Assembly: GCA_903813345.2 (NCBI GenBank)
Contig: CAIIXF020000001.1
Coordinates: forward strand, 25,482,001 to 25,546,000
Source: Owenia fusiformis
Lineage: Eukaryota
Length of the DNA stretch: 64,000 bases
Direction of reading: 5' to 3'
Program-made: the position numbers and the translations under genes
Notes under the pieces: model-generated
The model's database searches: none
What the model was told of the DNA's origin: nothing
Seen by the model: only the letters and a program-made list of their open reading frames with translations
Shown here: piece by piece, positions 1-64,000 of the stretch
How positions within the stretch are numbered: the stretch's first letter is position 1
Layout of the letters: each line of letters starts with the position of its first letter

Positions 1-3000
1 ACTGTTGTTGTAGCATCAGCTGCAGTTGTGTCAGCCACTGTAGTTGTAGCATCAGCTGCTGTAGTATCTGCCGTAGTTGCGTCAGCCACTGTAGTTGTGT
101 CAGCTACTGTTGTTGTAACATCAGCCGCTGTTGCATCAGCAACTGTTGTTGTAGCATCAGCTGCAGTTGTGTAAGCCACTGTAGTTGTAGCATCAGCTGC
201 TGTAGTATCTGCCGTAGTTGCGTCAGCCACTGTAGTTGTGTCAGCTACTGTTAGTGTAACATCAGCCGTTGTTGCATCAGCAACTGTTGTTGTAGCATCA
301 GCTGCAGTTGTGTCTGCCACTGTAGTTGTAGCATCAGCTGCTGTAGTATCTGCCGTAGTTGCGTCAGCCACTGTAGTTGTGTCAGCAACTGCTGTTGTAA
401 CATCAGCCGTTGTTGCATCAGCAACTGTTGTTGTAGCATCAGCTGCAGTTGTGTCAGCCACTATAGTTGTAGCATCAGCTGCTGTAGTATCTGCCGTAGT
501 TGCGTCAGCCACTGTAGTTGTGTCAGCTACTGTTGTTGTAACATCAGCCGCTGTTGCATCAGCAACTGTTGTTGTAGCATCAGCTGCAGTTGTGTCAGCC
601 ACTGTAGTTGTAGCATCAGCTGCTGTAGTATCTGCCGTAGTTGCGTCAGCCACTGTAGTTGTGTCAGCTACCGTTAGTGTAACATCAGCCGTTGTTGCAT
701 CAGCAACTGTTGTTGTAGCATCAGCTGCAGTTGTGTCAGCCACTGTAGTTGTAACATCAGCCGTTGTTGCATCAGCAACTGTTGTTTTAGCATCAGCTGT
801 AGTTGTGGCAACCACTGTACTTGTAGCATCAGCTACTGTAGTATATGCCGTAGTTGCGTCAGCCACTGTAGTTGTGTCAGTAACTGCTGTTGTAACATCA
901 GCCGTTGTTGCATCAGCAACTGTTGTTGTAACATCAGCCGTTGTTGCATCAGCAACTGTTGTTGTAGCATCAGCTGTAGTTGTGTCAGCCACTGTACTTG
1001 TAGCATCAGCTGCTGTAGTATCCGCCGTAGTTGCGTCAGCCACTGTAGTTGTGTCAGCAACTGCTGTTGTAACATCAGCCGTTGTTGCATCAGCAACTGT
1101 TGTTGTAGCATCAGCTGCAGTTGTGTCAGCCACTGTAGTTGTAGCATCAGCTGCTGTAGTATCTGCCGTAGTTGCGTCAGCCACTGTAGTTGTGTCAGCA
1201 ACTGCTGTTGTAACATCAGCCGTTGTTGCATCAGCAACTGTTGTTGTAGCATCAGCTGCAGTTGTGTCAGCCACTGTAGTTGTAGCATCAGCTGCTGTAG
1301 TATCTGCCGTAGTTGCGTCAGCCACTGTAGTTGTGTCAGCTACTGTTGTTGTAACATCAGCCGTTGTTGCATCAGCAACTGTTGTTGTAGCATCAGCTGC
1401 AGTTGTGTCAGCCACTGAAGTTGTAGCATCAGCTGCTGTAGTATCTGCCGTAGTTGCGTCAGCCACTGTAGTTGTGTCAGCAACTGCTGTTGTAACATCA
1501 GCCGTTGTTGCATCAGCAACTGTTGTTGTAGCATCAGCTGCAGTTGTGTCAGCCACTGTAGTTGTAGCATCAGCTGCTGTAGTATCTGCCGTAGTTGCGT
1601 CAGCCACTGTAGTTGTGTCAGCAACTGCTGTTGTAACATCAGCCGTTGTTGCATCAGCAACTGTTGTAGCATCAGCTGCAGTTGTGTCAGCCACTGTAGT
1701 TGTAGCATCAGCTGCTGTAGTATCTGCCGTAGTTGCGTCAGCCACTGTAGTTGTGTCAGCAACTGCTGTTGTAACATCAGCCGTTGTTGCATCAGCAACT
1801 GTTGTTGTAGCATCAGCTGCAGTTGTGTCAGCCACTGTAGTTGTAGCATCAGCTGCTGTAGTATCTGCCGTAGTTGCGTCAGCCACTGTAGTTGTGTCAG
1901 CAACTGCTGTTGTAACATCAGCCGTTGTTGCATCAGCAACTGTTGTTGTAGCATCAGCTGCAGTTGTGTCAGCCACTGTAGTTGTAGCATCAGCTGCTGT
2001 AGTATCTGCCGTAGTTGCGTCAGCCACTGTAGTTGTGTCAGCAACTGCTGTTGTAACATCAGCCGTTGTTGCATCAGCAACTGTTGTTGTAGCATCAGCT
2101 GCAGTTGTGTCAGCCACTGTAGTTGTGTCAGCTACTGTTGTTGTAACATCAGCCGTTGTTGCATCAGCAACTGTTGTTGTAGCATCAGCTGCAGTTGTGT
2201 CAGCCACTGTAGTTGTGTCAGCTACTGTTGTTGTAACATCAGCTGTTGTTGCATCAGCAACTGTTGTTGTAGCATCAGCTGCAGTTGTGTCAGCCACTGT
2301 AGTTGTAGCATCAGCTGCTGTAGTATCTGCCGTAGTTGCGTCAGCCACTGTAGTTGTGTCAGCTACTGTTGTTGTAACGCCAGCCGTTGTTGCACCTGCA
2401 ACTGTTGTTGTAGCATCAGCTGTAGTTGTGTCAGCCACTGTACTTGTAGCATCAGCTGCTGTAGTATCTGCCGTAGTTGCGTCAGCCACTGTAGTTGTGT
2501 CAGCAACTGCTGTTGTAACATCAGCCGTTGTTGCATCAGCAACTGTTGTTGTAACATCAGCCGTTGTTGCATCAGCAACTGTTGTTGTAGCATCAGCTGT
2601 AGTTGTGTCAGCCACTGTACTTGTAGCATCAGCTGCTGTAGTATCTGCCGTAGTTGCGTCAGCCACTGTAGTTGTGTCAGCAACTGCTGTTGTAACATCA
2701 GCCGTTGTTGCATCAGCAACTGTTGTAGCATCAGCTGCAGTTGTGTCAGCCACTGTAGTTGTAGCATCAGCTGCTGTAGTATCTGCCGTAGTTGCGTCAG
2801 CCACTGTAGTTGTGTCAGCTACTGTTGTTGTAATATCAGCCGTTGTTGCATCAGCAACTGTTGTTGTAGCATCAGCTGTAGTTGTGTCAGCCACTGTACT
2901 TGTAGCATCAGCTGCTGTAGTATCTGCCATAGTTGCGTCAGCCACTGTAGTTGTGTCAGCAACTGCTGTTGTAACATCAGCCGTTGTTGCATCAGCAACT

Positions 3001-6000
3001 GTTGTTCTAGCATCAGCTGCAGTTGTGTCAGCCACTGTAGTTGTAGCTTCAGCTGCTGTAGTATCTGCCGTAGTTGCGTCAGCCACTGTAGTTGTGTCAG
3101 CTACTGTTGTTGTAACATCAGTCGTTGTTGCATCAGCAACTGTTGTTGTAGCATCAGCTGCAGTTGTGTCAGCCACTGTAGTTGTAGCATCAGCTGCTGT
3201 AGTATCTGCCGTAGTTGCGTCAGCCACTGTAGTTGTGTCAGCAACTGCTGTTGTAACATCAGCCGTTGTTGCATGAGCAACTGTTGTTGTAGCATCAGCT
3301 GCAGTTGTGTCAGCCACTGTAGTTGTAGCATCAGCTGCTGTAGTATCTGCCGTAGTTGCGTCAGCCACTGTAGTTGTGTCAGCAACTGCTGTTGTAACAT
3401 CAGCCGTTGTTGCATCAGCAGCTGTTGTTGTAGCATCAGCTGTAGTTGTGTCAGCCACTGTAGTTGTAGCATCAGCTGCTGTAGTATCTGCCGTAGTTGC
3501 GTCAGCCACTGTAGTTGTGTCAGCTACTGTTGTTGTAACATCAGCCGTTGTTGCATCAGCAACTGTTGTTTTAGCATCAGCTGTAGTTGTGTCAGCCACT
3601 GTACTAGTAGCATCAGCTGCTGTAGTATCTGCCGTAGTTGCGTCAGCCACTGTAGTTGTGTCAGTAACTGCTGTTGTAACATCAGCCGTTGTTGCATCAG
3701 CAACTGTTGTTGTAACATCAGCCGTTGTTGCATCAGCAACTGTTGTTGTAGCATCAGCTGTAGTTGTGTCAGCCACTGTACTTGTAGCATCAGCTGCTGT
3801 AGTATCTGCCGTAGTTGCGTCAGCCACTGTAGTTGTGTCAGCAACTGCTGTTGTAACATCAGCTGTTGTTGCATCAGCAACTGTTGTTGTAGCATCAGCT
3901 GCAGTTGTGTCAGCCACTGTAGTTGTAGCATCAGCTGCTGTAGTATCTGCCGTAGTTGCGTCAGCCACTGTAGTTGTGTCAGCAACTGCTGTTGTAACAT
4001 CAGCCGTTGTTGCATCAGCAACTGTTGTTGTAGCATCAGCTGCAGATGTGTCAGCCACTGTAGTTGTAGCATCAGCTGCTGTAGTATCTGCCGTAGTTGC
4101 GTCAGCCACTGTAGTTGTGTCAGCTACTGTTGTTGTAACATCAGCCGTTGTTGCATCAGCAACTGTTGTTGTAGCATCAGCTGCAGTTGTGTCAGCCACT
4201 GAAGTTGTAGCATCAGCTGCTGTAGTATCTGCCGTAGTTGCATCAGCCACTGTAGTTGTGTCAGCAACTGCTGTTGTAACATCAGCCGTTGTTGCATCAG
4301 CAACTGTTGTTGTAGCATCAGCTGCAGTTGTGTCAGCCACTGTAGTTGTAGCATCAGCTACTGTAGTATCTGCCGTAGTTGCGTCAGCCACTGTAGTTGT
4401 GTCAGCAACTGCTGTTGTAACATCAGTCGTTGTTGCATCAGCAACTGTTGTAGCATCAGCTGCAGTTGTGTCAGCCACTGTAGTTGTAGCATCAGCTGCT
4501 GTAGTATCTGCCGTAGTTGCGTCAGCCACTGTAGTTGTGTCAGCAACTGCTGTTGTAACATCAGCCGTTGTTGCATCAGCAACTGTTGTTGAAGCATCAG
4601 CTGCAGTTGTGTCAGCCACTGTAGTTGTAGCATCAGCTGCTGTAGTATCTGCCGTAGTTGCGTCAGCCACTGTAGTTGTGTCAGCTACTGTTGTTGTAAC
4701 GTCAGCCGTTGTTGCACCTGCAACTGTTGTTGTAGCATCAGCTGTAGTTGTGTCAGCCACTGTACTTGTAGCATCAGCTGCTGTAGTATCTGCCGTAGTT
4801 GCGTCAGCCACTGTAGTTGTGTCAGCAACTGCTGTTGTAACATCAGCCGTTGATGCATCAGCAACTGTTGTTGTAGCATCAGCTGCAGTTGTGTCAGCCA
4901 CTGTAGTTGTAGCATCAGCTGCTGTAGTATCTGCCGTAGTTGGGTCAGCCACTGTAGTTGTGTCAGCTACTGTTGTTGTAACATCAGTCGTTGTTGCATC
5001 AGCAACTGTTGTTGTAGCATCAGCTGCAGTTGTGTCAGCCACTGTTGTTGTAGCATCAGCTGCTGTAGTATCTGCCGTAGTTGCGTCAGCCACTGTAGTT
5101 GTGTCAGCAACTGCTGTTGTAACATCAGCCGTTGTTGCATCAGCAACTGTTGTTGTAGCATCAGCTGCAGTTGTGTCAGCCACTGTAGTTGTAGCATCAG
5201 CTGCTGTAGTATCTGCCGTTGTTGCGTCAGCCACTGTAGTTGTGTCAGCAACTGCTGTTGTAACATCAGCCGTTGTTGCATCAGCAACTGTTGTTGTAGC
5301 ATCAGCTGCAGTTGTGTCAGCCACTGTAGTTGTAGCATCAGCTGCTGTAGTATCTGCCGTAGTTGCGTCAGCCACTGTAGTTGTGTCAGCAACTGCTGTT
5401 GTAACATCAGCCGTTGTTGCATCAGCAACTGTTGTTGTAGCATCAGCTGCAGTTGTGTCAGCCACTGTAGTTGTAGCATCAGCTGCTGTAGTATCTGCCG
5501 TAGTTGCGTCAGCCACTGTAGTTGTGTCAGCAACTGCTGTTGTAACATCAGCCGTTGTTGCATCAGCAACTGTTGTTGTAGCATCAGCTGCAGTTGTGTC
5601 AGCCAATGTAGTTGTAGCATCAGCTGCTGTAGTATCTGCCGTAGTTGCGTCAGCCACTGTAGATGTGTCAGCTACTGTTGTTGTAACATCAGCCGTTGTT
5701 GCATCAGCAACTGTTGTTGTAGCATCAGCTGCAGTTGCGTCAGTCACTGTAGTTGTGTCAGCAACTGCTGTTGTAACATCAGCCGTTGTTGCATCAGCAA
5801 CTGTTGTTGTAGCATCAGCTGCAATTGTGTCAGCCACTGTAGTTGTAGCATCAGCTGCTGTAGTATCTGCCGTAGTTGCGTCAGCCACTGTAGTTGTGTC
5901 AGCTACTGTTGTTGTAACATCAGCCGTTGTTGCATCAGCAACTGTTGTTGTAGCATCAGCTGCAGTTGTGTCAGCCACTGAAGTTGTAGCATCAGCTGCT

Positions 6001-9000
6001 GTAGTATCTGCCGTAGTTGCGTCAGTCACTGTAGTTGTGTCAGCAACTGCTGTTGTAACATCAGCCGTTGTTGCATCAGCAACTGTTGTTGTAACATCAG
6101 CTGCAGTTGTGTCAGCCACTGTAGTTGTAGCATCAGCTGCTGTAGTATCTGCCGTAGTTGCGTCAGCCACTGTAGTTGTGTCAGCAACTGCTGTTGTAAC
6201 ATCAGCCGTTGTTGCATCAGCAACTGTTGTTGTAGCATCAGCTGCAGTTGTGTCAGCCACTGTAGTTGTAGCATCAGCTGCTGTAGTATCTGCCGTAGTT
6301 GCGTCAGCCACTGTAGTTGTGTCAGCTACTGTTGTTGTAACGTCAGCCGTTGTTGCACCTGCAACTGTTGTTGTAGCATCAGCTGTAGTTGTGTCAGCCA
6401 CTGTACTTGTAGCATCAGCTGCTGTAGTATCTGCCGTAGTTGCGTCAGCCACTGTAGTTGTGTCAGCAACTGCTGTTGTAACATCAGCCGTTGTTGCATC
6501 AGCAACTGTTGTTGTAGCATCAGCTGCACTTGTGTCAGCCACTGTAGTTGTAGCATCAGCTGCTGTAGTATCTGCCGTAGTTGGGTCAGCCACTGTAGTT
6601 GTGTCAGCTACTGTTGTTGTAACATCAGTCGTTGTTGCATCAGCAACTGTTGTTGTAGCATCAGCTGCAGTTGTGTCAGCCACTGTAGTTGTAGCATCAG
6701 CTGCTGTAGTATCTGCCGTAGTTGCGTCAGCCACTGTAGTTGTGTCAGCAACTGCTGTTGTAACATCAGCCGTTGTTGCATCAGCAACTGTTGTTGTAGC
6801 ATCAGCTGCAGTTGTGTCAGCCACTGTAGTTGTAGCATCAGCTGCTGTAGTATCTGCCGTAGTTGCGTCAGCCACTGTAGTTGTGTCAGCAACTGCTGTT
6901 GTAACATCAGCCGTTGTTGCATCAGCAACTGTTGTTGTAGCATCAGCTGCAGTTGTGTCAGCCACTGTAGTTGTAGCATCAGCTGCTGTAGTATCTGCCG
7001 TAGTTGCGTCAGCAACTGTAGTTGTGTCAGCAACTGCTGTTGTAACATCAGCCGTTGTTGCATCAGCAACTGTTGTTGTAGCATCAGCTGCAGTTGTGTC
7101 AGCCACTGAAGTTGTAGCATCAGCTGCTGTAGTATCTGCCGTAGTTGCGTCAGCCACTGTAGTTGTGTCAGCAACTGCTGTTGTAACATCAGCCGTTGTT
7201 GCATCAGCAACTGTTGTTGTAGCATTAGCTGCAGTTGTGTCAGCCACTGTAGTTGTAGCATCAGCTGCTGTAGTATCTGCCGTAGTTGCGTCAGCCACTG
7301 TAGTTGTGTCAGCAACTGCTGTTGTAACATCAGCCGTTGTTGCATCAGCAACTGTTGTAGCATCAGCTGCAGTTGTGTCAGCCACTGTAGTTGTAGCATC
7401 AGCTGCTGTAGTATCTGCCGTAGTTGCGTCAGCCACTGTAGTTGTGTCAGCAACTGCTGTTGTAACATCAGCCGTTGTTGCATCAGCAACTGTTGTTGTA
7501 GCATTAGCTGCAGTTGTGTCAGCCACTGTAGTTGTAGCATCAGCTGCTGTAGTATCTGCCGTAGTTGCGTCAGCCACTGTAGTTGTGTCAGCTACTGTTG
7601 TTGTAACGTCAGCCGTTGTTGCACCTGCAACTGTTGTTGTAGCATCAGCTGTAGTTGTGTCAGCCACTGTACTTGTAGCATCAGCTGCTGTAGTATCTGC
7701 CGTAGTTGCGTCAGCCACTGTAGTTGTGTCAGCAACTGCTGTTGTAACATCAGCCGTTGTTGCATCAGCAACTGTTGTTGTAGCATCAGCTGCAGTTGTG
7801 TCAGCCACTGTAGTTGTAGCATCAGCTGCTGTAGTATCTGCCGTAGTTGCGTCAGCCACTGTAGTTTTGTCAGCAACTGTTGTTGTAACATCAGCCGTTG
7901 TTGCACCTGCAACTGTTGTTGTAGCATCAGCTGTAGTTGTGTCAGCCACTGTACTTGTAGCATCAGCTGCTGTAGTATCTGCCGTAGTTGCGTCAGCCAC
8001 TGTAGTTGTGTCAGCAACTGCTGTTGTAACATCAGCCGTTGTTGCATCAGCAACTGTTGTTGTAGCATCAGCTGCAGTTGTGTCAGCCACTGTAGTTGTA
8101 GCATCAGCTGCTGTAGTATCTGCCGTAGTTGCGTCAGCCACTGTAGTTGTGTCAGCTACTGTTGTTGTAACATCAGCCGCTGTTGCATCAGCAACTGTTG
8201 TTGTAGCATCAGCTGCAGTTGTGTCAGCCACTGTAGTTGTAGCATCAGCTGCTGTAGTATCTGCCGTAGTTGCGTCAGCCACTGTAGTTGTGTCAGCTAC
8301 TGTTGTTGTAACGTAAGCCGTTGTTGCACCTGCAACTGTTGTTGTAGCATCAGCTGTAGTTGTGTCAGCCACTGTACTTGTAGCATCAGCTGCTGTAGTA
8401 TCTGCCGTAGTTGCGTCAGCCACTGTAGTTGTGTCAGCAACTGCTGTTGTAACATCAGCCGTTGTTGCATCAGCAACTGTTGTTGTAGCATCAGCTGCAG
8501 TTGTGTCAGCCACTGTAGTTGTAGCATCAGCTGCTGTAGTATCTGCCGTAGTTGCGTCAGCCACTGTAGTTGTGTCAGCTACTGTTGTTGTAACATCAGC
8601 CGCTGTTGCATCAGCAACTGTTGTTGTAGCATCAGCTGCAGTTGTGTCAGCCACTGTAGTTGTAGCATCAGCTGCTGTAGTATCTGCCGTAGTTGCGTCA
8701 GCCACTGTAGTTGTGTCAGCTACCGTTAGTGTAACATCAGCCGTTGTTGCATCAGCAACTGTTGTTGTAGCATCAGCTGCAGTTGTGTCAGCCACTGTAG
8801 TTGTAACATCAGCCGTTGTTGCATCAGCAACTGTTGTTTTAGCATCAGCTGTAGTTGTGGCAGCCACTGTACTTGTAGCATCAGCTACTGTAGTATCTGC
8901 CGTAGTTGCGTCAGCCACTGTAGTTGTGTCAGTAACTGCTGTTGTAACATCAGCCGTTGTTGCATCAGCAACTGTTGTTGTAACATCAGCCGTTGTTGCA

Positions 9001-12000
9001 TCAGCAACTGTTGTTGTAGCATCAGCTGTAGTTGTGTCAGCCACTGTACTTGTAGCATCAGCTGCTGTAGTATCCGCCGTAGTTGCGTCAGCCACTGTAG
9101 TTGTGTCAGCAACTGCTGTTATAACATCAGCCGTTGTTGCATCAGCAACTGTTGTTGTAGCATCAGCTGCAGTTGTGTCAGCCACTGTAGTTGTAGCATC
9201 AGCTGCTGTTGTATCTGCCGTAGTTGCGTCAGCCACTGTAGTTGTGTCAGCAACTGCTGTTGTAACATCAGCCGTTGTTGCATCAGCAACTGTTGTTGTA
9301 GCATCAGCTGCAGTTGTGTCAGCCACTGTAGTTGTAGCATCAGCTGCTGTAGTATCTGCCGTAGTTGCGTCAGCCACTGTAGTTGTGTCAGCAACTGCTG
9401 TTGTAATATCAGCCGTTGTTGCATCAGCAACTGTTGTTGTAGCATCAGCTGCAGTTGTGTCAGCCACTGTAGTTGTAGCATCAGCTGCTGTAGTATCTGC
9501 CGTAGTTGCATCAGCCACTGTAGTTGTGTCAGCTACTGTTGTTGTAATATCAGCCGTTGTTGCATCAGCAACTGTTGTTGTAGCATCAGCTGTAGTTGTG
9601 TCAGCCACTGTACTTGTAGCATCAGCTGCTGTAGTATCTGCCGTAGTTGCGTCAGCCACTGTAGTTGTGTCAGCAACTGCTGTTGTAACATCAGACGTTG
9701 TTGCATCAGCAACTGTTGTTGTAGCATCAGCTGCAGTTGTGTCAGCCACTGTAGTTGTAGCATCAGCTGCTGTAGTATCTGCCGTAGTTGCGTCAGCCAC
9801 TGTAGTTGTGTCAGCTACTGTTGTTGTAACATCAACCGTTGTAACATCAGCAACTGTTGTTGTAGCATCAGCTGTAGTTGTGTCAGCCACTGTATTTGTA
9901 GCATCAGCTGCTGTAGTATCTGCCGTAGTTGCATCAGCCACTGTAGTTGTGTCAGCAACTGCTGTTGTAACATCAGCCGTTGTTGCATCAGCAACTGTTG
10001 TTGTAGCATCAGCTGCAGTTGTGTCAGCCACTGTAGTTGTAGCATCAGCTGCTGTAGTATCTTCGGTAGTTGCGTCAGCCACTGTAGTTGTGTCAGCTAC
10101 TGTTGTTGTAACATCAGCCGTTGTTGCATCAGCAACTGTTGTTGTAGCATCAGCTGCAGTTGTGTCAGCCACTGAAGTTGTAGCATCAGCTGCTGTAGTA
10201 TCTGCCGTAGTTGCGTCAGCCACTGTAGTTGTGTCAGCAACTGCTGTTGTAACATCAGCCGTTGTTGCATCAGCAACTGTTGTTGTAGCATCAGCTGCAG
10301 TTGTGTCAGCCACTGTAGTTGTAGCATCAGCTGCTGTAGTATCTGCCGTAGTTGCGTCAGCCACTGTAGTTGTGTCAGCAACTGCTGTTGTAACATCAGC
10401 CGTTGTTGCATCAGCAACTGTTGTAGCATCAGCTGCAGTTGTGTCAGCCACTGTAGTTGTAGCATCAGCTGCTGTAGTATCTGCCGTAGTTGCGTCAGCC
10501 ACTGTAGTTGTGTCAGCAACTGCTGTTGTAACATCAGCCGTTGTTGCATCAGCAACTGTTGTTGTAGCATCAGCTGCAGTTGTGTCAGCCACTGTAGTTG
10601 TAGCATCAGCTGCTGTAGTATCTGCAGTAGTTGCGTCAGCCACTGTAGTTGTGTCAGCTACTGTTGTTGTAACATCAGCCGTTGTTGCATCAGCAACTGT
10701 TGTTGTAGCATCAGCTGTAGTTGTGTCAGTCACTGTACTTGTAGCATCAGCTGCAGTTGTGTCAGCCACTGTAGTTGTAGCATCAGCTGCTGTAGTATCT
10801 GCCGTAGTTGCGTCAGCCACTGTAGTTGTGTCAGCTACTGTTGTTGTAACATCAGCCGTTGTTGCATCAGCAACTGTTGTTGTAGCATCAGCTGCAGTTG
10901 TGTCAGCCACTGTAGTTGTGTCAGCTACTGTTGTTGTAACATCAGCCGTTGTTGCATCAGCAACTGTTGTTGTAGCATCAGCTGCAGTTGTGTCAGCCAC
11001 TGTAGTTGTAGCATCAGCTGCTGTAGTATCTGCCGTAGTTGCGTCAGCCACTGTAGTTGTGTCAGCTACTGTTGTTGTAACGTCAGCCGTTGTTGCACCT
11101 GCAACTGTTGTTGTAGCATCAGCTGTAGTTGTGTCAGCCACTGTACTTGTAGCATCAGCTGCTGTAGTATCTGCCGTAGTTGCGTCAGCCACTGTAGTTG
11201 TGTCAGCAACTGCTGTTGTAACATCAGCCGTTGTTGCATCAGCAACTGTTGTTATAGCATCAGCTGCAGTTGTGTCAACCACTGTAGTTGTAGCATCAGC
11301 TGCTGTAGTATCTGCCGTAGTTGGGTCAGCCACTGTAGTTGTGTCAGCTACTGCTGTTGTAACATCAGCCGTTGTTGCATCAGCAACTGTTGTTGTAGCA
11401 TCAGCTGCAGTTGTGTCAGCCACTGTAGTTGTAGCATCAGCTGCTGTAGTATCTGCCGTAGTTGCGTCAGCCACTGTAGTTGTGTCAGCAACTGCTGTTG
11501 TAACATCAGCCGTTGTTGCATCAGCAACTGTTGTTGTAGCATCAGCTGCAGTTGTGTCAGCCACTGTAGTTGTAGCATCAGCTGCTGTAGTATCTGCCGT
11601 AGTTGCGTCAGCCACTGTAGTTGTGTCAGCTACTGTTGTTGTAACATCAGCCGTTGTTGCATCAGCAACTGTTGTTTTAGCATCAGCTGTAGTTGTGTCA
11701 GCCACTGTACTTGTAGCATCAGCTGCTGTAGTATCTGCCGTAGTTGCGTCAGCCACTGTAGTTGTGTCAGTAACTGCTGTTGTAACATCAGCCGTTGTTG
11801 CATCAGCAACTGTTGTTGTAACACCAGCCGTTGTTGCATCAGCAACTGTTGTTGTGGCATCAGCTGTAGTTGTGTCAGCCACTGTACTTGTAGCATCAGC
11901 TGCTGTAGTATCTGCCGTAGTTGCGTCAGCCACTGTAGTTGTGTCAGCAACTGCTGTTGTAACATCAGCCGTTGTTGCATCAGCAACTGTTGTTGTAGCA

Positions 12001-15000
12001 TCAGCTGCAGTTGTGTCAACCACTGTAGTTGTAGCATCAGCTGCTGTAGTATCTGCCGTAGTTGGGTCAGCCACTGTAGTTGTGTCAGCTACTGCTGTTG
12101 TAACATCAGCCGTTGTTGCATCAGCAACTGTTGTTGTAGCATCAGCTGCAGTTGTGTCAGCCACTGTAGTTGTAGCATCAGCTGCTGTAGTATCTGCCGT
12201 AGTTGCGTCAGCCACTGTAGTTGTGTCAGCAACTGCTGTTGTAACATCAGCCGTTGTTGCATCAGCAACTGTTGTTGTAGCATCAGCTGCAGTTGTGTCA
12301 GCCACTGTAGTTGTAGCATCAGCTGCTGTAGTATCTGCCGTAGTTGCGTCAGCCACTGTAGTTGTGCCAGCTACTGTTGTTGTAACATCAGCCGTTGTTG
12401 CATCAGCAACTGTTGTTTTAGCATCAGCTGTAGTTGTGTCAGCCACTGTATTTGTAGCATCAGCTGCTGTAGTATCTGCCGTAGTTGCGTCAGCCACTGT
12501 AGTTGTGTCAGTAACTGCTGTTGTAACATCAGCCGTTGTTGCATCAGCAACTGTTGTTGTAACATCAGCCGTTGTTGCATCAGCAACTGTTGTGTAGCAT
12601 CAGCTGTAGTTGTGTCAGCCACTGTACTTGTAGCATCAGCTGCTGTAGTATCTGCCGTAGTTGCGTCAGCCACTGTAGTTGTGTCAGCTACTGTTGTTGT
12701 AATATCAGCCGTTGTTGCATCAGCAACTGTTGTTGTAGCATCAGCTGCAGTTGTGTCAGCCACTGTAGTTGTAGCATCAGCTGCTGTAGTATCTGCCGTA
12801 GTTGCGTCAGCCACTGTAGTTGTGTCAGCTACTGTTGTTGTAATATCAGCCGTTGTTGCATCAGCAACTGTTGTTGTAGCATCAGCTGCAGTTGTGTCAG
12901 CCACTGTAGTTGTAGCATTCAGCTGCTGTAGTATCTGCCGTAGTTGCGTCAGCCACTGTAGTTGTGTCAGCTAACTGCTTGTTGTAACATCAGCCGTTGT
13001 TGCATCAGCAACTGTTGTTGTAGCATCAGCTGCAGTTGTGTCAGCCACTGTAGTTGTAGCATCAGCTGCTGTAGTATCTGCCGTAGTTGCGTCAGCCACT
13101 GTAGTTGTGTCAGCTACTGCTGTTGTAACATCAGCCGTTGTTGCATCAGCAACTGTTGTTGTAGCATCAGCTGCAGTTGTGTCAGCCACTGAAGTTGTAG
13201 CATCAGCTGCTGTAGTATCTGCCGTAGTTGCGTCAGCCACTGTAGTTGTGTCAGCAACTGCTGTTGTAACATCAGCCGTTGTTGCATCAGCAACTGTTGT
13301 TGTAGCATTAGCTGCAGTTGTGTCAGCCACTGTAGTTGTAGCATCAGCTGCTGTAGTATCTGCCGTAGTTGCGTCAGCCACTGTAGTTGTGTCAGCAACT
13401 GCTGTTGTAACATCAGCCGTTGTTGCATCAGCAACTGTTGTAGCATCAGCTGCAGTTGTGTCAGCCACTGTAGTTGTAGCATCAGCTGCTGTAGTATCTG
13501 CCGTAGTTGCGTCAGCCACTGTAGTTGTGTCAGCAACTGCTGTTGTAACATCAGCCGTTGTTGCATCAGCAACTGTTGTTGTAGCATTAGCTGCAGTTGT
13601 GTCAGCCACTGTAGTTGTAGCATCAGCTGCTGTAGTATCTGCCGTAGTTGCGTCAGCCACTGTAGTTGTGTCAGCTACTGTTGTTGTAACGTCAGCCGTT
13701 GTTGCACCTGCAACTGTTGTTGTAGCATCAGCTGTAGTTGTGTCAGCCACTGTACTTGTAGCATCAGCTGCTGTAGTATCTGCCGTAGTTGCGTCAGCCA
13801 CTGTAGTTGTGTCAGCAACTGCTGTTGTAACATCAGCCGTTGTTGCATCAGCAACTGTTGTTGTAGCATCAGCTGCAGTTGTGTCAGCCACTGTAGTTGT
13901 AGCATCAGCTGCTGTAGTATCTGCCGTAGTTGCGTCAGCCACTGTAGTTTTGTCAGCAACTGTTGTTGTAACATCAGCCGTTGTTGCACCTGCAACTGTT
14001 GTTGTAGCATCAGCTGTAGTTGTGTCAGCCACTGTACTTGTAGCATCAGCTGCTGTAGTATCTGCCGTAGTTGCGTCAGCCACTGTAGTTGTGTCAGCAA
14101 CTGCTGTTGTAACATCAGCCGTTGTTGCATCAGCAACTGTTGTTGTAGCATCAGCTGCAGTTGTGTCAGCCACTGTAGTTGTAGCATCAGCTGCTGTAGT
14201 ATCTGCCGTAGTTGCGTCAGCCACTGTAGTTGTGTCAGCTACTGTTGTTGTAACATCAGCCGCTGTTGCATCAGCAACTGTTGTTGTAGCATCAGCTGCA
14301 GTTGTGTCAGCCACTGTAGTTGTAGCATCAGCTGCTGTAGTATCTGCCGTAGTTGCGTCAGCCACTGTAGTTGTGTCAGCTACTGTTGTTGTAACGTAAG
14401 CCGTTGTTGCACCTGCAACTGTTGTTGTAGCATCAGCTGTAGTTGTGTCAGCCACTGTACTTGTAGCATCAGCTGCTGTAGTATCTGCCGTAGTTGCGTC
14501 AGCCACTGTAGTTGTGTCAGCAACTGCTGTTGTAACATCAGCCGTTGTTGCATCAGCAACTGTTGTTGTAGCATCAGCTGCAGTTGTGTCAGCCACTGTA
14601 GTTGTAGCATCAGCTGCTGTAGTATCTGCCGTAGTTGCGTCAGCCACTGTAGTTGTGTCAGCTACTGTTGTTGTAACATCAGCCGCTGTTGCATCAGCAA
14701 CTGTTGTTGTAGCATCAGCTGCAGTTGTGTCAGCCACTGTAGTTGTAGCATCAGCTGCTGTAGTATCTGCCGTAGTTGCGTCAGCCACTGTAGTTGTGTC
14801 AGCTACCGTTAGTGTAACATCAGCCGTTGTTGCATCAGCAACTGTTGTTGTAGCATCAGCTGCAGTTGTGTCAGCCACTGTAGTTGTAACATCAGCCGTT
14901 GTTGCATCAGCAACTGTTGTTTTAGCATCAGCTGTAGTTGTGGCAGCCACTGTACTTGTAGCATCAGCTACTGTAGTATCTGCCGTAGTTGCGTCAGCCA

Positions 15001-18000
15001 CTGTAGTTGTGTCAGTAACTGCTGTTGTAACATCAGCCGTTGTTGCATCAGCAACTGTTGTTGTAACATCAGCCGTTGTTGCATCAGCAACTGTTGTTGT
15101 AGCATCAGCTGTAGTTGTGTCAGCCACTGTACTTGTAGCATCAGCTGCTGTAGTATCCGCCGTAGTTGCGTCAGCCACTGTAGTTGTGTCAGCAACTGCT
15201 GTTATAACATCAGCCGTTGTTGCATCAGCAACTGTTGTTGTAGCATCAGCTGCAGTTGTGTCAGCCACTGTAGTTGTAGCATCAGCTGCTGTTGTATCTG
15301 CCGTAGTTGCGTCAGCCACTGTAGTTGTGTCAGCAACTGCTGTTGTAACATCAGCCGTTGTTGCATCAGCAACTGTTGTTGTAGCATCAGCTGCAGTTGT
15401 GTCAGCCACTGTAGTTGTAGCATCAGCTGCTGTAGTATCTGCCGTAGTTGCGTCAGCCACTGTAGTTGTGTCAGCAACTGCTGTTGTAATATCAGCCGTT
15501 GTTGCATCAGCAACTGTTGTTGTAGCATCAGCTGCAGTTGTGTCAGCCACTGTAGTTGTAGCATCAGCTGCTGTAGTATCTGCCGTAGTTGCATCAGCCA
15601 CTGTAGTTGTGTCAGCTACTGTTGTTGTAATATCAGCCGTTGTTGCATCAGCAACTGTTGTTGTAGCATCAGCTGTAGTTGTGTCAGCCACTGTACTTGT
15701 AGCATCAGCTGCTGTAGTATCTGCCGTAGTTGCGTCAGCCACTGTAGTTGTGTCAGCAACTGCTGTTGTAACATCAGACGTTGTTGCATCAGCAACTGTT
15801 GTTGTAGCATCAGCTGCAGTTGTGTCAGCCACTGTAGTTGTAGCATCAGCTGCTGTAGTATCTGCCGTAGTTGCGTCAGCCACTGTAGTTGTGTCAGCTA
15901 CTGTTGTTGTAACATCAACCGTTGTAACATCAGCAACTGTTGTTGTAGCATCAGCTGTAGTTGTGTCAGCCACTGTATTTGTAGCATCAGCTGCTGTAGT
16001 ATCTGCCGTAGTTGCATCAGCCACTGTAGTTGTGTCAGCAACTGCTGTTGTAACATCAGCCGTTGTTGCATCAGCAACTGTTGTTGTAGCATCAGCTGCA
16101 GTTGTGTCAGCCACTGTAGTTGTAGCATCAGCTGCTGTAGTATCTTCGGTAGTTGCGTCAGCCACTGTAGTTGTGTCAGCTACTGTTGTTGTAACATCAG
16201 CCGTTGTTGCATCAGCAACTGTTGTTGTAGCATCAGCTGCAGTTGTGTCAGCCACTGAAGTTGTAGCATCAGCTGCTGTAGTATCTGCCGTAGTTGCGTC
16301 AGCCACTGTAGTTGTGTCAGCAACTGCTGTTGTAACATCAGCCGTTGTTGCATCAGCAACTGTTGTTGTAGCATCAGCTGCAGTTGTGTCAGCCACTGTA
16401 GTTGTAGCATCAGCTGCTGTAGTATCTGCCGTAGTTGCGTCAGCCACTGTAGTTGTGTCAGCAACTGCTGTTGTAACATCAGCCGTTGTTGCATCAGCAA
16501 CTGTTGTAGCATCAGCTGCAGTTGTGTCAGCCACTGTAGTTGTAGCATCAGCTGCTGTAGTATCTGCCGTAGTTGCGTCAGCCACTGTAGTTGTGTCAGC
16601 AACTGCTGTTGTAACATCAGCCGTTGTTGCATCAGCAACTGTTGTTGTAGCATCAGCTGCAGTTGTGTCAGCCACTGTAGTTGTAGCATCAGCTGCTGTA
16701 GTATCTGCAGTAGTTGCGTCAGCCACTGTAGTTGTGTCAGCTACTGTTGTTGTAACATCAGCCGTTGTTGCATCAGCAACTGTTGTTGTAGCATCAGCTG
16801 TAGTTGTGTCAGTCACTGTACTTGTAGCATCAGCTGCAGTTGTGTCAGCCACTGTAGTTGTAGCATCAGCTGCTGTAGTATCTGCCGTAGTTGCGTCAGC
16901 CACTGTAGTTGTGTCAGCTACTGTTGTTGTAACATCAGCCGTTGTTGCATCAGCAACTGTTGTTGTAGCATCAGCTGCAGTTGTGTCAGCCACTGTAGTT
17001 GTGTCAGCTACTGTTGTTGTAACATCAGCCGTTGTTGCATCAGCAACTGTTGTTGTAGCATCAGCTGCAGTTGTGTCAGCCACTGTAGTTGTAGCATCAG
17101 CTGCTGTAGTATCTGCCGTAGTTGCGTCAGCCACTGTAGTTGTGTCAGCTACTGTTGTTGTAACGTCAGCCGTTGTTGCACCTGCAACTGTTGTTGTAGC
17201 ATCAGCTGTAGTTGTGTCAGCCACTGTACTTGTAGCATCAGCTGCTGTAGTATCTGCCGTAGTTGCGTCAGCCACTGTAGTTGTGTCAGCAACTGCTGTT
17301 GTAACATCAGCCGTTGTTGCATCAGCAACTGTTGTTATAGCATCAGCTGCAGTTGTGTCAACCACTGTAGTTGTAGCATCAGCTGCTGTAGTATCTGCCG
17401 TAGTTGGGTCAGCCACTGTAGTTGTGTCAGCTACTGCTGTTGTAACATCAGCCGTTGTTGCATCAGCAACTGTTGTTGTAGCATCAGCTGCAGTTGTGTC
17501 AGCCACTGTAGTTGTAGCATCAGCTGCTGTAGTATCTGCCGTAGTTGCGTCAGCCACTGTAGTTGTGTCAGCAACTGCTGTTGTAACATCAGCCGTTGTT
17601 GCATCAGCAACTGTTGTTGTAGCATCAGCTGCAGTTGTGTCAGCCACTGTAGTTGTAGCATCAGCTGCTGTAGTATCTGCCGTAGTTGCGTCAGCCACTG
17701 TAGTTGTGTCAGCTACTGTTGTTGTAACATCAGCCGTTGTTGCATCAGCAACTGTTGTTTTAGCATCAGCTGTAGTTGTGTCAGCCACTGTACTTGTAGC
17801 ATCAGCTGCTGTAGTATCTGCCGTAGTTGCGTCAGCCACTGTAGTTGTGTCAGTAACTGCTGTTGTAACATCAGCCGTTGTTGCATCAGCAACTGTTGTT
17901 GTAACACCAGCCGTTGTTGCATCAGCAACTGTTGTTGTGGCATCAGCTGTAGTTGTGTCAGCCACTGTACTTGTAGCATCAGCTGCTGTAGTATCTGCCG

Positions 18001-21000
18001 TAGTTGCGTCAGCCACTGTAGTTGTGTCAGCAACTGCTGTTGTAACATCAGCCGTTGTTGCATCAGCAACTGTTGTTGTAGCATCAGCTGCAGTTGTGTC
18101 AACCACTGTAGTTGTAGCATCAGCTGCTGTAGTATCTGCCGTAGTTGGGTCAGCCACTGTAGTTGTGTCAGCTACTGCTGTTGTAACATCAGCCGTTGTT
18201 GCATCAGCAACTGTTGTTGTAGCATCAGCTGCAGTTGTGTCAGCCACTGTAGTTGTAGCATCAGCTGCTGTAGTATCTGCCGTAGTTGCGTCAGCCACTG
18301 TAGTTGTGTCAGCAACTGCTGTTGTAACATCAGCCGTTGTTGCATCAGCAACTGTTGTTGTAGCATCAGCTGCAGTTGTGTCAGCCACTGTAGTTGTAGC
18401 ATCAGCTGCTGTAGTATCTGCCGTAGTTGCGTCAGCCACTGTAGTTGTGCCAGCTACTGTTGTTGTAACATCAGCCGTTGTTGCATCAGCAACTGTTGTT
18501 TTAGCATCAGCTGTAGTTGTGTCAGCCACTGTATTTGTAGCATCAGCTGCTGTAGTATCTGCCGTAGTTGCGTCAGCCACTGTAGTTGTGTCAGTAACTG
18601 CTGTTGTAACATCAGCCGTTGTTGCATCAGCAACTGTTGTTGTAACATCAGCCGTTGTTGCATCAGCAACTGTTGTTGTAGCATCAGCTGTAGTTGTGTC
18701 AGCCACTGTACTTGTAGCATCAGCTGCTGTAGTATCTGCCGTAGTTGCGTCAGCCACTGTAGTTGTGTCAGCTACTGTTGTTGTAATATCAGCCGTTGTT
18801 GCATCAGCAACTGTTGTTGTAGCATCAGCTGCAGTTGTGTCAGCCACTGTAGTTGTAGCATCAGCTGCTGTAGTATCTGCCGTAGTTGCGTCAGCCACTG
18901 TAGTTGTGTCAGCTACTGTTGTTGTAATATCAGCCGTTGTTGCATCAGCAACTGTTGTTGTAGCATCAGCTGCAGTTGTGTCAGCCACTGTAGTTGTAGC
19001 TTCAGCTGCTGTAGTATCTGCCGTAGTTGCGTCAGCCACTGCAGTTGTGTCAGCTACTGTTGTTGTAACATCAGTCGTTGTTGCATCAGCAACTGTTGTT
19101 GTAGCATCAGCTGCAGTTGTGTCAGCCACTGTAGTTGTAGCATCAGCTGCTGTAGTATCTGCCGTAGTTGCGTCAGCCACTGTAGTTGTGTCAGCTACTG
19201 TTGTTGTAATATCAGCCGTTGTTGCATCAGCAACTGTTGTTGTAGCATCAGCTGCAGTTGTGTCAGCCACTGTAGTTGTAGCTTCAGCTGCTGTAGTATC
19301 TGCCGTAGTTGCGTCAGCCACTGCAGTTGTGTCAGCTACTGTTGTTGTAACATCAGTCGTTGTTGCATCAGCAACTGTTGTTGTAGCATCAGCTGCAGTT
19401 GTGTCAGCCACTGTAGTTGTAGCATCAGCTGCTGTAGTATCTGCCGTAGTTGCGTCAGCCACTGTAGTTGTGTCAGCAACTGCTGTTGTAACATCAGCCG
19501 TTGTTGCATGAGCAACTGTTGTTGTAGCATCAGCTGCAGTTGTGTCAGCCACTGTAGTTGTAGCATCAGCTGCTGTAGTATCTGCCGTAGTTGCGTCAGC
19601 CACTGTAGTTGTGTCAGCAACTGCTGTTGTAACATCAGCCGTTGTTGCATCAGCAGCTGTTGTTGTAGCATCAGCTGCAGTTGTGTCAGCCACTGTAGTT
19701 GTAGCATCAGCTGCTGTAGTATCTGCCGTAGTTGCGTCAGCCACTGTAGTTGTGTCAGCTACTGTTGTTGTAACATCAGCCGTTGTTGCATCAGCAACTG
19801 TTGTTTTAGCATCAGCTGTAGTTGTGTCAGCCACTGTACTTGTAGCATCAGCTGCTGTAGTATCTGCCGTAGTTGCGTCAGCCACTGTAGTTGTGTCAGT
19901 AACTGCTGTTGTAACATCAGCCGTTGTTGCATCAGCAACTGTTGTTGTAGCATCAGCTGTAGTTGTGTCAGCCACTGCTGTTGTAACATCAGCTGCATCA
20001 GCTGCTGTAGTATCTGCCGTAGTTGCGTCAGCCACTGTAGTTGTGTCAGTAACTGCTGTTGTAACATCAGCCGTTGTTGCATCAGCAACTGTTGTTGTAA
20101 CATCAGCCGTTGTTGCATCAGCAACTGTTGTTGTAGCATCAGCTGTAGTTGTGTCAGCCACTGTACTTGTAGCATCAGCTGCTGTAGTATCTGCCGTAGT
20201 TGCGTCAGCCACTGTAGTTGTGTCAGCAACTGCTGTTGTAACATCAGCCGTTGTTGCATCAGCAACTGTTGTTGTAGCATCAGCTGCAGTTGTGTCAGCC
20301 ACTGTAGTTGTAGCATCAGCTGCTGTAGTATCTGCCGTAGTTGCGTCAGCCACTGTAGTTGTGTCAGCTACTGTTGTTGTAATATCAGCCGTTGTTGCAT
20401 CAGCAACTGTTGTTGTAGCATCAGCTGCAGTTGTGTCAGCCACTGTAGTTGTAGCATCAGCTGCTGTAGTATCTGCCGTAGTTGCGTCAGCCACTGTAGT
20501 TGTGTCAGCTACTGTTGTTGTAACGTCAGCCGTTGTTGCACCTGCAACTGTTGTTGTAGCATCAGCTGTAGTTGTGTCAGCCACTGTACTTGTAGCATCA
20601 GCTGCTGTAGTATCTGCCGTAGTTGCGTCAGCCACTGTAGTTGTGTCAGCAACTGCTGTTGTAACATCAGCCGTTGTTGCATCAGCAACTGTTGTTGTAG
20701 CATCAGCTGCAGTTGTGTCAGCCACTGTAGTTGTAGCATCAGCTGCTGTAGTATCTGCCGTAGTTGGGTCAGCCACTGTAGTTGTGTCAGCTACTGTTGT
20801 TGTAACATCAGTCGTTGTTGCATCAGCAACTGTTGTTGTAGCATCAGCTGCAGTTGTGTCAGCCACTGTAGTTGTAGCATCAGCTGCTGTAGTATCTGCC
20901 GTAGTTGCGTCAGCCACTGTAGTTGTGTCAGCAACTGCTGTTGTAACATCAGCCGTTGTTGCATCAGCAACTGTTGTTGTAGCATCAGCTGCAGTTGTGT

Positions 21001-24000
21001 CAGCCACTGTAGTTGTAGCATCAGCTGCTGTAGTATCTGCCGTTGTTGCGTCAGCCACTGTAGTTGTGTCAGCAACTGCTGTTGTAACATCAGCCGTTGT
21101 TGCATCAGCAACTGTTGTTGTAGCATCAGCTGCAGTTGTGTCAGCCACTGTAGTTGTAGCATCAGCTGCTGTAGTATCTGCCGTAGTTGCGTCAGCCACT
21201 GTAGTTGTGTCAGCAACTGCTGTTGTAACATCAGCCGTTGTTGCATCAGCAACTGTTGTTGTAGCATCAGCTGCATTTGTGTCAGCCACTGTAGTTGTAG
21301 CATCAGCTGCTGTAGTATCTGCCGTAGTTGCGTCAGCCACTGTAGTTGTGTCAGCAACTGCTGTTGTAACATCAGCCGTTGTTGCATCAGCAACTGTTGT
21401 TGTAGCATCAGCTGCAGTTGTGTCAGCCACTGTAGTTGTAGCATCAGCTGCTGTAGTATCTGCCGTAGTTGCGTCAGCCACTGTAGTTGTGTCAGCTACT
21501 GTTGTTGTAACATCAGCCGTTGTTGCATCAGCAACTGTTGTTGTAGCATCAGCTGCAGTTGTGTCAGCCACTGTAGTTGTAGCATCAGCTGCTGTAGTAT
21601 CTGCCGTAGTTGCGTCAGCCACTGTAGATGTGTCAGCTACTGTTGTTGTGTCAGCCGTTGTTGCATCAGCAACTGTTGTTGAAGCATCAGCTGCAGTTGC
21701 GTCAGTCACTGTAGTTGTGTCAGCAACTGCTGTTGTAACATCAGCCGTTGTTGCATCAGCAACTGTTGTTGTAGCATCAGCTGCAATTGTGTCAGCCACT
21801 GTAGTTGTAGCATCAGCTGCTGTAGTATCTGCCGTAGTTGCGTCAGTCACTGTAGTTGTGTCAGCAACTGCTGTTGTAACATCAGCCGTTGTTGCATCAG
21901 CAACTGTTGTTGTAACATCAGCTGCAGTTGTGTCAGCCACTGTAGTTGTAGCATCAGCTGCTGTAGTATCTGCCGTAGTTGCGTCAGCCACTGTAGTTGT
22001 GTCAGCAACTGCTGTTGTAACATCAGCCGTTGTTGCATCAGCAACTGTTGTAGCATCAGCTGCAGTTGTGTCAGCCACTGTAGTTGTAGCATCAGCTGCT
22101 GTAGTATCTGCCGTTGTTGCGTCAGCCACTGTAGTTGTGTCAGCAACTGCTGTTGTAACATCAGCCGTTGTTGCATCAGCAACTGTTGTTGTAGCATCAG
22201 CTGCAGTTGTGTCAGCCACTGTAGTTGTAGCATCAGCTGCTGTAGTATCTGCCGTAGTTGCGTCAGCCACTGTAGTTGTGTCAGCTACTGTTGTTGTAAC
22301 GTCAGCCGTTGTTGCACCTGCAACTGTTGTTGTAGCATCAGCTGTAGTTGTGTCAGCCACTGTACTTGTAGCATCAGCTGCTGTAGTATCTGCTGTAGTT
22401 GCGTCAGCCACTGTAGTTGTGTCAGCAACTGCTGTTGTAACATCAGCCGTTGTTGCATCAGCAACTGTTGTTGTAGCATCAGCTGCAGTTGTGTCAGCCA
22501 CTGTAGTTGTAGCATCAGCTGCTGTAGTATCTGCCGTAGTTGGGTCAGCCACTGTAGTTGTGTCAGCTACTGTTGTTGTAACATCAGTCGTTGTTGCATC
22601 AGCAACTGTTGTTGTAGCATCAGCTGCAGTTGTGTCAGCCACTGTAGTTGTAGCATCAGCTGCTGTAGTATCTGCCGTAGTTGCGTCAGCCACTGTAGTT
22701 GTGTCAGCAACTGCTGTTGTAACATCAGCCGTTGTTGCATCAGCAACTGTTGTTGTAGCATCAGCTGCAGTTGTGTCAGCCACTGTAGTTGTAGCATCAG
22801 CTGCTGTAGTATCTGCCGTAGTTGCGTCAGCCACTGTAGTTGTGTCAGCAACTGCTGTTGTAACATCAGCCGTTGTTGCATCAGCAACTGTTGTTGTAGC
22901 ATCAGCTGCAGTTGTGTCAGCCACTGTAGTTGTAGCATCAGCTGCTGTAGTATCTGCCGTAGTTGCGTCAGCCACTGTAGTTGTGTCAGCAACTGCTGTT
23001 GTAACATCAGCCGTTGTTGCATCAGCAACTGTTATTGTAGCATCAGCTGCAGTTGTGTCAGCCACTGTAGTTGTAGCATCAGCTGCTGTAGTATCTGCCG
23101 TAGTTGCGTCAGCCACTGTAGTTGTGTCAGCAACTGCTGTTGTAACATCAGCCGTTGTTGCATCAGCAACTGTTGTTGTAGCATCAGCTGCAGTTGTGTC
23201 AGCCACTGTAGTTGTAGCATCAGCTGCTGTAGTATCTGCCGTAGTTGCGTCAGCCACTGTAGTTGTGTCAGCTATTGTTGTTGTAACATCAGCCGTTGTT
23301 GCATCAGCAACTGTTGTTGTAGCATCAGCTGCAGTTGTGTCAGCCACTGAAGTTGTAGCATCAGCTGCTGTAGTATCTGCCGTAGTTGCGTCAGCCACTG
23401 TAGTTGTGTCAGCAACTGCTGTTGTAACATCAGCCGTTGTTGCATCAGCAACTGTTGTTGTAGCATCAGCTGCAGTTGTGTCAGCCACTGTAGTTGTAGC
23501 ATCAGCTGCTGTAGTATCTGCCGTAGTTGCGCCAGCCACTGTAGTTGTGTCAGCAACTGCTGTTGTAACATCAGCCGTTGTTGCATCAGCAACTGTTGTA
23601 GCATCAGCTGCAGTTGTGTCAGCCACTGTAGTTGTAGCATCAGCTGCTGTAGTATCTGCCGTAGTTGCGTCAGCCACTGTAGTTGTGTCAGCAACTGCTG
23701 TTGTAACATCAGCCGTTGTTGCATCAGCAACTGTTGTTGTAGCATCAGCTGCAGTTGTGTCAGCCACTGTAGTTGTAGCATCAGCTGCTGTAGTATCTGC
23801 CGTAGTTGCGTCAGCCACTGTAGTTGTGTCAGCAACTGCTGTTGTAACATCAGCCGTTGTTGCATCAGCAACTGTTGTTGTAGCATCAGCTGCAGTTGTG
23901 TCAGCCACTGTAGTTGTAGCATCAGCTGCTGTAGTATCTGCCGTAGTTGCGTCAGCCACTGTAGTTGTGTCAGCAACTGCTGTTGTAACATCAGCCGTTG

Positions 24001-27000
24001 TTGCATCAGCAACTGTTGTTGTAGCATCAGCTGCAGTTGTGTCAGCCACTGTAGTTGTAGCATCAGCTGCTGTAGTATCTGCCGTAGTTGCGTCAGCCAC
24101 TGTAGTTGTGTCAGCTACTGTTGTTGTAACATCAGCCGTTGTTGCATCAGCAACTGTTGTTTTAGCATCAGCTGTAGTTGTGTCAGCCACTGTACTTGTA
24201 GCATCAGCTGCTGTAGTATCTGCCGTAGTTGCGTCAGCCACTGTAGTTGTGTCAGTAACTGCTGTTGTAACATCAGCCGTTGTTGCATCAGCAACTGTTG
24301 TTGTAGCATCAGCTGTTGTTGTGTCAGCCACTGCTGTTGTAACATCAGCTGCATCAGCTGCTGTAGTATCTGCCGTAGTTGCGTCAGCCACTGTAGTTGT
24401 GTCAGTAACTGCTGTTGTAACATCAGCCGTTGTTGCATCAGCAACTGTTGTTGTAACATCAGCCGTTGTTGCATCAGCAACTGTTGTTGTAGCATTAGCT
24501 GTAGTTGTGTCAGCCACTGTACTTGTAGCATCAGCTGCTGTAGTATCTGCCGTAGTTGCGTCAGCCACTGTAGTTGTGTCAGCAACTGCTGTTGTAACAT
24601 CAGCCGTTGTTGCATCAGCAACTGTTGTTGTAGCATCAGCTGCAGTTGTGTCAGCCACTGTAGTTGTAGCATCAGCTGCTGTAGTATCTGCCGTAGTTGC
24701 GTCAGCCACTGTAGTTGTGTCAGCTACTGTTGTTGTAACGTCAGCCGTTGTTGCACCTGCAACTGTTGTTGTAGCATCAGCTGTAGTTGTGTCAGCCACT
24801 GTACTTGTAGCATCAGCTGCTGTAGTATCTGCCGTAGTTGCGTCAGCCACTGTAGTTGTGTCAGCAACTGCTGTTGTAACATCAGCCGTTGTTGAATCAG
24901 CAACTGTTGTTGTAGCATCAGCTGCAGTTGTGTCAGCCACTGTAGTTGTAGCATCAGCTGCTGTAGTATCTGCCGTAGTTGGGTCAGCCACTGTAGTTGT
25001 GTCAGCTACTGTTGTTGTAACATCAGTCGTTGTTGCATCAGCAACTGTTGTTGTAGCATCAGCTGCAGTTGTGTCAGCCACTGTAGTTGTAGCATCAGCT
25101 GCTGTAGTATCTGCCGTAGTTGCGTCAGCCACTGTAGTTGTGTCAGCAACTGCTGTTGTAACATCAGCCGTTGTTGCATCAGCAACTGTTGTTGTAGCAT
25201 CAGCTGCAGTTGTGTCAGCCACTGTAGTTGTAGCATCAGCTGCTGTAGTATCTGCCGTAGTTGCGTCAGCCACTGTAGTTGTGTCAGCTACTGTTGTTGT
25301 AACGTCAGCCGTTGTTGCACCTGCAACTGTTGTTGTAGCATCAGCTGTAGTTGTGTCAGCCACTGTACTTGTAGCATCAGCTGCTGTAGTATCTGCCGTA
25401 GTTGCGTCAGCCACTGTAGTTGTGTCAGCAACTGCTGTTGTAACATCAGCCGTTGTTGCATCAGCAACTGTTGTTGTAGCATCAGCTGCAGTTGTGTCAG
25501 CCACTGTAGTTGTAGCATCAGCTGCTGTAGTATCTGCCGTAGTTGGGTCAGCCACTGTAGTTGTGTCAGCTACTGTTGTTGTAACATCAGTCGTTGTTGC
25601 ATCAGCAACTGTTGTTGTAGCATCAGCTGCAGTTGTGTCAGCCACTGTAGTTGTAGCATCAGCTGCTGTAGTATCTGCCGTAGTTGCGTCAGCCACTGTA
25701 GTTGTGTCAGCAACTGCTGTTGTAACATCAGCCGTTGTTGCATCAGCAACTGTTGTTGTAGCATCAGCTGCAGTTGTGTCAGCCACTGTAGTTGTAGCAT
25801 CAGCTGCTGTATTATCTGCCGTTGTTGCGTCAGCCACTGTAGTTGTGTCAGCAACTGCTGTTGTAACATCAGCCGTTGTTGCATCAGCAACTGTTGTTGT
25901 AGCATCAGCTGCAGTTGTGTCAGCCACTGTAGTTGTAGCATCAGCTGCTGTAGTATCTGCCGTAGTTGCGTCAGCCACTGTAGTTGTGTCAGCAACTGCT
26001 GTTGTAACATCAGCCGTTGTTGCATCAGCAACTGTTGTTGTAGCATCAGCTGCATTTGTGTCAGCCACTGTAGTTGTAGCATCAGCTGCTGTAGTATCTG
26101 CCGTAGTTGCGTCAGCCACTGTAGTTGTGTCAGCAACTGCTGTTGTAACATCAGCCGTTGTTGCATCAGCAACTGTTGTTGTAGCATCAGCTGCAGTTGT
26201 GTCAGCCACTGTAGTTGTAGCATCAGCTGCTGTAGTATCTGCCGTAGTTGCGTCAGCCACTGTAGTTGTGTCAGCTACTGTTGTTGTAACATCAGCCGTT
26301 GTTGCATCAGCAACTGTTGTTGTAGCATCAGCTGCAGTTGTGTCAGCCACTGTAGTTGTAGCATCAGCTGCTGTAGTATCTGCCGTAGTTGCGTCAGCCA
26401 CTGTAGATGTGTCAGCTACTGTTGTTGTAACATCAGCCGTTGTTGCATCAGCAACTGTTGTTGAAGCATCAGCTGCAGTTGCGTCAGTCACTGTAGTTGT
26501 GTCAGCAACTGCTGTTGTAACATCAGCCGTTGTTGCATCAGCAACTGTTGTTGTAGCATCAGCTGCAATTGTGTCAGCCACTGTAGTTGTAGCATCAGCT
26601 GCTGTAGTATCTGCCGTAGTTGCGTCAGTCACTGTAGTTGTGTCAGCAACTGCTGTTGTAACATCAGCCGTTGTTGCATCAGCAACTGTTGTTGTAACAT
26701 CAGCTGCAGTTGTGTCAGCCACTGTAGTTGTAGCATCAGCTGCTGTAGTATCTGCCGTAGTTGCGTCAGCCACTGTAGTTGTGTCAGCAACTGCTGTTGT
26801 AACATCAGCCGTTGTTGCATCAGCAACTGTTGTAGCATCAGCTGCAGTTGTGTCAGCCACTGTAGTTGTAGCATCAGCTGCTGTAGTATCTGCCGTTGTT
26901 GCGTCAGCCACTGTAGTTGTGTCAGCAACTGCTGTTGTAACATCAGCCGTTGTTGCATCAGCAACTGTTGTTGTAGCATCAGCTGCAGTTGTGTCAGCCA

Positions 27001-30000
27001 CTGTAGTTGTAGCATCAGCTGCTGTAGTATCTGCCGTAGTTGCGTCAGCCACTGTAGTTGTGTCAGCTACTGTTGTTGTAACGTCAGCCGTTGTTGCACC
27101 TGCAACTGTTGTTGTAGCATCAGCTGTAGTTGTGTCAGCCACTGTACTTGTAGCATCAGCTGCTGTAGTATCTGCTGTAGTTGCGTCAGCCACTGTAGTT
27201 GTGTCAGCAACTGCTGTTGTAACATCAGCCGTTGTTGCATCAGCAACTGTTGTTGTAGCATCAGCTGCAGTTGTGTCAGCCACTGTAGTTGTAGCATCAG
27301 CTGCTGTAGTATCTGCCGTAGTTGGGTCAGCCACTGTAGTTGTGTCAGCTACTGTTGTTGTAACATCAGTCGTTGTTGCATCAGCAACTGTTGTTGTAGC
27401 ATCAGCTGCAGTTGTGTCAGCCACTGTAGTTGTAGCATCAGCTGCTGTAGTATCTGCCGTAGTTGCGTCAGCCACTGTAGTTGTGTCAGCAACTGCTGTT
27501 GTAACATCAGCCGTTGTTGCATCAGCAACTGCTGTTGTAGCATCAGCTGCAGTTGTGTCAGCCACTGTAGTTGTAGCATCAGCTGCTGTAGTATCTGCCG
27601 TAGTTGCGTCAGCCACTGTAGTTGTGTCAGCAACTGCTGTTGTAACATCAGCCGTTGTTGCATCAGCAACTGTTGTTGTAGCATCAGCTGCAGTTGTGTC
27701 AGCCACTGTAGTTGTAGCATCAGCTGCTGTAGTATCTGCCGTAGTTGCGTCAGCCACTGTAGTTGTGTCAGCAACTGCTGTTGTAACATCAGCCGTTGTT
27801 GCATCAGCAACTGTTGTTGTAGCATCAGCTGCAGTTGTGTCAGCCACTGTAGTTGTAGCATCAGCTGCTGTAGTATCTGCCGTAGTTGCGTCAGCCACTG
27901 TAGTTGTGTCAGCAACTGCTGTTGTAACATCAGCCGTTGTTGCATCAGCAACTGTTGTTGTAGCATCAGCTGCAGTTGTGTCAGCCACTGTAGTTGTAGC
28001 ATCAGCTGCTGTAGTATCTGCCGTAGTTGCGTCAGCCACTGTAGTTGTGTCAGCTATTGTTGTTGTAACATCAGCCGTTGTTGCATCAGCAACTGTTGTT
28101 GTAGCATCAGCTGCAGTTGTGTCAGCCACTGAAGTTGTAGCATCAGCTGCTGTAGTATCTGCCGTAGTTGCGTCAGCCACTGTAGTTGTGTCAGCAACTG
28201 CTGTTGTAACATCAGCCGTTGTTGCATCAGCAACTGTTGTTGTAGCATCAGCTGCAGTTGTGTCAGCCACTGTAGTTGTAGCATCAGCTGCTGTAGTATC
28301 TGCCGTAGTTGCGCCAGCCACTGTAGTTGTGTCAGCAACTGCTGTTGTAACATCAGCCGTTGTTGCATCAGCAACTGTTGTAGCATCAGCTGCAGTTGTG
28401 TCAGCCACTGTAGTTGTAGCATCAGCTGCTGTAGTATCTGCCGTAGTTGCGTCAGCCACTGTAGTTGTGTCAGCAACTGCTGTTGTAACATCAGCCGTTG
28501 TTGCATCAGCAACTGTTGTTGTAGCATCAGCTGCAGTTGTGTCAGCAACTGTAGTTGTAGCATCAGCTGCTGTAGTATCTGCCGTAGTTGCGTCAGCCAC
28601 TGTAGTTGTGTCAGCAACTGCTGTTGTAACATCAGCCGTTGTTGCATCAGCAACTGTTGTTGTAGCATCAGCTGCAGTTGTGTCAGCCACTGTAGTTGTA
28701 GCATCAGCTGCTGTAGTATCTGCCGTAGTTGCGTCAGCCACTGTAGTTGTGTCAGCAACTGCTGTTGTAACATCAGCCGTTGTTGCATCAGCAACTGTTG
28801 TTGTAGCATCAGCTGCAGTTGTGTCAGCCACTGTAGTTGTAGCATCAGCTGCTGTAGTATCTGCCGTAGTTGCGTCAGCCACTGTAGTTGTGTCAGCAAC
28901 TGCTGTTGTAACATCAGCCGTTGTTGCATCAGCAACTGTTGTTGTAGCATCAGCTGCAGTTGTGTCAGCCACTGTAGTTGTAGCATCAGCTGCTGTAGTA
29001 TCTGCCGTAGTTGCGTCAGCCACTGTAGTTGTGTCAGCTATTGTTGTTGTAACATCAGCCGTTGTTGCATCAGCAACTGTTGTTGTAGCATCAGCTGCAG
29101 TTGTGTCAGCCACTGAAGTTGTAGCATCAGCTGCTGTAGTATCTGCCGTAGTTGCGTCAGCCACTGTAGTTGTGTCAGCAACTGCTGTTGTAACATCAGC
29201 CGTTGTTGCATCAGCAACTGTTGTTGTAGCATCAGCTGCAGTTGTGTCAGCCACTGTAGTTGTAGCATCAGCTGCTGTAGTATCTGCCGTAGTTGCGCCA
29301 GCCACTGTAGTTGTGTCAGCAACTGCTGTTGTAACATCAGCCGTTGTTGCATCAGCAACTGTTGTAGCATCAGCTGCAGTTGTGTCAGCCACTGTAGTTG
29401 TAGCATCAGCTGCTGTAGTATCTGCCGTAGTTGCGTCAGCCACTGTAGTTGTGTCAGCAACTGCTGTTGTAACATCAGCCGTTGTTGCATCAGCAACTGT
29501 TGTTGTAGCATCAGCTGCAGTTGTGTCAGCCACTGTAGTTGTAGCATCAGCTGCTGTAGTATCTGCCGTAGTTGCGTCAGCCACTGTAGTTGTGTCAGCT
29601 ACTGTTGTTGTAACGTCAGCCGTTGTTGCACCTGCAACTGTTGTTGTAGCATCAGCTGTAGTTGTGTCAGCCACTGTACTTGTAGCATCAGCTGCTGTAG
29701 TATCTGCCGTAGTTGCGTCAGCCACTGTAGTTGTGTCAGCAACTGCTGTTGTAACATCAGCCGTTGTTGCATCAGCAACTGTTGTTGTAGCATCAGCTGC
29801 AGTTGTGTCAGCCACTGTAGTTGTAGCATCAGCTGCTGTAGTATCTGCCGTAGTTGCGTCAGCCACTGTAGTTGTGTCAGCTACTGTTGTTGTAACATCA
29901 GCCGTTGTTGCATCAGCAACTGTTGTTGTAGCATCAGCTGCAGTTGAGTCAGCCACTGTAGTTGTAGCATCAGCTGCTGTAGTATCTGCCGTAGTTGCGT

Positions 30001-33000
30001 AAGCCACTGTAGTTGTGTCAGCTACTGTTGTTGTAACATCAGCCGTTGTTGCATCAGCAACTGTTGTTGTAGCATCAGCTGCAGTTGCGTCAGCCACTGT
30101 AGTTGTGTCAGCAACTGCTGTTGTAACATCAGCCGTTGTTGCATCAGCAACTGTTGTTGTAGCATCAGCTGCAATTGTGTCAGCTACTGTTGTTGTAACA
30201 TCAGCCGTTGTTGCATCAGCAACTGTTGTTGTAGCATCAGCTGCAGTTGTGTCAGCCACTGAAGTTGTAGCATCAGCTGCTGTAGTATCTGCCGTAGTTG
30301 CGTCAGCCACTGTAGTTGTGTCAGCAACTGCTGTTGTAACATCAGCCGTTGTTGCATCAGCAACTGTTGTTGTAACATCAGCTGCAGTTGTGTCAGCCAC
30401 TGTAGTTGTAGCATCAGCTGCTGTAGTATCTGCCGTAGTTGCGTCAGCCACTGTAGTTGTGTCAGCAACTGCTGTTGTAACATCAGCCGTTGTTGCATCA
30501 GCAACTGTTGTAGCATCAGCTGCAGTTGTGTCAGCCACTGTAGTTGTAGCATCAGCTGCTGTAGTATCTGCCGTAGTTGCGTCAGCCACTGTAGTTGTGT
30601 CAGCAACTGCTGTTGTAACATCAGCCGTTGTTGCATCAGCAACTGTTGTTGTAGCATCAGCTGCAGTTGTGTCAGCCACTGTAGTTGTAGCATCAGCTGC
30701 TGTAGTATCTGCCGTAGTTGCGTCAGTCACTGTAGTTGTGTCAGCTACTGTTGTTGTAACGTCAGCCGTTGTTGCATCAGCAACTGTTGTTGTAGCATCA
30801 GCTGCAGTTGCGTCAGCCACTGTAGTTGTGTCAGCAACTGCTGTTGTAACATCAGCCGTTGTTGCATCAGCAACTGTTGTTGTAGCATCAGCTGCAATTG
30901 TGTCAGCTACTGTTGTTGTAACATCAGCCGTTGTTGCATCAGCAACTGTTGTTGTAGCATCAGCTGCAGTTGTGTCAGCCACTGAAGTTGTAGCATCAGC
31001 TGCTGTAGTATCTGCCGTAGTTGCGTCAGCCACTGTAGTTGTGTCAGCAACTGCTGTTGTAACATCAGCCGTTGTTGCATCAGCAACTGTTGTTGTAACA
31101 TCAGCTGCAGTTGTGTCAGCCACTGTAGTTGTAGCATCAGCTGCTGTAGTATCTGCCGTAGTTGCGTCAGCCACTGTAGTTGTGTCAGCAACTGCTGTTG
31201 TAACATCAGCCGTTGTTGCATCAGCAACTGTTGTAGCATCAGCTGCAGTTGTGTCAGCCACTGTAGTTGTAGCATCAGCTGCTGTAGTATCTGCCGTAGT
31301 TGCGTCAGCCACTGTAGTTGTGTCAGCAACTGCTGTTGTAACATCAGCCGTTGTTGCATCAGCAACTGTTGTTGTAGCATCAGCTGCAGTTGTGTCAGCC
31401 ACTGTAGTTGTAGCATCAGCTGCTGTAGTATCTGCCGTAGTTGCGTCAGTCACTGTAGTTGTGTCAGCTACTGTTGTTGTAACGTCAGCCGTTGTTGCAC
31501 CTGCAACTGTTGTTGTAGCATCAGCTGTAGTTGTGTCAGCCACTGTACTTGTAGCATCAGCTGCTGTAGTATCTGCCGTAGTTGCGTCAGCCACTGTAGT
31601 TGTGTCAGCAACTGCTGTTGTAACATCAGCCGTTGTTGCATCAGCAACTGTTGTTGTAGCATCAGCTGCAGTTGTGTCAGCCACTGTAGTTGTAGCATCA
31701 GCTGCTGTAGTATCTGCCGTAGTTGGGTCAGCCACTGTAGTTGTGTCAGCTACTGTTGTTGTAACATCAGTCGTTGTTGCATCAGCAACTGTTGTTGTAG
31801 CATCAGCTGCAGTTGTGTCAGCCACTGTAGTTGTAGCATCAGCTGCTGTAGTATCTGCCGTAGTTGCGTCAGCCACTGTAGTTGTGTCAGCAACTGCTGT
31901 TGTAACATCAGCCGTTGTTGCATCAGCAACTGTTGTTGTAGCATCAGCTGCAGTTGTGTCAGCCACTGTAGTTGTAGCATCAGCTGCTGTAGTATCTGCC
32001 GTAGTTGCGTCAGCCACTGTAGTTGTGTCAGCAACTGCTGTTGTAACATCAGCCGTTGTTGCATCAGCAACTGTTGTTGTAGCATCAGCTGCAGTTGTGT
32101 CAGCCACTGTAGTTGTAGCATCAGCTGCTGTAGTATCTGCCGTAGTTGCGTCAGCCACTGTAGTTGTGTCAGCAACTGCTGTTGTAACATCAGCCGTTGT
32201 TGCATCAGCAACTGTTGTTGTACCATCAGCTGCAGTTGTGTCAGCCACTGTAGTTGTAGCATCAGCTGCTGTAGTATCTGCCGTAGTTGCGTCAGCCACT
32301 GTAGTTGTGTCAGCAACTGCTGTTGTAACATCAGCCGTTGTTGCATCAGCAACTGTTGTTGTAGCATCAGCTGCAGTTGTGTCAGCCACTGTAGTTGTAG
32401 CATCAGCTGCTGTAGTATCTGCCGTAGTTGCGTCAGCCACTGTAGTTGTGTCAGCTATTGTTGTTGTAACATCAGCCGTTGTTGCATCAGCAACTGTTGT
32501 TGTAGCATCAGCTGCAGTTGTGTCAGCCACTGAAGTTGTAGCATCAGCTGCTGTAGTATCTGCCGTAGTTGCGTCAGCCACTGTAGTTGTGTCAGCAACT
32601 GCTGTTGTAACATCAGCCGTTGTTGCATCAGAAACTGTTGTTGTAGCATCAGCTGCAGTTGTGTCAGCCACTGTAGTTGTAGCATCAGCTGCTGTAGTAT
32701 CTGCCGTAGTTGCGTCAGCCACTGTAGTTGTGTCAGCAACTGCTGTTGTAACATCAGCCGTTGTTGCATCAGCAACTGTTGTAGCATCAGCTGCAGTTGT
32801 GTCAGCCACTGTAGTTGTAGCATCAGCTGCTGTAGTATCTGCCGTAGTTGCGTCAGCCACTGTAGTTGTGTCAGCAACTGCTGTTGTAACATCAGCCGTT
32901 GTTGCATCAGCAACTGTTGTTGTAGCATCAGCTGCAGTTGTGTCAGCCACTGTAGTTGTAGCATCAGCTGCTGTAGTATCTGCCGTAGTTGCGTCAGCCA

Positions 33001-36000
33001 CTGTAGTTGTGTCAGCTACTGTTGTTGTAACGTCAGCCGTTGTTGCACCTGCAACTGTTGTTGTAGCATCAGCTGTAGTTGTGTCAGCCACTGTACTTGT
33101 AGCATCAGCTGCTGTAGTATCTGCCGTAGTTGCTTCAGCCACTGTAGTTGTGTCAGCAACTGCTGTTGTAACATCAGCCGTTGTTGCATCAGCAACTGTT
33201 GTTGTAGCATCAGCTGCAGTTGTGTCAGCCACTGTAGTTGTAGCATCAGCTGCTGTAGTATCTGCCGTAGTTGGGTCAGCCACTGTAGTTGTGTCAGCTA
33301 CTGTTGTTGTAACATCAGTCGTTGTAGCATCAGCAACTGTTGTTGTAGCATCAGCTGCAGTTGTGTCAGCCACTGTAGTTGTAGCATCAGCTGCTGTAGT
33401 ATCTGCCGTAGTTGCGTCAGCCACTGTAGTTGTGTCAGCAACTGCTGTTGTAACATCAGCCGTTGTTGCATCAGCAACTGTTGTTGTAGCATCAGCTGCA
33501 GTTGTGTCAGCCACTGTAGTTGTAGCATCAGTTGCTGTAGTATCTGCCGTAGTTGCGTCAGCCACTGTAGTTGTGTCAGCAACTGCTGTTGTAACATCAG
33601 CCGTTGTTGCATCAGCAACTGTTGTTGTAGCATCAGCTGCAGTTGTGTCAGCCACTGTAGTTGTAGCATCAGCTGCTGTAGTATCTTCGGTAGTTGCGTC
33701 AGCCACTGTAGTTGTGTCAACTACTGTTGTTGTAACATCAGCCGTTGTTGCATCAGCAACTGTTGTTGTAGCATCAGCTGCAGTTGTGTCAGCCACTGAA
33801 GTTGTAGCATCAGCTGCTGTAGTATCTGCCGTAGTTGCGTCAGCCACTGTAGTTGTGTCAGCAACTTCTGTTGTAACATCAGCCGTTGTTGCATCAGCAA
33901 CTGTTGTTGTAGCATCAGCTGCAGTTGTGTCAGCCACTGTAGTTGTAGCATCAGCTGCTGTAGTATCTGCCGTAGTTGCGTCAGCCACTGTAGTTGTGTC
34001 AGCAACTGCTGTTGTAACATCAGCCGTTGTTGCATCAGTAACTGTTGTAGCATCAGCTGCAGTTGTGTCAGCCACTGTAGTTGTAGCATCAGCTGCTGTA
34101 GTATCTGCCGTAGTTGCGTCAGCCACTGTAGTTGTGTCAGCAACTGCTGTTGTAACATCAGCCGTTGTTGCATCAGCAACTGTTGTTGTAGCATCAGCTG
34201 CAGTTGTGTCAGCCACTGTAGTTGTAGCATCAGCTGCTGTAGTATCTGCCGTAGTTGCGTCAGCCACTGTAGTTGTGTCAGCAACTGCTGTTGTAACATC
34301 AGCCGTTGTTGCATCAGTAACTGTTGTAGCATCAGCTGCAGTTGTGTCAGCCACTGTAGTTGTAGCATCAGCTGCTGTAGTATCTGCCGTAGTTGCGTCA
34401 GCCACTGTAGTTGTGTCAGCAACTGCTGTTGTAACATCAGCCGTTGTTGCATCAGCAACTGTTGTTGTAGCATCAGCTGCAGTTGTGTCAGCCACTGTAG
34501 TTGTAGCATCAGCTGCTGTAGTATCTGCCGTAGTTGCGTCAGCCACTGTAGTTGTGTCAGCTACTGTTGTTGTAACATCAGCCATTGTTGCATCAGCAAC
34601 TGTTGTTGTAGCATCAGCTGTAGTTGTGTCAGCCACTGTAGTTGTAGCATAAGCTGCTGTAGTATCTGCCGTAGTTGCGTCAGCCACTGTAGTTGTGTCA
34701 GCAACTGCTGTTGTAACATCAGCCGTTGTTGCATCAGCAACTGTTGTTGTAGCATCAGTTGCAGTTGTGTCAGCCACTGTAGTTGTAGCATCAGCTGCTG
34801 TAGTATCTGCCGTAGTTGCGTCAGCCACTGTAGTTGTGTCAGCAACTGCTGTTGTAACATCAGCCGTTGTTGCATCAGCAACTGTTGTTGTAGCATCAGC
34901 TGCAGTTGTGTCAGCCACTGTACTTGTAGCATCAGCTGCTGTAGTATCTGCTGTAGTTGCGTCAGCCACTGTAGTTGTGTCAGCAACTGCTGTTGTAACA
35001 TCACCCGTCGTTGCATCAGCAACTGTTGTTGTAGCATCAGCTGCAGTTGTGTCAGCCACTGTAGTTGTAGCATCAGCTGCTGTAGTATCTGCCGTAGTTG
35101 CGTCAGCCACTGTAGTTGTGTCAGCTACTGTTGTTGTAACGTCAGCCGTTGTTGCATCAGCAACTGTTGTTGTAGCATCAGCTGTAGTTGTGTCAGCCAC
35201 TGTAGTTGTAGCATCAGCTGCTGTAGTATCTGCCGTAGTTGCGTCAGCCACTGTAGTTGTGTCAGCAACTGCTGTTGTAACATCAGCCGTTGTTGCATCA
35301 GCAACTGTTGTTGTAGCATCAGCTGCAGTTGTGTCAGCCACTGTAGTTGTAGCATCAGCTGCTGTAGTATCTGCCGTAGTTGCGTCAGCCACTGTAGTTG
35401 TGTCAGCTACTGTTGTTGTAACATCAGTCGTTGTTGCATCAGCAACTGTTGTTGTAGCATCAGCTGCAGTTGTGTCAGCCACTGTAGTTGTAGCATCAGC
35501 TGCTGTAGTATCTGCCGTAGTTGCGTCAGGCACTGTAGTTGTGTCAGCAACTGCTGTTGTAACATCAGCCGTTGTTGCATCAGCAACTGTTGTTGTAGCA
35601 TCAGCTGCAGTTGTGTCAGCCACTGTAGTTGTAGCATCAGCTGATGTAGTATCTGCCGTAGTTGCGTCAGCCACTGTAGTTGTGTCAGCAACTGCTGTTG
35701 TAACATCAGCCGTGGTTGCATCAGCAACTGTTGTTGTAGCATCAGCTGCAGTTGTGTCAGCCACTGTAGTTGTAGCATCAGCTGCTGTAGTATCTGCCGT
35801 AGTTGCGTCAGCCACTGTAGTTGTGTCAGCTACTGTTGTTGTAACATCAGCCGTTGTTGCATCAGCAACTGTTGTTTTAGCATCAGCTGTAGTTGTGTCA
35901 GCCACTGTACTTGTAGCATCAGCTGCTGTAGTATCTGCCGTAGTTGCGTCAGCCACTGTAGTTGTGTCAGCAACTGCTGTTGTAACATCAGCCGTTGTTG

Positions 36001-39000
36001 CATCAGCAACTGTTGTTGTAGCATCAGCTGTAGTTGTGTCAGCCACTGTAGTTGTAGCATCAGCTGCTGTAGTATCTGCCGTAGTTGCGTCAGCCACTGT
36101 AGTTGTGTCAGCAACTGCTGTTGTAACATCAGCCGTTGTTGCATCAGCAACTGTTGTTGTAGCATCAGCTGCAGTTGTGTCAGCCACTGTAGTTGTAGCA
36201 TCAGCTGCTGTAGTATCTGCCGTAGTTGCGTCAGCCACTGTAGTTGTGTCAGCAACTGCTGTTGTAACATCAGCCGTTGTTGCATCAGCAACTGTTGTTG
36301 TAGCATCAGCTGCAGTTGTGTCAGCCACTGTAGTTGTAGCATCAGCTGCTGTATTATCTGCCGTAGTTGCGTCAGCCACTGTAGTTGTGTCAGCAACTGC
36401 TGTTGTAACATCAGCCGTTGTTGCATCAGCAACTGTTGTTGTAGCATCAGCTGCAGTTGTGTCAGCCACTGTAGTTGTAGCATCAGCTGCTGTAGTATCT
36501 GCCGTAGTTGCGTCAGCCACTGTAGTTGTGTCAGCTACTGTTGTTGTAACATCAGCCGTTGTTGCATCAGCAACTGTTGTTGTAGCATCAGCTGTAGTTG
36601 TGTAAGCCACTGTACTTGTAGCATCAGCTGCTGTAGTATCTGCCATAGTTGCGTCAGCCACTGTAGTTGTGTCAGCAAATGCTGTTGTAACATCAGCCGT
36701 TGTTGCATCAGCAACTGTTGTTGTAGCATCAGCTGCAGTTGTGTCAGCCACTGTAGTTGTAGCATCAGCTGCTGTAGTATCTGCCGTAGTTGCGTCAGCC
36801 ACTGTAGTTGTGTCAGCTACTGTTGTTGTAACATCAGCCGTTGTAACATCAGCAACTGTTGTTGTAGCATCAGCTGTAGTTGTGTCAGCCACTGTATTTG
36901 TAGCATCAGCTGCTGTAGTATCTGCCGTAGTTGCGTCAGCCACTGTAGTTGTGTCAGCAACTGCTGTTGTAACATCAGCCGTTGTTGCATCAGCAACTGT
37001 TGTTGTAGCATCAGCTGTAGTTGTGTCAGCCACTGTAGTTGTAGCATCAGCTGCTGTAGTATCTGCCGTAGTTGCGTCAGCCACTGTAGTTGTGTCAGCA
37101 ACTGCTGTTGTAACATCAGCCGTTGTTGCATCAGCAACTGTTGTTGTAGCATCAGCTGCAGTTGTGTCAGCCACTGTAGTTGTAGCATCAGCTGCTGTAG
37201 TATCTGCCGTAGTTGCGTCAGCCACTGTAGTTGTGTCAGCAACTGCTGTTGTAACATCAGCCGTTGTTGCATCAGCAACTGTTGTTGTAGCATCAGCTGC
37301 AGTTGTGTCAGCCACTGTAGTTGTAGCATCAGCTGCTGTATTATCTGCCGTAGTTGCGTCAGCCACTGTAGTTGTGTCAGCAACTGCTGTTGTAACATCA
37401 GCCGTTGTTGCATCAGCAACTGTTGTTGTAGCATCAGCTGCAGTTGTGTCAGCCACTGTAGTTGTAGCATCAGCTGCTGTAGTATCTGCCGTAGTTGCGT
37501 CAGCCACTGTAGTTGTGTCAGCTACTGTTGTTGTAACATCAGCCGTTGTTGCATCAGCAACTGTTGTTGTAGCATCAGCTGTAGTTGTGTAAGCCACTGT
37601 ACTTGTAGCATCAGCTGCTGTAGTATCTGCCATAGTTGCGTCAGCCACTGTAGTTGTGTCAGCAAATGCTGTTGTAACATCAGCCGTTGTTGCATCAGCA
37701 ACTGTTGTTGTAGCATCAGCTGCAGTTGTGTCAGCCACTGTAGTTGTAGCATCAGCTGCTGTAGTATCTGCCGTAGTTGCGTCAGCCACTGTAGTTGTGT
37801 CAGCTACTGTTGTTGTAACATCAGCCGTTGTAACATCAGCAACTGTTGTTGTAGCATCAGCTGTAGTTGTGTCAGCCACTGTATTTGTAGCATCAGCTGC
37901 TGTAGTATCTGCCGTAGTTGCGTCAGCCACTGTAGTTGTGTCAGCAACTGCTGTTGTAACATCAGCCGTTGTTGCATCAGCAACTGTTGTTGTAGCATCA
38001 GCTGCAGTTGTGTCAGCCACTGTAGTTGTAGCATCAGCTGCTGTAGTATCTTCGGTAGTTGCGTCAGCCACTGTAGTTGTGTCAACTACTGTTGTTGTAA
38101 CATCAGCCGTTGTTGCATCAGCAACTGTTGTTGTAGCATCAGCTGCAGTTGTGTCAGCCACTGAAGTTGTAGCATCAGCTGCTGTAGTATCTGCCGTAGT
38201 TGCGTCAGCCACTGTAGTTGTGTCAGCAACTGCTGTTGTAACATCAGCCGTTGTTGCATCAGCAACTGTTGTTGTAGCATCAGCTGCAGTTGTGTCAGCC
38301 ACTGTAGTTGTAGCATCAGCTGCTGTAGTATCTGCCGTAGTTGCGTCAGCCACTGTAGTTGTGTCAGCAACTGCTGTTGTAACATCAGCCGTTGTTGCAT
38401 CAGTAACTGTTGTAGCATCAGCTGCAGTTGTGTCAGCCACTGTAGTTGTAGCATCAGCTGCTGTAGTATCTGCCGTAGTTGCGTCAGCCACTGTAGTTGT
38501 GTCAGCAACTGCTGTTGTAACATCAGCCGTTGTTGCATCAGCAACTGTTGTTGTAGCATCAGCTGCAGTTGTGTCAGCCACTGTAGTTGTAGCATCAGCT
38601 GCTGTAGTATCTGCCGTAGTTGCGTCAGCCACTGTAGTTGTGTCAGCTACTGTTGTTGTAACATCAGCCGTTGTTGCATCAGCAACTGTTGTTGTAGCAT
38701 CAGCTGTAGTAGTGTCAGCCACTGTAGTTGTAGCATCAGCTGCTGTAGTATCTGCCGTAGTTGCGTCAGCCACTGTAGTTGTGTCAGCAACTGCTGTTGT
38801 AACATCAGCCGTTGTTGCATCAGCAACTGTTGTTGTAGCATCAGTTGCAGTTGTGTCAGCCACTGTAGTTGTAGCATCAGCTGCTGTAGTATCTGCCGTA
38901 GTTGCGTCAGCCACTGTAGTTGTGTCAGCAACTGCTGTTGTAACATCAGCCGTTGTTGCATCAGCAACTGTTGTTGTAGCATCAGCTGCAGTTGTGTCAG

Positions 39001-41316
39001 CCACTGTACTTGTAGCATCAGCTGCTGTAGTATCTGCTGTAGTTGCGTCAGCCACTGTAGTTGTGTCAGCAACTGCTGTTGTAACATCACCCGTCGTTGC
39101 ATCAGCAACTGTTGTTGTAGCATCAGCTGCAGTTGTGTCAGCCACTGTAGTTGTAGCATCAGCTGCTGTAGTATCTGCCGTAGTTGCGTCAGCCACTGTA
39201 GTTGTGTCAGCTACTGTTGTTGTAACGTCAGCCGTTGTTGCATCAGCAACTGTTGTTGTAGCATCAGCTGTAGTTGTGTCAGCCACTGTACTTGTAGCAT
39301 CAGCTGCTGTAGTATCTGCCGTAGTTGCGTCAGGCACTGTAGTTGTGTCAGCAACTGCTGTTGTAACATCAGCCGTTGTTGCATCAGCAACTGTTGTTGT
39401 AGCATCAGCTGCAGTTGTGTCAGCCACTGTAGTTGTAGCATCAGCTGATGTAGTATCTGCCGTAGTTGCGTCAGCCACTGTAGTTGTGTCAGCAACTGCT
39501 GTTGTAACATCAGCCGTGGTTGCATCAGCAACTGTTGTTGTAGCATCAGCTGCAGTTGTGTCAGCCACTGTAGTTGTAGCATCAGCTGCTGTAGTATCTG
39601 CCGTAGTTGCGTCAGCCACTGTAGTTGTGTCAGCTACTGTTGTTGTAACATCAGCCGTTGTTGCATCAGCAACTGTTGTTGTAGCATCAGCTGTAGTTGT
39701 GTCAGCCACTGTACTTGTAGCATCAGCTGCTGTAGTATCTGCCGTAGTTGCGTCAGCCACTGTAGTTGTGTCAGTAACTGCTGTTGTAACATCAGCCGTT
39801 GTTGCATCAGCAACTGTTGTTGTAGCATCAGCCGTTGTTGCATCAGCAACTGTTGTTGTAGCATCAGCTGTAGTTGTGTCAGCCACTGTACTTGTAGCAT
39901 CAGCTGCTGTAGTATCTGCCGTAGTTGCGTCAGCCACTGTAGTTGTGTCAGCAACTGCTGTTGTAACATCAGCCGTTGTTGCATCAGCAACTGTTGTTGT
40001 AGCATCAGCTGCAGTTGTGTCAGCCACTGTAGTTGTAGCATCAGCTGCTGTAGTATCTGCCGTAGTTGCGTCAGCCACTGTAGTTGTGTCAGCAACTGCT
40101 GTTGTAACATCAGCCGTTGTTGCATCAGCAACTGTTGTTGTAGCATCAGCTGCAGTTGTGTCAGCCACTGTAGTTGTAGCATCAGCTGCTGTAGTATCTG
40201 CCGTAGTTGCGTCAGCCACTGAAGTTGTGTCAGCTACTGTTGTTGTAACATCAGCCGTTGTTGCATCAGCAACTGTTGTTGTAGCATCAGCTGTAGTTGT
40301 GTCAGCCACTGTACTTGTAGCATCAGCTGCTGTAGTATCTGCCGTAGTTGCGTCAGCCACTGTAGTTGTGTCAGCAACTGCTGTTGTAACATCAGCCGTT
40401 GTTGCATCAGCAACTGTTGTTGTAGCATCAGCTGCAGTTGTGTCAGCCACTGTAGTTGTAGCATCAGCTGCTGTAGTATCTGCCGTAGTTGCGTCAGCCA
40501 CTGTAGTTGTGTCAGCTACTGTTGTTGTAACATCAGCCGTTGTTGCATCAGCAACTGTTGTTGTAGCATCAGCTGCAGTTGTGCCAGCCACTCTAGTTGT
40601 AGCATCAGCTGCTGTAGTATCTGCCGTAGTTGCGTCAGCCACTGTAGTTGTGTCAGCAACTGCTGTTGTAACATCAGCCGTTGTTGCATCAGCAACTGTT
40701 GTTGTAGCATCAGCTGCAGTTGTGTCAGCCACTGTAGTTGTAGCATCAGCTGCTGTAGTATCTGCCGTAGTTGCGTCAGCCACTGTAGTTGTATCAGCAA
40801 CTGCTGTTGTAACATCAGCCGTCGTTGCATCAGCAACTGTTGTTGTAGCATCAGCTGCAGTTGTGTCAGCCACTGTAGTTGTAGCATCAGCTGCTGTAGT
40901 ATCTGCCGTAGTTGCGTCAGCCACTGTAGTTGTGTAAGCTACTGTTGTTGTAACATCAGCCGTTGTTGCATCAGCAACTGTTGTTGTAGCATCAGCTGCA
41001 GTTGTGTCAGCCACTGTAGTTGTAGCATCAGCTGCTGTAGTATCTGCCGTTGTTGCGTCAGCCACTGTAGTTGTGTCAGCAACTGCTGTTGTAACATCAG
41101 CCGTTGTTGCATCAGCAACTGTTGTTGTAGCATCAGCTGCAGTTGTGTCAGCCACTGTAGTTGTAGCATCAGCTGCTGTAGTATCTGCCATAGTTGCGTC
41201 AGCCACTGTAGTTGTGTCAGCTACTGTTGTTGTAACATCAGCCGTTGTTGCATCAGCAACTGTTGTTGTAGCATCAGCTGTAGTTGTGTCAGCCACTGTA
41301 GTTGTAGCATCAGCCA
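1..41316. repeat. 141-bp tandem repeat array A, roughly 290 units, with higher-order duplications
   Basis: The 47-codon unit repeats continuously with near-identical copies. Length variants seen are multiples of 3 (138-bp units, 36-bp subunit gains and losses), apart from the 12.6-13.0 kb indel cluster. Confidence 0.97.
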
Positions 41317-41318
41317 TT
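1..41318 (-). CDS. Gene A giant repeat exon: Thr/Ala/Asp/Val-rich mucin-like tandem-repeat region, 3' end beyond the window
   Basis: ORF 12971..42202 (9743 aa) covers the repeat. The same TADV frame appears to stay open from ~12590 to position 1 (no stop seen, no stop-terminated ORF reported in that frame). It is broken only by 1-nt indels at ~12593, ~12918, ~12972 and ~12980. Strand is supported by in-frame unique flanks: furin site and signal exon upstream, and TM plus tail in the paralog. Confidence 0.75.
6900..19000. repeat. Near-exact tandem duplication of ~6.08 kb (~6.9-12.9 kb and ~13.0-19.0 kb), possibly a false duplication in the assembly
   Basis: Private variants recur at offset 6083: gcattagct at ~7222 and ~7501 vs ~13305 and ~13584; acgtaagcc at 8311 vs 14394; shadow ORFs 8297/14380, 9119/15202 and 12089/18172. 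Confidence 0.9.
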
Positions 41319-41438
41319 CTAAATAGGTAGGTGAATAAAAATAAATATAATTGCACCCTTGTCTTTAATACACAAGTATGAGTTAGATGAAAGTACGTAA
41401 TCATAAAAATATATGACCGTAGTCCGATATTTAATGAC
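41319..41438 (-). other. Probable short in-frame (3n, stop-free) intron interrupting the repeat
   Basis: AT-rich unique insert. The minus strand ends in a pyrimidine tract plus AG (tttatttttattcacctacctatttag|aATGGCT) and carries a CTAAC branch-like motif. GT donors at 41438, 41417 and 41396 give 120, 99 and 78 nt, all frame-preserving. Confidence 0.55.
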
Positions 41439-42249
41439 AAAGTAGTATCTGCCGTAGTTGCGTCAGCCACTGAAGTTATGTAAGCAACTGTTGTTCTAAC
41501 ATTAGCCGTTTTTGCATCAGCAGCTGTTGTTGTAGCATTATCTGTAGTTGTATCAGCCAGTATAGTTGAAGCATAAGCTGCTGTTGTATCTGCCGTAGTT
41601 GCGTCAGTCACTGTAGTTGTGTCAGCTACTGTTGAAATAGCATCAGTTGTGTTTATGTCAGTCACTGTAGTCGTGTCAGCCATTATACTTGTAGCATCAG
41701 CTCCTGTAGTATTTGCCGTCGTTGCGTCAGCCTCTGTAGTTGTGACAGCCACTGTACTTGTGGCATAAGCTCCTGTAGAATAAGCCGTAGTTGAGTCAGC
41801 CACTGTAGTTATGTAAGCAACTGTTGTAGCATTAGCCGCTGTTGTATCAGCAAATGCTTTGGTTGCATCAGCTGTAGTTGTTTCAACCACTGTAGTTGTA
41901 ACACACAATGCTGTAGTATCTGCCGCCGTTGCCTCATCCACTGTCGTTGTGTCAGCCACTGTAGTTGCTGCCTCAGCTGCTGCTGTATCTGCCGTAGTAT
42001 CTTGAGCCACTGTAGCTGTGTCAGCTGCTGTTGTTGTAACATCAGCTGTTGTAACATCAACAAAATGTGCAGTAGCATCAGATGTAATTGTATCAGCCAC
42101 TGTAGTTGTAGTGTCAGCCGCTGTATCTGCCGTAGTTGAGTAAGCCACTGTAGTTGTGTCAGCAACCGTTGTTGTAGCATCAGCTGTAGTTTTGTTGTCC
42201 ACAGCTTCTCTTCGAAATCTTTTGTAAAACTTATGAGGAGCATACTTTT
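41418..42249 (-). CDS. Gene A exon 2: (E)KYAPHKFYKRFRR|EAVDNK followed by degenerate T/A/D/V repeats
   Basis: Acceptor ttataatttcag| at 42250, phase 1, in frame with the giant ORF. Contains an R-X-R-R furin consensus. The 3' boundary depends on the donor used (41397, 41418 or 41439). Confidence 0.7.
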
Positions 42250-43109
42250 CTGAAATTATAAGAGAAGTGGTTTGACAATATTAATATCAAAGTGTGAGTC
42301 CTTTTGAATGTTTTTAGTCACTGGTCAACAGACAGATTGTGTTCCCTTTTTATACAATATATTGTACCTTGTGTAGAGAATATAATATACTAGTTTATTG
42401 AATTTGAGCTATGTGATGGATAGAACATTTTATTTTGAATTGGTAAAAATTACCTACTTGTTACATTATGTTATGATATTGTTATATTTTACCTGATATA
42501 AATACACAATATAAACCTGATTAAAAAAAGTTGGGAAGTTAATCATTTGTCTTGGCAAATGCATTTTTATTAGGTACTCGACCGGTCACAAAACCCAAAT
42601 TCAAATGGAATACTAATGTATCTTTACTCCTTTTGTTAGATTACGGGTTACTTAGATGAGAACGGGATAAAAACAGGATAATCGTCTATGTATTATGGTG
42701 TGAATGCCGTAATCCAATACTTTACACATATGGCCTTCGTGACCAACTATAAAACGCTTATCGCCCCCCCCCCCCCATTGTGTTATACAATTGTACACTA
42801 GAATGTACCTATCCAAATTATGGAGGTTCGATCAATCTACATGGAAACATAGAGAGTCGGGTTACTTTTCGAGATATTAGCGTCCATTTATTGCAAATCG
42901 CATTTGCTTCCATTTGCTCTAAAGCTCTGAGATGCCCACTATTTTTGACGTACACATGTACATCACTATTTTCAAAATAAAAAATGAGATTTGAAATCCT
43001 CCTTTTTATTTTAAAATCAAATAATCGCATACCAGGTACCCCTGCGTTATTTGGAAAAATGATATGTTTTTAAATGTACTAAATGGGGGACATCCCTTTT
43101 GGCGGATGA

Positions 43110-43225
43110 GTTGACCAACGGAATTTTGAGATAAATTAGGTTGAAGACAACAACCTTCTCAATCCTGGGTTGGCCAACGAAATTTTGAGATAAATTAGCC
43201 TGAAGACAACAACCCCTTCAATCAC
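43110..43225. repeat. Two-copy 59-bp tandem repeat
   Basis: gttgaccaacggaattttgagataaattaggttgaagacaacaacc at 43110 and gttggccaacgaaattttgagataaattagcctgaagacaacaacc at 43169. Confidence 0.85.
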
Positions 43226-44653
43226 CCTAATTTTGAAAACAAATGAAAGTAAGCTAGTCAGCTACAAATAGTCTCCTATAAACACTCATATTGGAACTGT
43301 TTTCTCATAGATCAGTACTTATCCTTTAAAATTGATTCCAATTCCATTTACCGAAGACAAAATGGCCCTGTGCTGGGTTACTGGAAGAATGAAACATGTT
43401 TTATTTGCGCAAAAAACGAAGAGGGAAAGTGCTTTATTTGCGCAAAAACGGTGTATCACCGTTATAGTCTTGGTAGACTTAGTACTACCAAACTTAGTAT
43501 CCCTTCTCCGAGCAATGTTCATAACCGGTGTGACAGGAGCAGCAGTCCGCTTAGGGAATACGTCCATAGGACCATGATTCTTAGGAACGAGGAAGTCAAT
43601 ATTGAGCAAGTTATGGCTGTTTGAAATTCAAATAAAACCGTTAACCCGTACCGGTCCAGCTTTTGACCCGTACCGGTCAATTTTCGTTAGCTGCGTATAC
43701 CAAGGGTGATAAAGGGCCGTATTTTTTACAAAATATTTTCAATAATTGGTTTAAGAGAAAACATTGTTGAACTCAGTTCACCATATCTATACCAATCATT
43801 TGACAGATTGATATGTGAACATATAGCATAGGACGGTAGGACCCCCACCAAATTTTGTTTACAGTGAACCCCCTGGTAAATCAACGGAAGATGCTGGTCC
43901 GGCCAGGGCCAGTTACCCCTTAAAGTGGGCTCTTTCAGTCAATTTTGTAGTATGTTACTTTGTTTTACGAGCAATTTGGAGAAACAGTTGAAAAGGGAGA
44001 GGGCGTGGAAGTAGGGCCCCTGCATAAACTTCTACCAGTTCAACATCCTTTTCAATGATTTCTGGGCAGTTTCAACTCTTTGAATCAATTGCGTCAATCA
44101 AAAATGAATTCTGACTTTCAAGATTTTCTTTTTTGTTTGTATTTCTGGGCACTTTTAAATCTTAAACAATAAATGAAACTAAGACAAAACAGAAACTTTT
44201 TTATTTGTGTTTTTGGCGAGGGGTGCCTAATATAATCCATGGAGAAAATTTTACATTTTAAGCTAATTGGTGATTTCTAGGCAGTTTCAAAGTGTATGTG
44301 TCAATTTATAAAGAAGGTTGAAAATGTGTTTTTAATTTTTTTCCAAATTTCCAAAAATGGGAAAAATTGTGTTTTTTGGAGGGGGATGTCAGACGGGGAG
44401 CAAGGGGTGTTCAATTGTTTTTTTTGGGTGAGAAAGATTGCTCCATGCCTCAAGAAAATTTTACAATTTTAAAATGCTTGGTGATTTCCAGGCAAAATCA
44501 AAGTGTATGAGTTAATTAAAAAATCGAAAAGAACTTTTGGGGGGATGCCAGACTGGAAAATAAGGTGAGGGAAAAAATTTTCACAACTTTTTTTTTGAGG
44601 GGGGGGGGGTGCCAGACAGGCCGGTGTGACAGTTTCACATGTCTATGCTAAAT

Positions 44654-44760
44654 TATGTCTGATGGACTTATTTTTCTAGGAGTGCAGGTCCGTCGGACAC
44701 TAAGTCCTAGGAATAAGTCCAGAGACTTGCATACCTAGGAAAATAAGTCGGTCTGACATA
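44654..44760. repeat. ~107-bp imperfect inverted repeat (hairpin, MITE-like)
   Basis: Left arm tatgtctgatggacttatttttctaggagtgcaggtc; reverse complement of right arm tatgtcagaccgacttattttcctaggtatgcaagtc. Confidence 0.7.
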
Positions 44761-45400
44761 TTCCCCTTATAGACGAGTAGCAGCCGGCAATATTTGAAGA
44801 GATTAAACCTCCGAAAGGTTACTGGCTAATCTTGGTACCGTTGAAAAGCTTGACTTCTGCACTAACATGCTTGATGACTAAAAACATGCAGAACAGGTGG
44901 AAAAGTTCTTTAAAATGCTGGTTTCCATGGTAACTGCAAAATTGTCACTATTAACGCCCATGAATATACTTTTGAACATATCTAGATAACGCTTTGACCG
45001 TATATTTTGATAAAAGTATCACTGTAAAGATAATATGACACAGTTTTTGAAAAAAATTATTTTTAGATTATTGGACTCATTGTGATGTCATAGAACTAGA
45101 AACGGCTGATTTTTCGGTGATTTTGACAGAATTTAGACATGTATCATATGCTTCTGTAAGCTACAATACTTAAAGTAAACTATTTTTTTGTTAACACAAC
45201 ACATAGTATTAGTATATCAAACAAACAATATCACTATAATTGTGATGTCATAATACAAAGAGATAGAGGCCTTATTCAAATAATCTAATATTGAGATTTT
45301 TGACAAATCAAGATATATTTGAGGCATTTATACATTTTATACATTTTCAATGATAATTTAAAAATAATTCATTAGTACTTGTACGTAATGAACTTATATA

Positions 45401-45771
45401 ACACCCCAGTCACATTTCCTACGGTGACCTTGCGGTCTATCATTTCTGTGGCCAGTAACATTTCTACGCTCGCCGTGGAATTTCTGCGCTCTCATACTTT
45501 TGCAGTCACATTTCCCACGGCAGCCGCACGGTGAATTTTAAATTTCTGTTGATAAATAATACTTTTTTCATTTTATTTACATCGGGACAATTTATAAATG
45601 TTGTTCATAGTGCTAGGATGTTTCAAATGAAAAGTGATCGTGAAACATTAACAAATAATGATTCAATCTTGTTGAGCCAGTTGATTTCTACGGGGACCTC
45701 AGAAATGAACAAATATTATAACTCCGAGTTATAATTTCTACGGCGACCCTGCGGCAATGTGACTGGGGTGT
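45401..45771. mobile_element. MITE (371 bp) with perfect terminal inverted repeats; superfamily uncertain (TA or TWA target, PIF/Harbinger-like)
   Basis: ta|acaccccagtcacatt ... aatgtgactggggtgt|ta, plus several internal tttc(c/t)acgg subterminal motifs; no transposase ORF. Confidence 0.8.
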
Positions 45772-46150
45772 TAATATTCGATTTGTGCTTTAGAAAAAAT
45801 TAAAAAATAAAATAAATTAAAAAAGTTCAATGGGACAACGTACATTCGAGTTGACAACGTACACTTATGACTTTTTGGATTTAAGCCAAAACGTCGGTAA
45901 TACTTATTAAATCTTCAATGGTGTCGTTTAAAGAAAGATATTCTCATAAAAATATTCGACACTCTTGGATGACAGGGGAGGAAATGATCAAAGTAAATGT
46001 GTAATAAAACAACATTTTCCGACCAACCAATTTTATGGGTAGATTGACCATGAAAACAAATCGACCACAGATCGAAAATCTTTTAACATTATTAGAAAGT
46101 TAGAAGTCTTCCTACACGAATACACACGAAATCAAACATGAAATCCTTAA

Positions 46151-46987
46151 AGGCCCCATGTAAAGTTTAAACCACTTTGGCTTATATTGTAGTCTTACCC
46201 AATGTTATCAAAGTGTGATATGTGAAACTTTTTTTTTTAATTTCAAAAAGTGGTTTTTGATAGACTTTTTGTTCCAAAATTTGTGAATTTATTAAAAACC
46301 AACTTTTAGAGGTCACTCATATCTTCTAATTAGCCACAATTCATACCAATGCATAATGTACATCCTCCCTCCCATGTTTTTTGCCGAAAAAATTAAGAAA
46401 ATCGGTTGACAAACAAGCGAGAAATGAACTTATCAGTGCATGAAAATGGTTCTGAGAAAAATGCATTTCAAAATTTTAGTTCTCATAGAAACCAATGGTA
46501 CAATGATATCTAAAACATAATTTATTCTCCCTTTTAACCTGGTTAGACAATCAACATTGTTTTTTATGAAAGTCTAGCATATTTAGAAAAGATTGACATC
46601 GAAAAAAAAATTCAATTTTTTTTCAAAAAGTTTTTGTTACCTTAGTGACATGACTAATGTTTCAAAATATTTTTGATAAGCTAAAACATTGAAGTGGCCC
46701 ATTAAATATGACACTTTATTATTGAAATAGTGTGTCTTTTGTTCAATCTTTGCATTGGTGTTACAAATATAATCTTTTTTGAAATGCATTAAGAAATATT
46801 TGATGATTAAGAAATTTCAACTTTTTTTTGAAAAATGGCGGGAAATTTGAATATTTGAGAAATAAAATGCTCACAACTTTTTTTTCCAAAAAAAATTTTT
46901 GTTCAAAAATCTCAAAAATCACTTTTTAAGTCCTGACAAATAGTAAATGAATGATAAAAAAATATTTTCAAACTTTAGACGGGGACT
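46151..46987. mobile_element. Non-autonomous Kolobok-like DNA transposon (837 bp)
   Basis: TTAA on both sides (46147-46150 and 46988-46991). TIR aggccccatgtaaagttt vs reverse-complement agtccccgtctaaagttt (3 mismatches). Purine-purine termini with TTAA target are characteristic of Kolobok. Confidence 0.75.
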
Positions 46988-48455
46988 TTAATATATTCCT
47001 CAGATATTTTTTTAAAACCTACATCATTAATTTTGTCTTTACTTTAAATCGGTGACGCCGTACATCTAAAGTTAATAGTGACACCGTAAAAAGTGTACGA
47101 CGGTACATTTTGTCACGGTACGTTGTCGATGGTTAGACGTGAATATATTGATAATTAGAATTACGACTGATCTCTTGTATATATCTATATCTCTTACGAC
47201 TTATCTCTTGTATGTTTTGCAAACATGTTGGTGATACCCTACAGTTACTCAGTAAAACATTTCACAGAAACTGCTTTTTTATTGCTGAGAATATTTTTGT
47301 GAAAAAACGGTTGACTTTTTTTGAAACACTTGTAATAATTAAGACAATACATACATAAATTAAATCGATCGGTCTCCACACGATTTAGGAACTATTTTTT
47401 AGTAGGGGTCCACGAAACATACAATATGAGATCGTTCATTCATTCCTTCCTACGTTTTTTGGGTGTAGTCATTTTTATCACGCAGATGAATAAATACAAC
47501 TTGAAGCAATTAATAAAACATTCACACATTACATATTGAGTAAACAAAGTAAAACACAATAGCGTGGGTCATGACTTACACAAATTACAAAGTCTATACT
47601 TTAAAATCCTTACAATGCATGACAAGTTTTGAAAGCGAACTGCAAATATTGATTTTGGCAAGTTTTATCGGTACATGAGAAAACGAGCTTTTCTGCATTT
47701 TATAGAATAAAACCATTTCTTTTCTAGTCGCCCAATTTTGTAAATATGAATTTTTACGATGGTTTAATAACTTTAACAAATCAAACATCGATTTGAAATG
47801 GAATACACGTGGAAATGTGAACTCTTATAAAATCTTACGGATTTAGAGTTTCTGTGGAATTTCTACATTTTCTTGAAATTGTTTTCTTATTCTCCAATAG
47901 AAACAATTAATGTCGTGGTCACGTTTGATCTTGTCTGAAATCAGTTTGTTGTACTCGGACTCACAAAATAACTTTCAACGCATGATTTATCAACCGATCA
48001 TAACGTTTTCTCTCGTACCCTCACCTATTGGCGCGGGGATTTTATAATACGTACGTACTCACACTGGAACACCCTGACAAAAAGGGTATGGTCAGATACC
48101 GTTGTCCCAATGACGGCCACATGTCCGTTTAGTGCGTTTACGATTCGATTTTCATGAACTTTCTGTTAAATAGAGCACCTAGATTAAATTGCTTTGGTAC
48201 AACAATCACTCAAAGTGTCTTTATACTCATCATATAGCTAATAATGTTCCACCATCAAAATAAAGCCTTTAATTTAACGGATCGAAATAATATATTGGCC
48301 AACGGAGACAGTGGTAAATGTGGGTCAAATGAGTGGTAAAATCAGGATGACAACGGCATCAAGAAGGACAACGGTAATGTAACGCTAGAAGCATCGGATC
48401 TCGATGGTATGACTTTGAAACAATTAAATACATTTATGAATTCCCAAAATAATAG

Positions 48456-48573
48456 TTATTCCATTGAACAAAGTTCGGGGGATATAAAGTACGGCTCCGT
48501 CGGTACGTCCGTTCTTATGACGTTATGACGTTCCACCAACGCTATGTCGCAAGCCTGAGGAACCTGCTTTTTT
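48456..48573 (-). mobile_element. Short Helentron-associated (HINE/DINE-1-like) element remnant
   Basis: Minus strand reads gaacggacgtaccgacggagccgtactttatatcccccgaactttgttcaatggaataac: degenerate ACGG microsatellite, then a gaac-ttt-gttc stem-loop, similar to the end of the 48820-49036 element. Confidence 0.5.
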
Positions 48574-48819
48574 ATAGAATGTGGATTTTTAACTTACTAA
48601 TCAAAACTTATGGGTATTAATATCGGTATACCTATCATTGATATTACCACATATGTCTTTAATATTAATATGGGTTAAAACCTATCATCAAATACTGGAT
48701 ATGACAAATAAATAAAGTCAAATTATAATCTACCTACATTTTTCATGTGTTATTTTACGTTTTTTACCATAACTCCAAACGTAGTGGAACAATGTAGTTG
48801 AAACTTTATTGATTTTCGA

Positions 48820-49036
48820 ACAGAGCAAAAGTGTCACTTGGCTACAGCATTTTTTACGAAAGATGGCGGCCATTTTGAATTGGGCGGTCATAAGGCATAA
48901 GCCTATAAAATTTGAATCAAATCCGTCAATGGGTATTTGAGTTATTGCCCGGACAGACGGACAAACGGACGGACGGACAGACGGACGGACAAACAGCTTT
49001 CCTATATCCCTCTCGAACTTCGTTCGGTGGGATAAT
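48820..49036 (+). mobile_element. Helentron-associated non-autonomous element (HINE; DINE-1/Pearl-CvA-like architecture)
   Basis: (CGGA/CAGA)n microsatellite at ~48950-48992 followed by a terminal stem-loop atccc..cgaac-ttc-gttcg..gggat and an ATAA-rich end. The 5' boundary is approximate. Confidence 0.7.
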
Positions 49037-51844
49037 AATAGCCTTATTACTTTCACTGAAGGCATCAATTCTTCCGAACTGAAATTTTGGAAAGAACGGA
49101 TTTTGGATATAAAGAACATTGAAACAAATCAATAGACCTGGCATACAGACGAGCTTTTTCAGACTAAAGCTGATTGACAGAATCACAGCTGGCACAAACA
49201 CTATCAAGGTCTCATTGTGCAGCTTTGATATTGGATTTTAGACATGCATTTTGGAATTGTAATTACTCACATAATTTAGTTTAAATAATTTTCCGATATT
49301 ATAGCAATAAAAATATATAAAAATTATTATAAGAATAAATTCCTGTTGAAATACAATGTTAACGTTTTATTACTTTAGGCTAGAACATTTGAAATCGCCG
49401 ATATAATGAAGACATTTATAAAGATTTTGATCATCGTTTAACATGGCAATGTATCTTTGCTTACTAGCTTCGAACTCAAACTTTGCTTTTCGTTGCAATT
49501 TAGGATCAGCCCTATAACGGATATTGATCTCAGTAGAATGAGATATTTTCATATAGTTACAGGTATGAATCTCTGACAGTATCCATATCACATGTATCAC
49601 GCGCTCTGACTTTTAAGGCATACTTAAAAACAATATATAGAAACGTAGCATAATTTCGTGGAGTGCATAGGAAAAACATTAAGAATTCGACATCTTTATT
49701 CAATAATCACAGGTTAGAAAACACTACGAAACGTTCATCGACTAACAACAAAAAATACACCTACCTGTTTTTCGAACAAAAATACTCTAGGTGTATCTAC
49801 CCCCGATTATCGTTGAATAAAACCGCAATTCCCTGATTCCAAATAAAATATAGCGAATTTATATAATTGTCCCAAAAGCATTTTTCCCTAGATTGAACAT
49901 GTTGCCTCGTAAATGGACCTTCTCGGGGAACAATAGTGTTTGATTTCAATCATTTAATGTTTAACATATATTTTTATTACCCTGATTTTTTAAATGATGA
50001 TGCTGTCCCACGAAATGATAGCTCCTGGCAGGTTTAGAGAACGATACAAAAACATTCAAAGGGGGAGAATAGAAGGCTTTGAATAAATAAAACGATGGCC
50101 ATGAATTAACTTTTTATAACACAAATTATTTTGACATCGCTACAGTTGGTTGATTGATGATCATTTCAGTAACAAATTTAGCAGTCAATGCAATATGGCC
50201 TGAAATGCCTTCAAACAAAGTCATTAAGACTTATTTTTATATATGTCTACATGTAGTTCGCCGCGTGGTCAAACAAACCAGGCGCCTGTATTTTATGGGT
50301 GTCATATCTTTTCCCATCTGGTAATCCCCTGGATCTTCCTATGATTTTCTTTTCTTGAAAAGAGAGGTTCATCTCATACAACTTCGAGGCACTGGAACTC
50401 TGGGTACTAGGTTTTAGATGATTATGTCATCATTTATTGCGCAGCTCTATACATCCATAAGTATAATATTCTTACGTATAGACGGCGATTTATAAGAATA
50501 TCACACATGGACATAAAGCACACTGGTCTTTGACGCCCTCAAAATAGCACGTAATGCCCAATAAATGATGGCGTAATCAAACGCTTCATAAGTTATACGT
50601 TATACGGTAATGATCATGCTATAAGTGAGTTGCGAAATCTCTCTAATCATACAAAAATGGGCTATAGTCCAATGAGTTGAATCCTAAATAAGTTAGTAAG
50701 TTTGTTTGTTGTTTTTTCGGCTAGTAAGTAAGTTTTAATTATGTTCCATAATATTGCAGTTTATACAATTTAAATATTAAACCATGAATAATTTGTGACG
50801 TGAGTTAAAATACTTTATGGGAACCTTTATATTTCACAATGACAAAGTACATTTATAGAGAACAAATTAAAGTAGTAGCGTTCAAGATAATGCAAAAACA
50901 TTATTTTATTTCTTTAGAACTGCTTTAAATGTGTTTAGACCGACACTGTTCTCGATATAGGAAGTTTAATGTTTATTATGTTTAGTATAGAGAGGTTAAC
51001 TACTAAGTTCCCTTCTATGGGCGAATATAATGCATTTTATTTGCATTTATTTGACTAATTTAAAATTTGAATTAATTTATAGTTAAAATTATCACTCAGT
51101 TAGATCATTTTACTAATACTATTATAATTAATGAATTATAATTCATGCCCGTAGCCAGCTTTTGTTAAGGGGGAAGAGCTCAAACACCCCCATCCCCACC
51201 CCCATCCATACATAAAACTCCCCTCGTAATGTAAAGAGTATGCTTAACCAAACACTGGGGGTGATCCTGAAAACCCAGAGGTAAGGGGGCCCAAAAAATT
51301 CCGTAACAGTAATGCCATTTTGCTATCTAACTTGCCCGTTCTATATGGATAGGAGCAGATTTGGGCCCAAAAGTTAAAAAGGAAATCCTTCAAGAAGGCA
51401 AAAGAGGTAGGTCCACATTTTTAGGGACATCAGTGTGAGGGGCCCCGTTTTGACTACACACTCATAAATATCTTCGTAATGGCTCTCAACTTCCTTTAAT
51501 CTCTTGTTTAACCTCTGTGATGCTTTTAGAGTTGTATGTGTACACATTGTCTCTGAAATAGCCCCAAATACAAAATTCCGGGGGTTCATATTAGTTGATG
51601 TTGGTATGATTTGGCAATTATATGTTTATGTTTATGTTTATGTATCTTTATTTCCTTCGTATTAAGAAGAGCATATAACACAGTAATACAGTAATACTTG
51701 ATGACATAGTTATCTGATTGATTTACTTGGGTTACCCCTTTTGGCTCACCCTGTACATGTACGGTGTAGAATATGCTCAATGTTGACACCGTTAATTGTT
51801 TCTGCGAAGGCAGAGCTTGATAGAGAGAGAGACACACAGGTATA

Positions 51845-52459
51845 CATGGTGGACCAGAAAAACCTAATGCCCAAGTTAAAGATGAATATCATATGTTATA
51901 TGTTAAATCATGCCATGTATTATAATATATCATTTTAAAGAAAAATTATTTCCTAACAACATGACACCATTTGATTAAAGACCCGTTGTTTTCTTGTCGA
52001 GTAACAGGCTAAAATTGACCTCAGGGGTGTCATGAGCGACCAAAAAATTATTCACTTCAGATTTCAAAATTGCGGAAATACAGGGAAATTTGAACTTTGG
52101 CACTTTGAAAAGAGGCGCATTTATACAGGTTAAGTGCAAAATTCACCACCAATACATACATTTTGAATCTTTCAGTTGTGTCAATTGTGTATTACTCTTT
52201 AATACATTTGTAATGACTCAGTCAAGCATAACGAGTACAGCTGTGACTGCAATATGAAGTGAAATTGAGGAATTTTCATTTTTGATTTTTTGTCACTCAT
52301 GACACCAATCAAGGAAACAAAAATTTCTCTGTCAAATGCTGTCATATTTTAAGGAAATGATTTATTTTTAAAATGATACATAATGAATTGCATTGTTTAA
52401 GATAAATTATATGAATTATTTATCTTTAAACTTGGGTATTGGTTTTTTGGCCCACCTTG
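51845..52459. mobile_element. Non-autonomous Tc1/mariner-like element (615 bp)
   Basis: TA on both sides. ~40-bp imperfect TIR: catggtggaccagaaaaacctaatgcccaagttaaagat vs reverse-complement caaggtgggccaaaaaaccaatacccaagtttaaagat. Confidence 0.75.
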
Positions 52460-52715
52460 TATATAATATTTACCCTGAGTCTAGTTCTAAACTACGAAGA
52501 CTAAAACGAAGGTCCCTTTTAAGAAGCGGAGTCGAACGAATGCAAAAGGAAATAATATTGGAAGGCATAATAAAGAAGATTTCTTTGACACTGTATATGT
52601 CAATAGTTATCATGAAGACCAATAGCAATGTTCAAAATTGATTTTGCGTTTTGCGATTGCACGAATAAAGCTACTTGCCCGCATGGAAAATTCAGGCTTA
52701 AAATGAGATGTTTAA

Positions 52716-53111
52716 CCCTAATGTGTACATGGGGGTCAGATGACCCCCCTCCGGTTTTGATCCTATTTCTGGATCTAGGAAAGGTATTTACCCAAGGTTT
52801 TTAGTCCTAAAAAGGTAGATACTATATACATCTATCACATGCTGTACCCTTTTCTGGCGCGGCTAAAAAGCATTGTTGTTTTTGACTGAAAAAAGTTAAA
52901 AAAAAATACGCGAAAAAGCTCACCCCTGCGTTACTTTGACCTAGTTTTGACCCCATTTGACCTACTTTTTGAGATTTAGATACACCCCCTCGAGATTTTT
53001 GACTACTACTACAATTATGGTACCTTACCTTTGACTGTACCTCTTCAACTTTTGAAACGCCCCCCCCCCCCCCCGTCCATTAGTGTTATGAGAAATACGT
53101 TGTACACAGGG
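52716..53111. mobile_element. Possible piggyBac-like non-autonomous element (~400 bp)
   Basis: Left end ttaa|ccctaatgtgtaca; right end tgtacacaggg|taaa (reverse complement ccctgtgtaca). The TIR has a 3-nt gap and the right TTAA is imperfect. Confidence 0.45.
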
Positions 53112-53342
53112 TAAAATAGGCAATTGTGCAATCAAATTGTCCATTCTGTAATCTTCATTGGACAAACAAAATATGTGGATCTACCAACCTTAATAAGGTA
53201 TCACAAAAGTTAATAAGCTATCTCATTCTGGTCAGATTAATTTCCAGATATTTCAAGACTAATTTTGGTTTGATTGAAATACTTCAATCTACATGCCTCT
53301 ATATTCTGTCAGGGAAACGTTTCTAAAGTTACGGGGACTTAC

Positions 53343-53727
53343 CATTTGAACGTAAAACGCCATCTGTTGCTGATGAATAAATTCCAATTGACTTCTTTCC
53401 TAATTTCGGTTTCCTCAACCCAATTGGAGCTGACTTGACTAGATTTATATTTTTGGAGTAGCGGCCTTTCGGTAGAAGCTGATATTCCGAATTATGCCAT
53501 CGTTTATATATCTTGGTTTTCTCATGTTGAAAATGTGACGACTTGTTCAATGAATTATGATTTGTATAATCCAGTATTATGTCGGTCCATGGTTTTTGAT
53601 TAAAGTTAACATATCTTTGATTGTCAGTTTGTGTAAATTGTGATCGTTGCACTCTGCTTTGGCTTAAAAAACCAATCAGCCAAAATATTATAGATAATTT
53701 AGAAAACATTGACAAATTCAAATACAT
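53343..53727 (-). CDS. Gene A exon 1: signal peptide plus basic, cysteine-free pro-region
   Basis: ATG at 53727 (alternative ATG at 53709). MYLNLSMFSKLSIIFWLIGFLSQS has the n/h/c layout of a signal peptide. The exon is 128 codons + 1 nt and ends at a consensus G|GTAAGT donor whose phase matches the acceptor at 42250. Confidence 0.7.
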
Positions 53728-53800
53728 TTTAAGCACATCTATTAATTCTTAGGATTCTACCGCATTCTGTTAAATATTGTTTAAAAATACCGATACATAT

Positions 53801-53853
53801 TTTTTATAGATGTTTATTAGAAAACTATTAATGTATAAATAGGCGTCACTTCC
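53801..53853 (-). promoter_or_regulatory. Candidate core promoter of gene A: TATA box with an upstream overlapping ETS/half-CRE motif
   Basis: Minus-strand TATAAAAA at 53808-53801, ~75 nt upstream of the ATG, and GGAAGTGACG at 53853-53844. The AT-rich context makes a chance TATA match plausible. Confidence 0.35.
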
Positions 53854-55189
53854 TAATGTTTTCTATACAGATGTGCGTTCTACATTATCGATGGGGGTAT
53901 TCTTTTTCATACAAAACAACTTTAAGAATTATTTATGTTACATGTTCAATATTCAGTGATAAATACAAATATGTCACAATGTGTACTAAAATAAACAAAT
54001 TCAGTAGGAAATGATTATTATAAAACAATCGGATGTTGTACAGGAATATATTGACGCGTTTTTAATCAATACCTTTCGAACGCCCTGAACTTTTTAGTTG
54101 TGCGATATTTGTGTTACGCCCAACAAAACCATTCAGCTAACATGGAACTAATACAGTCAATGAACTACTGTATTGAAATACTGTGATCGCGTGTGCTTAC
54201 CTTTACCTCATGAGGATACTATTCATACATTTCTATCTTACAATTAGTTTTTGATGTGTCCTTGTGGTTTTAAGAGTTTATTTCAATATCGGACAGCTTA
54301 TTTTGTTAATTTACAGCTTATTTTATTAATTTATGTAATATAACGGTTAACAGTTTGTTTTTATATGGTGTATTAGTGAATGTTCAATGGAGTTTTTATG
54401 ATCCCTATATATTATATATGTTTATTGAAGTTTATGTTCTATATTGGACTTGTTAGAGAAAATGCTTTTTAAACATATAGGATATATGAAATCGACATGA
54501 ACAACGTTTTTAAATAGTGATGTAAAGCAACATGATTAACACGTGCGCACGTGAATGTGTAATAATATGACCCCACGGATTACTGTTTCGCTTTGAATTT
54601 TTTTAGGAGCCTTATTACAGCTATCATCCATATACTTATCGAGCATGGATACGCTTAAGGGGAGGGGAGCGCATTTCAACACGTTCTATTTAAAACGTTT
54701 AGCGTAAACTATGTACCCATTCCCCACCCATTAAAACAAAAAAATCAAAGCGTCCTATCCCGTCCTTATTACGGGTAAACACTTTAAAATCGATAATACG
54801 TGTAGCTCATTTAGAAATAGTATAAATGCAACTACTCAAAGCGAATAATTGCACATGTATATCCCAATGCAATGGGAATCTACTAGAAACGTTTTCAAAC
54901 GCCTAGAGTATTGTCACCTCATTTGAAACTATAGTATATCGGACGGGTTCAATGATACAGTCGTTATTATACTCTATATTTGTAATGAAAAAAAAATTTC
55001 ACTTAACTTTTCAAGATTCATTCTAGCGACAATGTGTACGTGTACCCAATATAACTGCAAACAGCAGACTTTGAATACAAAACGCAGAGTGGATATAATA
55101 TACTATCCACGGTATGTTCATAAGTACTTTTGTGTGTACTTATGGAAATAAAGGATTCGTATTCAATCCCCTAAACGTACATGTATCCC

Positions 55190-55995
55190 CTGAAGCCCCC
55201 CTCACATATGAGCGAATCACCCAAACGCAACATGACGAATGAAGTAATATTTTGTCAATTCTGACGAATCTTGAGCGAAACTGTTACAAAATCTGTTACA
55301 TAATTTCAAAACATAACGAATGGTAATGTTAGATAGCTATTTGTTGCGTATGTTTACGAAGATTGACGAATGGCTACTTTTATTCGCTAAAGTGCGTTAG
55401 GTCTCGCAAAAAAACGTTCCTCTCCCCGTCAGCGATTAACAACGCAAACATGCAAACTTAAGCGCAATTGTGCGTATGCTACCGCATCTAAACGAAGCTT
55501 TGCGAAAAGCTATATCTATAAAGAAAACTTAAAACCAAAATCAGCCTCTGACGAATTGGCGGACGTTCAGTTATGGCTAGAAACCTTCTTGGTGAGCAAT
55601 AACAGTCACATACTACAGCCTCTGGGGCTTTATATCTTCCATTTAGACAAAGAAATATTTTATTTGATTCGGCCTCCTCCTCTCCAGAATAACTGTCGAC
55701 AGGAAAAGTTCAGATATGGACCCCTGTAAGGCTACTTGCATTGACGAACGTACGTTGACGAAGCCTATGCGAAGACTTACCGATAGTTAACGCATTGAAA
55801 CGAATTACAACGAATGATACACGAAACTTTTATTCGCCGCAAATTTTTAAACATGTTCAACATTTTTCGACGAATAAGACTAATTCCAACGGATGTAAAC
55901 GTGAACAAAAGCATCCAAACGAACACCACCAACGATGTCCAACATAATGCCACGTACATATATTAATGGGAACGAATTTCACTCATGTCCTATTC
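55190..55995. mobile_element. Probable degraded MITE-like element rich in (G)ACGAA motifs
   Basis: Starts aagcccccctcacatatgagcgaat and has a high density of acgaa/gcgaa motifs compared with the flanks. No clean right TIR found. Confidence 0.3.
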
Positions 55996-56719
55996 GTCAT
56001 TATAAGCAATGGTAACAAGATCAAATAAAAAATGTGTCAATTGCCCACAAAGCAGCTGTTAAATCAGCGGTAATTAAAATATATGTTTGTCCAAAATATC
56101 AAATTGACCCCTCCTCGATTTCATCGATGTAACTTTCTGCAAGTTTCTTTGCCTCCGTTATTTTTCTACCCAGTTGAACCACAAATATCAGAGACTTTAT
56201 GGGGGGGGGGGTAAAGGGGGTAAAGGGAAAACGTTAGATTGAACATAATTAAAGTTCAGGTAACCATTTTGGGTTACGGTAGAAACATAATTCTCCGTTC
56301 CTCATAATTCTAAATAGTGATAAACGTGTGCTGAATTACCAGTAATGAATTGGGAATTTTCAAATAGCTTTCCATAGATTCACAATTGCCATAGCAATAA
56401 TAAGTTCAAAATCTATCATTTGACAACATGATTCATTTAGATGAACATTTTTTCGAATTACCAATATTTTCATACAAATATGTATGAGCAATGGTGTGTA
56501 TGAAAGTAAAGGAAAACAAAGCAACAAACAACATTTGTAACATTTTATAAATATATTTTTAAATATTTTTCAAAATATAAATCAAGCATATAATCTTCAT
56601 GTTAATAGTGCAACTCGTTGAATACCTAGAGCATATTGAAAACCAGTGTTAATCACAGATATTGCATATATGAAACTAAAATGATACATATGGAGAGACA
56701 ATACCCATGATTTTAATGT

Positions 56720-58060
56720 GTCCTTTTATCTCAAAAGGGATCCATGATATAAAAATTTTGAAACACATGACTTGTTTCTGCAATAGGATTACTGAGACAT
56801 ATTCCTGCGTTGATTTTATTGAGAATAATAAAATAGGTCAATTTTTTTTGCTCCATTTAGCATTTACGTCCTCATGAAAATGTGGATATCCAAATTGATA
56901 CACGTGAGTATCCACATTATGTGAGAAGCAAATGTTAAAGCTTCAGTATATGGCTGATATACACTGTACTATGAAATGCATATGATCATTTCAGATCTTC
57001 AGTGAAACAAAAATGTATTGCCAATGAATTATATAAAATAAAAACAAAAAATAGGACAGAATTTTGGGAGTTGCTCTCTATATCTGATTCTTAAAACAAG
57101 TAAAAATGCAAAACGCATTGTCAATTAATGCTCTGGTATCCACGAATTTGAAAGGACTCAGTCATAACATACGAAAATCATGCTGTCGTGTTGTTATGTC
57201 TGTTCCCTTTAGCAAAAACAAGTTACCAATAAATACGAAAAATAAAAAATAAAATATGACCAATGCATATCCGTACATGATGTTTCTAGTTAAACTAAAA
57301 TAAAGTTAAATCAGATAACCTCGATAACTCAATTCTAGAATTTCCCTGTCCATGGAAATCGTTAACTTATTGGATAACCACAGCGATCGCTGATGTATCT
57401 ATCGTTATTCGTTTTTCTTTTTTGATAACATATTTCATATAGAAAGTAGAATCAGGCGTAAAGCCTAATGGAATGCAACTTCACCATTTCAAGTATAAGA
57501 TCTCAAAAAGGATCCATTTGAATTTACTTAGTGTTTTAACAAATAAAATAGATACATTATCTTTGGTGACACCCTAATATAGCAGCAGTTTGGCATACAT
57601 AAAAATGTTGATATCCAAATAAATACATGCGGATATCCACATTTATTATATAAGTATTATTTTAACAAGCCAAAGAGTTAAGTCAAAATCTTCGACTATC
57701 CTTGATAGAGTACAGATAAGATTGTCTTGCCAATGAATACAGTCGTATCAGATGAAATATAAAAATTAATAAACATAACTGAATTTTTGGTAATTAATGT
57801 TGCTCTCTGTCTGATTCCCTCTTTAGATGAGTAAAAATACAAACAGGTGGTACAGTGAACAATGCTCTGGTATCTCAGGACAAAGCCATAACTGTTATAA
57901 GGAATACGAATCATACTGTCTACACTGTTTTGTCTGTCTTTATTTAACTAAACAGACGGCTACCAATAATACGAAAACGAAAAATGATAAGTAGCCAATG
58001 CATCAACCTAACATGATGTTTCTAGTTGAACTAGAACAGAATCAAGTTAGGACACCTAAC
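56720..58060. repeat. Old diverged tandem duplication (~730-770 bp offset) between genes B and A
   Basis: Collinear shared blocks: tctcaaaa.ggatccat (56729/57501), gatatccaaat (56885/57610), ttgccaatgaat (57018/57727), aatgctctggtatc (57127/57861), acatgatgtttctagtt (57275/58011). Confidence 0.8.
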
Positions 58061-58716
58061 AGTAAAACTCGTATCACTAGGCAGAGTGTGAATGTTTTTT
58101 CACCCCTGCTCTCCTCCAGAAATAAATATATGTGCATGATTTACCTTTTAGATGCCTTAATAGCGTTCAGCCTTCACACCTTCAAAAATACGTCACTTTT
58201 TCACAAGGAAACATCAAAAGGTTTTGCCTTGCAAAGGCCTTGCTATATGTTTTCTTGTGGATTTTTCAAAATCATAGTACAAGTATTATTTGGTTAAAGA
58301 AAAATACAGTCTTCTGATTCAAGTTACATCTCACAATTTTTTAATAAAAGTAATCCTGCGGTGTGATAGAGATCTGAAAAGCAATTTGGCGTTTAAAAGG
58401 TCAAATGTAGAATCCGTGGGAGAGGAGGTGAAAAAAAGCACGGAATAATCGCAGTCTCTATTATTATGATCTGAATCAAGTCTTTTCTCAAGCAATGAAT
58501 CTTTTCCAATTCATCTGCCTTCATAGAATCCATAGTAGTATTTTCCAAATTATTTTGTATCATATAATCCATGAATACACACCATTACTCATTTGGAATT
58601 TGCACTCAAAAACAACGAATGGCCATTCATATTTTTCAAATATTTTTTTTTAGTCTGATCAGGAACAATGAACCAAACGTTTTTGTATTTAAATAATGTT
58701 TATCATTTTCCTTAAT

Positions 58717-58722
58717 TTTATT
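58717..58722 (-). terminator. Candidate polyadenylation signal (AATAAA) for gene B
   Basis: AATAAA on the minus strand ~430 nt downstream of the 59152 stop; ATTAAA variants occur closer. Confidence 0.3.
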
Positions 58723-59008
58723 CGGCTAGAACATTCTAGTAAAAAGCGAATTAATTCTTGAAACTAATTAAAGTCCATGGAGTGACATTTGAGCAATGGT
58801 ATATAATGTAGGTATTGTTTTTTGCAGCGTCGACTTCGGTGAAAATCTTCTAAGACAAACTAAATATGAGACTCACTCTCTTTTTGAGATAACTGACTAT
58901 GTAAATCAAAGTAATATTTCTCGACTAGCATTTAATGCGGAAAAGCATTCTCCCCAATCAATCATTCACCATATCATGGAATACAGTTTAATTCATAGTA
59001 ACAATGCG

Positions 59009-59110
59009 TTACACATCATCATCTATTGTATAATTTTCTATATCATAATAATCCAAATTGGTGTCTTCACTTTCCTGGGGCGAAGCAGTATTATCCAAAT
59101 GAGGCCTCAA
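59009..59110 (-). repeat. Diverged duplicate of the last ~30 codons of gene B lying in its 3' UTR
   Basis: Translates as LDNTASPQESEDTNLDYYDIENYTIDDDV* versus the real C-terminus SDNTASPWESENTTLDYIVEDYALVDHDV*. The two stop codons are 143 bp apart. Confidence 0.85.
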
Positions 59111-59151
59111 TATGGTACAGTAAGGCCAAAAATCAAGTGACAGTTATTGTT

Positions 59152-62100
59152 TTACACATCATGGTCAACTAGTGCATAATCTTCCACTATATAATCCAAC
59201 GTAGTGTTTTCACTCTCCCAAGGCGAAGCAGTATTATCCGATTGTAAAGGCTGGGAGAATGGTAAATCCACCGAAGATGGGAACTGAACAGCAAATGGAC
59301 CAGTTGGAATAGGATATGACTCTGGATTCCACTCAATGGATGAGTCTGATGATTCTGTGGTACTCTCATATTCAGAATATCCACCACTTTCTTCCCAACT
59401 GTGATAAAAATTGTCGTATATTATAACTTCTTCATTTTCATGCTTTCGTCTTTTTCTGATAAGGAATATACATACGCCACAGCATAATGATGCAATTATG
59501 AAAATACCACCACCTGCTGCAACTGTACTTGTTAGAACAACACCAGCAAATTCATCTGTAATACCAGCATCAGGCGCATCAGGTAACCCTATCGTTGTAA
59601 TATTAGGAGTTGATGTATCAATTCTAAAGGTAGTTAAAGAGCCATTTGCAGTAGAAGTTGTTAGACCAGTAAGTGCTGTTGTAGCATCAACCATGGTAGT
59701 ATTTGCATATGTCGGCGCAGCATCAACTGTAGTTGTGTCAACAACTGTTGCTGTAACATCAGCCGATGTTGCGTCAGAATCTAGTGTTGTAGCCTCAGCC
59801 GTTCTTGTATCAAACTCTGTACTTGTGGATTCAGGTACTGTAATATCGGCTGCAGTTATGCCAGCCACTGTAGTTGCATCAGTAGTGTCAGTCGTAGTTA
59901 TATGAGCCACTGTAGTTGTGTCAGCAACTGTTGTTACAACGTCAGCCGTTCTTGCATCAGCTGCTGTAGTTGTAAAATAAGCTGCTGTGGTATCTGCGTC
60001 AGCCATTGTAGTTGTTTCAACAACGTTTGTTGTAATATCAGATGTTGTTGTGTCAGCCACTGTAGTTGTAGCATCAGCTGCTGTAGTATCTGCCGTAGTT
60101 GCGTCAGCCACTGTAGTTGTGTCAGCTACTGTTGTTGTAACATCAGCCGTTGTTGCATCAGCAACTGTTGTTGTAGCATCAGCTGTAGTTGTGTCAGCCA
60201 CTGTAGTTGTAGCATCAGCTGCTGTAGTATCTGCCGTAGTTGCGTCAGCCACTGTAGTTGTGTCAGCTACTGTTGTTGTAACATCAGCCGTTGTTGCATC
60301 AGCAACTGTTGTTGTACCATCAGCTGTAGTTGTGTCAGCCACTGTAGTTGTAACATCAGCTGCTGTAGTATCTGCCGTAGTTGCGTCAGCCACTGTAGTT
60401 GTGTCAGCTACTGTTGTTGTAACATCAGCCGTTGTTGCATCAGCAACTGTTGTTGCAGCATCAGCTGTAGTTGTGTCAGCCACTGTAGTTGTAGCATCAG
60501 CTGGTGTAGTATCTGCGGTAGTTGCGTCAGCCACTGTAGTTGTGTCAGCTACTGTTGTTGTAACATCAGCCGTTGTTGCATCAGCAACTGTTGTTGTAGC
60601 ATCAGCTGAAGTTGTGTCAGCCACTGTAGTTGTAGCATCAGCTGCTGTAGTATCTGCCTTTGTTGCGTCAGCCACTGTAGTTGTGTCAGCTACTGTTGTT
60701 GTAACATCAGCCGTTGTTGCATCAGCAACTGTTGTTGTAGCATCAGCTGTAGTTGTGTCAGCCACTGTAGTTGTAGCATCAGCTGCTGTAGTATCTGCCG
60801 TAGTTGCGTCAGCCACTGTAGTTGTGTCAGCTAATGTTGTTGTAACATCAGCCGTTGTTGCATCAGCAACTGTTGTTGCAGCATCAGCTGTAGTTGTGTC
60901 AGCCACTGTAGTTGTAACATCAGCTGCTGTAGTATCTGCCGTAGTTGCGTCAGCCACTGTAGTTGTGTCAGCTACTGTTATTGTAACATCAGCCGTTGTT
61001 GCATCAGCAACTGTTGTTGCAGCATCAGCTGTAGTTGTGTCAGCCACTGTAGTTGTAGCATCAGCTGCTGTAGTATCTGTCGTAGTTGCGTCAGCCACTG
61101 TAGTTGTGTCAGCTACTGTTGTTGTAACATCAGCCGTTGTTGCATCAGCAACTGTTGTTGTAGCATCAGCTGTAGTTGTGTCAGCCACTGTAGTTGTAGC
61201 ATCAGCTGCTGTAGTATCTGCCGTAGTTGCGACAGCCACTGTAGTTGTGTCAGCTACTGTTGTTGTAACATCAGCCGTTGTTGCATCAGCAACTGTTGTT
61301 GCAGCATCAGCTGTAGTTGTGTCAGCCACTGTAGTTGTGTCAGCTACTGTTGTTGTAACATCAGCCGTTGTTGCATCAGCAACTGTTGTTGCAGCATCAG
61401 CTGTAGTTGTGTCAGCCACTGTAGTTGTAGCATCAGCTGCTGTAGTATCTGCCGTAGTTGCGTCAGCCACTGTAGTTGTGTCAGCTACTGTTGTTGTAAC
61501 ATCAGCCGTTGTTGCATCAGCAACTGTTGTTGCAGCATCAGCTGTAGTTGTGTCAGCCACTGTAGTTGTAGCATCAGCTGCTGTAGTATCTGCCGTAGTT
61601 GCGTCAGCCACTGTAGTTGTGTCAGCTACTGTTGTTATAACATCAGCCGTTGTTGCATCAGCAACTGTTGTTGCAGCCTCAGCTGTAGTTGTGACAGCCA
61701 CTGTAGTTGTAGCATCAGCTGCTGTAGTATCTGCCGTAGTTGCGTCAGCCACTGTAGTTGTGTCAGCTACTGTTGTTGTAACATCAGCCGTTGTTGCATC
61801 AGCAACTGTTGTTGTAGCATCAGCTTTAGTTGTGTCAGCCACTGTAGTTGTAGCATCAGCTGCTGTAGTATCTGCCGTAGTTGCGTCAGCCACTGTAGTT
61901 GTGTCAGCTTCTGTTGTTGTAACATCAGCCGTTGTTGCATCAGCAACTGTTGTTTTAGCATCAGCTGTAGTTGTGTCAGCCACTGTAGTTGTAACATCAG
62001 CTGCTGTAGTATCTGCCGTAGTTGCGTCAGCCACTGTAGTTGTGTCAGCTACTGTTGTTGTAACATCAGCCGTTGTTGCATCAGCAACTGTTGTTGCAGC

Positions 62101-64000
62101 ATCAGCTGTAGTTGTGTCAGCCACTGTAGTTGTAGCATCAGCTGCTGTAGTATCTGCCGTAGTTGCGTCAGCCACTGTAGTTGTGTCAGCTACTGTTGTT
62201 GTAACATCAGCCGTTGTTGCATCAGCAACTGTTGTTGCAGCATCAGCTGCAGTTGTGTCAGCCATTGTAGTTGTAGCATCAGCTGCTGTAGTATCTGCCG
62301 TAGTTGCGTCAGCCACTGTAGTTGTGTCAGCTACTGTTGTTGTAACATCAGCCGTTGTTGCATCAGCAACTGTTGTTGCAGCATCAGCTGTAGTTGTGTC
62401 AGCCACTGTAGTTGTAGCATCAGCTGCTGTAGTATCTGCCGTAGTTGCATCAGCCACTGTAGTTGTGTCAGCTACTGTTGTTGTAACATCAGCCGTTGTT
62501 GCATCAGCAACTGTTGTTGTAGCATCAGCTGTAGTTGTGTCAGCCACTGTAGTTGTAGCATCAGCTGCTGTAGTATCTGCCGTAGTTGCGTCAGCCACTG
62601 TAGTTGTGTCAGCTACTGTTGTTGTAACATCAGCCGTTGTTGCATCAGCAACTGTTGTTGTAGCATCAGCTGTAGTTGTGTCAGCCACTGTAGTTGTAAA
62701 ATCAGCTGCTGTAGTATCTGCCGTAGTTGCGTCAGCCACTGTAGTTGTGTCAGCTACTGTTGATGTAACATCAGCCGTTGTTGCATCAGCAACTGTTGTT
62801 GCAGCATCAGCTGTAGTTGTGTCAGCCACTGTAGTTGTGTCAGCTACTGTTGTTGTAACATCAGCCGTTGTTGCATCAGCAACTGTTGTTGCAGCATCAG
62901 CTGTAGTTGTGTCAGCCACTGTAGTTGTAGCATCAGCTGCTGTAGTATCTGCCGTAGTTGCGTCAGCCACTGTAGTTGTGTCAGCTACTGTTGTTGTAAC
63001 ATCAGCCGTTGTTGCATCAGCAACTGTTGTTGTAGCATCAGCTGTAGTTGTGTCAGCCACTGTAGTTGTAGCATCAGCTGCTGTAGTATCTGCCGTAGTT
63101 GCGTCAGCCACTGTAGTTGTGTCAGCTACTGTTGTTGTAACATCAGCCGCTGTTGCATCAGCAACTGTTGTTGTAGCATCAGCTGTAGTTGTGTCAGCCA
63201 CTGTAGTTGTAACATCAGCTGCTGTAGTATCTGACGTAGTTGCGTCAGAAACTGTAGTTGTGTCAGCTACTGTTGTTGTACCATCAGCCGTTGTTGCATC
63301 AGCAACTGTTGTTGCAGCATCAGCTGTAGTTGTGTCAGCCACTGTAGTTGTAGCATCAGCTGCTGTAGTATCTGCCGTAGTTGCGTCAGCCACTGTAGTT
63401 GTGTCAGCTACTGTTGTTGTAACATCAGCCGTTGTTGCATCAGCAACTGTTGTTGCAGCATCAGCTGTAGTTGTGTCAGCCACTGTAGTTGTAGCATCAG
63501 CTGCTGTAGTATCTGCCGTAGTTGCGTCAGCCACTGTAGTTGTGTCAGCTACTGTTGTTGTAACATCAGCCGTTGTTGCATCAGCAACTGTTGTTGCAGC
63601 ATCAGCTTTAGTTGTGTCAGCCACTGTAGTTGTAGCATCAGCTGCTGTAGTATCTGCCGTAGTTGCGTCAGCCACTGTAGTTGTGTCAGCTACTGTTGTT
63701 GTAACATCAGCCGTTGTTGCATCAGCAACTGTTGTTGCAGCATCAGCTGTAGTTGTGTCAGCCACTGTAGTTGTAGCATCAGCTGCTGTAGTATCTGCCG
63801 TAGTTGCGTCAGCCACTGTAGTTGTGTCAGCTACTGTTGTTGTAACATCAGCCGATGTTGCATCAGCAACTGTTGTTGTAGCATCAGCTGTAGTTGTGTC
63901 AGCCACTGTAGTTGTAGCATCAGCTGCTGTAGTATCTGCCGTAGTTGCGTCAGCCACTGTAGTTGTGTCAGCTACTGTTGTTGTAACATCAGCCCTTGTT
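59152..64000 (-). CDS. Gene B 3' part: type I membrane-anchored mucin-like protein (TADV repeats, TM helix, 101-aa cytoplasmic tail), 5' end beyond the window
   Basis: ORF 59152..63957, open to the edge. Repeats degenerate at ~60050-59690, followed by N-glycosylation sequons (NTT, NGS, NIT), a hydrophobic segment FAGVVLTSTVAAGGGIFIIASLCCGVCIFLI (59550-59458), a positive-inside cluster RKRRK and an acidic tail with 7 Tyr. Confidence 0.88.
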   Translation of the reverse strand, partial: TRADVTTTVADTTTVADATTADTTAADATTTVADTTTADATTTVADATSADVTTTVADTTTVADATTADTTAADATTTVADTTTADAATTVADATTADVTTTVADTTTVADATTADTTAADATTTVADTTKADAATTVADATTADVTTTVADTTTVADATTADTTAADATTTVADTTTADAATTVADATTADVTTTVADTTTVADATTADTTAADATTTVADTTTADAATTVADATTADGTTTVADTTTVSDATTSDTTAADVTTTVADTTTADATTTVADATAADVTTTVADTTTVADATTADTTAADATTTVADTTTADATTTVADATTADVTTTVADTTTVADATTADTTAADATTTVADTTTADAATTVADATTADVTTTVADTTTVADTTTADAATTVADATTADVTSTVADTTTVADATTADTTAADFTTTVADTTTADATTTVADATTADVTTTVADTTTVADATTADTTAADATTTVADTTTADATTTVADATTADVTTTVADTTTVADATTADTTAADATTTVADTTTADAATTVADATTADVTTTVADTTTVADATTADTTAADATTTMADTTAADAATTVADATTADVTTTVADTTTVADATTADTTAADATTTVADTTTADAATTVADATTADVTTTVADTTTVADATTADTTAADVTTTVADTTTADAKTTVADATTADVTTTEADTTTVADATTADTTAADATTTVADTTKADATTTVADATTADVTTTVADTTTVADATTADTTAADATTTVAVTTTAEAATTVADATTADVITTVADTTTVADATTADTTAADATTTVADTTTADAATTVADATTADVTTTVADTTTVADATTADTTAADATTTVADTTTADAATTVADATTADVTTTVADTTTVADTTTADAATTVADATTADVTTTVADTTTVAVATTADTTAADATTTVADTTTADATTTVADATTADVTTTVADTTTVADATTTDTTAADATTTVADTTTADAATTVADATTADVTITVADTTTVADATTADTTAADVTTTVADTTTADAATTVADATTADVTTTLADTTTVADATTADTTAADATTTVADTTTADATTTVADATTADVTTTVADTTTVADATKADTTAADATTTVADTTSADATTTVADATTADVTTTVADTTTVADATTADTTPADATTTVADTTTADAATTVADATTADVTTTVADTTTVADATTADTTAADVTTTVADTTTADGTTTVADATTADVTTTVADTTTVADATTADTTAADATTTVADTTTADATTTVADATTADVTTTVADTTTVADATTADTTAADATTTVADTTTSDITTNVVETTTMADADTTAAYFTTTAADARTADVVTTVADTTTVAHITTTDTTDATTVAGITAADITVPESTSTEFDTRTAEATTLDSDATSADVTATVVDTTTVDAAPTYANTTMVDATTALTGLTTSTANGSLTTFRIDTSTPNITTIGLPDAPDAGITDEFAGVVLTSTVAAGGGIFIIASLCCGVCIFLIRKRRKHENEEVIIYDNFYHSWEESGGYSEYESTTESSDSSIEWNPESYPIPTGPFAVQFPSSVDLPFSQPLQSDNTASPWESENTTLDYIVEDYALVDHDV
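60050..64000. repeat. 141-bp tandem repeat array B (~28 units in window), same family as array A
   Basis: Same 47-codon unit with array-specific consensus differences (ADTTTAD, frequent ADAATTV, ADVTTTV). Confidence 0.97.

Follow-up and report, generated by a model that had tools for sequence, protein, structure and literature searches.

On balance, we regard the following explanation as probable: genes A and B, parts of which lie in the window (the whole 64,000-nucleotide stretch analyzed), encode together with a third gene, C, giant type I orphan mucin-like proteins; the repeat unit of A and B is shared with two further genes, D and E; and the frameshifts in the assembled arrays are assembly errors. 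A sequence-only reading had described two same-strand genes sharing a 141-bp unit. This observation was confirmed, with both arrays on the minus strand, a period of 141 bp in each, and consensus units of A and B that differ at 4 of 141 bases. The N-terminus of gene A, which that reading had placed 5.4 kb from the C-terminal end of gene B, is indeed in the window, with exon 1 at 53343-53727. The features of the window are as follows.

1-41313, minus strand: homogeneous part of array A, built of the 141-bp (47-aa) T/A/D/V unit
12594-13115, minus strand: gene A seam with all off-frame indels, between exact 5,561-bp copies at 7033-12593 and 13116-18676
41314-41442, minus strand: AT-rich insert in array A, 129 bp, in frame and stop-free
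41443-42208, minus strand: decayed 5′ edge of array A, ~80% identity to the unit consensus
42209-42220, minus strand: RFRR, furin-type R-X-[K/R]-R, directly ahead of array A (likewise in B and C)
42250-53342, minus strand: intron 1 of gene A, 11,093 bp, GT-AG, phase 1; splicing restores the frame
53343-53727, minus strand: exon 1 of gene A, with a signal-like hydrophobic segment and a basic, Cys-free pro-region; paralogous exons in B and C
56754-59151, minus strand: probable 3′ untranslated region (UTR) of gene B, overlain by contigs from runs X1 and X2
59009-59100, minus strand: decayed repeat of the last ~30 codons, past the gene B stop
59152-59457, minus strand: cytoplasmic tail of gene B, 101 aa, 7 Tyr, 21 D+E, YDNF and YALV
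59458-59514, minus strand: transmembrane (TM) segment of gene B, 19-aa hydropathy of 2.46, CCxxC cluster, RKRRK next
59590-64000, minus strand: 3′ end of array B (141-bp unit), its decayed edge, and stem

Exon 1 of gene A ends at a GTAAGT donor in phase 1, and the phase of intron 1 is identical in A, B, and C. Beyond residue 24, the pro-region has 19 K+R versus 6 D+E (pI 10.3). Intron 1 contains dispersed repeats, on which reads pile up. Exon 2 begins at 42249 with EKYAPHKFYKRFRR, followed by the repeat. Its RFRR agrees with the furin-type R-X-[K/R]-R consensus given in PMC2174952, and the mature N-terminus after this motif would be EAVDNKTT in A and DVTVADTT in B.

The sequence-only reading had proposed looking for a TM segment and tail past array A and for a signal exon ahead of array B, and both were found outside the window. 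Array A runs on to C1:25457000, and its TM segment and tail, 94% identical to those of gene B, end at C1:25456266, with three decayed copies of the final ~30 codons behind the stop. Array B continues to C1:25592417, and its signal exon, 69% identical to that of gene A, lies at C1:25600666-25601086; the stop codon of gene B is at 59152-59154. As assembled, exon 2 spans 68 kb in A and 51 kb in B. The 129-bp insert of array A, which ends in polypyrimidine-TTTAG and is single-copy by genome search, may be either a weak intron or a translated hydrophobic stretch. Contig joints over this insert have extra letters; since ordinary repeat units account for them, none was taken as splicing. Both the insert and the broken frame of array A (see below) go beyond what the earlier reading mentioned.

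In the genome, the family comprises three genes: A, B, and the paralogue C, which lies on contig C6. Their heads match one another, as do their tails. The layout proposed for the family is supported: signal-like segment, basic pro-region, RFRR, T/A/D/V array, TM segment, and Tyr-bearing tail. The heads are Cys-free and have an 11-aa hydropathy peak of 2.45-2.58 at residues 8-21, and a low-confidence AlphaFold2 model (3 sequences, mean pLDDT of 47.5) puts a helix at residues 2-23. The TM segments have a 19-aa hydropathy of 2.3-2.5 and are accompanied by RKRRK and a tail of 92-101 aa; each C-terminal frame has 3-4 Cys, mainly in the TM segment. In all three, the array abuts the TM segment directly, and both the NIDO-AMOP-VWD module and the Cys-rich polymerizing domains of gel-forming mucins (VWD-C8-TIL) are absent. 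By comparison of the paralogous sequences, the unique heads and tails are under purifying selection, with dN/dS of 0.39-0.52 and 0.15-0.21, respectively. The predicted lengths are ~20,800-22,800 aa for A, up to 17,200 aa for B, and 12,909 aa for C, the A and B sizes being provisional because the frameshift clusters in the assembled sequence look like assembly errors. The single 12,909-aa frame of C is obtained only after six repeated 155/156-bp GT-AG introns are removed.

In the long frames, Thr makes up 41%, Ala 30%, Asp 16-17%, Val 11%, and Pro 0.1%. The description of the repeat as proline-free holds for long stretches (gene B has a frame of 11,793 aa with 0 Pro) and fails for the gene A model, with 40 Pro in 20,762 aa. 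A and B are almost devoid of proline, which usually belongs to a PTS repeat, and have the large S/T-rich tandem-repeat exon of tethered mucins (Thr, 40-50%). At the decayed edges of both arrays, identity to the unit falls to 75-80%. Within the arrays, unit variants are free of amino acid constraint (dN/dS of 1.0-1.8); dN/dS among units gave no support for coding constraint and was left out of the supporting evidence. When the distance between anchors departed from a multiple of 141, it was off-frame in just 3 of 82 instances for A, 3 of 10 for B, 0 of 178 for D, and 0 of 65 for E.

No SEA, VWD, NIDO/AMOP, or EGF domain had been seen in the unique parts, and Pfam likewise gave no match at its cutoff in the A, B, and C pieces. 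SEA and EGF profiles made from gene D had 0 matches in the A/B and C regions. A Peptidase_M91 hit (Pfam, E of 0.19, 5 pieces) was below threshold and was rejected, as was a PDB sequence match (E of 0.94), and no solved structure matched. The tail profile had 0 matches among 1.84 billion representatives and 0 among 3,618 candidates from proteins of 255-2000 aa; the head profile had 0 among 197 candidates from proteins of 70-245 aa. The best scores in Protein atlas were 0.87 for the tail (MUC1 fragments, 0.86-0.87) and 0.83 for the head, which, at less than 0.9, are leads only. The Thr-rich gene at C1:27.16-27.19 Mb is built of different repeats and matches neither the head nor the tail. The literature covered, with subscription journals largely missing, held nothing on A, B, or C or on a coding repeat common to non-homologous mucins. 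Of the earlier suggestion that this is an undescribed, lineage-specific family, the matchless unique peptides stand; the repeat itself is common to D and E, and database coverage is doubtful. Because the TM segment and tail of canonical gene D are also matchless (0 of 2,034 candidates), these null results argue only weakly for lineage restriction.

Transcripts of either gene, which the sequence-only reading presumes, were seen in part, with coverage drawn from 4 of the 14 listed runs; no run listed as carrying the sequence is recorded as RNA. Contigs of X1 and X2, which are RNA by guess, cover the gene B tail and downstream sequence, spanning 56754-59825 at 97-99% identity; neighboring unique bins are empty, including 53056-54303, and exon 1 of gene A is almost uncovered. 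The true RNA-seq runs X12 and X14, of which 6 and 12 in 100 were read, gave no depth on the tail, and the joints shown for four runs include none between exons 1 and 2.

The repeats of MUC21 and MUC22 are proline-poor. MUC21 (epiglycanin) resembles A, B, and C in its S/T-rich tandem repeats, stem, membrane-spanning segment, and cytoplasmic tail, and PMC11199685 lists no folded module for it; MUC22 resembles them in being an orphan, with no orthologues according to PMC9417175. However, sequence similarity to either was not found. The composition here is Thr/Ala/Asp/Val instead of Ser/Thr, a basic pro-region of 130 aa is present together with a furin site, and MUC21 has 28 repeats compared to 290-480 units, or 13,000-22,000 aa. 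PSGL-1 (SELPLG) has a signal peptide, comparable to the signal-like segment here, and shares a propeptide ending in RX[R/K]R, a tandem-repeat mucin stalk of variable length, and a conserved TM segment and tail (PMC2174952), and the RFRR of A, B, and C fits its RX[R/K]R. In contrast, its stalk has 250-280 aa, the sulfotyrosines and T[D/E]PP after its cleavage site are absent from A and B, and its cysteine is juxtamembrane, while the CCxxC lies inside the TM segment here; there is no homology. The size claimed for A and B is extreme but has precedent, since human MUC12 alleles, with the largest human coding exon, reach 23,080 aa (PMC13345508). MUC12, MUC16, and MUC3A/MUC17 share the size class and the single huge repeat exon, and gene D is of the same type. 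Unlike these SEA-type mucins and gene D, A, B, and C have neither SEA nor EGF. Gene E is a member of the MUC4 type (NIDO-AMOP-VWD-EGF), with which A, B, and C share only the repeat.

The same 141-bp unit fills these two non-homologous mucin genes, D (SEA/EGF) and E (MUC4 type), located 0.5-0.8 Mb away, and A, B, D, and E all lie within one 0.93-Mb region. The true paralogue C is without the unit. In the model, gene D splices to a single frame of 42,923 aa, with five arrays, six SEA-like modules, and one exon predicted at 61.5 kb (C1:24770132-24831609). With its candidate 20-aa signal exon, this model, from one assembly, is sized between titin and PKZILLA-1, which has 45,212 aa and is about 25% above titin (bioRxiv 10.1101/2024.01.29.577497). 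In gene E, the 47-aa array is followed by NIDO, AMOP, VWD, C8-3_MUC4, EGF, a weak SEA match, and a TM segment. Since it precedes SEA, EGF, NIDO, AMOP, and VWD in D and E, the unit serves as the repeat domain of recognizable mucins. Its presence in SEA/EGF and NIDO-AMOP-VWD genes implies that the repeat is tied to classical mucins and is not private to the A/B/C family.

Across 11 array parts of A, B, D, and E, the unit consensuses are 0-4 of 141 bases apart. Between A and B units, we counted 1 synonymous difference versus 6.6 or 14.2 expected (P of 0.010 and <0.0001, respectively), while the dS of A versus B is 0.18 in the tail and 0.45 in the head. The tails being closer than the heads blurs the date of the A-B split. 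The commonest unit of A (87 copies) occurs in exact form 28 times in E and 0 times in B and D, and a derived three-change unit is common to A and E and absent from B. The longest exact stretch between genes is only 211-382 bp, and no long conversion tract was seen. A 35-base unit motif has 1,097 exact matches in the genome, 25 of them outside the regions examined and 0 within C1:25232001-25432000. Ectopic gene conversion or repeat transfer between non-homologous mucins would most likely account for this sharing. In Schistosoma mansoni, SmPoMuc units are also homogenized across mucin loci, which is ascribed to gene conversion; there, a single family is involved and introns are the most homogenized (PMC2576457), whereas here coding units are common to three unrelated architectures and the true paralogue C is left out. 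The further claim that continuing ectopic conversion maintains the unit as a near-identical 47-residue O-glycan scaffold across three kinds of mucin (orphan, SEA/EGF, and MUC4-type), with repeat domains thereby moving from one unrelated gene to another, and that gene D makes a real protein longer than titin is, in our judgment, evenly balanced between true and false.

As assembled, array A is broken, with a 9,769-aa frame (12974-42280), off-frame indels, and then 4,199 aa up to the window edge. The 5,561-bp pair around the seam is the sole exact duplicate of at least 1.2 kb in array A, and when one 6,083-bp block is removed, the gene A frame extends for 20,762 aa through to the tail. The seam indels are probably an assembly error. 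In gene B, three off-frame indels, all single-base duplications, fall inside 2.8 kb (within C1:25554239-25557146), and the length of a perfectly periodic run of 30,315 bp (C1:25559177-25589491) may be wrong. For the frameshift clusters of A and B together, assembly errors are the most likely source. If the frameshifts were real, A and B would be truncated alleles (yielding secreted T/A/D/V polymers of ~9,900 and ~11,900 aa) or decaying genes, and only C would be tethered. We find this rather unlikely: although the first stops as assembled are at aa 9,888 in A and aa 11,927 in B, and the evolution of unit variants looks neutral, the indels lie in clusters and for the most part duplicate or remove a single base, those of A are confined to one duplication seam, the downstream tails retain a dN/dS of 0.15, and the 243 length variants of D and E include 0 frameshifts.

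It is also unlikely that the units are alike without ongoing exchange, through an old common origin under selection or through cross talk during read placement or polishing. The decayed edges mark the unit as an old one in both A and B, the exact shared tracts are short, and the perfect run in B is suspicious. Yet the likeness extends to synonymous sites in units whose variants are unconstrained, and A and E have the derived unit that B lacks. Cross talk would not spare the top unit of B (268 copies, the most abundant in the data), which has 0 copies in A, D, and E, and reads placed at the wrong locus would produce exact matches of kilobase length, none of which were found. That the tethered array is chiefly an unglycosylated or phosphorylated polyanion for cation binding, adhesion, or tube or matrix building strikes us as quite improbable. 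Such a role would suit the abundant Asp, the near absence of Pro and Ser, and a basic pro-region as a potential partner for the acidic array, but the Thr content, tandem repeats, and decayed edges are like those of mucin repeats (PMC13345508), and the unit doubles as the repeat domain of the SEA/EGF and MUC4-type genes. Noncoding satellite DNA, with the open frame as a by-product of ACN, GCN, GAY, and GTN codons, is barely credible. By the genetic code, none of these codons can become a stop by one substitution, and dN/dS within an array is about 1; however, in each of three genes the array is fused in frame to signal and TM/tail exons that are conserved, indels preserve the frame, and C is open only with splicing of its repeated introns.

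If A, B, and C are giant type I mucin-like proteins as we propose, mucin biology suggests that they would enter the secretory pathway, become O-glycosylated on ~40% of residues (Thr), and lose the basic pro-region to a furin-type convertase. The array would form an acidic bottlebrush of 2-8 micrometers with almost no tryptic sites, and its length variation keeps the frame. Having no SEA module, the proteins would have no self-cleavage site. The TM cysteines may be acylated or dimer-linking, and the YxxF/YxxV and YxN motifs of the tail may act in traffic or signaling.

For mammals, orphan mucins have been proposed to grow their own repeats (PMC9417175). If our reading is true, orphan mucins may arise by taking or sharing ready-made repeats from unrelated mucin neighbors. 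Such genes are easily overlooked by repeat-masked annotation. Gene D, if real, would be a contender for longest polypeptide of any animal among those found described. A proline-free scaffold of four amino acids and >11,000 residues would offer a test bed for the need for proline in O-glycosylation and brush extension, and the cluster as a whole suggests micrometer-scale glycocalyx layers in an invertebrate.

The sequence-only reading described two giant genes on the same strand, with the C-terminus of one (gene B) and the N-terminus of the other (gene A) in the window. Upon re-reading of the arrays and exons, this description proved right. The features of these genes, and of two neighbors outside the window on the same contig (CAIIXF020000001.1, here C1), are listed below; bare positions refer to the window, which is C1:25482001-25546000.

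1-41313, minus strand, gene A array of the 141-bp (47-aa) unit
~59900-64000, minus strand, gene B array of the 141-bp unit
ending at 59152, minus strand, gene B C-terminus (array, stem, hydrophobic segment, RKRRK, 101-aa tail)
53727-53343, minus strand, gene A ATG exon (hydrophobic segment, basic region, phase-1 GTAAGT donor)
C1:24680323-24836040, plus strand, gene D, 18 GT-AG exons with consistent phases
C1:24665888, plus strand, candidate signal exon of gene D
C1:24887105-24976354, plus strand, gene E, a MUC4-type mucin with three array exons

Read on the minus strand, the arrays are 41% Thr, 30% Ala, 16-17% Asp, 11% Val, and 0.1% Pro. The gene A acceptor lies at 42249, and the frame is kept through KRFRR into the left-hand array. 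The earlier description leaves out two features of gene A: a cluster of indels at 12594-13115 and an insert of 129 bp at 41314-41442. The insert is AT-rich, single-copy, in frame, and stop-free (as are 7.6% of intron windows of that length), with an acceptor-like end and only weak donors, and may be either an intron or a translated stretch. Many RNA reads that originate at other loci pile up on dispersed repeats in gene A intron 1 (43000-49300); some of these reads are stranded (48688-49311).

Searching the genome with the gene B tail (the cytoplasmic C-terminus) gave five matches: gene B, the tail ending array A, a paralogue on contig C6 (gene C), and two decayed copies downstream of the gene A stop. 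The first exon of gene A matched A, B, and C, and reverse searches with both ends of gene C again returned these three. Thus, a tail does follow array A and a counterpart of the gene A first exon belongs to B, as anticipated from the window. Tail identity is 94% for A-B and 71% for B-C, while the heads (signal-like segment plus basic pro-region) are 69% and 48% identical, respectively. In each of the three genes, the first intron is phase 1 and RFRR lies close to where exon 2 begins. Gene C forms one 12,909-aa frame after removal of intron 1 and six near-identical array introns (four of 156 bp and two of 155 bp). By the Nei-Gojobori method, dN/dS was 0.15-0.21 for tails and 0.39-0.52 for heads; dS between A and B was 0.18 (tail) and 0.45 (head), and dS to C was 0.76-0.91. 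Judged from their sequences, A, B, and C are real, constrained coding genes, and their reading as giant mucin-like genes is supported.

Decayed copies of the final 30-35 tail codons lie behind the stop, once in B (59009-59100) and three times in A (C1:25455700-25456260); the gene C stop falls eight codons earlier than those of A and B. The array introns of gene C (C6:29130525-29141940) are phase-1 and spread by exon-plus-intron duplication, one such duplicate being exact over 4,013 bp. Its neighbors (C6:29163784-29166799) are a short-chain dehydrogenase (Pfam) and a proline-rich exon that resembles splicing factor SF3A2 and has no Pfam match.

Expression was examined by mapping 4 of 14 candidate runs to 41200-59900. 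Contigs from runs X1 and X2 (two studies, presumed to be RNA) span 56754-59825 with 0-3% other letters, and both leave the unique bins 53056-54303 and 49312-49935 without coverage, although empty bins alone prove nothing. This pattern is consistent with a B transcript whose 3' UTR is ~2.4 kb long. In raw RNA-seq runs X12 and X14 (6 and 12 in 100 reads used), tail depth was nil and the repeat bin was below 1x. No exon 1-exon 2 joint was among those listed for the four runs, beyond which there were 31 more. Expression of the gene B 3' end is probable and condition-specific.

The coding span of gene A corresponds to ~22,789 aa and that of gene B to ~17,228 aa, but as assembled the two frames stop at aa 9,888 and 11,927, respectively. 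In gene A, 3 of the 82 anchor spacings departing from multiples of 141 are off-frame, and these are confined to a 520-bp seam. The seam separates two identical copies of 5,561 bp; no other exact duplicate of at least 1.2 kb occurs in the array. Removing one 6,083-bp block leaves 20,762 aa without a stop; as the indels are inside that block, its removal necessarily restores the frame. In gene B, three single-base duplications fall inside 2.8 kb, at a distance of 12-15 kb from the unique 3' flank. We infer from the sequence that the frameshifts in both genes are assembly errors. Gene B also contains a perfectly periodic 30,315-bp run of identical units (C1:25559177-25589491), either a very recent expansion or an assembly product; without it, B would be ~7,100 aa. 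Past position 25, one 11,793-aa frame of B has only three residues other than T, A, D, or V. Because dN/dS among unit variants is 1.0-1.8, single array residues are not visibly constrained; what is kept is only frame and composition.

The unique parts of A, B, and C had no significant match in Pfam, among PDB sequences, in a protein atlas, or in two word-index searches, nor when 1.84 billion representatives were scanned in full by HMM, and structure prediction gave no confident fold for the head. No characterized family was matched, a result bounded by database coverage, since the TM segment and tail of the canonical neighbor, gene D, were likewise unmatched. The defining domains or motifs of the SEA, MUC4, gel-forming, and PSGL-1 families were searched for and not found, and A, B, and C are not members. 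They would work like a tethered mucin, and in plan they are nearest to MUC21/MUC22 and PSGL-1.

By analogy with established mucin and convertase biology, A and B would insert as type I membrane proteins carrying O-GalNAc on array Thr. Assuming 0.25-0.36 nm per residue, the array would form an acidic brush of 5-8 micrometers (A) or 2-6 micrometers (B). The TM cysteines could serve acylation or dimerization, and the YxxF/YxN motifs of the tail, known for traffic and adaptor binding, may do the same here. A furin-type convertase would remove the basic pro-region, as described for PSGL-1 (PMC2174952). These proteins would likely form a barrier or lubricating coat over an exposed epithelium. There is a precedent for size alone, as MUC12 reaches 23,080 aa (PMC13345508); the same paper reports that proline decreases when S/T increases across human mucin repeats.

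In gene D, 645 kb away, a Thr-rich open frame is composed of the same 141-bp unit. The gene D exons, one of them 61,478 bp long, join to 42,923 codons with no stop. Four array-SEA-EGF blocks are followed by a fifth array, SEA, a Pro/Thr/Ser stretch, EGF, SEA, two EGF, TM, and tail. Pfam confirmed EGF and placed SEA above cut-off in two of three C-terminal halves tested. Exact internal duplicates in its two largest arrays are all ≤1,185 bp, and no spacing is off-frame. If real, the whole locus (C1:24665888-24836040) would encode an SEA/EGF tethered mucin longer than titin, with a model size between titin and PKZILLA-1 (45,212 aa; bioRxiv 2024.01.29.577497).

Gene E was read as separate open frames and domain matches rather than as a full splicing model. 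Its array frames (5,553, 4,603, and 7,982 aa) together hold ~18,100 aa of the A/B repeat, followed within 1 kb by NIDO, AMOP, VWD, C8-3_MUC4, EGF, and a TM segment; the SEA match is weak. Gag/pol-like frames, so labeled by appearance only, lie between D and E (C1:24859558-24871762). A LINE-type endonuclease/RT (C1:25446076-25449763) and a Mutator transposase (C1:25624437-25625744), both by Pfam, flank the cluster. Another giant Thr-rich gene (C1:27161652-27186087) has three different repeats unrelated to the unit.

An exact 35-base unit motif has 1,097 occurrences genome-wide: 666 in A and B, 241 in D, and 165 in E. The remaining 25 (24 reverse, 1 forward) lie outside the sequence analyzed, so the genome may contain another array. 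Head and tail profiles of A, B, and C matched neither the 3' part of gene D nor gene E, and gene D SEA and EGF profiles did not match A, B, or C. Unit consensuses from 11 array parts of A, B, D, and E are 0-4 of 141 bases apart; those of A and B differ by 4, and the distance of each to D and E does not exceed this. The closest window in the gene C last exon has 39 mismatches. The A and B units show one synonymous difference, versus 6.6 or 14.2 predicted by the flanks.

The commonest gene A unit, three changes from the common consensus, has 87 copies in A, 28 in E, of which 27 lie in the third array, and none in B or D. The commonest gene B unit (268 copies) is absent from A, D, and E, and exact tracts common to different genes are ≤382 bp. 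This private unit and the short tracts argue against read or polishing cross-talk as the source of the likeness. The edges of the A and B arrays are decayed unit versions (75-80% identity), which implies that the unit is old in both genes and that the array interiors have been renewed since. These sequences would be most simply explained by ectopic conversion or re-seeding that recurred among the four genes A, B, D, and E, in either direction.

Both the shared repeat and the 42,900-aa neighbor are read from one assembly. In a literature search of limited coverage, we found no case of a repeat homogenized across non-homologous mucins; homogenization within one family is known, in SmPoMuc (PMC2576457) and among MUC20 copies (PMC13345508).
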